64,000 bases of DNA from Apus apus (GCF_020740795.1 NC_067282.1:18089172-18153171); one strand, 5' to 3'; counted from the stretch's first letter, positions 1-64,000 are shown. The notes: generated from the letters alone by a model not told the origin. Numbers and translations are program-made.

Positions 1-728
1 ATAAAAGTCTGGATGATCTGAAGAAGAAAAAGTCTAAGTCTGCAAAAGTCAAAGAAAAACCCAAAACAGAATGTGAAAACTCTTCAGATACTGTGAGTTT
101 GGATTCAAAAGGGAAAAAAAGGACTTCGGAAGCCAGGGAGGATTCAAAAGACTCAAAGAAGCAAAGGAAGGAAGATACTAAAGAAATCAAGAAAAAAAAG
201 GGAGAGGTTAAAGATTTAAAAATAAAATCTAGAGAAGACAAAAAATCATGGAAGGAGAAGCATAGAGATGCTCAGATTGACTTGGAATCAAGTACTTTAG
301 ATTATGTGTTTTCTCAAGGAACTGATAATGAAAATTCAGACTTAAATTCTGAAAACAAAGATGAGAAACAAAAGGTAGTAAGTGGAGAAGAGAGATTAGA
401 ACAAGAAATTACTGAGAAAGAGTCTGTTGCTGATAGGCATCTTGATGGATCAGGAGGTAAAGATGATGATAGTATTGATGTTAAGATTGAAAGAAAGAAG
501 AAAAAAATTCAGAAAGCTGAAGATTATAAAGAAGAAGGTAGAATAGTGGAAACTCAGGATACCTATTTAGAGAAGCAAAGCATGGAGAAAAAGCAAAAAG
601 GTCAAGAAAAAGGAAAAATGATACAAAGTGAGTTGGAGAAGGCATCACCTGCTCCTTCACTAGTTCAGAAGGGTTTGAAATTGAGCACTGATGAAAGAGG
701 GCGCAAGTCCACCGATTCAGCTGGGGAG
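1..728 (+). CDS. MPHOSPH8: MPHOSPH8 large internal coding exon (partial, enters window mid-exon); Lys/Glu/Ser-rich linker region; donor GAG|gtaagc at 728/729
   Basis: The reading frame is open from position 3 to the splice donor, codon phase 0 at the donor. The translation ...KKGEVKDLKIKSREDKKSWKEKH...LSTDERGRKSTDSAGE resembles the human MPP8 mid-region (KKGEIRDLKTKTREDPKE...STDSAEE) as recalled from memory. The ORF-track start 'M' at 93 is really a GTG codon inside the exon. Confidence 0.85.
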
Positions 729-3274
729 GTAAGCCATGTTAAGGCACTGGGGCGAGTGCTGGGTAGTTAACATATTTGGGGTATAGATATTTCAAAAAGT
801 TACTGTTAGGAGGGCAAAGTTAGTGAGCTGGGTTAAGCTAAAGAAGGGCCCACTGCACAATGTATAGGAGAAACAGAAAAATTTCTGTATTCTGAACCCT
901 GTAAAGGAGGGAACACTTCAGGAGAGAAGAGTGTCCTTAAATGTGAAAGTGTGGATTTCTCCTGTTTGTTATGTGTGCTTGCTTAGAATGAAATTTACTG
1001 TTCTTCCAAAGCATCCTGTCATGTTAACTTTATTTCCCCCATCTTCAACAGTTGCTGAGGTTTGACTCTGTTCTTCTTCTGTAGTAAGACATTCAGCCTT
1101 GAGCAACTATCCATCCATCCAGCACTGCACAATGAAGTGCACTTCTGAGCTAAAACACACACTTGATGTCTCTCAAAAGCCAGCTGTTGTACCTTACAGG
1201 CCTTAGCACCTACCTGAGAACTGGGATGCTGAAATCACTTCTCCACCCAAGCCTCCCAGATAATTGTGCAGCTGACTGGTCTTAGTAGAATTCCTGGCAT
1301 GCTTACAGAAAATGCTTAGTTTTATGACATAGTTTCCTATTAATTACTAATGCTGTGTCTGTTCTAAGAAACGAGCTAAGCAAGTACTGGAATATATATT
1401 TTTCCTTATTTAATACAGTAGTGTTTTAAGAAAAGAAGGATGGTAAAGGTGGAAGAAAAAGATGGAAAAAAAACCTTCCAGTATTTCTGCAGGGTTTCTG
1501 CAAATATAATTTCTTTCATGTGCTGCAGGCTGTTCTGATACAGTTTGTGGTTCATAAAACTTTGGCAGCTCACAGTACCTAATCAGATAAATCTTTGGAA
1601 TTCTGTTTTATTTGCTAGTAGTATAAAACTCTGGTCACCTGAAACATGAAACCAACAGCAGATAAGTTGGTTTGCTTTTGTCTCTTCAGACAGCAACTCT
1701 CAATAAGTTGTCTGCATGCCTTTCTCATGGTCGTGCTCCATGGAAGGCCATGCTTCAAGGCACTGAGGAAGCAAGGAAGACTTTTTGTTGTTTTTTTTTT
1801 TACTCTAGAAGGCTTAAGCAATATTTTCTGTAACTGATTAATTATTCTTCAGAGCAGCTGTGGACTTCTTATATGGGTGGGTTTGATGGAGAGTTCTGGA
1901 GGTTTTTTGGCTTCACTGCATTGTTGGCCCAAGCAGATAATTCTTTTCAAATATAATCATTGCATATGTGTCAGCTGCCTGTCTTTCCTTAGGCAGTCCT
2001 GAGAGCAGAACACTGCCCTGTCAGTTCATGATAAGGTATTTATTCTCTGTTTGGAGTCAGTTTGCATGCAGGGCCATTCTTTCCATTCAATTTATCTCCA
2101 AAAATAAATGTGCACTGTATGTTGTGCATCTGATAAGTATTGGGAATCTGGAATAGAATTCAGGATTACTGATTTTAACAGCCCCTCTGTGTAGCAGATA
2201 CCTGATAATCTCTTCAGTAAATTACAGGTTGTCTCCCAAATACTGACCATCTGCTGGCATTAAAAACGGTCAGTGCTACTGGTTACTTACATAAGTGATC
2301 AAAAGCTGAGGTTGAGGGGAAGGTGAGAAAGGCCATTAAATGTCTCAGCTCTGCTAATATACTGTGATACACCAAATTAATCTATTTTAAGTTTTTCCTG
2401 TGTTAAAGACATGGTATCATTTAAGGATAAATTCAGTCTGGATGTCTTGTAGGGTCACTTTCTGGGACAGTTTTTCAGAAAGCCGGTGCTACTCCATGTC
2501 TCTGGTTAGTGTCAGGGCTGATACAAAGCCATTCCAAGGAGCTTTGTCCCACCTATCTGCAGTTTGGAATTTGCTGGCTTAATGGAGAGAGAGGATTACA
2601 GGAGGAGAAAGGCAACCTTTGGTGAAGGTGGTTGAAGTCTGTTCTGGTGAATATTATATATTTACATCTACCATAAATTTCTTCTGTGATGCTGGATATT
2701 ACTAATCTCAGTCTTCTAGGTGGATATAGTGGGCTTGGGTGGACTTTTCTGAATGTCTGTTTTTCACAAATTACTCTAGCCTTAACATCCTGTAGATGTA
2801 AATTGGAAAACTTTGAACCTTCTATATACAAATGTCAGGTTTTCTCAGCTGAGGTTCACATCAGTGCTGTCATATCTGCTTTGAATATGGTGCTACAAAT
2901 GTGTTAAATACTGTGAGATATTTACATTATATTCAGGTTCAGTATTTGGAACAAATGAAAAGTTTATAATTTTTAATTTCCTCCAAAGTGCTAGTTTTGA
3001 CATATCTGCACCTCATGCCATAAAGCATCTTGCATGGCTAGGATGCAGGAAAAATCTGAGCTGAAGTTTTTTATTTTGGAAATCTCACATCGCTTGCAGA
3101 GGAAGCCTTCACAGACTTAACTCCTGACTCACGTGTTTAATTGTTTTCTTAGGAATATCCACAAGTCTGTTGTATACATATTTCAGTAGTATTAATTTTA
3201 AATATATTTCATTGTTGGGATGGTAAAAATTTATATTCAATTTCTCCTCTACCACTTTAATTTCATCTTCTCAG

Positions 3275-3377
3275 TATCAGGAGAAAGAAGTAAAGAAAGT
3301 TGAAACAAAAGAAAAATCTCCAAAAAAAGAGTCTGAAAAAGAAGAAAAGAGCAGAAAAGAACAAAAGGGCCTAAAAA
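3275..3377 (+). CDS. MPHOSPH8: MPHOSPH8 exon (YQEKEVKKVETKEKSPKKESEKEEKSRKEQKGLK); acceptor tctcag|, donor aaaaa|gtaagt; phase 0 in, phase 1 out
   Basis: A polypyrimidine tract plus AG precedes the exon and a GTAAGT donor follows it. The Lys-rich peptide continues the MPP8 linker (human ...KEKYQKRHDSDKEEKGRKEPKGLK). The phase fits both neighbouring exons. Confidence 0.75.
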
Positions 3378-4480
3378 GTAAGTGCTTACTCCTTAAAAGA
3401 GAGAATGGAGAGACCCTTCAGGACATTCTCCTCTTATTTCTACAAGAGTGGATGTCATATAGTTTTGTAACAGATGCCACTAACAAGAATTTTTGCTTTT
3501 ATTTTAGGAAGTAAAAGTCTGCTGTTTAATGGCTTTGCTACTATATACTTCATGGGAGAGTTCTAGGTACTGCCATGTATGACAAGTCGAGATTTTGCCC
3601 CTTTTTCCTCTAATACTGTCAACTTTACTTATGTAGCATGTAACAGTAATGGGTTTTTTAGAGCAATTCATCACACTTTTGGCTATTTCCAGAGCTGTTC
3701 TGATGATACTATGAATACACATTTCCTGTGTTTAGAAAAATTAGTAGAGGTTCCCATCAGACAAACTTCTTGCCTCTTGCTTTAACCATCACGACGAGTT
3801 ACAATATATGACCCTTAGAATATCACCAGAGCTGGCTGAATTGATGCATGGAGAAAAATGTCTAGGTTTTATTTCTATTCTTAAGAGTATAATGGAGAAA
3901 TAATGTTACCACTCTAGATCTCAGTAAAATTTTTGTTGGTTTTTTTCAGGATAAATGTCCTCACTACTCTGATGAGGATTAATTGAGAAAAATTAGACAG
4001 CTCCACCTTTGATAGTCATGAATGGATATAGGAGAAGCTATGATGCTTCAGGTAGCTGTTGCTAGAGAGTATCTTTCACTGAAATTGCATAGATGCTTAC
4101 AATGTTTAAGGAAAATAGTAACAAACAGAATTACTGGTCTTTATACAGCACAGTCCTTCGTCTGTTCATCACAGATATTGAACTATATTTTCCAAGTAGT
4201 AATTTACACTTAATTCTAAATTGCATTAAAAACAGGATGGTACCATGTTGAAAGCAGTCAGAATTCAGATTTGCCAGGGTAGCTGGAGGTGAACTAGCTC
4301 TCCCTAATTTTTGGCTTATATTGTTAAGCTTGCTCCTATGCCTCAGCAATTACTAACTTATGGAAAGAGAAGAGAATCAGACCTTTTCTAGATGGACTCT
4401 GGTCATGCACTTAAATTTGGTTATGTAATAGTCTTTAGTGGCTCAACTAGTCACTCTTGGTAACTGTCTTAATATTCTAG

Positions 4481-4726
4481 GCTTTAAGGACATCAAAAGT
4501 GTATTTGACTTGTTTAATGTAGCTTCAGAAGAAAAAAGGGAATATTCTGAGAATAACTGCAAAAGAGAAGAATCTTCGTTAGAATATAAATTCATAGAAG
4601 AATTAAAATCAAAAGGCAGCAAGGTGTACAAGGAGCGGAAGAACCTAGATGAGACAGACACATGGACTCGCATTGCTGCAGAAGGTGATGGAGAAGTAAT
4701 GGATGTGTGTCAAATGGAGAGCTCTG
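4481..4726 (+). CDS. MPHOSPH8: MPHOSPH8 exon (SFKDIKSVFDLFNVASEEK...ETDTWTRIAAEGDGEVMDVCQMESS); acceptor ttctag|, donor ctctg|gtgagc; phase 1 in/out
   Basis: This is ORF 4438-4737 trimmed to its splice sites. It resembles human MPP8 (...LKEIRNAFDLFKLTPEEK...DETDTWAYIAAEGDQEVLDSVCQ). The junction codon a+gc gives Ser. Confidence 0.85.
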
Positions 4727-5176
4727 GTGAGCAGTAGAAACAAATGCAGGGGCAAGTTTAGCACTGGCAATTAATATTTTCTCCATTCCTGCTTGCATCT
4801 TTTAGTGCTCCAATTCTTAACCTCTCAAGGAGACTGAAATGATGTTTTCTTTTGAAACTTAAAACTGTTCAGTGTGCTTCCAGTGTGTGTTTCTGCTGTT
4901 ACTGTAATGGAGTGCTCACCATCTCTTACCACTTCAGGCTAATTTATAGCAACACATAAGCAGTTTCTTTCAAGTAAAAGCATTTCATGTAGTCTTGGAA
5001 CATAGCCTTCATTGTTTGGAACCATTCCACGCTGAATTCCAGGTTCTTTTGAATGGAAAGTGCTAAAATGTTAAGCTGCTGATCGTTGAAGCAATCGCAA
5101 GAAGTGATGGGAATTTATAAATTACTTACTACTTGTTTTATGTTTTTTTTCTTCCATAAAATCAAACACATGATAG

Positions 5177-5302
5177 ATGGCAAGCAACAAGTCTTGAGTT
5201 TGGGTATGGACATGCAGTTAGAATGGCTGACACTAGAAGACTTTCAGAAGCATCTTGATGGGGAAGATGAGAACCACGTGTTAACAGAACCAATATCAAA
5301 TA
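5177..5302 (+). CDS. MPHOSPH8: MPHOSPH8 exon (DGKQQVLSLGMDMQLEWLTLEDFQKHLDGEDENHVLTEPISN); acceptor gatag|, donor aata|gtgagt; phase 1 in/out
   Basis: This is part of ORF 5086-5310. It resembles human MPP8 (...GRQQILSLGMDLQLEWMKLEDFQKHLDGKDENF...). The polypyrimidine tract sits some distance upstream of the AG. Confidence 0.8.
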
Positions 5303-5388
5303 GTGAGTAGTTGCTGAGAGAAGGGGGCATTTCTTAGCTGGTGTTTCAAGCTGAAATACCCTATAACTGCATTGAATTTATTTTATAG

Positions 5389-5477
5389 CTCTTCTGAGGG
5401 ATGCTGTTAAAAGTGGAGATTATATGACAGTAAAGATGGCACTTTCTTCAAACGAGGACTATAATCTGGATCAAGAG
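5389..5477 (+). CDS. MPHOSPH8: MPHOSPH8 exon, start of ankyrin-repeat domain (T-LLRDAVKSGDYMTVKMALSSNEDYNLDQE); acceptor tttatag|, donor caagag|gtaatt; phase 1 in, 0 out
   Basis: Splice sites flank the exon. The peptide resembles human MPP8 (NVLRDAVKNGDYITVKVALNSNEEYNLDQE). The junction codon a+ct gives Thr. Confidence 0.85.
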
Positions 5478-6611
5478 GTAATTTTTCTGCAGTAAAAGTA
5501 TTGGAGGGAGGTGTGAGGGAAAAGGACATATTTGGATTTTTTTTTTTTAAGTTTTCCTATCTTGCTTGTAGCAGCTTTCTCCCTCACCTTTGAAAAAAGG
5601 CACAATGTGAGAAAAGGGAGAACAGAAGTTGAGGCTTTAATATTTTTTATCCGTTTCTTCCAAAGAAAAAATCAAATTTGATACTGGAGTAGGTTTGATA
5701 GAAGCATCCCAGCAGCTGGATTTGTAGCAAATTTGCCCATTGCATTTAACTGGGTATTACACACAGAACTTTATATGGTATAAGAAATAACAATATCCAT
5801 CAGGTGAAGTGGCTAAACTATGTAAAATATCTACACATGCAAAAAAATCTGAATGTTCTGTTTGACAGGCTGGGACCACTTCACTCCATGAATAAGTATT
5901 TTCCTGCCAGTTCATCAGCTGTGCTCTTACTATGTTTTCTGTCAATGATCTGTTTTCCTGTTGAATAGTGCTGTGGTTCCATTTCTGAGGATTAAAATCT
6001 TTGGTATCAGTATTTTCTACTGCTGATCTTGCATAGTTGTATTATGTAGCATCTTGAGAACTCTACATTGCACTGAAACTTGTGTAGTGTAATAGAAAAG
6101 TTGCCAAATTAACTACTGAGGCCAGCATGCGTTCTTTGAATTGTAGTGTCTGTGTGAAAACACAAGAATGAGTGAGAAGACTGGCTGCTCACAGAAGTTT
6201 CTTCATACTCTGATAAAACCCAAAAAGCAGTGTTGGAGTAGCAGCTGACTTGAGCCACTGTGTTTTTCCTCCAGTGACCCCTGATTTCTTTTTCCACTGT
6301 TTTGCTGCCTTCCCCACCCTCAGATACCTTGCTGCCTTTCTTCCTGGTTCATTCTGGTTTTCCTTCTTGTTCTGGTCCTCAGAATGTTAATGTGATTTGC
6401 AGATTGTGTCAATGAAAGAAGTGGGATGTGATAGCTTGTTAGCATCTGGCAGCCATGTACGTGTGAATTCATCTGCTGGAGAGGGGAATTTTTGTGAAAC
6501 CTGTTGATGCACTTGCAGTTTTTCTGTCACAGCTTTGATTTATCTTAAAGTATTTGATTTTTATTATTTTTAGTATTTATTTTTTTTTAATGGCAATGAT
6601 TCTTGTTGCAG

Positions 6612-6752
6612 GACTCAAGTGGAATGACCCTAGTAATGCTTGCTGCTGCTGGTGGGCACGATGACCTTCTCCGGGTCCTAATCAGGAAAGGAGCTAAAGT
6701 TAATGGTAGACAGAAGAATGGGACAACAGCGTTGATACACGCAGCTGAGAAG
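6612..6752 (+). CDS. MPHOSPH8: MPHOSPH8 ankyrin-repeat exon (DSSGMTLVMLAAAGGHDDLLRVLIRKGAKVNGRQKNGTTALIHAAEK); acceptor ttgcag|, donor gagaag|gttggc; phase 0/0
   Basis: This is part of ORF 6603-6845. It shows the canonical ANK consensus (G-TPL--AA--GH---V--LL--GA--N) and closely resembles the corresponding stretch of the human MPP8 repeat. Confidence 0.92.
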
Positions 6753-6823
6753 GTTGGCTTGATTATTGTCGTATTTGTGGTTCTTGGCTCTTTTACTTAT
6801 GTTTCACAGTGGGACACCTTTTC

Positions 6824-6840
6824 CGCCCCGCCCCCCCCCC
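6824..6840. repeat. C-rich homopolymer tract (ccgccccgcccccccccc) in the intron about 70 nt downstream of an ankyrin exon
   Basis: The tract is visible directly. Confidence 0.85.
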
Positions 6841-7490
6841 TGTGAGTGATGCCTAAAAAGTAGTTCAGGATATAGCAGTGTGACCTTAACTGCACAATTT
6901 GTAAATAAGTTCTGATCACAAACCCTGCCCTGAGTAGAGAATATCATAGGGTGAGCTAGGGGAAAGAGGAGGCAAAGGATATCTCTCAGTTCGTCTGTCA
7001 TGGGGGCTGAAGTTCATGTGTTAAAATTGCTTGTTAAGATCTTTGGCTACCCAGAATCCAAACTGGGGACACAGAGCAAATCTCTGATTAAGCGGGGTTT
7101 ACTGTCTGAGAGTTGGGAGATGGAGACAGTGGCAAGATCTCCCCAAACTAAAAGCAGCTAAACAAGTAAGCTAGAGCATGTATCGTGGGTGGGCTCCTTT
7201 GTTCAAGTTGGTTCATGTGTTTTTCTGTGTACAGTAGATACAAGGCAAAAGGGAGCTTGATTCCAGTTTAGTGATTAATGCCGACATAGTTTTCTTCCCA
7301 TGGTGATCACTATTGCAAGATTTAAAGAAAAGAAAGTTGGGAATACTCATGGCTGTCCACTTGCCTGAGTGTCATGCCTTATGCTTTGGATTTTACTGAT
7401 AGATTTAAAATAAATGTCACTTTATATTCTGAAAAAGAACCAGAATATTTTCTACTTACTTGTCTTGTGGTTTTGGCATGTTTTTTTCAG

Positions 7491-7577
7491 AATTTTCTAA
7501 CAACAGTAGCTATTCTTCTGGAAGCTGGGGCATATGTGAACATGCAGCAGAGCAGTGGTGAGACTGCTTTAATGAAG
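7491..7577 (+). CDS. MPHOSPH8: MPHOSPH8 ankyrin-repeat exon (NFLTTVAILLEAGAYVNMQQSSGETALMK); acceptor tttttttcag|, donor atgaag|gtaaag; phase 0/0
   Basis: This is part of ORF 7374-7604. It is a very close match to human MPP8 (NFLTTVAILLEAGAFVNVQQSNGETALMK). Confidence 0.92.
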
Positions 7578-9153
7578 GTAAAGTCAGTGTTTGTCCTGAC
7601 ATGATTTAATAGTAAATACTTTTGGCAAACTAATAAAATATAAAAGCGTATTTGTAGAGTAGATTTAGGGACCATTAACTGTATTTGAAATATAAATACT
7701 ACTCTTGGTTATTCCAGGCAGTGTTTTAATCCATTTTGTTAATGTACTATTACATCCACGCAATAAATACAGATGCCATAAGCATACAGTGCTAGATGTG
7801 GCTCATAATCCTCTTCCATTGCTTGGCTCAAAGAAATGTGGATATGGTGTTAAAACTGAGATAACCTGATTGTCAACAGAAAAAATCCAGAAAGGAGAAT
7901 CTTTCACTTATGTGTTGCTGTGATTGACTTTTGTCATTTTATCGAAGGCCAGAAATAAAATAACCAGTTTGCAGTCTCCTTCCCACTGGCTGTTCTGCAC
8001 CTTTACTCCTGCCCATCACAAAGGAAATTTTAATTATTTTTTTTTTGCTTTAATGAGAAAATTCTAAGACTCATAAAATGTGTTCTTCTTAGTATTTTTT
8101 TTCTTATATAAAAGTAATTTTGCCAAAATTCCCCTTCCTGATAAACTATACTTATGTGTAGACTCTTTAAGGCAGCTTTTTTGCAGAAGAGATTACCAAA
8201 GCTTTTCTGTTCAAAATAGTGTGCTATTTTTTCTCTTCTGTCCTCTGCAAGGGTTAGTAAGTGTGGAGTATCCACATTTTCTATAAAGAAAATCCTAACA
8301 GACTTGTGTTTTTTATTTGGGGGGCAGGTGGGTTTATTATTAATGGGAGATTATGCATTGAAAGCACGGGTGAAATTTGAGACCTGGGACAATTTTAAGA
8401 AGTTAACTTCTGAAAGACCTAATGAGGATATAAATATATGTCTCTCTTGCCTTTCCCTAATTTGTCTGAGTGAAGTGTTTGAAAACAAGTATCCAAGAGC
8501 ATGTGTTTGCATTCTGCAAAGGGAAACGTTCTTTAGAATGTCCTGTACTTTTGTCTTGAGCCCACGTGCCCTGAAATTCTTGCTGTAAATGACATTGAAC
8601 AGCCTTGCACACTTTGGCAGTTGATAACAGCGACCCTCTAACACAGCTAAATAACAATTTGGGGCAAATTCTGTTAATTTACTGCACACCTGGAGTACCA
8701 TTTGAACTGAGATTCCTAGAAACAGACACTTCCAAGTGCCATTCTGAATGTTTCTACAGAAATCCATTGATTCAGGTAAACAATTGCAAGAAAGTTTACA
8801 GTTGCTGAACCCCAGCAGATGAGGTGTTTTCACAGAACTTTTGACGTTTGTTTTATCAGTTGGGGTTTGTTTGTGCGTTTTTTTCCTAATTAAGTCAATT
8901 TGGTAACCTTGTGTGCTGCTGCTTCTCTGGGATCAGTTGTGTAGTGTTGCCTAGATAGAGATGAAAAGTTACTGGAGTGTGATCCTGAGTTTGGAGCTGT
9001 GTTAGCATTCAGAGCACGTACCTGAACTTGTTTTCTGAATTGTAGCTAATTTTGGATTTTAATTCATTTCTGCAGTTCTTCTTACTTCAGTTTTATGCTC
9101 TAACGAGAGATTTGTCTTTGTTGTCTGTTCTTCCATCTTCACTCTCTGCACAG

Positions 9154-9308
9154 GCTTGTAAAAGAGGGAACTCTGACATAGTGCGGCTTATGATTGAAAG
9201 TGGAGCAGACTGTAACATCCTGTCAAAGCATCAGAACAGTGCGCTGCATTTTGCTAAACTATGTAATAATGTGCTGGTGTATGAGCAGCTCAAGAGTCAT
9301 TTGGAAAC
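9154..9308 (+). CDS. MPHOSPH8: MPHOSPH8 ankyrin-repeat exon (ACKRGNSDIVRLMIESGADCNILSKHQNSALHFAKLCNNVLVYEQLKSHLE-T); acceptor tgcacag|, donor gaaac|gtgagt; phase 0 in, 2 out
   Basis: This is part of ORF 9052-9312. It matches human MPP8 (ACKRGNSDIVRLVIECGADCNILSKHQNSALHFAKQSNNVLVYDLLKNHLET). Confidence 0.92.
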
Positions 9309-9653
9309 GTGAGTAAACTGTACTTTGAAGCTTGTTCTGGTAAAGTTTGCAGTACTGGGATGGCCTGGTTTTGGTTTAAGTCTAGGGGAAACGGGAGATT
9401 TCAAGAAAGAAAAAAGCTGCTTTGGGCAGAAAGCGAACCAGTCATGTGAAATGGAAATAATGTGAGCTAACAGAGGCAGCAGACACTTGCTGAAACACTT
9501 CAGTAAAAAGATCAAAAGGAGTAAAAGGGAATTACTAGAAGTGAAAGATTCCTTAAACTAGAAATATAACAATTGGGAAAACAAGTGTATATGGGCAGTT
9601 GAATATCAACTGTTTATTTGTGCATGCTAAATGAAACACCTTGCTCAAATAAA

Positions 9654-9728
9654 AATAACTAAAAAAAAAAAGAAATAAGAAAAAAAAAAACCAACAAAAA
9701 AAAAAAACCCAAACAACACCAAACAAAA
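9654..9728. repeat. A-rich low-complexity tract (aaaaataactaaaaaaaaaaagaaataagaaaaaaaaaaaccaacaaaaaaaaaaaacccaaacaacaccaaacaaaacc)
   Basis: The tract is visible directly. It could be the poly(A) tail of a degraded retroposed element. Confidence 0.7.
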
Positions 9729-10340
9729 CCACCATGAAGTCAGTGCAGATAGTTAGAGTGTGGGACCCTTAACCATCAGCTGTGAGCTGGGAGTGCCAGG
9801 GGTAAAGCTTTCATGCCAGTGAATGATGGAAATGAAAATCATCATGCAGCAGAATGAAGAGCAGTGCAGCATATGTGTTATGTGAAGTAACATGTCATAT
9901 GGACATGGAAAAATACACTGAGCTGATCAATACGGATGCTAAATGGATACAAAGAGGAGCAAACTCTTGCAGTATCAGTTTGGAATCTACCTTAACAGAA
10001 ACTGCCTTGTAATGTTTGCTGATCTGTGCTGTAATAGTACCACATTCTTACTCTGTTTCAAGTAGTTCTGAGTTCTCTTTCCTTTAAATCCTTATTAAAT
10101 ACTAAGTTTAAGATACTAAGTCTAAAAAGTAAGATCTATAAGCAAACATTCCTATGTGACCATTGCAGTAGCGGCCACAGAGGAGGTTAGGTGGTCCTTC
10201 TCTAAGGCAGAGAAATCTGTGGAACATAAGCACAGTGAAATGTCAGGTAAAAAAATGTTTAAGTGCAGACCAGTAAAACACAAATCCATTTCCAGGGCAC
10301 GGTTGTATTTGTCTGTGATCTCTAAAGGAACTCAGTTACA

Positions 10341-10620
10341 GGATCACAGCGACATAGAATGGCTGAGGTTGGAAGAGTTCTTTGCAGGTCATCTGGTCCA
10401 ACCCCTGCACTCCACTAGGGCCACCTAGAGCCCCATATCCAGATGGATTTTAATATCTCCAAGGATGGAGACCTCATAATCCCTCTGGGCAACCTGTGCC
10501 AGATCTCCATCACACTCACAGTAAAAATGTGTCCCCTGATGTTCAAAGGGAACCTCATGTGTTTCAGTTTGTGCCCATAGCCCTGTTTCTAGTCACTGAT
10601 CACTGCTGAAAAGGTCACCG
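10341..10620 (-). mobile_element. CR1 3'-end fragment (minus orientation) in the MPHOSPH8 intron between the last ankyrin exon and the next exon
   Basis: The plus strand reads the reverse complement of the CR1 3' end: ..cacagcgacatagaatggctgaggttggaagag...tctggtccaacccctgcac...tatccagatggattttaatatctccaaggatggagacctcataatccctctgggcaacctgtgccag...gtttcagtttgtgcccatagccctg. This is the common avian CR1 tail in antisense. Confidence 0.75.
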
Positions 10621-10815
10621 ATAAAATGTTTTATTAAGAAAGAAATAGACTTGGGGTTCATCTGTGCGTAAACGCTAGTGATGAAGACATTCAATCCTGA
10701 AAACTGGGAATCCAGGAAGGTAATCTGGAATCCTGTTTGGCATCAGCCCTCATTAAGTCTGTCTAGTAAAGTAATTTTACTCTGAAGTACAGGCCTCACT
10801 TGCTTGGTCTTTCAG

Positions 10816-10970
10816 GCTCTCAAGAGTAGCAGAAGACACCATCAGGGATTACTTTGAAGCTCGCCTGGCCTTGCTGGAGCCGGTCTTTCCAATCGCGTGT
10901 CATCGTCTCTGTGAGGGGCCAGACTTTTCTACGGATTTTAACTACAAACCCCCACAACATGTGCCAGAAG
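10816..10970 (+). CDS. MPHOSPH8: MPHOSPH8 exon (LSRVAEDTIRDYFEARLALLEPVFPIACHRLCEGPDFSTDFNYKPPQHVPE); acceptor ctttcag|, donor cagaag|gtaggg; phase 2 in, 1 out
   Basis: Splice sites flank the exon and the phase completes HLE-T from the previous exon. The peptide closely resembles the human MPP8 C-terminal domain (LSRVAEETIKDYFEARLALLEPVFPIACHRLCEGPDFSTDFNYKPPQNIPE). Confidence 0.92.
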
Positions 10971-11379
10971 GTAGGGGGCTTCTTGTTATGGTGGGGTGTT
11001 TGGTTTGGGATATTTTTTTTAAAGGTGCAGCAGCGTGTTAAGAAACTGCATTTTAAGTATGTCTTAAAGTATCTGCTATGCACAATTATTTTTGTGTTTC
11101 TTACTATATTGCCTTACATTATATTAAGGCAGCTCTGATGATGCAGTACAGGGAGGCAGCAATGTTTTGATGTGAGGGTCAGGTTGGTCTCTTAGAAAGA
11201 GATTTTATTGTCACATTTGCAGCTTCTTTCTTCTGTTCATTGGTTAGGTGAGCTCTGTAAGGGCCACATTAGCTAAGGGCAGGTGCTCCAGGAAAGGAGT
11301 GGATTACCTTAGAATTAATAATTTTTAAAAGCTTTAATCTAAGAACATACAAGAGGAAGTGGCCTCAGGTTGTGCCAGG

Positions 11380-11578
11380 AGAGATTGGATATTAGTGTTA
11401 CTGTAAGAGTTGTCAGGCACTGGCGGAGGCTGCCCAGGGAAGAGTTGTAGGTGTTTGAAAGATGGTAGCTGTGGTGCCCAGGGACATGGTTTAGTGCTGG
11501 ACTTGGCAGTGCTGGGCTAACAGTTGGACTCTGATCTTAAGGGTCTTTTCCAACCAAAACAAGTCTATGGTTCTGTCT
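11380..11578 (+). mobile_element. CR1 3'-end fragment (plus orientation) in an MPHOSPH8 intron
   Basis: ..gtcaggcactggcggaggctgcccagggaagagttgtaggtgtttgaaagatggtagctgtggtgcccagggacatggtttagtgctggacttggcagtgctgggctaacagttggactctgatcttaagggtcttttccaaccaaaacaagtctatggttctg corresponds to the CR1 ORF2 C-terminus (VVRHWNRLPREVV..LEVFK..LD..LSNLV) plus the 3'UTR tail. Confidence 0.7.
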
Positions 11579-12446
11579 TGATTTGTTGACAGGACTCAAA
11601 GCACTGGAGTCTTGAAGAACAGTCACAGCACCATTGTGCGAATGCAGTCTAGAAACACCACAGAAAAGAAACCAGCATCGTTTCACTCTCTTTGCCCCTA
11701 AATTCTTAGGAAAAGATGGGAATCAAATTCCCAGTGTACTTGGTAATGCTTCACGGTTCTTCCAGTAATTCAGGAATCCAGATACTAATCTCTGGTACTT
11801 GGCTTAGCAGAGTAATTTTTATTCACCTTTTGAGTATATCAGGGAAATACCTGATTAAACTGAGACTGGAAGTGGTTGTGTCTGCCTGGTTTTCTGGTTG
11901 TTAAGAGCTGTTATAGAAGTCTTCCAGTTCTTGATCATAGGTATCCTTTATAGAATGAGGAAATATGTAGTGTGTATGTATAAGTTTATGTATTAAAATG
12001 AGGCATTTGTGGGTACTGAAGGCTGTTACATACTGCCTTTCAGTGGAGTTCATAAAGACCTGTAATTGGGCTCTGTTGTCCCTACCAAGAGAACAGACAA
12101 CACAAAATACTTCTACAACTCTCCTCACGTAAACCTAAAACCACAAGAGATGAACCATGCAGAGGATTGCAGTATCCATCTTACTTTCCTTTCTAATAGC
12201 CAAAAAAATTATTTCTGCTGCCAAAAGACCTTGACTCAGTGGCCAGGTCAGTTGTGCTCTGTGCTGGGATCCACTGGCTTGGGAGATTGTATTTCTGCAT
12301 CTTGCTTTGATACTCCACTGTGATTTATGCTGTATAGCATTTATATGTATTTGTGCCTAACTGTCTTCAGATGTTCAGTGTCTGCATTTGTTATAAATGA
12401 CGAATCTTGTTACAAATTGATGTGACTCAATTGCCTTTCCTTTCAG

Positions 12447-12574
12447 GATCTGGAATTCTTCTCTTTGTTTTCCATGCAAATTTCTTCGGCAAAGACGTCA
12501 TTGCCCGGCTCTGTGGGCCGTGCAGTGTACAAGCTGTGGTTTTAAATGACAAGTTTCAGCTCCCTGTATTTTTG
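12447..12574 (+). CDS. MPHOSPH8: MPHOSPH8 exon (G-SGILLFVFHANFFGKDVIARLCGPCSVQAVVLNDKFQLPVFL); acceptor ctttcag|, donor tttttg|gtaaat; phase 1 in, 0 out
   Basis: This is part of ORF 12407-12634. It matches human MPP8 (GSGILLFIFHANFLGKEVIARLCGPCSVQAVVLNDKFQLPVFL). Confidence 0.92.
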
Positions 12575-12730
12575 GTAAATCTTTTCATATGTTTGACTGT
12601 AAAATTGTTTTATAAAATAGTCGTTATGGAGTAGCCTGGGAAATACTAGTTCCTTAATTTGGATTTTGAGTGTTGTGATGAAGCATTTTTTTAATCATTA
12701 CAGGGTGGGGTTTTTTAAATGGGACTTAGT

Positions 12731-12758
12731 TTTTTGTTGTTGTTGTTGTTGTTTGGAG
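12731..12758. repeat. (TTG)n / T-rich microsatellite
   Basis: The repeat ttttttgttgttgttgttgttgtttgg is visible directly. Confidence 0.8.
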
Positions 12759-12804
12759 AGAATTACAAACCTTGTGTATATTAGAATCCATAAAAACTTA
12801 TGCC

Positions 12805-12912
12805 TTGAAAGGCAGGGATCTGGTGCTGGACATCCTGTTCCTACATGGCCCTGCATGAGCAGAGGCTTGGGAGATGTCCCTTCCAACCTCAACCCTTCTG
12901 TGATTTTGTAAC
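12805..12912 (+). mobile_element. Short CR1 3'-tail fragment (plus orientation) in an MPHOSPH8 intron
   Basis: ..ggacatcctgttcctacatggccctgcatgagcagaggcttgggagatgtcccttccaacctcaacccttctgtgattttgtaac resembles the CR1 terminus (..gatgatctttaaggtcccttccaacccaaaccattctgtgatt). Confidence 0.55.
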
Positions 12913-13298
12913 TTCAGAACTGAGGGTTGGAGCAGGCAGGTGAGAATTCTGAATTTAAAGCTGTTTCACTTCCCAGGTTCACCTAACCTCTCCAAATTTT
13001 TGACCCCAGTAAGTTTTTAAATAGTTTTAAATATAACTACTTCACCTGCTTTTAACAACCTATCTCGTATTTGTAATGATTGATTTATATTTTTTTTAAT
13101 TAAACATCTAGTAAGTGCATCACTATGCACACTTTTTCAAGTCCTCTTGTTTTCTCTGTGGTTGCACCAAAGGTTCTTGGCAGTGTGTACACAAGTTCAT
13201 TTAAAAAAAATAGTTAAAATGTTGCTCTCTTAGTTTGTTAGCACTTTCAGCCATATCCTGCCATTAACTTTGTCCATTTTTTTTTTTTTTTCTTTTAG

Positions 13299-13382
13299 GA
13301 TAGTCACTTTATTTATTCCTTCAGCCCTACTGCAGGCCTTAACAAGCTTTTTATACGGTTGGCAGACGCTCCTACTGCCAAG
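13299..13382 (+). CDS. MPHOSPH8: MPHOSPH8 exon (DSHFIYSFSPTAGLNKLFIRLADAPTAK); acceptor (t)n-cttttag|, donor gccaag|gtacaa; phase 0/0
   Basis: Splice sites flank the exon. It matches human MPP8 (DSHFVYSFSPVAGPNKLFIRLTEAPSAK). Confidence 0.9.
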
Positions 13383-13956
13383 GTACAAAATACTCTGAAA
13401 ATGAAATGTGTATGTTAATTTCTTGTACAGTAACTCAGCCACAGTCTAAATGCTTCCCAGTTGAATGTTGCCAGTGTAAAACTAAGGATTTCTCACTGTC
13501 TCTTCATCCCAGTTCCCATCAGTTACAGTTCCATCTTGTGACATTGCCAGGACTTAGGAACTTTGCCAAGGGTGTTAGTTCTGTCAGAATTAAATGTTTC
13601 TCTGCTGCAGTCAGAATAATTCACACAGCAGGTTAAAGTATTGTTACAGCTAAACATTTTCTCCATCTATAGTGTGAGTTTAGTGAGTAACTGGTACATG
13701 GAATGTCAGTTATTTTTTTGCTTGTGGGTTTCGGAGAACTTGGAAGTATTTACTAGGATATGCAGTCTAGGTTTAAATAGTCTGTGTACCTTGTTGTATT
13801 TTCCAGGTGGCTTGGGCAGTAGTCCTGCTGCCTGCTGCAAGATGAGTGACAGAACCTGTTCTGGTAGCATTTGGTTTTATCCTGGGAAGATGTACCAGAG
13901 AATTTTCTAGATTTTCTGATTTAAAACTTACACTCTTATATGTTCTTTTGTGTGGG

Positions 13957-13990
13957 TTTTTTTGTTTGTTTGTTTGTTTTGTTTTTTTTA
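13957..13990. repeat. (TTTG)n / T-rich microsatellite
   Basis: The repeat tttttttgtttgtttgtttgttttgtttttttt is visible directly. Confidence 0.8.
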
Positions 13991-14231
13991 CTTTAGATTC
14001 AGGGCTAACTTGTTTAAACACCATGTAATGCAGTAGTATTCTAACAGTCCTTTTACAAGCCATTTCAGCAGGGCTGCTATGAACTGATTTTATTAAATAG
14101 ACTGTAAATTCCTTTGTTTTTTCTTTTAGTCACTAGCAGTTTGTGTGCCTTTCCTCGTGCTGCTCTTGCATGAGCAGCGCCCGGCACAGCAGTAATGCCT
14201 GCCCTGTGTTTGCTGTTGCAGGTGAAGCTGC

Positions 14232-14273
14232 TGATCAGCGCCTACCGGGTGCAGCTGCAGTGAGCTCACAGGG
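14232..14273 (+). CDS. MPHOSPH8: MPHOSPH8 terminal coding exon (VKLLISAYRVQLQ*), TGA stop at 14271-14273; 3'UTR continues downstream
   Basis: The acceptor is tgttgcag|. The short peptide matches the human MPP8 C-terminus (VKLLIGAYRVQLQ) and is followed immediately by an in-frame stop. Confidence 0.88.
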
Positions 14274-16025
14274 CAGGGCCGGGCGGGCTGGTGCTCCCTT
14301 GGATCTGCTGCCGATTCCTCTCTAGAGACTGACCAAGCAGTTTGGAGCTTTGGGCACCACACTCTTCAGAGCCTGTTCCCATCTTGCTGTCACTTGCTGG
14401 CAGCCACAGAGGAAGGTGTGTGTTGGAGAGCAGCTCAGGATGCTGCTCTGGTGGCACAAGGGTTGTCAGCTGGTTTTTACTTTGTACAGATGTAGCTGTA
14501 AGTATTTGTGCCAATACACATACTTCTGTTTTTCTTCAACTTGTGGAGTCCAGACTGCATATTTCAGCTTTTCCACAGTGTGGAACGGTGCGCATAAGAA
14601 CTATTTAAGGTAACTACGTGAAATGTCTTTTTTGATAGAAAGATCTTTTCCATTTGTAAACTACAATTTTTTACTTGCTTTAACTGTAATGTTTCTATGT
14701 AAAATGCAGAAGTGTCATATTGTTGGAGCCACGACTCTTCAGAGTCACTGCATTAGATGAGTTGCTGAGGGCTGTGTTCTGGTTTGAAACTGTTCCTGCT
14801 GCTCCTCCCGACGAGAAGGCAGCTTTGCTCAGTGATTCCCTCTGAACAGGGAGGGGTTCGGCCACAGGCATCTGGGCAGGCTCCGTGCTTAGGGCATTGC
14901 AGTTGGGTGCCTAGTTACATCTGTGTTTTGAAACTACTTCTGTAATAGAGAAGCAACTGAGAGTTCTACAGACATCTTAACTTTTGAGTTCTTGGCCAAG
15001 TGACATATGGGAAAACAAATACAAGGTGAAAATAACAAACCAGAAAACTAGTAACTACCTTAAATGCACAGGCAGTGCTTTTTGTAGACAGGAAGACAAA
15101 CATAAGAGGATTTCAGATATTCTTAACCTGACAGATGAGAACATGTACTGCCCTTTCATTCAGAAATTCAGTTCCTCAGTGCAAAGAGCTGCTATTTTTT
15201 TTTATTTACATGATCCACTTTATCAGGTGACAGGGGTTCTGTAACAGTTCTCTGCTATAAAAGACAAATGTAATACTTCTGCATGAAGTATAGAGTATTT
15301 TTCTTTGTAAATTACCCAACCTCTAGCAAAGTAAAAAAAAAGGTAAAAATCCAGATTGTGCCTTTGCAGTTCTGGGTGCCACATGTAGTTTACATGCCAC
15401 TTTGTGCCTATATTGTTAGCAAGACTATTGTAGATAAATTCTTAATTATTTGAGTGCTCACCATCAAAATGGTGCAGATGGATCCTATTAAGAACTGTGA
15501 CTTTTTATTATAAAGTTCAATTAACCTGTTTTTAATTTTTGGTTCTTGAAAGTTTAAAACTTTCATATTTAAGAGATGCCAAATGAGTAAGTAACAAAAC
15601 ACACTATTTCAATTTTGTGGAATGTTCCATTAAGCTATAGAAAACTAGAACAGCAACATGAGATAGAAATACTCGTTTCTGGTTTGATTTAGAGTAGTTG
15701 CCTGTCTTTTTGCAAACGGTATTGATGAGATGTTCCTAAGTCTGGGTTTTGAACAGACTTGGTACCTCCACCTCTCTGAAACATGTTGGATACTTTGTTT
15801 TGCCAAGTGTGAACACCTGAGGTGCACAAGAAGCAGTGGCTGAGAAGGGTGTTTGTCACTGCCAGCACTGGGGATTTGGTGTAGCTGTGCTGCTGCTCAG
15901 TCACTCTACGTAGCCAAGGAAGATGAGTAAGGAAAGGGGATGTTTGTGCTTTCTGGTGAAGTGACAGTTTCATGTATGTGGCTGCCCCTTCCTCAGTTAC
16001 TCCTGCAATGCACACCTGCCTAACC

Positions 16026-16045
16026 GTGTGGTGTGTGTGTGTGTG
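16026..16045. repeat. (GT)10 dinucleotide microsatellite
   Basis: The repeat gtgtgtgtgtgtgtgtgtgt is visible directly in the sequence. Confidence 0.9.
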
Positions 16046-19000
16046 AGGGGCTCTGTACAGCACAGCAGTGCTAAATGTTGGAGTTAAATGTTGGGGGACA
16101 ACATGGTTTTGAACAAATGTCCATATAATATAGATGATATTTAGAAACTGTTGTACAGTCTAACCTAAAAATGTCTACTAATGCTCTGAGAGTTGGCATA
16201 GTAAGTAGTTGGTCAAAGGCTGTTGACTTTGAGGATTTGTTTTGGTCAGGGTTTGGTTTTGTTTGTTGTTTTTTTTCCCTTGAGGCACTGGGGAGAGAGG
16301 GAGGAGTTTTACAGGACATGGGAATAAAATTTGGGTTCATGCTGCTTTTATTGAGGGATGGATTTTGTAGCCATCTTTCTCTTCTAGTTGGTGATATAAA
16401 TTAAAAATCCCTACTGAAGATGCATAAAAGGCATATGAAAAGATGTTTGAAGTTGTTTTTTGTCTGATTTTTATTGTATGGTGATTATCCAGTTGCTAAG
16501 AAAAAAGTTTAGGTAAATGAAAGATTAGGAGAAAGTAGCTACAATAAAAATCACTTCTTTAGGCTCTGTGGAGAAATACCTTGGACATACTTGCTCAGTT
16601 TCTTCTTGCCACTGTCAGCAAGGCCAAGCAGCTGCAGTTACTATCAACCTCACTGGCAATAAATTGTTCTGATGGTTTGGGTTCAACATCTTTCACTGCT
16701 GCACCATCAGTGTTTGTGTTCCCAGCCTCTCTCACAGGTACTGAAGGTTGGTGGGTGATGCAGCTGACTACTCACAGGTCTCCTGTGCTTTCTGCACCTG
16801 TTTTTCAAAAATGAGATGTTTTTTATGAGCCTGGCTAGAAGAAAAGCTGTTGCAGTGTGTGGAAGGGACAGTGCAGAGTGCAGCTGCCATCTTAGCCAGC
16901 AAGGGTTGCTCAGGCTGCCTGAGGGCTGTCCTGAAATGGTCAGCCTGTACCTGCTATAATTTTGTCATCGCTATTTGCCTTCCCAGACAGTGCTGGAAAA
17001 CAGTCAGTGTCAAATCTTTCTCCCTTGGTCAGTCAGTCAGAGCCACTGCAGTCCAGCAGGATGGGAGCTAGAGGAAAGCATCAGGCTGGGATTTCCTTTT
17101 GTTGAAGTTCTGTGATGTGGAGATGCAATGGAGTCTCACCTTCCAGGAATGCAAGGGAACTGTAATGGCCACCTCTTCTAGGCTGCAGGTGCAGCAGGGG
17201 CACTGCCTGCCCATCCCTGAGTCCTCACACTTGAAAGCTCCTCAGCTTTTCCCTGTCCCACATAAACGGTGAAAATATTTTTCAGGTTCTGAACAAAGGC
17301 AAAAGCTGTGGGGGGACACACCTAAAAGTAGACAAAAGACAGCATGAAATAAAAGTTTGAGCAGGACTGAGGCAGCAATAAAAATTATGGTTAGAAAAAG
17401 GTATCTTAAATAAATCTTGAGCATCTGAAGTACAGCAGCCAGGAGCAAGGGAGCAGGCAGAAGATGGTTCTTTTTTGATGTCAAGGCAACTTTTGCTTTA
17501 CGGCACAGTCTCTGTCATGCAGGATAGCTACAACTGAACTTTTTTTCTCCCAGGATTTCTGTAACACTTCTTAGATGGTTTGAATGGTGAGGAACTCCTC
17601 TGGTCAGTTGTAGGTGGCACAGAGCCATTTATAGTAGACGGGTCGGACCCATTCTAGCTCCTTTCAGCTGTCTCTGGCTTATACCATTTTCTCTAGGTAA
17701 TTAATACTTCTGTGCTCTTTTAAACTCTACTGCAACTTAAACAGAATTCCCACTATGGTTTTTTCTTTAAATATAAAATGCACCACTTTCTGATCTTTTG
17801 TCACAGATGAGTGCTTGAAAATATTTTTACCTCATTTCATTGAGCTCCTAAGTCTTTTTTTAAATCCAAACCCAATCACTTAACCAAGGAGCAGCCTTTT
17901 AATGTCTCAATTACTCTGATGCCTGTTGTAGCACATACAAACTTTAATCATTTTATCAACACCATTTCCCAGCACTAGTATTAGAGAAACAGAGAGAAAA
18001 TCTGCTTTCAGGTACAGTTTAGATACAAGAAGAGTCGAGGCCTTGGGCACATGTCAGAGTTGGGCAACATCAGCTTTACTGATGCTTGATTTTGCTCAAC
18101 ACTGGAAACCACCTTCTCTGGAGGAGGCTGAGGACCAGCACATCAGGAAAGCTGGAAGTCATCTCCTTGTACAGGAAAAGGCATATTGAAGTTGCAAGCA
18201 GACATTGTATTAGATGTGTCTGTTTCCATCTGAGGAGCTGGTGGGGGACACACCACCTCCATGCTGGGCCTCCTCCCCTCATTTCAGATGTCCCTGTTCC
18301 CTCAGGCCTTGCAGGGCAGACCTGTCTGCATGCAGAAAGAAGACAACTTAAGTTAGAGTAGTCAATTCATCCCTCTCCATAGACTTCATCACTATTTTGT
18401 AGGATAACAGTGTTATTCTTGTGCCCAAGAGCACAGAGAGCAATGCAGAAGAAAAGAGCACGTATTAAGAGCAGAAATAATACAAAGGGACTGACAACCA
18501 AGAACAAAGGAAACTGAGGATGTGACTAAAGTCACAACCACTGTTAAAGTGCTCTAATGAGTGACAACATGATTATATCCTCATCCCTGATGGTCCCTGG
18601 AATTCCAACTCAAAGAGCAGCATCTTCACAGTGCAGCAGAAAGCCATCTTCAGCCACGAGGGGTTTTCAGGAAATAAATATGATTCAGGTTGAGGATTAA
18701 GAGGAGACACCTCAGTGGTAACTTCCTTGAAAACGTACTTTTGTAATCAAAGAACAGCAGAACTATGTAATCACAGCCCAGTGCATCTCCTGGTGTAACA
18801 AAACCCTGTGCAAGTTTATTTTGGCACTGACGAAGAGAACATGATGCCACAGCAGGGCCAGCTTTTGTCTCTACAGATAACTGCTCAGCAATGAGTTAAG
18901 GAAGATCAAACTGAGCAGGTGTCATTTTTTTTATGTGACTGATATGGCTCACTCCCCAGAATAGCCTGCAACTTTTTCCCAGTTTGCTGTTGCACACTCT

Positions 19001-19699
19001 GCCCCAAATACAATGCAATTCACATACATTTTTTATCTACCCTCCATTTTTAATGCCATTTAAATAGGCCATTAGGCTGTGTCATCCAGGTTCACACTGC
19101 AGTCTGAAGCGTGCACACACAAATGAATAGTGGGGAAAGAGAAAGAAGGGATTTTATCACTCCACTGTGAATAGGAGTCATTATTTAGCCAAAGAAACAC
19201 TTGTATGTCCAAGGAGCCTTGGCCATCCACTCTTCCCTTCACAGGAAGGAAACCCTGAAGACAGAAAAAATTCTGAGGCGCCTGGGAAACCTGCCAAACA
19301 CTGAGGTTCCTGAGTGGCTCTTGTGCACAGGGGTAGCTGATACATCAGGACAAGCAAGGCAGCTGAATTCTCAACAACTATGTGGTCAAGACGTGGACAG
19401 AAAAATTTCTTTTAAAGTCAAACGTAAAATAATTAAATGTTTTTTTGGTTACTACTATTTTTCTGATAAAGTTTTACCTGTATTGTCCTTTTTAGATTTG
19501 ATGAGTAGCTCATAGCTTCCCTGTTTCCATAGCCTGGTGTATCTTACACATTATTGTGTGATTATTTTTATGTTACTATTTTTTGTGATTTTACAACTAG
19601 AAAATAACAGGGAACTCCTTAGTAAAGGGCAGAACCACAAAACAAGGTGCATATCAGACATCCGACTTCCTCAGCTCTGCCTCAGCATCAAACATGTAA

Positions 19700-21114
19700 C
19701 AAGGTCCAGGATCGGGAACACTTTCTCTGGAGACAAGTTATATGTGCTGGTCCTGATGTGAGGCAGCCAGGAGTGCTGAGAGAGATGCTCACTAGCATCA
19801 GGAGCCTGCTCTTGCTGAAAGGGCACAGCAACTGGGAGAGGTGTGCCAGGACTAGAGGAAACAGAACAACCAGGTGATCAGGTCCACTCAGCACGTGAAG
19901 GTCCTGCTTGATGAACCTGATCTCCTTCTATGACAAGACGACCCACCCAGTGGATGGCTGTGGATATTGTCTACCTGGACTTCCCTAAAGCCTTGACACT
20001 GTCTCCCACAGCATTCTGATGAAAAAACTGGCTGCTCATGGCTCGGATGGACATGCTCTCTGTTGGATAAAACACTGGCTGGACAGCTGGGCCCAGAGAG
20101 TGGTGGTGAACGCAGCTAAACCAGCTGCTGGCCGGTCACTGGCTGGGTCCCTCAGGGCTCAGTGTTGGGACCACTTGTGTTTAACATTTTAATCAATGAC
20201 CTCGATAAGGGTAGAGAGTGCACCCTCAGTAAGTTTGCAGATGACACCAAGTTGGGAGGCAGTGTTGATCTGCTTGAGGTTAGGGAGGCTCTACAGAGGG
20301 ACTTAGACAGACTAGATTGATGGGCTGAGGCAAAATGTATGAAGTTCAACAAGGCCAAGTGTTGGGTCCTGCACTTGGCCACAACCCCATGCAACACTAC
20401 AGGCTGAGGAAGAGAGGCTGGAAAGCTGCCCAGCAGAGAGGGACTATAGGGTTCTGATCAATTTGCAGCTAAATATGAGCCAGCAGTGTGCACAGGTGGC
20501 CAAGGCAGCCAATAGCATCCTGGCTTGTATTAGAAATAGTGTGGCTAGCAGGACCAGGCAATGATCACCCCTCTGTACTTGGCCTTGGTGAGGCCACACC
20601 TCAAATACTTTGTCCAGTTTTGGGCACCTCAGTACAAGAAAGACATCAAGGTGCTGAAGTGTGTCCAAAGAAGGGCAACAAAGCTGCTGAAGGGCCTTGG
20701 GAACAAGTCTTATGAGGAGTGGCTGAAGGAACTGGGGCTGTTTAGTTTGAAGAAAAGGAGGCTGAAGGGAGACCTCATCATCCCCCCTGTACAACCACCT
20801 GAAAGGATGCTGTGAAGAGGTAGGTGCTGGTCTCTTCTCACAAGTAACTAGTGATAAAACAAAAGGAAATGGCTTAAAGCTGCACCAGGGGAGGTGTTAG
20901 ACTAGACATTAGAAAGAACTTCTTCACTGAAAGAGCTGTCAGACATTGGAACGTGATGCCCAGGGAGGTGGTTGAGTCACCTTCCCTGGATGTGTTTAAA
21001 AGTCATCTAGATGTGATGCTTGGGGAATATGGCTTAGAGCTGGACTTAGCAGAGTAGGGTTAATGGTTGGACTCAGTGATCTTAAAGGTCTTTTCCAACC
21101 TAAGTGATTCTGTG
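19700..21114 (+). mobile_element. CR1 (chicken repeat 1) LINE, 5'-truncated copy spanning the ORF2 reverse-transcriptase region to the 3' end. The 5' boundary (about 19650-19860) is uncertain. The 3' terminus is ...ggtcttttccaacctaagtgattctgtga.
   Basis: Decayed frames read ...NQVIRSTQHVKVLLDEPDLL.., ..AVDIVYLDFPKALTLSPT..ILMKKLAAHGSDGHAL.., ..[31 protein letters not shown].., and ..[67 protein letters not shown].. (ORF 20561-20815). Then ..[20 protein letters not shown].. is followed by the typical CR1 3' terminus. All of these are hallmark CR1 ORF2 and 3'UTR motifs. Confidence 0.85.
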
Positions 21115-21116
21115 AA

Positions 21117-21185
21117 AGCAGACATCACTCCAGTCTTCAACCAGGGCAGGAAGGAGGACCCAGGGAACTACAGGCTCTGGGAAGG
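21117..21185 (+). mobile_element. Short second CR1 ORF2 fragment (..ADITPVFNQGRKEDPGNYRLW..) abutting the 3' end of the preceding CR1
   Basis: The peptide carries the LINE RT motif that reads ..NVTPIFKKGKKEDPGNYRPVSL.. in the CR1 consensus. It begins immediately after the (ATTCTGTG) tail of the upstream copy. Similarity is lost after about 70 bp. Confidence 0.5.
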
Positions 21186-24109
21186 TAGGTAAAATCCTAC
21201 CCATGTTTTAGAGAATACATGGATACAGCCTTTCAGAGCAAAGCCTAGCAGGTAACCCCAAGGTCTGTTCAGAATCAGAAGCTCCAGAGTCAATTGTACA
21301 AGCCAGCTCTGAGTGCAATGTGTCAGTAACACCCAGCAGCTCAGACACAGAATTAACGTGGCACTCTGGTCTTGGATACAAGACACATTCTGGCTAGTCA
21401 GACGTGGAGCTGTTTGCAGGAGGTTGTGCACATCAAGCTGCTTAGAAACATGTTAACATACGACAGGAATTATACAAGGCATTATATTATCTGAAAGCAA
21501 GTATTAGTTGAAGCACAGAAGCAGAACTACTCCACATCTAACCTCACATGTAAACAAAAAGAGGGCCCCCAATTTCAATAACTACATAATAAAGCCAAAT
21601 ATCCTAATACTCACCTTCATCCCAACACTTGATTTAGGATTTTCTTCTGTATGCGTAATATAGCAGAAGGACTCTACACAAGCCAGTCTTCAGCTGCATT
21701 TTAGCATTTTAATAGTAACCTAAAAAATAAAAGAGACAGTGAATAAATGTGACACTTCAAACAAGCTAGAAAATACAGTAGCTTCTCTTTCAAATACCCG
21801 TAAGTATAATATAAACCATAAATAAACCATAATAAAACTTCACATTACCAGAAAAAAATATCCATTTATTCTCTACCTATTCTTACCACTTTGTTGTTAC
21901 TACACAGATTTCTCTAAAGATTTTAATTTTACTACCTTAGCAGTTAAAAGCAACTGTTCCAAGAACATTAAGAAGCTTCTGGATTATCATACTTCTGCTT
22001 GGATTAAATGCAGTTCTGCTCCAAAGTGCCCCAAGTCATTTCTCTTTGGAGGGTTTTTAAAACACACACATACCAAACACAACACTCATCTTCTGCACCT
22101 GCCAACACATGTGGCCAAAGTGACATTTCATCCTTCCCTTATGACTGCCTCTAGAATAATTAGGATCCCTGCACAAACACAGAATATTAATGAAACTTGA
22201 GAACTGTTCTCACTGTAGCTGTACTGAGGGTATGGAAGCAGAAATAGTTTTCTCCTTGTTCTGCAGCCTGCTGTGGTACAGACATCTAACAGATACTGAA
22301 AAGGAGCAGAGCTATATATGAAATTAATACAACTGAACTAGAGTACAATGTCCTACTTTATAATAACAACTCAGAACTGAACTGCACACAAGTTTCATTA
22401 AAATACCTTTTAATACTAAAAGCATTAGAAATTGTTGCAGAAGTTTAAGACACCTGTAATTTAAAAGCTTCTGCAATAGATCTGCTTGCATTTGCAGTAA
22501 GTGTATTTGAAAGAAGAGCAAGTCAGAGTATAATTTTATTCCTGTTACATTTATTCATAATTAATTTTAATTATGTTCAAAAATGCCTAAATAATAACAA
22601 AAAGGGTTAATAAGGGTACCCTGAACTCTGTGTGTCTTCTCCTAGATTCCACACTTAAAATAATGATCCAACAGCTCCCTGCCCCAGCCATTTAGGCTTC
22701 CAAACAGCTCTTACCCAGATGTACATTCCCCCCTCCTTTGTCCCCAGTTAAAATCACCTCTTCTTCACAAACACCTCTGCTTTTAGATAACGAGTACTGC
22801 AAGTTTAAGGTAACTCATTACTCAGGCTGGGGAAGCAGACATAGAAACATGTTGCAGAGCCACAGAGCCCTCAAGAAATCTCTCCAGATGAAGACTGGAA
22901 ATCCCCCCAACTGTAGCAGTGCAAGAGGATGAGGAGCTCTGGGTGCACTCAGATCAAGACCTCCCAAAACTATTTACCAACATCTTGAGGTTCTGTTTGG
23001 TGAGCATAAAACTTAGCACACCCCGCAATGTTGCAGAAAGAATTCATCTGGAAGGCCACACACAAATTGCACCTTCCAGCTAGCTTCACTTCACGAGCAG
23101 CCCCAAAAAGCAACTTAGAAGTTACATGTGTCAATTACAACACACACCCACAAATATTTACATTAAAGGTAACACCTTATCAGATACAGCTCAACAACAG
23201 CTGAGTAGCAGCTCAGAATTAGTACAATTTCAAAGTTGGCACAATTCAACATCTGAGTCCTATTAAAAGTGCTGTTAATTCAGCCCTTCTTCCATTTGCT
23301 TACTTTTCATCTCTTCCCCCCATGGTGCAGTTGCTATATACCCAACTTCCAAAGTTCTGTTTTGATGGATATTTTCTTCCTAACGATGATGTGCCAGAGC
23401 ACAGCCAACTAACCCTTTGCAACCAGAAGTGCCATTTTGCAAGTGCTAGTATTAAAAGTGCTGAGCAGGTCAAATACAGTAACGGCCACAGAAATGACTG
23501 TCAGCCTTGGGGACCAGGCTGGAATTGTCACCTGGACAAATATCAGTGTCCTGGGACATGACCTCCTCATGGTGAAACTAATTCAGCTAAAGCTACAATT
23601 GCAAACTGCCCACCTTTCAGTCTGTATTTTAATATTACGAAAAAACATAATAACTAGGCTTTTCTTCATTTTCCCCCTATCTACAAAGAGCGAGGCTAAG
23701 ACCTCCAAAGGCCTGACACAGTCTCTCCAGTTTCCATAGCAGCCAGTGTATATTACCTTCTCCTTGGCCCCCTGGATGTACTGAAGAGAAAGCAGCTTCG
23801 TGGCAACCAGTAGATACTAGTGACAAAACTGTAGCCAAGTAAATCTGGTAGGTTTTGAAGACAACCCCTAAACCAGCCAGCAAGACCATATGGTAGCTAC
23901 AAATTAATAATTTACTGTAACTCCAATACTTACAAAGTGATTATATAGTGTGTGGGGTCTTTTTAAACAGTATGTCTCTGACTCTGCACTATTTTTTCAG
24001 GATTGTATCTCTAGAAGAAATGAAGATCATTCCAACCTCTCTACCCTCCTGCTTATGATTAACAGTAACTACTTTTTTAGACCTGAATGTATCCTAGCAG
24101 CTAATGCAG

Positions 24110-24129
24110 AAAAAAAAAAAAAAAAAAAA
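24110..24129. repeat. poly(A) homopolymer of about 20 nt
   Basis: An uninterrupted run of A is visible. Confidence 0.85.
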
Positions 24130-27100
24130 GGTATTTGTAGTGAGCAGGAACACAGCAAATATTAATTTTCAATGTAACAGACTCTGAATCCTCTTCATTG
24201 CTATGATAAAAGCTTTTCTTGAAGCTCAAAGTGGGTATGGTGCCAAGCAAAATGAACCTGAGACACCCTAAAAGGCTAATGGCAGGATAAATGTGCCTAT
24301 TCTGAACAGATCCATCATGCTCAGACTGACTGATACTGTGCATAGATTGTGCCATTATCAAGGAAAATGGAAAACCCGCTCCTAGTACAACCTATCTCAA
24401 GTAACACATATTCCAGCTTAAAAGTACTCTCACTGCAGCCTTTCCAATACACAGCTGCTGTGCAAGACAAGCTCCGAGCTGCCAGAGCTGTCAAACAGCT
24501 GTGACAACCCACAACACAAAGGACATTTGACATTTTCTTTGCACGCTGCTGCTATGCAGCTCCACTGGCTGGACTGACAGAAATGGCTGGGTTTTTTAAT
24601 TATATTTTTTTAACACGCTTTTTGGTGGCTACTGTAACAAAGAGCTTCCCCCCTCTATGTCCCTCCATTTCCCCCTTTATTTTACATCTACTTTAAAAAT
24701 TACCTAGCAACACAGAACAGCATTTGACTTCCACTGAAGTGGACCATAGGACATTTTGCACCAGCAGGCATAGGTATCATTTTGAGAGTAGCAGAGCCAC
24801 TATCCATCACACAGAAAGGAAGAACTCCAATGCCGAGCTGTTCTCAGGAAAACACACAATCCCTTGTGGCCATTTATTTGGGGTTTCCAAAGGGAACCCG
24901 AGATGATCCGCAGAGCTGTGTTCATGTTTGCATTTGTTGAGATTTACCTATCAAAAGGTAACAGATAACAACGTTGGCTACTGACGTACTAACAGAAGAT
25001 ACAGTGCTAGACATTTTTAATGGTCAAGCAATCCTTTCCTCCTCATTCTATGATTCTTCTCTGAGTTTTCAGTCAAGTCTGGACTAACCTGCTCACCTTA
25101 ATCATGAGTAGCCTCTGCTGAGGTCACAAGCACACATTTGCAGAAAAAAAAACATCAGAAAGTAAATCAGTTGTCACCTGGGCATCACTGAGTAGCTGCC
25201 AGGGATTACAGGAAAGAAACCACAACATTTCCCAATCTTACGTTCCTCAAATTCTCCCTGAGAGCTTGCAGACAGCTAAGAAGCAAGCATTTATGGGAAA
25301 AAGTGAACATTACCAAATGAAGGCTCAAAAGGAAAGTTCCTAGAAATGGAACAGCAAATAACCACTTGTACTGACCCAGCGAGGCATTACATTTCCTCGC
25401 CATTTTATATCTAGCTCACTATTTTCAGTTGATAAGCTACAGGTTATCTGAAGTCAGTATGTTACACAGAATGAGGAATGTGAATGTAGTAATATTCCTC
25501 TTCTGGAACCAGATTTAAAAACAAACAAAAGGTGGCAGTGACTAATGGCTAGGTAATAAACCAGTACGAGTGACAGCACTATGATCAAGGGACATTCATT
25601 TTTTTGTTTTGCCTGGATTGCAAAACTTCACTCATACAGAAGTTGAATTATTTCTTCAGTATTTGGGAAATGATGAGCATGTCTGAAAACATTTAAATAG
25701 AAAGGACAAAGATTTAATCTGTGTGGCTTAAACAAGATCTGAATTTGAAGACAGTGAAATTTACAAGTATTTTGTAAATTTAATACAAATTGTCCATTTG
25801 CAAGTCAGTTTGTTCCTACAAGTAAGATCATATACTTAACCTTTTTTTTTAAAAAAAAATATTCCCTACCATTTCAAAGAAGTTTAGATTTGATCAGCAG
25901 AAGGGAATTAAGTCTTTGATTTAACATTACTCAGGCTTCTATTGCACAGGGTAAATGTGTGTTATATTTTATATATATATTATACATATACACTGAATTT
26001 TTGAAAAATGTTGTGAACTGTGAGACTCTAGTCGTGCAAAACCATTAAAATAATCCTTTGTGAAACAGCAACTCAGTCCCCTATTTTTAACACAGTCTCC
26101 TCCCCCGCAGTGCTCACTAAACGTTGCCGTGTCAAGCTGAGGAATCTGTAACACCAGAAGAGCTGGCTCATCAGTGATTTTCATAATCATCCATTCTACA
26201 TATGTTGTCATTAATGCAGCAGAAATGCCTTCAGATATTCGTATTTCTACTTTTAATGACTGTGTTCATGCTGAGCAGCTTGGAAAACCATCCAAGTAAC
26301 AGTGTAACTTTCTCCATTCAAAACTCACAGGCCCCCTTACAGAGATGGGAAGTTCCTGAGTATTTTTTTATACTTTACCTTACCAGGAACAGCTAAGAAG
26401 TACAAAACTGTTGGAAGGAGCAAGGGAATAACCTTTGACCCTCATCATCTCTTTCGCCTAGAAATAATGATGTATAGATGTGACTTCACCAATTAATAAA
26501 GAAAACTTAAGAAACCTGGCAGATCAAAAGCATCTGAAGCCATTGCATCACTCAGCATTGGAAGTTACAGTTAACATTTAATGAGCTTGTTTTATGTTAG
26601 GTTCTAGAGATTCTGAGTGAGTTCAGCTATGACAGATACTTATGGCTTATTTATGTAGAGAAGTTTGCTGTAAACTAGATATAGCTGAAGTAGCCCAGCT
26701 AGTGAGAAGCAGCATCGGTATTGCTCTACTTCAGCAGAAGTCAGGATTTCATTGAACACACACTGTGCAAAATGGTTTATGGTTATGCAACCTGAGAGAA
26801 TCACTAAGAAAATTTTAGAGACATTTAAACAGGCAGTTGTATTAATATTTACTTAGATTTCAAATTACTTTAAGTTGTTTAAAAGTAGCAAAAAATAGTA
26901 TAGGCAAAGCCTGAGAAAGTTTTCTCAGAGTTTTAAGACTCTGCATTATAGAAAAATACTCATGTATCATTGAGACTTGATGACCTCACTAGTTTGAGGA
27001 TATTTTGGATCTTCCAAAAACTAGTGGGGAATCTACTTTCTAGGGAAACTTCCTAGATTGTGCATAATCCAACTTACTCTAATGTAAAAAAACCAACGAA

Positions 27101-27596
27101 AACCACAACATAATTCCCAAGGAATTGTGAAATTCACCCATCAACAGCACATTTACTTCTGAAGTGTTCACTTCTGCTTTACACAACTTCACACAACACT
27201 CCCCATTCCCTCAGATAGGTAGGGATTCCTTACCTGTCATTTTTGCAGCAGGTGCCAAGTTAGGCCAATGACCTAACCTCCTCCTCCAAAATATTGACAG
27301 CAGAATTGATTATCTTTGTGGGACTAAAATGTCTGAAGCCATAGAACTGTGCTGGGGGAAAGGGCAGGGCAAACTGTGGTCGCATGGTCCTTATAAAGAG
27401 CAACAACTCAAGATTCATTCAAAGAGCTTTCATCTTTGCTGTGCTTCAGTTAAAAATGTAAAATTTAGTATTAAGCAATACATCCATCTAAATTGAAATA
27501 AAACCTAGTAAGGAAGCATTCAAATACATGAGCACGTCATAGGATTTTAATCTTAATTCATAAAAAGTTCAGTAAAGTCAAAGCTTTATTTCAGTG

Positions 27597-27846
27597 ACAG
27601 AATCACAGAAGGGTTAATGTTGGAAGGGATCTCTGCATGCCATCTGGTCCAACCCCCCTGCTTAATCAGGGCCACCCAGAGCCCCATGTCCAGATGGCTT
27701 TTGAATATCTCCACAGGTGGAGACTCCACAACCTCCCTGGGCATTCTGTGCCACTGCTCAGTCACCCTCACTTAAAAATGTGTTTCCTGATTTTCAGAGG
27801 CAGCCTCCTGTGTTTCAGTTTGTGCCCATAGTCTCTGGTCTTGTCA
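27597..27846 (-). mobile_element. CR1 3'-end fragment (minus orientation), intergenic
   Basis: It has the same antisense CR1 tail signature: cacagaagggttaatgttggaagggatctc..catctggtccaacccccctgc..atgtccagatggcttttgaatatctccacaggtggagactccacaacctccctgggcattctgtgccactgctcagtcaccctcac..gtttcagtttgtgcccatagtctct. Confidence 0.75.
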
Positions 27847-30800
27847 AAGGACTTGGTAATTCACTGTGCCATTAAGTCATTTCCTTCCTGTGATAACTCT
27901 TCTGCCTGACAATTTTTATCTCTGATTACTTGGTAACCAATACAGAACACCAACTTCCAGCTTCCACCATAATAAAGCCATAATAGGTAGAAAAAATAAA
28001 ATCTTACATTAGATTTGAAATACTCAGGAAACGGAATCTGTATTTTGAGACAAACACAACAGAACAGCATTAAGAAACGGCAAGATTATCCTGCAAATGC
28101 TCTATCACATACTCATCCACTGACAAAAACTTACCTGTTTATGAAAAAAAAAAACAGAAGTGTTGAATAAAGGTGCCATTTCTCATGAAAACTTGTTTTG
28201 TAGAGATGAAGGCATTTACAGATCTGTTTCAATATGAAACTAGTCCTTGCAACAAACCAAGCCTGCACTTGTCCAGTTTAAGCAATTACTATTCAGACCT
28301 GGGCCGAAAATTGTGCCCAACTCCACCCAGTAACCTCCAAAAACTTTTAAGGCAGAGTAAGCAGTGAACTCAACCATGTAAAACTGAAGAGCAGAGATTC
28401 TCTACTTGCTACTGTTGTACAAGATTCATCATCTGGCAAGCTGGGATTCAAACCTGGCTTTTTGTCCTTCACTTGCACCACTGGGCATATACCCGATGCT
28501 GCACTATGATTTATCTCAACTTCCCGTTACCTTTTTTCTGTCCTTATTTTAGCAAACCAGCTACTACCTGTAAGATAAAGTTATTTTTAAAAAAAACATT
28601 AAGCCTCAGCTTTCATATACATAGAGATAAGGAAGTACCTGCAAACATGTAATGAAGGGACTGAAAAGCACAATGTTAGGAGTAATTTCAAGTTTGAGTA
28701 ACAGATTTAACTATGAGGCATCTCAGCATGTGTTAGGAATACTATTAAAATTTACCCTTCTACCATATACCCCCCTTAAAAGACACCCCAGTTGGCTACC
28801 ACTTTCTTCACTTGAGAACAAAAAAATACAAAGGCCTTAAAGTGATGGAACCACATTTCCACAGGACTAAGCAAAGACCATTTGGTAAGAAACAGGGAAC
28901 TTCCTTTTGTTCTCATCTTACATACAGGCAGTCGGCACAATATTAAGGACTAAAATATTTTTAATTTAAGAGCTTGACTGTTGGCACTATTTTTCATCAT
29001 GGCTCATTAGAATTTCAAGATGCAAGCTCATACTATTATTCTCACATTAAAAATTGACATTTAAAAATAAATTATCAAAATCCTGTCAGGTGACAAATTT
29101 GTAACTATCAACAAGTAACAAGAAAATGGTTATGAACACGGACTATAACACAGAAGTTATGTCAATTACCTGTTTGTGACTTTTGATGTACACAAGGAAA
29201 ACACATCCTTCTAACACCCTACAAGCACCATTTGCTATGTCTTGGAAAAAAGCAACTCCACACAAGCAAGCAGCAGCTTCTCCAGCGAAGTCCGCATTTC
29301 AAAGCAAAGCTCGGCGTACTGATTCATTACTGTCTTTGAAAGGTTAACAGAACATTTACCTGTTATCAGACTCTTCCACTAATTTTTACAGACCATCTTC
29401 AAAAATTTCACAGTTTACTCTCCTATTCTGCTCAGCCTTGTTCTTGCCTTCTTGTAATTTTATTTCCATCTTCTTCTTTAACAACCTATTTAGGTCAATT
29501 TATTTTCGTTCTGAGTTCTGCAAAATCTCACATCTGATCAGCATCTGATTGCTGAGTGTGCTCTGCAGGGTACATTTGTGCATAAATATTGAGAGACTCT
29601 AGTTTACACCACACTTTGTAAACTAAGTGCAGCTATCCAAATAGTTTAAAGATGAACCTCAGCACCTGAATGCAGAACCCAGGTCATTGCATCTTTATTA
29701 CAAAATTAGGTAATCAGTCTGAAGTAATCATCCAACAGATTTATCTTCTGTAACACACCTTGAATTATCAAAAGAATTTGTGCCATTGACAATACAAGTG
29801 TAACCTGTTCCTATTTTTTTAAAAAAACTGTTTATAATATTTCTTAAGTCTCTACTCAAGCTTGCTCAGACCAATACCTCAATGAAAAAAACACATTTAT
29901 AATTCATGAAAGGTTACACTTGAAAGCACACTGCAATGACTGAAAGCATGTAATCAAGACTGTGGCTGGCAAGAACAAATGCTGGTTTAAGCACTCCATG
30001 ACTACACCTTCAACCACCAACTACAGTAGCTGCCACTGTGTGACTGAAATTTGCTCAGGAGAAGAGATGAAGACTTCGACAAGCATCCTTGTAGCCATAA
30101 AAGAGCTTAATTAACTGAGTCAGGTGAAGCAACTGCTGAAACAACTGAAGTCACTACCATAGCTAAAGCCTGGGAAGGCTGCAAGAGTCGTGTAGCTGTA
30201 CATGGACCCATCAGCAGATAGGCTACATCAGGTCCAGACTGTTCAACTGCCCAGATTTATCACTGTGGCAAGATAATTATGTACTCCATAAACTTCAATC
30301 CTGGTAGTCCTATTATTGCTTTGTGACAATCAAGGCAAAAATGACATTTTCCTGCAATAAGAGCAGGACCAGATTTGGGCAACATTTGTTTATAATCAGG
30401 AGCTCTCTAAATTTGTACTAGAAGCTCTCTATTGGAAGCATCAGTACTCTATTTGAACTTTAGTCCTTCCCCAGCACAATTTTGTCTTGTATATTTTAGC
30501 ATTTCCCTGCATGTCAATAAAGTTCCACCTCTGTTCCTTTAAGGTGACATAGACAAAAGCTAAAAATATAACATAATTAAGCCCATGCCCCAGTAATATT
30601 ACTCCTCTCCATATCTTATTGAAACACAGGCTTTCAAACTTATTTTGTCAATTAAAGCTCGTGTTCTTTTTCCATGTTTACACTGAACTAGTTTTTTTTA
30701 TACCAGAACTCTTAAAACACGTAAGAATTTTAGATTAAGTTTATCAAGAATCCTATTTAGGGTTTTTTAATTCTATTTTAATTATAATTTGAAAGCTTCC

Positions 30801-33800
30801 AAATTTTTAGAAGAAACAAAGATGAGGTCAAATCACATCTTCATGCTTTTCCACATTACTATCTCCCCCATCTGTAAATCAATGAAGAGCACTTACCTAC
30901 TTTTACTTTTCCATATTAGTATTTCCACACACCTATGAGTCAAGAAAGGGTACTTCTCTACTTTTTAAAGTTGTCACATATTATGTCACTTATTGTGTAC
31001 TGATTTACACAAAAGAGAAGCTTTAACTTTAAATTAATCCAGATCAAAAGTTGGTTTTTTTTCCCCACCCCTCAGGAAGAGCATAAATCCTTTTAAACAA
31101 CAGAACAGGTTAAGAATACATACATGATATTCATATAATAACAAAACACATATGGAGAGATATGTAATGACTTGCTAAATCACATAAAGAACTGTGCTTA
31201 CTGTGCATCTGACATTTGATTATTTCCTTCAACTCATTTCCATCAAGTTCAGTATTACAATCCCCAAATAAAGTTTTATACAGCTCACATCTTCCACAGC
31301 ACCACAAAAAGTTAAAGCTTTTTTGTAATACAGGAAAACCTGGAATACAGAATAGGAAACCAAGTCCTACATGAAATGGGTAAGGATACCCAGATCAGGC
31401 CAATGACAATCTTGAAAGATTAATTATTTAACCAAGTCCCATAGTGTATGTCACAATACATTCTGACATCACTGCTAAAGCTTTGCAGAAGACTGAAGAA
31501 TTTTCACCATAACACTAACAGAAAGTTAGGGATGAGTCACCATGTCCTCAGTGTCAGCACAGTCAAAGATTTAGAGTTCAAATACTTCTTGAATATGTAA
31601 GACCTCTAGTAAATAAAGTTTTCCATCGCCTTTAAAGACATACCATTCAGCTTCCTTGACACTGGGCAGATTTTGAGGGTACCAGATTCTCAAACTATTT
31701 TTTAATAAAAAATAAAATATTAAGAAGATTCTAAATTACCAGTTTTCTCACCGGAAATCTCAAGAATCAAGCCACATACCATAAGCAATCCCTTACCCTC
31801 TCCCAAAAATCTAGATGAACACTTTCAAACCTGTAAGTACTTCTGTGACTACTACAGCAATAAAGCAGAAATGCAAATTCAGTATCATAGTTCTGGGCAT
31901 TTCCCCAAAATATCATACACCTGGGAAATTCAGGTTTATGGTTCACTGCAAGAAGAAGATATATGAAATAATTCATTTCAAAGGTAGTATGAATAATGCT
32001 CAAGATCTGATTTTATCCCACTAGGCTTAAAAACACAACATATTATCAGTCTTTGGTAACTACTATCACTTGAATTATTCTATTTCTGATATTCAGAAAT
32101 ACCCATGCTACTATCTCCAATAAATTACATGTGCCTAACTGAACCACTACTAAGATGGAAGTAATTAATTAATACCTGTAACTGGGTAAAATAAGATAAA
32201 TTTTATTACTGATTCAGTCTTTATAACAAACAGTTTTGTGTAATGGTCCCAATTTCAAGAGTAAAACAATGCACGTCCAGTAACATACTGCAACTCAAAA
32301 CAAGAGCATGATTTCTTCACAGATTTGTACTTTCCCCCTTGCTCCAGTGAATTGACTTATGCTCACACAATTCTGAAGTTTCACTTTAAAAATTATGAAA
32401 CTCAAACTACTTTTTATGTTTAATACAACTTGGGGAGTTACAGTACTATTCAGAGCAAACATCAAGTCATTTGTAATTAACTGGCTTGTACACATGCTTA
32501 TGATTAAGACCAGATTATCTGTGGAAACTAAACTCAGCAATTTTTTTTTTTTATCTTTAAGTCAAGTGGGCTGTAAGCAGGAAAAAATCTAGATGTAGTC
32601 ATGCATGATAGTATACCAAGTGATTTTATTCTCCTGAGCCAGCTGTCATTTTAGAAGCAGTAGAGGCATCCAGGACTTCCATTTACTTTCCTAATAAGCA
32701 CATTTTCATGACTTGCTACTTCTTCCCCATATGCAATAGAAAAAGTATATTTTGCACAAAACATAGAGTGAACACAAAAGAGAAAGCAAGCTTTGAAATG
32801 AAAAAAAAACCCTAAATATTACATAATTAACAAGTGCTCTAGTACCCCCCTTCTACAGACATTTGCATTCAGCAGTGTGAAAAATGTATGAAACTATACA
32901 TGACTATGATGTGAGAATGATGCTGAACATGCATTAAGTGATGGTACAAAAACTACACAAATGATAACATGGCAACAATAAACTGGCACATATACCAAAA
33001 TGGTTCTAGAAGAACAGCCATCCCCACTGCCATTTTAAATGAGGAATTTGATAGATGACAATTATTTCATACATTTTCTTTCAAAACTCTCAGCAGTGAG
33101 TTTTTTAAATCTAGTAATTGCACTCTTCACACACTAAGGCAGAAACTTTATTTATATTATTTGACACAGCTCTGGTTCTGAAAATGTCAGATGTCCTCAG
33201 CCATTTGCTACTGATGCAATGCTGGAAGTTATAGAAGCACAATGTTCATAACAGAACAAAAATTAACTACCATTTCATTATTAAAGTTTTCTTTCTGTGC
33301 CTTCTGGAAAAAGCTTTTTGAAGTTGAGTGAAACATGCTCTGTTCCTTGAAATTGTACCATAATATATGGAAAAATGTAGTGCTATCATATCAAAGAATT
33401 AAGAACATCAGCACTTTAAAAGACAGAATTTCCCATCTTTGTAACTGCAGTTTACGTATTTTCTTCTAAGAAAGAAATACACATAAATAGTCTTGCTTTC
33501 TAAAGCAACTGTGTATATAATCTTTTCCAAAGAAATCATTAGCACAATTTTCCATATTTTACTGACTTGCATGTAAACCTTCTTGGCAACTGCAGAAAGT
33601 GATCAAAAGCTCAGGTATCATTTGGCTCAGCATTTTAGTTTACATTTTTTGTCTTCATTATTTCAAATACTTGCCCCTCTTGGGCCAACTATCACTACAA
33701 ATTTAACTAAAGCCTCAACATATTCTTACCTATTTGTTCTGTCTTAGAAGCACTGAAAAGCCATCCAAACTCACTGAACGAGAACACATATGAACTACAT

Positions 33801-36800
33801 TCTCTACATGGTATGTAGATCAGCACAAACTAACCTATGCCAACAGAGTTAAGAAGAGTCTTGCTCTGCTGCCCACTCCTTGCTGTTCTTTCCTTCCACA
33901 CTGAACTAAGCAGAGTCTGTAATTTTCACTGGGTTTCTTTTACCCTGCTCACTGCATGGGCAGAGATGCAAGTTGGCACAAGGTAGGCAGGAAGCAGGAC
34001 AAAGCAGCAAGGAAGTCAAAGGGCTATTCCTATCTGCAGCAATCCATGTACTCCTTTTTTGTTCTAAATATGCACACAAAGATCTCTAATTTCCCATTAG
34101 CATAAAAATATTTAAAACATTCATAAGCAGCTTGAAAGACCATTCCCAGCTGGCACTTCAAAGATTGCATTCTACAGTACAGTAATACCTGGTTTATGCA
34201 GAGATTTTTCCTGTAACTTTACACTAGATTTAAATATTGAAAGCTTAGTTACGTTGCTGCAGAGTAAATCCTTTAACAGCAAATGGTGAACACTAATAGA
34301 GCTCTTAAAATGAAAAACACATTAAAATGCCTGAAACACCTACAGAAAACAGCTGCAAAAAGAATTCAAATAAATCCTTGTGATGATTGTTACATCTTTT
34401 TAGATTTATTACATTTCCTTTTCAATCTTGCTTAAGTATATGTAGTAAAGAACTAAAACCTGTTTTGCTTGGAGAGGGTTAGGCATTAGGCTAGTTTTGA
34501 TTTTTTGGGAGGGGTGTTTTGGTGTTTCTTTCAAACACTCACTTAGAAATAAGATTACTTTCACATATATAAAAAATATGACAGTGAAATTAAGGCAGAA
34601 AACCTAATGAAAAGTTCTTAATCCTATCCCATAATTACTATTAAATATTCACTACTTTACTTCCTTTACACCATCTTCTGTTTGGTGCTTCTCTGGCTAA
34701 GACACACGTGTAAGTTCGGGTTCTGACTGGTTTGATGAGAGGCTAACAATGTGAAAATCAGTCGTTTCATACTTACAACAACATGAGACAGTTGCTGTAT
34801 TTAGCCACAAAAGTCAAGTCCTACAGAACAACTTCATAACAACACAGAAGAAATACATCCAACTGCAGTGACCCCATCCCATGTCCCATGAATATTAAAA
34901 TGTTTCAGACCATCAATTCATTCCAGTTTGTCGGATATTCCTTGGCCATCTGCACAGCACTAAACTCCGAAGTTTCAAAAAAATCCAAGGCATTAATGTA
35001 ACTGGTATTTCCATCTTTTCCATTAAAAATTATTTAGTTTGTGGTTTTCATATATAACAAATTTTATTTTTGTGAATCTGCAGATATAACATTAAACCAC
35101 ATTTCTCCCATTTTCATTATGTTACTTTATTCCCCTCTCCCCATCTTCTTTCAATTTACATACAGGACTCTTCACACTTATTCCTGCTCAAGGTTCTATT
35201 TTACTGAGAAATCAAAAGGCAAGAACAGTATCTTTATTCTCACTGTGCTTCTTCCCAGTCAAGCACTTCACATCCCACATACAGTTAAGCATGTAAATTC
35301 AAATTATACAGCTATGCTTTACTCTACAGAAATTAAGATATAAAAGCACACTACTAAAGCTAGGAACAACAGCCACTCTAGACAAACCATTTACCAAAAC
35401 AAATGGAAAAAACGTATCAACACTTGGATGCAGTAACACAGTTAAGTTCCTTTTGAATCTCATACCTCTTATTATGAGCATTTTGTCCTCTATTTGAGTA
35501 ACTACATAAAAACCAGTTAAGCTTTTACCCACATCTACCCAGGTACTTTTTTCTTTTAATATTTTTTGAAACAATCATCATATGAAAGCAATTTTTTAAA
35601 TTGGCTTTACCTGTAAAGTATGTTATGCTTATCTCTGAACTTTAAAGTTTTCGGAATAGTTCCTTCAATTAGGAAAAATTGGTTGTTGTTCTAAACTGCT
35701 TTCCTGAGGAAACACATCTCTTACTGCTTTCAGAAGTCAGGCTGAAGTCATTAATACGCCTACCGTCACATTTAAATTATATTACTTTTCATAGTTGCTC
35801 AAGGAAGTTCAAGATGGAAAAGACCTATTAAATGTCTGAAAACTAACTTAAACACACTGAGGGCTTGTTTCCATGCGTTTAAAAACATTAGAAGTATTGT
35901 TTTCATGAAAATTCAATGTTCAGTTTATCTATTCTACAACTTACATTTCAGACATAAAACTTCATTTTTATAAACGTCGGTATTCCATGGATTACTGTGA
36001 AAACAAACCTGAAATGCCTACAGCTATGATTTTTAAAGTGTTTTATTGTGAAAACCCCAAAACTATTAACAAGACAGATTTCTTCATAACAGCAGACCAC
36101 CAGATTTGTGAGACCACCTACTGAGACTAAGTAGATTTTTACAGTATATCCCAAAAGACAACAAAAAGCCAAACCAATGGAAAAAGATTTTACCTGCAAG
36201 CTTTCAATCAACCCTTCTATTGACAAGTTGTCACATTTCATTGAATGGATTCTTAAGAAAACAAAGGCTTCTGGGATAATGCAGAGGACCATTTGCCACT
36301 AAACTATCACTGAATAGCCAATAATCTAAAGGAGTAATGTCCAGCCTCTGTATTTTCCATAGGCCACACTCCCTCTCTCTTCACTATTCAAGAATCAGGG
36401 AAGTTTGGATAGATATTCCCTCATGCTAGGAGTGAGCTAACAGCCCATGAAAAGCATCAAATCCCAACATGGTTCTGCATTTTAGGATAGCACAGTGCCC
36501 AAATTAATAAATTCAGGACTCTTGAGAAGACAAATTCCATTTTAAATGTGTGCTCTCCCAAGTTCCCCAGTCTTGGTCCCAAGCACAAGCTAACAAGAGA
36601 TGCTGGATGCACTCTGTAAAACTACCTATGATATACCACAACTTCAAGTCTCAGGAATGGGACTGAGAATCCATTTATATTGCAGTCTAATATTAACTGA
36701 TTCCATTCGTTGCTACCCAGCCCTCCCTACCATTTTAGTAGTTCAATTACAGTTTACTTTAACTTGTCTTCACTAAGAACTACAATCCAACTTATTATAC

Positions 36801-39800
36801 AAAAATTATATACTAAGTATACAAAGAAATCAGCTTCCACAACGTATTTATGTTAAATGAGCTTCATGCCATGAAAGCACACCACTCATTTGCTGAACAT
36901 CTCAGCTCAAAGCATATCCTCCCCCTTCAAAAACCCCACTGGGTTTTGTTTTTCACTTGAGAATCTTCCTTTAGATCAAGTCATTTTGTCATTTCTGAGC
37001 CAAGTTATTTTGAGGCAGGCTGTGACTGTTTAACAATCCGTACTTCACAAAAGTCAATGCATTTGTATTTAGTATATGTCAAAAGAATTTGTAATTACAG
37101 ATTAATTTATTTTTCAAGTTAAAAAATCCAAAATCAAAGATGGAGAAGGGGAAAAATAGCTTGGTATAACATTTTAAAATATGACAGCACACTTTAGATC
37201 AGAATGCTCCTCAAAGGATGCATACATATACAGATAAAATTCTGTTGGATTACAGTTAAAATTAATGTAACATTTAGTTCATACTGTCTTCTTACCATCT
37301 ATGTAAACCTTTTGTTCTAATGAAAGTCTCCAGTTCATTGTACATTTATGTCCAATTGGATAAAACAGATGTGGACAATGATAAAGCAACTTAAGGTGAG
37401 GAATTTTCTTACTTAGAAATCCATAGCAATTTTTAAGTATTTTCTAAGGAAAGAAACACAGTTAACTGAATCTGAATCGGCACCAAGCTTGCCAAGCTTT
37501 ATCTAATTTATCTAGTGCTTTATCTAATGAGCATGCTGGACAGAACTACAACGAAATTAACTCACAACCAACCAAAATGAATTTAATTTTTTCAAGTGCC
37601 AAATACCTCCCCTTCAAATGGCTGAGGTGACAAATGCAAATGCAGTTAGACAAATTGGCTTCTAGTTGTGTGATTTTTTTTTTTTACTTAAATGGAATAG
37701 AAAAGCTTTGTTATCTTTAAGTATTAAAATTGTATCTCACATCAAAACTAAGCAGTTTAGACTGACATTTTGGGAATAATTAAAAACTCAGCACAACCTA
37801 AAAATGAGTGCACTGTAGTTGTTAACTTTATATCCTTTCCAAGCTTATGTTTTATCATAGCTCATAGCAGAGAGAGTCAGGACTTCACTTTGCTTTCTAG
37901 TCTAACAGAACAAAGGCCATTAAAAACTTAAGTACATGTGTACACAGAAAAAAATATAAACTGATCGGCCAGATAAGGAACAAGAAAGATCAATTACTTC
38001 CAGCACATGGGCAGTACTTTTAATCAATAATCTTGCCTCTATATGCAATTTTTAGGAACTAAACTGGGATTATACCTTTCCTAACAAAATTATGTGTTGA
38101 TTGTTTAGCTAGAGTCAGTTACTACCTTATTTGACAAAATGAAAATCACTGCCTTTAGCACTGAGATGAACACAGTCATGGCCAGGCAGCCCTACAACTA
38201 AAGTTATGAAGAGCTGAATTTGACAGCCTGTCATCAGCTACAAAAATTCTTCATTAAGTCTTTGTGGCCAAAGTGTGGCCAAATTCAACATTTCAGTATT
38301 TAAGGCTTGGTTCATAAATATTTAAGAAGAGATTAGATGACTTTCTGCAATAAGGACAGCAGACAAACCCACTGCTACCATGCAGCAGAGCCCTCTGAGT
38401 GAAGAGTTTTACAGAAAGAGTAGCTCAAAACTGTGGAATAACAATCACTAATAACAATTAAAATCCACAGTAATTTTCAAATACATACATAATGCTGCTT
38501 GGTAGCAAAAACACAGTGTAACAAAAGCATTTAAAATAGCATGAGGCTGGCAAAAGAATAAATGACTTATTGCAGACTTGGTATGTTTAACGTACTTCTG
38601 TGAAACATACTCAGGTACTACAACAGGGTGATGGTCTATATACCTAAAGAAATACACAGAAGTTAGCCAGCAGGCCTGAATGACACAGTCTTTTCATTTG
38701 AAAAACGGAACAGACCTCTTGAATCCAATTCAAACTGTATTAGAACATGTTCCCCTTATGGCCTTACAGTTTAGAATTACCAGCTCACACCAGTACTTTA
38801 TCAATCACCATAAAAAAATGCCATGTACAAGGGCAGAAAAGATGAGATAGAAGTCATCTAATCACCTTACTAGACACTGATGTAAACTGCATTTTAAACT
38901 GAATGCAGCAGACCAAAGCAGAGAATTTCAGTAGTTGCTATATGCACAAACTAGTTCACACCTAGTGAAAACCGAGCGATTTTCCCAAATGTTGAGTTTT
39001 AGGAATAACGTGCTAACCCAAACAAGTTGCAAGGTGTTTTGTTTTTTTTAAGAATGAAGCTTGAAGCATGGATCAAGCAGGAGAAAGAGAACTACAGACT
39101 TTAAACCTAACTTGGTATTGCGTTACTAACCATTAAGTGTGGCATGTATCTCGAGCAAAAAATGGCAACATTAAAGACAAGTCTAAAGGAAAATGCTCAA
39201 CAGTTAAAGGAGGTACACATGTGATAACTCCTGAACTGTAAGAAATAATATCTTAAAGCCATATATACTGGCAATTTAAATAACGGGGTACTTCTAGAAT
39301 GCCAACAATGCCTCAATTCTCCTGTTACCATTTGCTCACAATTCAATTCACCAAGACCATCACTGCTATATTAGGTAACACATGCATGGGCTCTCTGCTT
39401 CTTGCACCCTGTGCTTTGAGCCACATACACAGCATTCTGATTTAATTAGGGGACCATGTTATCACAAACCTGGTTTTAGTCCATTTAGTATCACTATTCA
39501 TGCAGAGAAATTTTAGTAATTTCTATTTCTGAAAAAGAGAGTGAAATGATAAAAAAAGAAACACTAATATTTTACAACTATTTTGCACAGTAAAAAAGCA
39601 ACAGTAACCAAAAATATCATCTACTTTCTTGCCATACAGGAATAGAACCAATAGGTCTTTTCCATCATCTTCCATGACCAAAAAAATCTGAATCATATTA
39701 CAGAATCTTAAGCTTACAAAATATTAAGCTTTTTAGTCGCATTATCACCAGTTTTATTTCAAGACTCCATCAGCAAATCTAGCCTGAGTTTTGCTGAAAA

Positions 39801-40523
39801 TAGATATTTTTCATATTCACCACTGTAAAACAATTATCAAGAATACTCATGTGCAATCCCTTCTAAATACATATTAGTCTACTAGAAGTGAACAATAAGT
39901 TTAACTGGAAAACGTGTCTGCCTGCTTATTAAACAGTTAATAATTGATAACAAACTTGGTTCTATTCAAACCAACCACTGGGGGAAATGCATGCTTATAA
40001 TGATGCATTACACAGTAGAAGGCTTTAAACCAGCTTGCCCAATGTCTCCTTTCTTGCAGCGGCAAGATAGTTTAGTGATCAGCAGAATGCATGGATGTCA
40101 CAACAACTTTCCTCCTGCAGAAGCATGGTTTAGGTAAATTCATTCATATTGTTATGAATAAAGCGCAATACAGATTTCCTTTTCCGAAGTTCCCCACCCC
40201 TCTATGGCCCAAGTTAAATTTTCCAATAATTTGAGTAACAGATAATACTCTGTTGATAAGCCTATCATGACTAAGTTTGCAAAGGGAGACTAAGGTATCA
40301 GGACAATTTATGCTCTTCAAAAGAACAAACAAACAAAAGCAGTTTTGATATAAATAATTCACAGCATGTACTGCAACATGCAGATTAGCTAAACAGATTC
40401 ATCACAGACACACAGAAAAAACTACGTAAGAATGAAAATGATGCCCTTTTAATTAAGTGCAACATTATTCTCACCCGTTATCAGTAATAACATTCCCAAA
40501 ATTCTTTCTGGTGATTTTTGTAT

Positions 40524-40529
40524 TTTATT
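40524..40529 (-). promoter_or_regulatory. PSPC1: Candidate PSPC1 polyadenylation signal (AATAAA on the minus strand; plus tttatt), about 265 nt downstream of the stop codon
   Basis: This is the first canonical hexamer 3' of the stop on the coding strand. A T/G-rich stretch follows on the minus strand. Many other hexamers lie further along, so usage is uncertain. Confidence 0.3.
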
Positions 40530-40792
40530 TTAATCAGATAACTGCATGTTTTACAGCATAGTCACACATTGTATTTTGCTAGTCACAAACACATTGCCTT
40601 ACATAATGATCTGCATAATTTCTCCTCTATACTACAAAGCCTACAACTGAATACAAAAAAAGTTTTACAAAAGAAACTGTTTTAAAGACTACAATAACAA
40701 TAAAACCATTTCCAGATAACAGCTAAAATTATAAAGGCATATCACTGTATATTTTTACTGGAATTTCTAAACAGTAAGGAATGAAATAAGTT

Positions 40793-40978
40793 TTAGTATC
40801 TGCGACGCTTGTTAGGTCCTTCAAAGTTGCCCCCTGGGTTTCCTCTACCAAAGCCACCAGGTCCACCACTCACGGCACCTACACCACTCATTGGCGGCTG
40901 AGGAGTTTCAGAGCCCGTTCTACTAACCAGAGGTGAACCCATCTGTGATGGACCTCCTTGAGGGAATCTCTCATTATG
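40793..40978 (-). CDS. PSPC1: PSPC1 terminal coding exon: [61 protein letters not shown]; stop (TAA) = revcomp of 40793-40795; minus-strand acceptor ...tattag| at 40979-40980
   Basis: The minus strand translates to 62 codons in phase 0. This closely resembles the human PSPC1 C-terminus ([61 protein letters not shown]). Confidence 0.92.
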
Positions 40979-43613
40979 CTAATACAAGTCCATTTGGAAT
41001 ACGCCAAATGTGAGTTACAACAAAAACCACAAGTGAAGTTGTCATGGAGTTCAGCAGATAGTCCAGCAGAATCAGGATCACACATAGAGGGAAGAAAGGA
41101 GCAATTCAATTAGTTATTATGGAAAAAGAGCTGGAAATTAAAGAGTGCTAATGTTAGGCTCCAACTTTGTAAACTAAAAATTTAAAACTTAAGTACTAAG
41201 ACCAACCCTCATGCTGAATCTGACTTCATCCTTCCAAACACATCTGAAGCAATACATATTCTCTATGTAACAGAAGAAACAGCAAACAATTTTATACCTG
41301 AGCCCTATTCTGCCTTACATACCAACTACAATGCTTCTCCTTTAGACACACAAATATTGCCAATCTAGGAAAAAAAAAAAACCAACACTTTTGTATTTCT
41401 AGAGACTGCAAGTTCATTTTTTTAATAGCAAAATTAACTTATATACCCACATATCTGTGTATAAAGTGTATTTCAGGCTGTGCTACCTGGCATCAGCCTT
41501 TTGTATGGCACTTCAGGAGTTAAAATCCAGTCCAGATAAACTGACACAACTAGTGTTAAAATGCATAACTGGACTATGCCCAGTTTAAAAAAACCCTACA
41601 TATATATATAAAGCTTAACCAGAAATATCAATGTAAAATGATAATCCAGTTAATGTTCCATATTTATTTTCTGTAGTTCTGTGATCAATATTAATAAAGA
41701 TATACATGTTTACACAGATTTGGCTATAGCAATTAAAACCTAAAATATGCATCTGAGCACTTATAGTTCAGTATTTATTCAAGTGTTTAAAAAAAGAACC
41801 CCACATGATGACATTTAAAACAGTAACTCAGCATAACATATACTAGGTTTATGGGTTAAAGCTATTTTTAAAATCTTATGTTCAAAGATAATGTTTGAAA
41901 AGACTGCAGTAAAACAAAAAGAAGATTGCTCCAAATGTCTCCAGAAAGACTTCAAAAAATCATCCAATTTAAAGAAAACAAAACCTGTATTTCTGATCTA
42001 TAAAACATATTGTCCAATTCTCTCAGTGGAAACTGAAATTAACTCTTACAGTGTTTTAGGAGAGAATCCTCAAATGATCTTTAAAGTGTCTTTCCAACAG
42101 TAGCAAAAATACAGTAAGGGGCCTGTTCCCCCAAATTAAAAATCTTCACAGTCCAAAATGGAAAAGAAACAAAAAAGGGCATCTAATTTGTCCTTCAGTA
42201 GCATGTAGAATAAAATAGAAGAAAAATATATATATAATTTTTTTTAAAACATGCATTTCTAAGTGTCAGCATGTTCTCTACATTTCCATGCCTGGAATGA
42301 CTTTATTAGAAAACCAACAGTTTGAGATAGATACCTTGATTTAGGATACGTGTTCTTTTCCTTACAACTTTTTTTAAGTGTCCATATAATCACAAGAGAA
42401 TGTTCCAGAAGTGACCAGTAACACACTAGTCTCCAGCAAAAGCATCTCTGAAAACAGTATTTTATGAAAAGTATCCCTACATTTTGTGAGGGATAGAATG
42501 AGCTGGCTTGTACAATGTGAAATCAGACCCTCTTCTTTAACTGGTAAAGACCAGAGTCATCATGTATATTGTGCTCAATCAAAATCTCATTTGCCTCTAA
42601 GGAACAAAGGATTTTGTCCAAACTTCATTCTACAGATTGCTCAATCACAGATACTGTTCAGAAGGCATATATATAAATAAAATACAGCTACAAAATACTT
42701 CTGACTTCTATTAAGACTATAATGGAATATTTCTCTCACACCACAACTAGAACATTTAAAATATCTATTTACAGAATAATACTGAAAAATACGTAAAAAT
42801 CAGATTTAAAATTGTATAGTTGTTTCCCTTCGTAAGACATTATAGCTAGGAAGTGTGACTGGCTATGAGAACAGAGCAAAAATAGCTACTGCTTTAACTG
42901 CATCCCAGTGGATTATCTGGTACTGATAAAATATTCCAGGATGTATTCAAGACATTCCTTACTACCTTTGGCTACTGGGCAATATTGTTTTCCCTATATT
43001 GATATAACAGTTATACCCAATAGCTGTTGGCACACAATTTTTAAGTGGCATAATTTAGTGTCATAATCTCATGCTTTCAACACTGTTAGAAAGGAAATAC
43101 AAAAAACACTATTGCTTTAAAAAAATTAAATTGTTTACACAAAGATATCTTCACACTACATAGCTTCCAACATTTAACTATTCATCAAAAACCCAAACAA
43201 ACCAATACACAGAATTTAGTTTTACAAAAAAACCAAAACACCAAAACACAAAACCAGCAAATTCCTGAGTTTACAGAATACTATGGTATGCTGTTTCTTC
43301 TTCATTTTACAGAAGTGTTTTCCTCCTATCAATGAGATTTTCATGACAGGTTGTGCTGTATATTCTAACTTCAATTTCAAGTCTGGTTACCTCACCCCAT
43401 TCCTAAGGGAAGTAGGACCTTCACAGTAATATCAAATAAAAGATTCCCCTTCTGTGTTGAAAATTATTTGCATTAACAAATTTTATCAATTATTTTTTAA
43501 ACAGATTCAAAACATGCAACATATTCTTATTTGGTGTGAAAATATCTTTGGTAACAAAAATGGGCCATGAGACATGAAAGCTATTCAAAGTAATTAAATT
43601 TGTGATACGTTAC

Positions 43614-43783
43614 CACTGTTCCATTATCTGGCATCATTGGTGTTCCCATATTTGCTGCTCCTTCTGGTCCCATGGAAGGACCAGGACCCATTGCAGGGCC
43701 AGGTAAAGTTCCTCTGTTGTTCATATTCATACCCATCATTGGAGGAGGGCCTTGGTTACCAGCAGGTGCTGGGCTAAACGCAT
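43614..43783 (-). CDS. PSPC1: PSPC1 penultimate coding exon: (D)[56 protein letters not shown]; minus-strand acceptor catag| (plus 43784-43785), donor |gtaacg (plus 43608-43613); phase 1 in, 0 out
   Basis: This is ORF 43581-43796 (-) trimmed to its splice sites. It matches the human PSPC1 Gly/Pro/Met-rich region ([57 protein letters not shown]). Confidence 0.88.
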
Positions 43784-45602
43784 CTATGCAAAACAATCTA
43801 TACTTAGAGCTGTCCTATCTGAATTTTACAAGAATAAACAAGCAATTTACAGTATTTAAAAAGCCAAAGGTACAAGACTTCCAATACTTGAAATAAAAAT
43901 AAAAAATTCTTTGAGACTGTACATTTATCTCAATCATTTGACTTTAAACGGATTTTCATTGATCTCTATCATTTTGCATTACATAATCTACCTTGTGTAG
44001 TTGAAAATCCTGAACTACACAGCCAAATACAGGTGTACAGTTTCTGTGCAGAAAGTGTTCATATAGCATATATATGCATTATGCACACCAAGAAATAGCA
44101 AAATCTCAAGTGATTTTGAAGTAATTGGCAGCTGTAAGGCAACTTGGCTCTTCAGGGATCGTAAGATATTAAGGACACATTTGCAAGAACTGTTGTACCA
44201 GTATTAGGTTAACTGTATACAGTGTTAAGAGTAAATTATTCCAGTGTCTAAAAGCAACACAAAAGACAGCACTCAAATTTACAATAAATTATTTGTAATA
44301 TGGCATAAATAAATCTTGCATTTAATGTAATTTATTACAGTATAAGTACCAGGAAGCTAAGTGAAGTTTTGTTAGAACTGAAAGTGACAGAACAGTCTCC
44401 TCCAAAATTCTGATTCACAGTAAGAGGTAGAAGAAAAGCTTAAAGACATCTTTAGAGGAGATCATTTAGCTGTAATACTGAGCTAGGAAACATCACTCTG
44501 CCACTACCCACTAGCATACTCAACAGGCAGTTAAAATTGCCTTAATAACATTTTCTCATGCTGCTAAAGGAAAGAAAAAAGTGATTTTAACATCACATCT
44601 GCTATTATGAAATATCAACTTTAAGACTGGTGGTGATGCATTCTGCCCTGCCCTCCCAACGATATTCTACCCTTTTCAGACAGAAGTGTGCATCCAAAAT
44701 TTGATAATGGAAGAAGACATGCATTTGGAATCTAGCCTATGTTTTAAGTCATGAAAACATCCAAGAATATAATGAAATCTGAGATGTTGCTAGACTAATA
44801 AACTTTCTTTCAAAAATCAACCTCTCATCAGAATTGTAACTTCTTTAGTATTTAATATATAAATGTACATCACTGTAAACAGGCCATTTAGCACAAATAA
44901 AGTACCATGACTACATGCAGGTATGCAAAGTTACATCTTTATTACCTGCCCTGAGTACAAATATCACAGCACTTAAGCATCCAAGATACTGATGCTAAAA
45001 TTGCAGAGCTGGGCTTGATCACACTCATTATGCCAACTGCAAATTGCTTATCCAAAACAACCCATGCAACATGCTACAAGATTATTAGAAGCAATACAGA
45101 AAAATATTCTTATTTTGAAAAGCAGAACTCATTTGAGCTTAGTAATGAGAAACTCCCACGCCTCTCCATACGACACTGAGCTATAACAAAGGTATACACA
45201 AGTTGGATGCTTCTCACCTACTCACAAGCATTATCAGTTCATGTAGCAAGTAGAAGACTGTGCTACAATTCAAGAGAATTACAGTTGAAAATGCACTGAA
45301 ACTGTTTGGTTTTTTTAGTGTCATCCATTTGGTGGCTAAATATGGAAGGAAATGGAGAAGTCTAAACTGCCGATATGAGGAGAAACATTTCTTTTCAGAG
45401 GCTAGAAATAGTCTGCAGGACTATCATGATGGTAGTGCTAGTAGTAATGCCATCAACCAAAAGCAACCAATGCTCTATTATCTCTTACTGGTTTACTTAG
45501 CCTTCTAATTAAACTTAGCCAGTTGGCCACACTCAGATGGTGTTCACTTATCCTTCAACTGCAACAAAGTTCTTAACCTCTATATCATACACACACACCC
45601 AC

Positions 45603-46028
45603 ATGAAGGTGATCAGAGGGCTAGAGCACATCTCCTACGAAAACAGACTGGGAATGCTGGAGTTGGTCACCCTGGAGAAGGCTCTGGGGAGACCTTACAG
45701 CATCCTTCCACTACCTGAAGGGGGCCTAAAGGAAAGCTGAAGAAAGACTTTTTACAAGGGCACATAGCGGTGATAGGACATGGGGCAATGGCTTTAAACT
45801 GGAAGAGTGTAGATTTAGGTTAGACATTACGAAGGAATTCTTCACTGCGAGGGTTAAACAGCTTTGTCCAGGAAAGTTGTAGAAATTTCCTTGGAAGTGT
45901 TAATGGCTAGGTTGGATGGGGCTTTGAACAACCTGTTCTAGTGAAAGGTGTCCCTGCCCATCCAGGGGGGTTGAAACTGCATGATCTTTAAGGACCCTTC
46001 CAACCCAAACCATATGATTCTCTGATAC
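45603..46028 (+). mobile_element. CR1 LINE 3'-terminal fragment (ORF2 C-terminus plus 3'UTR) inside a PSPC1 intron, antisense to PSPC1
   Basis: It translates to MKVIRGLEHISYENRLGMLELVTLEKALGRPYSILPLPEGGLKES, which matches the CR1 ..[29 protein letters not shown].. region. Further CR1-like stretches follow: ..GNGFKLEEC.., ..EEFFTARVKQLCPGKL.., and ..NGLDGALNNLF... It ends ..ctttaaggacccttccaacccaaaccatatgattctctga, the typical CR1 3' end. Confidence 0.85.
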
Positions 46029-48361
46029 TGCTTCTAGAGTGATGCATAGTGACCTAGATTATCAAAATTCTATATTATGACGCCAGTTTCAGGCAGAGTC
46101 AGCTCTGACAGGAGAGGACAACTGGACAGTGTTCAGCAAAGGTGAGAAAGAGGCCCTGCACAGTTTCAGCAAGACTCCACTATGGAATTTTAGCTATGTC
46201 TCAGAGGTCCTCCTAGGAGACCCTAAGAGCTAACCACTTGATTACCCATTATTTTATGTGGGACACTGATGTTAGCAGGTAATTCCCTGGACCAGGTCCA
46301 GTAACAAATGGAAAGTAGTCATCCACTGTTCATGCCACAATGCAGACATTGAAAAAATAGAAAAGTCTTTTTCTGCAATCTGGAGGGCTGAAAAAGCACT
46401 CTCCCAGTGTCCTAATGTCTGCTAAGGTTTGGGCAGAGGTAGCAACAAATCACAGTCAATCATCCTCATCAGTGCAGAGACAGTTCTCAAAAAAGTCTTC
46501 CCCCATACTGAAAAGCTCGGCTGCACCCAGCATTACAGGTCCAGCTAAGCGCTACAGTGAGGAAGATTTTCTCAGAATTCATTTGTCACAGAAAACAATG
46601 TAAAAATGAGTGGTCCTGCACAAGTCAGCCCAATCTGTTGCTAAGGTACTTTGCTTTCTAATAACATTATCATGCAGGTTATTACCATTACTGAAGATAC
46701 TCCAGCACTCCAGTGTCCCACATGATGAAAAGCCACAAATGGCAGATAAAGACTAGTTAAAAATAAAGTTGGAATTACAACAGAAATGTTGAGAAAAGAT
46801 GCTAAAACCAGCAATTAAAGGTCTACTATAGGTTTTGGGGATCAGTTGTTGTGTTTTTTTTGTTGTATTGGTGGGGTTGTTAATGGGCTGGAGGAAGAAA
46901 ATAATCTCTACAGTGACCTAACCTAAAATCCAGCTACTGTAGAAACAAACACTGTATGTACGTACCTATTTGCTATGCATATTTTTTGCCTTTTATAGTA
47001 GTTCACTGTTACTTTTGTTACTAGCTTCTTTTGGAACTACATATTTATTTCTGAAATCATTTGTATTAAGATTAAAAGCAAAATCATAGCACAAAGTTTA
47101 CAAGTGAGACAATGAATGTCACTCTTAAGCATTTATAAATCCGACAAGAAAAGGGCTGTTTACTGATTGCTATAAATAAACATTTAAAATCTGTACATAA
47201 AACATGTATCTTGAGGATCTGGACAACTGGCGTTACTAGTTTTCACAATATCAATATTTACAAAGCCTCCTAATTAAACAAAATTTTCAAGTAGACTGCA
47301 ATAATATGCAGAAGTACAACTATAAGGTAAAAATGTATATTTCACCTCATTAGTTTTAAGTAACTTCATAATGTCTTTTTTTATAATTCTTTTTAAAGCT
47401 CTTCATATCTACACTGAAAGAAAGTGCCTATTTCTATTTTGCGGCTATAAATGTGTCTCAATTTATACGGAAATGGTGAATAATGCATTTTAAGACCTGG
47501 ACAGAGTAGATTCATCAGCCTACAAATTCACATTACTCAAAAGGTCAAGTGACAGTGTTTACTAAATTTTGCTTGTATTTTCAAATTTAAAATATGCAAA
47601 AATAGTATTAACTTTTCTTAAAGTAATAATGTTAATTTACTTAAATGAACATCAGAAAGCTTCCAAGAGATTACTACAGTTTAGTAAGTTTGTTTTTAAG
47701 AAGTATTCTGTTTTGTTTGCTTGTTTAAAAGCAGATTTTCTGGTTATATAGGATTCTAAACTGTTTCAGTTTGCATATATGAAGCAGTGACTAATTCTTA
47801 AGAATGTACTTTTCTAGACTTCACAGTAGAGGTTTATAGCAGTGACAATATTTTAATTCACAGAAGTGAACTAAGAATACTTGCAAATATAGACTTGCAG
47901 TAAATTAGCAGAACACCAACAACATAATTAATCTTTTGTCAGGTACAAGAACTTTTAACAACAGGTTATCAAAACCATTCTATGATTTTAAGCTCTACAT
48001 CATTTCACTGCATGCAACTTCTCTGAATAGGTAGTCCTTTCAAGAGAATGCCAATTACTTTCTGACTAGAAAATTCCTTTTTGTACCAGATTATTCCTAG
48101 ACCACTACACTTCCCTGCCTTTACTGCTTCTGTTAATTTGAACATCATATTTTCCTCCCACAGGTAGTCAAACAATAAAACAGGCACTGGGGAAAAAAAC
48201 AGCTATTTGGAAGCAAAATATGTCAATTTTTTAAATTTCCTAATACTGTTTACTCCTTTTTGCCAGTAGCTGTCACTAATTATTAGTGCTTGAGTAACAT
48301 GTACAGTCCCAAAGAAAAATAAATGTTACATTACAGAAGCCTTTATCCTTCAGATCCCTAC

Positions 48362-48419
48362 CTCCCATGTTTATTGCTCCACGAGGACCCATATCACCCA
48401 TTCTCATTTCCTGTTCTCT
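48362..48419 (-). CDS. PSPC1: PSPC1 short coding exon (58 nt): REQEMRMGDMGPRGAINMG; minus-strand acceptor ctttcag| (plus 48420-48426), donor |gtaggg (plus 48356-48361); phase 0 in, 1 out (g+at = Asp with next exon)
   Basis: The minus-strand translation is flanked by a good acceptor and donor. It matches human PSPC1 (...REQEMRMGDMGPRGAINMG|DAFSPAPAG...). The exit phase agrees with the following exon. Confidence 0.82.
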
Positions 48420-51400
48420 CTGAAAGTAAACATATTTTTCATGGTCAACCTATTATTCTTAGAACTTAAAACATTCCCATTTATTCAATGAAAATAAAAA
48501 TTTTCAAGTTTCAAAATTTTCCACTGATTACAAAAATGCACAAGGAATAAAGTAAACTATACTCCCCTGTTCTTACAAAATAAAATGGAATGGTTACTTC
48601 AATATGGCAGGTTAAATATCATAAGCTGAATTATCAGATGCAGCAGTCTAAAGTTCCCACATAGTTCTGTGATCAACTGCAAATGAATTCATCTTCACGC
48701 AGTGTTTTTCATTATTAAGAAGGAATACATTTACATTTTAACTGTAAATAGGTCTTATTACAGAATTGCCTAAAGGCTGTGGTTCAAATAATACAGTTCA
48801 TCTGGCTTTACAACTCAAAAATACTTTTGTTGGTTGGAAACCAAGTTCTGGTGTGTTATATTATGGTATATAAACTCAATCTGCCAGTTCATCTTTGTTC
48901 AAATAGTTTTGACTTAACTTGGTGCTGGTGCATTCTTTTGATAAATTAAATCATGCGTTCAAATATTGACCATTCTTTTGAAACCAGCATAAAAATGGAG
49001 TATCAACATGAACTATATAACATTTACACTGAAGAGACAAATAACATGTCAAATTGATCCAGATTCAATCAATGCTCAGTCATCCAACAGCAAAAGAGTT
49101 CTGACATTACTGATCATGAACCACAGCCTGATGTGAAACAATATTCAAGATAGTACCCAGAGTGGCAAAAATCAACACTTAGGGGAAAACAAAGCACATC
49201 ACAGATAATGCCAAGGGATTTTAGTATTGCTGTTAACATCAAAAGGATGAAATAGAAACAAATTCGCAGTTCAAAATGAAAACTAATGACACTTACACCA
49301 AAACATTTTTCTCCATTTTCTGCAAGAATGTTAATGCACATTCCATTCTTGAGTGAACACATGCAGACAATAAGCATATGCAAAAAAATTTACCTGACTC
49401 TGAAAATCATTCCATTTGTCATTTAAGAGTATAAGTTCAGGTGAACTTAGAAAACAATTCCATATACTAGGCAACTGAATCAGTCTTACTAAAAGCAACC
49501 TTGGAACTGAAATATTAATCAAATCAAAATATATTCACAGTATATGTATGGTTTAACAAAACTCCTGTTCAGTCATGTTTGGGATTCCAAACTGAGTCTT
49601 CCGTCTTCACACATGTAAAGCAGACACCAGCATTTGACAGAATAGTCAATAGTTTTGTAAAATATTCTGGTATGCAAAATTGTCCTAAGATACATGACAA
49701 AAGGCTCAATAAATTTGTTTCTCATACCGATAAAATGAACTTAACCTAAGATGATTACCCACTGTTTTTAAATAATATGATTTAGTGTGGAGAGGAAAAG
49801 TAAGGCTTCACAACTCAAAGACAGTTTTAACATCCAGATAGGAAGGGCTGCTGATGAACACAAAGAAGGACCTTTTCTTCTGGTTCTAGAACCCAAGTTC
49901 AACCCTTATAACAGAAGATGCAACCACTTTGTCAGACCTCTCACAGTAATGTCAACTGACCCTTCAAGTAAAATCAGCAGCCCTGTTAGGATCAATCATA
50001 CCCACAAACGGATACCAATGAGTCAGTCACAAAATCAGCAGTTTGTAACCTTGTTGGTATTAGTCTGCTTTTACACTTCAGCCTTGACATGAAGAAGCAG
50101 AAGGAAAAGCAGTATGCCATCCCTAATGTCAATCCCTAGCCCAACATACTAGAAACACATTGTGGGTCTCAGTTTATGTCAGTCAGACTGTGTGTGCACG
50201 TGTGTATCTGCCTGTGAGACAACAGGATATGCTACAAACAACAAGACACTCTTTAGTGCAAGAGAAAGTAGCAGATTTTTAATTACTTCACATAACTTAG
50301 TTGAAGTATCTCAGGTCCAACTGTCGGTGGGTGAATTTTTTTCATGTGAAACATGCCATATAAGGCAGGGCCAAGTGCAACATCAGCTAGATAAGGATGT
50401 TAAATACAGAGCTATAAATCTGTACTGGTTACTAGAACTTAATCTGGGGTTGTTTTAGCAAATGATAGAAGCATTGGCAAGCTGTAACATATACTTCTTT
50501 TAAAAAGTAAACTACACTTCCTTCTAGCAACAAACCACTATTTTTTTCAGTCTGAAATGCTACGTGTCTTTAGTTACTAATAAGTGCAACAAGAAAGAGG
50601 TGTATAACATGTAATTTCTACTCTTTTTTATTAGTCTAATCTAAACCTTCAAACTTAACAAAAACATTAAGCAATTATTTGCCATTTTGTAGCTTAAAAT
50701 TTGGTGTTGAAATATTAATATTTTAAAAAACATTTCAGTTATGGACTCAAGATCCATAAATGTGCCTTATTATCTCTGCTGCCTGTTTATCTATCCACAT
50801 GCCTACAAGAATTATTACTATTCCTACTGTTGCACATTCATAACTCATCACATTCTTTTGAATTTTCAGCATGAGGAAATTCATCTCTGTAGTTAACATG
50901 GAATTAGCATCATAGAAAACACTTGATTGAAAAAGTTAACAAACAGCATACATCAACAATGCAATTAAATGCCTCAGGTATGAACTATAAAAACACGTAC
51001 TTAGATAATTTGCCAAAACCTGTATTTGCCGGAGTTCAGATGGTAACAAAAATTCACTCCTATCCCACAAACTTCATATCCTAGACAGTTATTCACTACA
51101 TGAGAGTAAGAAGTTATTGCAGAGGGTTTTGCCCAAAATATGACAGAGAAAGGAATACCAACAGGCAGTCATGAGTGGCCAAACCAGTGCTGGTTTATAT
51201 TCTTAGCCCACCTGAAAGCTTCATTGTTGGATACTCAAACCCTCTGCAGAACATAGCAATGATCACATTATCTTCTCAGAGCTTCTTTTCCTCACTATAC
51301 AGCTGCTCATTCTTCCAATGAGTAGCAGCTGCCCAGAAGCCACTCATAACTACCCATTACCAGGGCATTAAAACTGAGCAGCGAGACAGGAGGGCTACAC

Positions 51401-54400
51401 TTTTACTACAGAAATATTAGGGAGGCAATTAAGAACCTCTGAAGTCACCTGGTACCTGGGAAAAATAACTTAAACTGGAAGAGAAGAAGAAAAATGGGTG
51501 ATTGGCAATTATAAGGGGAAAAGAAAGCAGTACGAAAAAGGCTGTGCAGTAAAGTGCGATTTAAGCTTTGGGAAAATTAGAGCAAACAACACACAACTCA
51601 AAAACAAAGGGAAACAAGAAATAATATAATCATATTGTAAAAAGATAGTTCTTTACACACAACTCAAAAGCTTTCCAAATAAATTCTGTTGCAGGATACT
51701 TGTAAAATACTTCAGAACTCAATAACGCTAAAAAACCTCAAGCAGCTGTGATTCATCTGAGTAATCTGCTTTTAGGAAACCTGCTATAATGGCTACTATA
51801 GCATTATACTTGCTAATTACTTTAGATACAAGCATTAAAAATGAGATTTCCTCCCAATTCTAGCTCCTTTTAATGTCGACTGCAAAAAGTAGATCTACAG
51901 AAAAGTATTGAAGTCAGCCATTTTCAAATTATATATACGCTGTGTATTTAATATAGTACAGATTATCCCATTTTTACAAGTATTATAAACCAGATTTCTT
52001 GAGCATTTGAGGTATATCATGTGCAACATTGTTACACCTCAATCACCACTGATACCAGTATACAGAGAAGTGCCAAGATAACTCTTCTGTTTTTTTAAAA
52101 TATAATAGTATAATTTTAAATTTACTCTATAAAACCATGAAGCAAACTGTTTTGAGAAGATACCTAAGAATTGATACAGGAGGAGGTATTGGATGCAATT
52201 CCCTTCTCAGACTGAAAATAAAAATGCAAGTTGATTTAGAACTGTTTCATTTCTTCTTAACTAAAAGTCCTTTTTTTTTTTGCCTTGCAATTGCAGCAGC
52301 CTGAAGAAAATGAAAATTATGCAATTTTCATGGTAACAAAACTGTCCAAAAATTATAGTATGGAATAAATACAGCACTGAATATTTTAGAAGCAAAAAGC
52401 AAGATATGAACAGAAATATTAAGATGACAGATCAGACATTCTTCAACTGTTTGTGGCCAGGAGATGGGTATCTCCATTAACAGGACTACTCATTCAACTT
52501 CAGCTAAGGAATGATGGCCAAAATAATGTTAAGACATGGCATTAAAAAAATCCCCTATAAAATTATATATATAAAAGAGAGCAGTTGCCCTATAAACTTA
52601 CCCTTGCATATTAAAAATCAATGACTTAATTAGTAACTTTTCTAACTTCTAGCGCAAAATGTAATTCACAGTGTTGATGACTCTCACCTGTTTTCATTAA
52701 CAAGGAAACTGAATTCAATTCTCTAGCAGACCTTATATTTGTCCAAAATGGTAAGAAATTTCTGTACTAGAATTCACCACTCCCTTCTACAGTGGTGTAT
52801 TTCATTAAGGTCCCTCCAGGTAAAGGAAAATTATTTCCAAATGTCTCTTCAGGAGGTGTTAAGTCCCTTAAACCTTACACAAAATTGTAATTGACTGGAA
52901 GATGCCTATATTATAACACATAAACCATAAAAGTGGTTAAAGCTGATAGTTTGGCACTGTAAACTTGAATTTGGGGGATGCTTTTGCTTGTGTTATTATT
53001 TTCCTCAGAATATTCTACTACTTTGAACCAATGGCTAGCTCACTCTTAACTAGGAAGTTAAGCTGCCAGTGGTTTATCCATTAATTCATCTGTATATATG
53101 ATCTGAAAGTTACATTATCCCAAAACAGGTCAATTTACTAAATTACATCCAGTAACATTAAATAATTTTAAATAAAAATACTGCTCTTCTTTCAAAATGC
53201 AAAATTGCCGTGTGCTCCTGAGCACTGCAACCTAAATCCAGAGCTAATCCCTCCTCTGAGTTGGGCATCATACTAGATGATGATCTAGATCTCTCATCCA
53301 GAGATCTCTTCCAGCTTAAACTACTCAAGAAGTCTACTAACTGCATGACAGACCCCATCCAGGAGTTTGAAAAATAAAGCTCTCTTACCTCACACAAAGT
53401 TACACAATACGTTAAACTAAGTAACAGCTAAAGAAAACGTAGCTATAAAATTTGTAGAACACAGGAAACTACACAACTCTATTTTTAAATAGGAGAACTA
53501 ATGACAAGAATGTTTATCAGGTTTTATAGCTGTCAACAGAACTTGGTCTTTGAGAAAAGCACTATAACAGGGATAGAGCAGATAGTTAAAGTCAATTTCC
53601 TCTCTGGTGTCTCAAGTCATTAATAAAGTTGATGGAGATGACTAAGTTACACTATTAAAAAACTATACACTAAAAACAGCTATCACATCAGCAAAAAAAA
53701 GGAATACACACTGCATAATATGCAGATACATTAATTGCAGTAAATGCTACAAGTTGAAAAAACATTCCTAATTGTAGTAACAATGTTAATTATAACTGTT
53801 GACAAAAAAAAAATCCATAATGCAAAAAAGATTTATTATTAATCCAGTGCATCTCCTAAATAATTCCATTATTTCAATAATATTGTCAAGGAAGTATCAA
53901 TGTTATTACAATAGGGGAAATTCTTTTAAAACTAATTAACTGCAAAAGTATAGGAATGTATTTGAGAAAAACTTCCATACATTAGGATCTTTGTTCTCTT
54001 TTTGTTCTGAGAACCAACAAGAAAGGTTTTAGCTGTGGGGCCTTTCTTCATTTCCCTTATCTATCTTTCGGAGAGCACTCAGTTGCTGAGGATAGTCCTC
54101 AACACCTAAATCCCACAGAAGAAACACCACAGGCAGTTAAAACAGGACAAAAACACTGCTACTCTAAGCTGAATCTACTCTTCAAAACACACAAAATTTA
54201 CCTTGAACAATGTTTTAAAAACACAGATATATTGTAATAAAAAAATACTAAATTTGTATTACTGTGCCAGACAGCTACCATAGTATATGAAAAATGCCTT
54301 GTAGCACATACTAGTATACTTTACACAGGATCAACAAAAAAATGGGTACAACAGTACTCCATTAGACAACTTCATTAACTAAGTATTGAAAAGCATCTCA

Positions 54401-57400
54401 GTGCATCACTTAACACATTAACACTGGAAAAGACAGAAATGGGTTGCAGTTTTATGTGTGAAAGAGAACACACACTGAACACTTACACCTTACAGACTTA
54501 GAAAAAAAAAACTTTTCAAGAATAAAGTTACATATTCTCTTAAATTCACCTTTATTTTAATACAAGCCATTTCTGATCTTTACAAGATGGAAGACAATGA
54601 AAGACCCTCCTTCATTTAGGTAAAACTAGCTTCTACTTTCCAAAAAATGCAAGCTGGTTTTTTTTTGGGGGGGGAAGAGTGCAGTACTAAATAACTCTGA
54701 TCCTCCCAGTATGCTTTGTTTTTTTAAGTCATCCTCTTACAGCTAGATGCAAAACCCAATCTGAAGAAAAGCTGCCTTCCATTCAACACATCAATTCTCA
54801 CATGATATTTCAGTCAGGTCTACACTGGCAGTTTTGGAAGAGAAAGAAGCTGAATTGCTTTAATATTAGTCATATTACAAAGACATTTAGGGGACATATC
54901 ACTAAAAAGCAACATTTAATAATCCCCTGAAAGAAAGCAGCATTTAATACAGAAGAGACAGCCACTGGGCTTAATCTAAAAGAGGTAAGCCCACACATCA
55001 CCTGGAGGCCTCTCAAATTTTTGAGCATCAGACTGAAAGATCCCAGAAATTGCATTTTTACTTAGCACTATACTGTAAATCTCATTTTACCTGTTAGCTC
55101 TCAAAAAGACTGTCATTTCTAGCAGCTGCAAAGCCATATATATTAATGCAATCTGATTACAAAGAAAAAAACATTAAAATATGAACAACCATTACAATCT
55201 CAAAAGATTTTGCTACAGGTAATTTTTTTTCTTAAGACTCATTTCAACATGACTTGAAAGACTAAGTTTTTCTCAAAGCCTGAGGAAAAGAACAGCTGAG
55301 TATATTAATATATTTAGTGTTCTTGAATCTGACCAAGAAAAATGGTTATTTTATACTTTCCAAATACAACTGATGTTTGAGACAGCACTCCAATGCTCTT
55401 CTTTCATTTGTAATCTATCAGATTTTATCTACATTTCCCAGGTCCCTTTCACTTATTTGATTTTTTTATTCAACATTTTTCTAATTACTTCCACCATGTA
55501 AGAGCAACCCATGACATCCTGTAGAACATGAGTACATACATAAAAATATAAAACTGGCTCAAAAAAAATCTTTTTCTTTTCATAAAACGTGGACCAAACC
55601 ACCACCACTCAAAGAGGAAAGTAGATTGATTTTTCACAACACAAAAGACTCCCAAACGCTCCTGCTATTCACCAACCTCCATATGGCAGACAGGGCTTGT
55701 TCCAGCCTGGAAATGTTTCAGCTACTACCTCAAAATTAGCAAACAGAGAAGTAAAAAATCTTGTGGAAAAATACTGAAGGAAGAAGGCAAGTTAAGAGCT
55801 GGTTGAACCTGTTTCGAGAAAGAGTCAACTGAAAACGACTAATACCTTAAGAGTTAAAACTGTCTGTGGGAGAGTGTCACCCTCAGCAAACTGTTAAAAG
55901 TACTGTCAATTTATTTATTTTTTTTTTCCAAAATTTTGAGATTGGCATAGAAAGTAAACTAGATTAGGAAAACAAAATGCTTTCAACTGTTAAACAATGG
56001 AGATGTTTTCTCACTTCTGTATCATGAGAAGCAGAAAATAACCACTGCTCTGAACTACAGGAATAAGGCAAACAAACTAGAAAAGACAAAGAAAATTCAA
56101 AATTATGTTAAAATAATGTGAATAATCATTATTGGTTTTCATCTCAGAACAAGTGAACAAAGGAATAGTTATTGTCTGAGCCAGAAAATTAAGTTTAACA
56201 TATTTTTTTTAAGACATTCATGAATAGACACTTTATCACAGAGACAACTGAGAATTCAGTCACTGATTTGTATGCAGAGATATTCACTCACCTCCAGTAT
56301 TAAAAACTGACCACCACTACTGCAGAAGTTGTCTATGTGCCTACAGAGATTTTTCTGAATGGCTCTATCTAGTGACCTTAGACACTAAACTTTTCCAGAA
56401 GCCTACCTGCTGATTATAGAATTTTGCTCCATATTAAGATTTATATCTTTTCTGCTTCACTGTTCTGTCTTTTAGTTACTTGCTGCTTCTCTGAATGTTA
56501 ATACTGCATTTAAAACACTGCATTGATAGATCATTATTTCCTGAGTTTTCTTCCCATCTCTCCCACTTTCATTTGCTGTAATATAGTAAAAATTGTGTAT
56601 ATAACACCTACAGAATAAAACTCACGGAAAAGGCAAGTTAACTATAGTTCCTCATTTTCTGACATTCTGTGGAAAATGTTATTCACTAGTTAAAAAATTA
56701 ATATATATAGATAGCAAAATCTGTCCCCAAATGAACTGCATATGAACAGTAGCTAGGCATAAAATCCAAAGACTTCAATTCCATTCCTCTATTAAATCCC
56801 TTTCCATGTCATCTGTTCAGGTAAAGAAAAATCCTACCTTGTCCCTTCACTGGATAGGGCTACAGAGATGAAGCACTCTGTGAGGGTGTAACTGAGATAT
56901 AAAGATGGACTTTTAATTTTTTTTTTTCCAAATGCCATTGCTGTTGACCATTTGAGAGCAAACAAGAACAGAAATGTATTGTCAGAATTTCTCCTTGATC
57001 TAACAACTAATACTCACAGTGAACACAAAAATCTGCTTCTCAAATATTTTAAGGTAAACTTTTCACAAGACAAGGGTGCTTGAGAAGGTGACCACTACAA
57101 CAGATCTGGAAATCCTTTTTTGAAGAGAAAAAAAAAAAAGGGTGATATCTATATATTAACTCTCTTGATTGCAATTTCCCCATTACAACATTCTGTTAAT
57201 TAATTTTGTTCCATTGGAGTGAAGAGCCTCTTTAGGTCCATGGAACCAATATATAAAAACACTTTCTCTCTTCTATTAGCTTCAGTTTTTGAATGGCAGT
57301 AATGATATTAAAAATATCACCTGAATGTAGTTCAACAGCGGAACATAACACTTTTTTTTTCATTTGTAATCAATTTAAGGCACTTAGTTGTTTACTTACC

Positions 57401-60400
57401 TGCAAAATTACTTTCTGAAAGCAATATCCACCATAAATCCTCCACATTCACAACTGATACACCTAGTATAATCATACAGCATTCATAATATATTCACATC
57501 TTCAGATGCATATTAGAGAATTTATGCTGCAGCTTAGAATTAAAGCATCAAAACAGACACCCATAAAACCATAGAGGATATCTTACTTTCACAGAACAAG
57601 CTGTAAATAAATTAAGATGCACTCAAAAATTCCCCCAGGTGGGCATAGAGTTGAAGAGCTGCTTAACTGGTAACAAAGTTTGGGCTAACTGTAGTATTAT
57701 GCAGATATACACTAAAATATTTAACTGAAAATTAGGTGTTATAAACAAAGCTGAATTTTAGGTTTCCAAAATGGTACATTTTCCTTGCACATGAAACAAA
57801 TCTAGGCACATATTCAAAAAGAGTGAACACTGGACTGATTCAAAATAATCATTTTGCCCAGCTGCAAGATTAAGGATGAGATGAATTGAAAGTCATCAGT
57901 GTTTTCTTAGAACAAAAGTTAACCAGCCAAGAATATCCTTTATCATTAGGTGTTCACGTAAAAATCTAACTACTTTTTAATTGGAATTTCAAATATAACA
58001 TTGCAAAATCAACCTAAAACACTTTAAAAGCAGCACTAGTTATAGCCACAGTACACTAAGTATGACTCATCTCCTGACTGGTTTACTAACAACTTTCCTC
58101 TCCAAATAGATATGACATATGCTGACTAAATTGTAGCACGACAAAGTCCAATTGTAATTGCTATCCCAAAACTGATCTGAGCTGCCAACTGAGTAAAATA
58201 TGCAAGTATTTGCAAAAATGAAGCTGAAACCTGAAGTTTTAAACCAAGATTAAAGCTTACTTTCATCACTACAAAGGAGTCCTGTAGGAGAAACTTCTAA
58301 GATACATATACAGTCTATAATACTTGTTATGAATGTTATGAATGTTGCTTACAATCAGAATAGTTCAATGTTTATTATTTCCAAAACATCTGACCTGCCC
58401 ACACATACAGCACTTAAAAAACACAAAACATTAATAAAAAAGCATCAATTAAACTTCCCAGCATGTAATCAGCCTCCACAGCTTTCCAGTTCTCCATAGT
58501 TTTCCAGGTAGTAGTTTTATACAACCCGGAGGTTATTTAATGTGAAACAGGACCAAGATGATGTAGGCTTGAACAAATATAGATACTTATCATTTGAATA
58601 AATACTGAAGAAAATCAACACATATTGTACTAAAGAATTCTAGTATTTTAATCAAAAGTTTAAGAAACTGGTCAACTGAAAAAAATCCACATGGATTTAG
58701 AAAACCTCTTTTCTAGTTGAATACCCTGACCCAAGTCCACACACAGAAACTCTTAAGCTACATTGTCCACTTCCATCAAAAGATCCCTAACCAAATCTAT
58801 TACATATATGTGGTATAGACTCCAAGGTCAGAATCATGTTAGGGATATAATAGCAATAAATGGGGATAAACAAAAATATATAGCTCTTACCTGAAGGACA
58901 TAAAAATTCTCCTATGGATTAACAAATGTTTCATAATTCAGAAAGGGCAAGGGAGAAGACACACAAAGACTCCAGAAGATCAGCAAATTTTTAAAGGATT
59001 ATAAAAATTAGCACTAGTTTTTACATACTTTTTAACACCTTTTGTATGAATACATTTAGGAAAGACAATTAAGAAGCTAACCTGCCTCAAGCGTATCAAC
59101 AAACCTATATTCAACAACACTAGTAAAAGCAGTGTGCTTTAAGTCATATACAAACCAAAACTAATCCAAATACTCTTTCATCCTACATAACCCTACACGT
59201 GAAAGAGTGAGCCATTACTCACTGTAAAAAATAATAATGTTTGGGAAAAACATCTTTAAATTGCAAACCTTAAATAAATCTAATTGACTCTTTAAATATT
59301 AGTTTCTATTAAGCAGTCCCCACCTGAACAGTTAAAAAACAGCTCAACAGAAACTCTTTTTTTTTCTTTTCTGTCGTTTTTTTTTTAAAAAAGACCATAC
59401 TTTTTAAAAATGCTAATTCTTCTAACAATCTACACCTAATTTCTGGCACATTGAAGTGGAACATAAAGAAAGACCTGATGGAATACAGAAACATCAGACT
59501 TAAATTCCTTGTTCCTCATAGAAGACTTAACCAAAAACAAGCATTAGTTCTAGTAAGATATAAACCTACCTCACGCCTACACTACAGAAAGGAGGCTGGG
59601 GAAATATGAATGAGAAAAACCCCAAATATTTTAATTGAACAAAAACCCCCAGCATTTAGCCTGGTATCAAAAGACAGGCAGGCACATTAAGACAACTTAA
59701 TTTCTATGTCTCAGTTTACTGAATTACCACTAATGAAATTTTTCACTCCATGAGAGTTACTAAAGCAAAAGGTCAGAGGCTTACTATTTAAACTGAGAAA
59801 AAAACTACTCAAAAGGCACTGCTCTTGAGAGAGAAACTAGATTCATAAATAAGCTTTCCTCACATTAAGTAACAGATCCATTAACAGGTTTCGTCACATC
59901 AAAAATTCTCTGTCTACAGACTCACTTATTGCTTTTGGGGTGTTTTCTTCTTTCATTAAACAGACCCTTTGAATAAAGACAAACTTTTCTAACCAAAGGA
60001 ACTTATTTTAGCTGCAAGTCTCAATGCCACCAAGTAAGATCTCAGGATTTAGAAAGGTGGATGAGTCCAAAACAGGTACCAAGCAGACAACTGAAACTGA
60101 AAGTATATCTCTTCTTAGTCTGGATAAATACGTGTACAAACTCCAAGTCAAACTTAACTCCAGTAGCTGAGGAAGAAAAAATGAAAATTATTAGAGCAAA
60201 CAGTAATTTTAGCTTCTTCAAAATATATAGGGCATTTATCAAACAATTACATTAACAAATTATTTTTCCAAACTGTTTATAAACACCATATTTTTACTTG
60301 TCAGAAGACGGAAAATTGAAGAATTCACTATTTAGAGAACTCAAGTTACGGTTTTTTTAACTTGTGAGCAGTAAAAATTTTCATAAATTAAAAATATAGA

Positions 60401-63400
60401 CTTATTACATTTGCTCTTTAATAGAATTATTTCTTAGTCTCTAAAATTAATGAAATAGGAGAAGCTAATTACACCAATGGAGTATTCTATAAACGAGCAC
60501 ACCAGATGCATTTTACGTCTTTCTGTTAATAATTGAACAAAAATGGCATCTGCAGAATCTGAGGCTTCATGAAATACCAAGACTGGCAAAGACTGATGTC
60601 GTTTTGCAATCTCACATTAAGTATCTTTAAAAAAGTTTTCTTTTAGTTTCTTGATCCATTAGTCTTACTGAAAGAAAATTAAGATATAAGCAAAAACACA
60701 ATCTAAATAACAGACAAAAAATTCTTTATCAGTTACTGTAAAGAGAACAAACCTGTGAATGCTTAAAGTAGTACTACAACACCTAAATTTGTACTGGAAA
60801 ACTAAGCACTTTTGACTGTACATTATGTATGAATGGTCACTTGTTCTGTTTGCAAGTTCACATGAAATATTATGTTCTAAAGCATTTTGTGCAATCATTG
60901 GGAAACCATGGCAACAAAGATTTTAGGCTCCTAAATATCTATAAATATATATAACATAACGCAATGAAAATTTATCACATCAGGCTAAATATTCATAGTT
61001 CACACACAATTAAATACAAAGTTATACATTAAATGTAATTATTATTTGCTTCATTACTGAAAAATTACCTTAGTAGCATCCTTCATACATGTAAAAACAA
61101 TCTAGAAAGTCAATTTTGAATCATCCTTAAATGGTCATGAAATACAACTAAAAACTACCTTACTCCACAAAAAGCTTTGGTTTATGGATACAAACACATA
61201 ATAAACTACAAAAAGATGGCTGAAGTTCTGCTCTGAATTTTAGGCAATGTCTTTTCATACTAAAAGCATACATGACAGTTAAAATAGTTTTGATACCTTG
61301 TAGAGTAATTAAGTGTTGGAAGGACTTTTTTTTTAGTTTCTGATAATAATACAACGTGGATATTTTAAGGCCTGTTTAGGCACTATTATTCTTGCCTAAA
61401 CCACCAAATTCTCTATCAAAAACACTGTTAGAGGAAAGAGAAGAATTGCAAGATTTAAGCACCTCTCTACTTATACATATCACTGCAATCCTGGAAAAGG
61501 AAAAAAAAAAATTTGTTCAGCCAGAACTAAGACCACCCACAAAAGCACAAATTGTGTATTTATAAACTGCTTGTTCAAAGGCCTATCCTATGCTACTTTA
61601 TGCACAGGAAGAAATTCAATCACTGAAATAAAACCACTGCCAAGAAAGCAGGAATGTTTTGACAGGTTGGTTGTTTTTGTTTGTTTGTTTCAATTTCAGT
61701 TCTACATTTGATGATCTGCATTTCTTCAAGTTAATTTTACCTTAAAAGACTTTTAAGGTGTGAAACATGAACTGCTTACTTTCTCTGTGAGTGCATGCTG
61801 GATTGCAACAAGGAGCTAATTCCTCTCTCCCAACCAAACTCTACAAAAGAGCTTTTATAAAGCTTAGCTTTATAGCAGTTTGTTAAGAAACAGTAACTAT
61901 ATTCGTACAACCTCACCAAACTTCACTGCCATCCGCTTAATTAAGTACACTAGGATGTCAAGATAAAATAACCAAAATGTATTATTAGTAGGAAACAGAT
62001 CAAATTTGAAAAGATCATTGGAAAAAAATATTAATTCATTTATTAGTGGAAATCTGCCTTAGCTTACTTTACTTTTGAGTAAGATGGGAAACAAGTCTGC
62101 ATTCAGTGAATTGGGCCTTTTGAGCATAATGGCACCACAAGACAGAAAAAGACACATGCAGTTCTAGTCACTTAAGAGCCAAGAACTGCAAAAAAACTGT
62201 TCTTAAATTACAGAATTCTAGGAAACCTAACTGATAGTCTTCCTTTCAAAAATGTCTACCAATTAACTTGCAACGTGGAAGTGAAGAATACAATATGCCT
62301 CATTAAGCTCAAAATAAGGAAACAGGAAGGTGTATTTCTAAACTGCTACAAAAAAGAACAAAAGTCACATAAGAAAGATTAATTTTTTTATTTAGTTTCT
62401 GGAACTCCTGAATCTATGAACTTTGTTGTTTTGGAACGTGCTTTTTTACCACCTTGCTTTCATCTGTCTTACAGCTTTTAACTGAAATCCACTACAATCT
62501 CTTGCTGTTGAAGCAATCTCCACTGGTTTAGCAGCTGCCACTTTATGCTGATACTTACAAAACACAGTTGAGCAGCAGAACTTCAGTGTAAGAAAAATTA
62601 AAGGAAAGCAAAACAACACCTAGAATCAATTATTGAAAAGACTAGGACATTAAAAAAGAGTTAAATATTTAATATACAATCTTACATGAAAGAATAGTAA
62701 GCATTTAGAAGTTGAAAGTGTTGAAACACAGAAACAGCTCCTTACATGTTCATGTTAAACCTGAAGAACAGAATTATCTTGGAGGGAAGGGGACAAGGAC
62801 ACCCAAAAATCTCAATGCCCTCTTTAAACAAGCTGTATGCCAGTATCACAGCTATTTTTTCAGAAGTACCATACCCACTTTACACTATTTTGCAGTGCTA
62901 CTACAGATTTAAATCTGTGTACCATAAAACTAAGACTACTATGTATTTTGGTAGACACATGAAAGCTATTTTAATAAACTAAATCCAAATCACGCTCTTT
63001 TCATGCTTCTATGTTGATGACATGAATAAAAGCAGTTCATGGAACTAGAATTATTTAGTAAGAAGGCTCTGATGGAGATGTAACAATGTAAATCTATGCA
63101 AGCCATTCACAGTAGGATAGTAACAATTGCACAGTTTGTATTATTAACATATTACTAGTCCTTAGAAGTACTATATTTTAAAAAAAATATTTGTGCTGCT
63201 GAGAAATAAAATATTGCTTCCAATCAGCATCAGTAAGGTCATCTTTTAGAAAGAATTATGTATACAAAATTAAAATCAGTAGAATATTGCAGGCAAACAC
63301 ATGTCCTGATTGAGCTATCACAAAATTACTGCACATTTATACTGAGTTGCACCAGCAGATTTTCAACTTTTAGAGGACGTGGGAAAAGCCCTCCAAGTGC

Positions 63401-64000
63401 TTATCCATAACTTCTCTAATAGAGATCACACAACTAGAGTAATCAATTATTTAGGAATCACTAGGCTGTACATTAGATTAAAAATCAATGCAACCAAATT
63501 TTTAATGTACAACATCACCATGAAAAGAATCTTTCAGAACGAGTATTCCTCACACAGAAAACATTTTTCTCTGTAATTAAATCAAGTAAAAGGTAACTGC
63601 ATTAAACTTGATCACAAGATGTTTTTCAAAAGTAGTCACACTGAAAAAATCAAAGGTTATCAAGTTAGGGAAAAGATACAGAAAGAAACTTTAAACAGGA
63701 AAGCCTAACACTGCAGCCTTTTATGAAAGATTCCAATTCTGGTTGTCATTGCACTTACCATTTATGTCCTTCTTTTATACTGAACAGTAAAAAGGCATAG
63801 GATAAAAGTGAAGGAAACTTACTTTTCAAAGCTTTCAAGAAACAAAAACAAAGATTAGAAACAACTATTATTTTCCTTCTAAATACATGGTTGGCAGAAT
63901 ATTTTAATATAAGGATTATACCAAAAGTGTTTATCAAGATCTGATATAGTACAAACTATCTACCAGTATCATGAAATGCAATTTTCACCAAGAGGCAACT

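Follow-up and report, generated by a model that had tools for sequence, protein, structure and literature searches.

Strand asymmetry and alternative downstream exons of PSPC1 in the interval between PSPC1 and MPHOSPH8 of Apus apus

In mammals PSPC1 is made in two forms, PSP1-alpha (523 residues) and PSP1-beta (393 residues in human and 391 in mouse). The mouse gene yields a long isoform and a short isoform without the C-terminal nuclear-localization signal (NLS), and the long isoform is enriched in testis, which is only suggestive for germline transcription at the locus considered here (PMC4395133). Transcription is, moreover, accompanied by strand asymmetry: in mammals and fishes, the groups covered by the study in question (it does not include birds), A-to-G changes exceed T-to-C changes and A-to-T changes exceed T-to-A changes on the non-template strand, both along the full length of transcripts and past annotated 3' ends (PMC2927911).

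We have analyzed a 64,000-nucleotide stretch of Apus apus DNA (the window) in which MPHOSPH8, on the plus strand, and PSPC1, on the minus strand, converge. By analogy, the locus would share the principle of the mammalian gene, in which an alternative 3' exon swaps the C-terminal region and the C-terminal NLS is lost (PMC4395133). The tail itself appears to differ: a mammalian sequence (P0203) ends in ...YMEN/GDKRKRG, and no counterpart of this beta tail, GDKRKRG, was found in the window or in the tarsier flank searched. Some 23 kb of the 26.5-kb gap between the two stop codons (approximately 17.9-40.8 kb) very probably belongs to the PSPC1 transcription unit, with alternative downstream exons, and the strand skew of the gap would be the footprint of that unit.

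Two gene ends and the asymmetry between them

The identities of both genes are backed by named database proteins (Table 1). Their stop codons are separated by 26,529 nt, in agreement with the roughly 26 kb given in an earlier note on this DNA, the start of whose interval (14274) is 11 nt late, because the MPHOSPH8 TGA occupies 14261-14263. The canonical 3'UTR of PSPC1 is short, at about 0.3 kb. A conserved ATTAAATAAA lies at 40534-40524, about 260 nt after the stop; similarity between the window and the gecko past the stop ceases at 40516, where this element sits; and in an orthologous cDNA from a related species (L001) an AATAAA and a poly(A) tail follow the PSPC1 stop at about 310 nt.

Candidate poly(A) signals would place the end of MPHOSPH8 at about 16.35 kb and the distal end of PSPC1 at about 17.9 kb, leaving about 1.5 kb between the two. 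In a tarsier the last coding exon of PSPC1 did not turn up within 10 kb of the MPHOSPH8 stop, and in a gecko the 10 kb following the PSPC1 stop contained no MPHOSPH8 exon. The contrast that had been drawn with human (about 1 kb) is therefore not sustained: neighboring exons lie more than 10 kb away in these two species and, given transcript ends about 1.5 kb apart in the window, the human figure probably mixes transcript-end spacing with stop-to-stop spacing and is not a like-for-like comparison. Where alternative exons sit downstream of the canonical stop, the spacing of stop codons is a poor guide to the intergenic distance.

Skew was calculated for the plus strand in one-kb bins, and the calculation was repeated with homopolymers and intra-window repeats masked. 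From 21.5 to 40.8 kb the AT skew was +0.059 and the GC skew -0.129, as compared with +0.087 and -0.086 in the PSPC1 introns (40.8-64 kb) and with -0.048 and +0.104 in the body of MPHOSPH8. Thus, beyond the PSPC1 stop the skew is as strong as in the PSPC1 introns and opposite to that of MPHOSPH8. Between 21.6 and 40.8 kb, A exceeded T in 18 of 19 bins (t = 6.8) and C exceeded G in as many (t = -7.7), and neither kind of masking affected the result. The windowed skew was accordingly neither flat nor plus-sense; it was minus-sense in both AT and GC. As the earlier note had proposed, the plus strand is A-rich and the skew passes through the PSPC1 stop with no discontinuity. The note's further claim, that the body of MPHOSPH8 is skewed the other way, stands as well: G over C is solid (13 of 14 bins), and T over A, though evident on average, is noisy from bin to bin (11 of 14 bins, t = -1.3). 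The probable MPHOSPH8 3'UTR (14.26-16.35 kb) is strongly plus-sense (AT -0.093, GC +0.138). The summed skew, about 0.19, is greater than human genome-average values for introns.

The cumulative T-A curve reaches its maximum at 17861, adjoining the 3' end of exon F (see below), and the cumulative G-C curve at 21513. The skew therefore flips sign near the predicted convergent gene ends, at 17.9 kb for T-A and at 21.5 kb for G-C, the putative poly(A) sites being at 16.35 kb (plus strand) and 17.9 kb (minus strand). Skew is weak from 17.9 to 19.6 kb (+0.04 to +0.07), and hence few transcripts may reach exon F, or read-through from MPHOSPH8 may cancel the skew. The adjoining segment, 19.6-21.1 kb, is an interspersed repeat that locally cancels the GC skew through its own composition. 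We take this repeat to be CR1-like from an ORF2 C-terminal motif (ORF 20561-20815); no Pfam match to it was found, and a part of it (20992-21103) is found again elsewhere in the window.

Alternative exons downstream of the canonical stop

At least six minus-strand exons (A-F) lie between the two stops. All six have an AG acceptor after a pyrimidine tract (70-83% pyrimidine), and every tail is in phase 0 from the exact acceptor. Exons A, B and E have donors resembling the MAG/GTRAGT consensus, and poly(A) signals (AATAAA or ATTAAA) come after exons C and F. The 3' boundary of exon D is uncertain, as a GT that resembles a donor in the window reads GC in a genomic contig of another bird (L016).

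Table 1. Coordinates of features in and around the interval between the two stop codons (a slash marks an exon boundary; E-values are from tblastn)
Feature	Position	Strand	Signals and remarks
MPHOSPH8 last coding exon (VKLLISAYRVQLQ)	14222-14260, then TGA 14261-14263	+	C-terminus matches named orthologues
MPHOSPH8 3'UTR, probable	14264-16345	+	ends at first plus-strand AATAAA (16323), GU-rich downstream; predicted from sequence
Exon F, candidate distal terminal PSPC1 exon	18325-~17880	-	acceptor ...ctgcatgcag/ACAGGT; ATTAAA at 17948 and 17903; 3' end predicted
Interspersed repeat	19600-21115	+	between exons A and F, antisense to PSPC1; GC 0.49, G>C
Exon A, 105 nt	21719-21615	-	acceptor ...tctcttttattttttag/GTTACT; VTIKMLKCS; stop 21692-21690; donor GAAG/gtgagt
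PSPC1-sense skew interval	21614-40792	-	intronic for isoforms using exons A-F; downstream of canonical poly(A) site
Exon C, alternative terminal exon	24947-~24660	-	acceptor ...ccttttgatag/GTAAAT; VNLNKCKHEHSSADHLGFPLETPNKWPQGIVCFPENSSALEFFLSV, then stop; AATAAA 24681-24676; E=1.7e-28
Exon D	25682-25637	-	acceptor ...gttttcag/ACATGC; TCSSFPKY, then stop; E=3e-4; Passer, Serinus, Columba, Caloenas tails
Exon E, 74 nt	26457-26384	-	acceptor ...tatttctag/GCGAAA; AKEMMRVKGYSL...; donor CTG/gtaagg; E=1.4e-5; Columba livia isoform tails
Exon B, 118 nt	27351-27234	-	acceptor ...ccctttcccccag/CACAGT; HSSMASDILVPQR, then stop; donor CAG/gtaagg; E=9e-7; Acridotheres, Caloenas isoform tails
PSPC1 last exon, canonical	40510-40978; CDS 40978-40796, stop 40795-40793	-	
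PSPC1 penultimate coding exon (DAFSP...PDNGTV)	43614-43784	-	tails A, C, D spliced from here in annotated isoforms
PSPC1 57-nt coding exon (REQEMRMGDMGPRGAINMG)	48363-48419	-	

Dozens of species have annotated PSPC1 isoforms with alternative tails, in RefSeq, in Ensembl/UniProt and among the models of GenBank submitters. The window exons open at the same codon as the tails of the avian and reptilian isoforms (RefSeq X2-X9, Ensembl/UniProt and GenBank models), examples of which are VTIKILKCR, VSLNKCKHEHSSADH..., TCSSFPKY, VKEMMRVKGYS..., RSLTASEILAPQR and TGLPCK...; these isoforms are models from other species, and their tail lengths vary by indels and stop changes. A tblastn search with annotated bird tails gave 11 matches at E<1e-3, all on the minus strand and located between 18.2 and 60.2 kb, and a reversed-sequence control gave no match at E<1e-2 (none below 0.03). 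E-values for the exon tails span 1.7e-28 to 3e-4, and one exon agrees with an annotated tail of another bird in 42 of 43 residues. Exon A is an alternative C-terminal exon of isoforms ending in VTIK(I/M)LKC(R/S). The phase-0 tail of exon F, TGLPCKA followed by a stop, matches the tail of Aquila chrysaetos isoform X2, TGLPCKTRGN... (E=8e-6); for exon F and for a further match at 18.6 kb the similarity is modest, with stops in the window copy. The earlier note saw neither an ORF nor a conserved protein-coding exon in the interval, a statement that thus does not hold.

These tails are shared among bird orders, and that of exon A also occurs in a turtle and in a lizard. In another bird, an RNA-derived contig (L017) contains an uninterrupted coding sequence of 397 codons that ends in ...FMDN/VTIKIITCR and a stop, and its final 30 nt match exon A of L016 with 100% identity, so that in that bird exon A is spliced to a PSPC1 coding exon. 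The contig L016 keeps the acceptor, stop and donor of exon A, the acceptor and AATAAA of exon C, and the acceptor and stop of exon D; the exon D donor is not kept. Because these signals are conserved, and in view of the evidence from other birds, exons A-F are predicted to be used in Apus apus as well. L016 also has PSPC1-sense skew (T over A 0.092, G over C 0.123), and in the gecko such skew is maintained over the 10 kb that follow the PSPC1 stop.

Conservation differs among the exons. Identity is 74% in exon A, no higher than in its flanks (about 70%). Exon C (approximately 25010-24725), on the other hand, is 93-98% identical between two birds, as against about 70% for the surrounding intron, and the conservation takes in flanking intron; its reading frame and stop are not conserved between them.

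Origin of the asymmetry

Because the gap carries a chain of alternative PSPC1 exons, its skew can be understood as the ordinary footprint of PSPC1 transcription. Some polymerases would run past the canonical poly(A) site of PSPC1, and splicing would join the penultimate exon, or that ending in "...FMDN", to the downstream series of exons B, E, D, C, A and F. The resulting isoforms would be truncated at the C-terminus, without the last 61 residues and hence without the KRRRY nuclear-localization motif that these include, and some of their mRNAs may be unproductive and prone to nonsense-mediated decay (NMD). Long-term transcription of the minus strand in the germline would make the sense (minus) strand rich in G and T and the plus strand, therefore, rich in A and C. 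The asymmetry of PSPC1 would extend to the last alternative exon, there to meet the opposite asymmetry of MPHOSPH8 and its 3'UTR of about 2 kb. The earlier suggestion of minus-strand transcription continuing PSPC1 from 40.8 down to 21.5 kb is supported by the PSPC1-sense skew and the alternative exons, and among the options offered for it, alternative PSPC1 3' ends come nearest to what is present.

Plain read-through, with the exon-like matches being opportunistic or annotation noise, is an unlikely alternative and would have to cover some 19 kb beyond the canonical poly(A) site, much more than termination zones usually span. Asymmetries are indeed known beyond annotated 3' ends (PMC2927911), exon A is no better conserved than its flanks, and many differing tails in differing species are what noisy splicing would give; yet two birds share the splice acceptors and donors, the stops and the poly(A) signals, exon C stands well above its background, and tails are shared across bird orders and beyond, one of them in a spliced RNA contig. 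An independent non-coding gene on the minus strand, with a promoter of its own past the PSPC1 stop (the unannotated lncRNA of the earlier note), is extremely unlikely to be the source of the transcription and skew. Every annotated isoform examined, like the L017 cDNA, has the exons joined to coding exons of PSPC1, the skew is unbroken at the PSPC1 stop, and from 22 to 40 kb there is no GC-rich island, since GC content stays at 0.33-0.41.

A constant direction of replication forks over 21-64 kb, overlapping the genes by coincidence, is a very improbable source of the skew: it changes from plus-sense to minus-sense abruptly, within about 4 kb placed between the two convergent gene ends, whereas in skew N-domains origins are sharp upward jumps and termination is diffuse. 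A further argument against replication is that orthologous DNA from another bird and from the gecko shows this gene-oriented skew too; for it are the equality of the skew past the canonical poly(A) site with that of the gene body and the fact that replication also generates GC and TA skews (PMC2817419, PMC3459929). We infer that transcription, and not replication, made the skew. A single canonical PSPC1 3'UTR of about 19 kb, the very long 3'UTR of the earlier note, would accommodate the continuity of the skew from the stop down to 21.6 kb but has almost no chance of being correct, being contradicted by the proximal signal, at whose position similarity to the gecko ceases, by the polyadenylated L001 cDNA, and by the splice sites that bound the downstream exons.

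With the extended PSPC1 unit thus preferred, strand skew pointed correctly to its likely reach, some 23 kb past the stop and ending about 1.5 kb short of the 3' end of MPHOSPH8. It is a modest example of how the limits of transcription units can be drawn by means of compositional skew, with nothing but the sequence in hand. Alternative isoforms tend to be minor, and the skew is nonetheless as strong past the canonical poly(A) site as before it; this would take considerable read-past in the germline, or a further contribution such as one from replication.

Relation to known systems

PSPC1 isoforms with alternative C-termini and without the C-terminal NLS are already annotated and partly published. 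As in the vertebrate transcripts in which transcription-associated asymmetry was described, the sense strand in the window has an excess of G and T that spans the proposed transcription unit and goes past an annotated 3' end, and the convergent neighbor has the opposite excess (PMC2927911).

Exons A, B and E have the look of poison exons coupled to NMD, to judge from an in-frame stop followed by a consensus donor. The stop of exon A (21692-21690) is 75 nt before the donor (21615/21614) and so, at the level of sequence, lies beyond the 50-55 nt that NMD calls for. Exon C, whose nucleotide conservation includes flanking intron, has the pattern described for ultraconserved poison exons (PMC11357089); unlike cassette poison exons, it resembles a terminal exon with an AATAAA of its own. 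A literature search found no paper tying PSPC1 to a poison exon. Tentatively, exon C might be a strongly constrained non-coding element, possibly an alternative terminal exon under regulation. As a switch of the intronic-polyadenylation or "poison last exon" kind, it could let DBHS proteins balance the dose of full-length, NLS-bearing PSPC1 against truncated or unproductive transcripts. Such a switch, if real, would account for heavy polymerase passage beyond the canonical poly(A) site, and this unusually conserved exon is the only item here possibly worth pursuing. For the truncated isoforms themselves a functional analogy, and only that, may be drawn from an insect gene: the DBHS protein Hrp65 of Chironomus has alternatively spliced C-termini, and those of its forms that are without an NLS are imported via dimerization (PMC4872119).

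Strand composition and the ends of the two genes

The identities of the two genes are confirmed by database proteins of many vertebrates that bear the names "paraspeckle component 1" and "M-phase phosphoprotein 8", with bird orthologues at 96-98% identity. The stop codons of PSPC1 and MPHOSPH8 are 26.5 kb apart. Both gene ends lie where an earlier note had placed them, except that the MPHOSPH8 TGA is at 14261-14263 and the start coordinate of the interval in that note is therefore 11 nt late. A missed final PSPC1 coding exon nearer to MPHOSPH8 was considered and rejected, as the canonical end (...KRRRY) maps at 40796. The last PSPC1 exon contains GVGAVSGG, as in non-galliform birds; it differs by a single residue from that of Gallus (XP_025006360), which, like the exon of Coturnix and Pavo, has GVGTVSGG.

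The plus-strand excess of A over T, which the note had described as continuing from the PSPC1 introns, proved to be real: between 21.6 and 40.8 kb, A exceeded T in 18 of 19 one-kb bins, and C exceeded G in as many. Masking of homopolymer runs and of intra-window repeats left the skew unchanged, and an artefact of either kind was rejected. Also as claimed, the computed skew does not shift at the PSPC1 stop.

Alternative PSPC1 exons between the two stop codons

Using a near-full-length PSPC1 query, we searched the databases and mapped the alternative isoform tails so retrieved onto the window. Besides the canonical PSPC1 of about 525 amino acids, many database isoforms share the N-terminal 70% or 87% of the protein and then differ, with recurrent alternative C-terminal tails that follow either the penultimate exon (...PDNGTV) or an exon ending in ...FMDN. 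Eleven matches had E<1e-3, every one of them on the minus strand and within 18.2-60.2 kb, and a control with reversed sequence gave no match below E=0.03. Six of the matched exons (A to F) fall within the supposedly intergenic interval, and the view that it holds no open reading frame or conserved coding exon cannot stand, since all six match annotated PSPC1 isoform tails.

Gene ends, alternative PSPC1 exons, and strand composition in the window
Feature	Position	Strand	C-terminal residues or plus-strand skew	Stop codon, or occurrence of the tail
PSPC1 C-terminus, coding	40978-40796	minus	...KRRRY	stop 40795-40793
MPHOSPH8 C-terminus	14222-14260	plus	VKLLISAYRVQLQ	TGA 14261-14263
Exon B	27351-27234	minus	HSSMASDILVPQR, stop	Acridotheres, Caloenas
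Exon E	26457-26384	minus	AKEMMRVKGYSL...	Columba
Exon D	25682-	minus	TCSSFPKY, stop	Passer, Serinus, Columba, Caloenas
Exon C	24947-~24660	minus	VNLNKCKHEHSSADHLGFPLETPNKWPQGIVCFPENSSALEFFLSV, stop	Malurus, Passerculus, Pyrgilauda, Accipiter, Columba (42/43 residues identical)
Exon A	21719-21615	minus	VTIKMLKCS, stop	passerines, raptors, parrots, a goose; related in turtle, lizard
Exon F	18325-	minus	TGLPCKA, stop	Aquila
Interval	21.5-40.8 kb		AT +0.059, GC -0.129	
PSPC1 introns	40.8-64 kb		AT +0.087, GC -0.086	
MPHOSPH8 body	1-14.3 kb		AT -0.048, GC +0.104	

Each of the six tails starts, in phase 0, precisely at an AG acceptor that follows a pyrimidine-rich tract. Consensus donors follow exon A (GAAG/gtgagt, with the stop codon 75 nt upstream), exon B (CAG/gtaagg), and exon E (CTG/gtaagg); an AATAAA is found at 24681-24676 for exon C, and ATTAAA occurs at 17948 and 17903, downstream of exon F. 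Several pipelines had already annotated these alternative PSPC1 exons, in the genomes of dozens of birds.

Other isoform tails match introns upstream of the canonical stop (60166-60107, 61954-61919, 49499-49470, and 42504-42412, all minus strand), and the intronic tail LLELSLTWSLYTYLSRLRRD is 90% identical to one annotated in Cinclus, Aphelocoma/Cyanocitta, Serinus, Aquila, and Accipiter. Many alternative exons lie in the 3' half of PSPC1. An isoform tail of Malurus, Passerculus, and Amazona corresponds to the penultimate exon read in a different frame (43783-43739, minus strand), because the 57-nt exon at 48419-48363 is skipped, which shifts the frame. A tail of Podargus strigoides matched 18659-18588 (minus strand) at E=0.001, but neither its acceptor nor its donor context was convincing, and we regard it as doubtful, being either another distal exon or chance.

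Transcript ends and comparison with other species

The canonical 3'UTR of PSPC1 is short. The sequence ATTAAATAAA is located at 40534-40524, where similarity between the window and the gecko stops (40516), and L001 (Logan ERR13189120), a contig of spliced cDNA obtained from a related species, joins the exons at 48.4, 43.8, and 41.0 kb and ends, some 310 nt past its stop, in an AATAAA and a poly(A) tail. At 700-756, within the 57-nt exon, this contig carries an indel of 1 nt, probably an assembly error, by which the reading frame is split and two genes are called.

On the opposite strand, an AATAAA at 16323, the first past the MPHOSPH8 stop, precedes a GU-rich stretch, and the segment from 14.26 to 16.35 kb has the strongest plus-sense skew of the window (AT -0.093, GC +0.138, with GC +0.35 in the bin 16001-16500). 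Positions 14264-16345 are the probable 3'UTR of MPHOSPH8, of about 2.1 kb. The minus-sense skew is strong above 21.1 kb, cancelled from 19.6 to 21.1 kb, and weak from 17.9 to 19.6 kb. The cancelling element is a plus-oriented interspersed repeat with a composition of its own (19600-21115, with an open reading frame at 20561-20815), which is situated antisense to PSPC1 between exons A and F and which we take to be CR1-like. By locally cancelling the GC skew, the repeat accounts for the 3.6 kb that separate the maximum of cumulative G-C (21513) from that of cumulative T-A (17861). Judging from signals and composition, the transcripts would end near 16.35 kb (plus strand) and 17.9 kb (minus strand), about 1.5 kb apart. 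We presume that the annotated ends of the human genes, and not their stops, are about 1.3 kb apart; if so, the window is like human, and the earlier note had compared unlike quantities.

Evidence for splicing to one of the distal exons came from a 1273-nt contig from a sequencing run (L017), whose PSPC1 coding sequence of 397 amino acids is uninterrupted, identifying it as cDNA, and ends in ...FMDN/VTIKIITCR and a stop. Its final 30 nt match exon A of L016, a genomic contig of 5.1 kb from another bird, at 100% identity, and the junction falls at the predicted acceptor. The genomic contig is colinear with 25839-21254 of the window and retains the acceptor, stop, and donor of exon A, the acceptor and AATAAA of exon C, and the acceptor and stop of exon D. 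Identity to the window is about 70% in introns, 74% in exon A, and 84-90% around exon D, and the skew in PSPC1 orientation has the same sense as in the window (T>A 0.092, G>C 0.123). Ten short genomic contigs (L002-L011, for the database protein P0008) had only the penultimate exon in common and were uninformative, and another entry, P0265, proved to be the 5' exon, which was of no relevance here.

At greater distance, sensitive blastn of the window against the gecko (L012) and tarsier (L013) flanks recovered only the last exon of MPHOSPH8 and, of the canonical 3'UTR, roughly the first 280 nt. PSPC1-sense skew runs through the whole 10 kb downstream of the gecko PSPC1 stop, a stretch in which no MPHOSPH8 exon was found; in the tarsier, the 10 kb that follow the MPHOSPH8 stop likewise lack the last PSPC1 coding exon. 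A search of the tarsier flank for the mammalian beta tail, GDKRKRG, was negative, and alternative tails of primates were discarded there, being Alu-derived and matching everywhere.

Origin of the skew and conservation of exon C

On the non-template strand, A to G changes exceed T to C, and A to T exceed T to A, throughout the length of transcripts and past their annotated 3' ends, an excess that leads to more G+T on the sense strand (PMC2927911). Taken with the observed skew, the signal-bearing exons, the correspondence of these to annotated isoform exons, and the one spliced RNA from another bird, this suggests that in the germline of Apus apus polymerases regularly run past the canonical PSPC1 poly(A) site and that the resulting transcripts are spliced to exons B-F. 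The spliced products would be truncated PSPC1 isoforms, NLS-less or NMD-prone, and the same minus-strand transcription probably produced the skew. A single long PSPC1 3'UTR is contradicted. Pure read-through past the poly(A) site, which would do without the distal exons, an independent lncRNA on the minus strand, and a skew driven by replication are each less well supported than extended, spliced PSPC1 transcription.

DBHS proteins carry their NLS at the C-terminus (PMC4872119), and mouse PSPC1 has a long form of 523 amino acids and a short form of 391 that is without the C-terminal NLS (PMC4395133). C-terminal isoforms of PSPC1 are already published for mammals, and the skew is a by-product of the kind to be expected; though real, the finding is ordinary.

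The sole element that might merit attention is the nucleotide-level conservation of exon C. Together with its upstream intron flank (about 25010-24725, minus strand), it is 93-98% identical to the genomic contig of the other bird, as compared to about 70% for the surrounding introns. Its frame and stop differ between the two (a 2-nt indel, and TGG in place of the TGA of the window), and the constraint is therefore on nucleotide sequence and not on protein. Exon C was found in neither the gecko nor the tarsier flank, a test for RNA structure gave no signal (z = +0.33), and Pfam returned no match for its peptide, for the ten largest open reading frames, or for those of repeats. The window has one tandem repeat, a trivial one, and nothing in it, exon C included, reaches the gathering threshold of an Rfam family. 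A match to SmY (38227-38329, minus strand; E=0.089) scores 25.4 bits where 39 are required and was regarded as chance; to our knowledge, this spliceosomal RNA is restricted to nematodes. The literature yielded nothing specific on PSPC1 poison exons, on its alternative polyadenylation, or on a mechanism of the exon C type. The conservation of exon C is reminiscent of the regulated poison and terminal exons of genes for RNA-binding proteins (PMC11357089).
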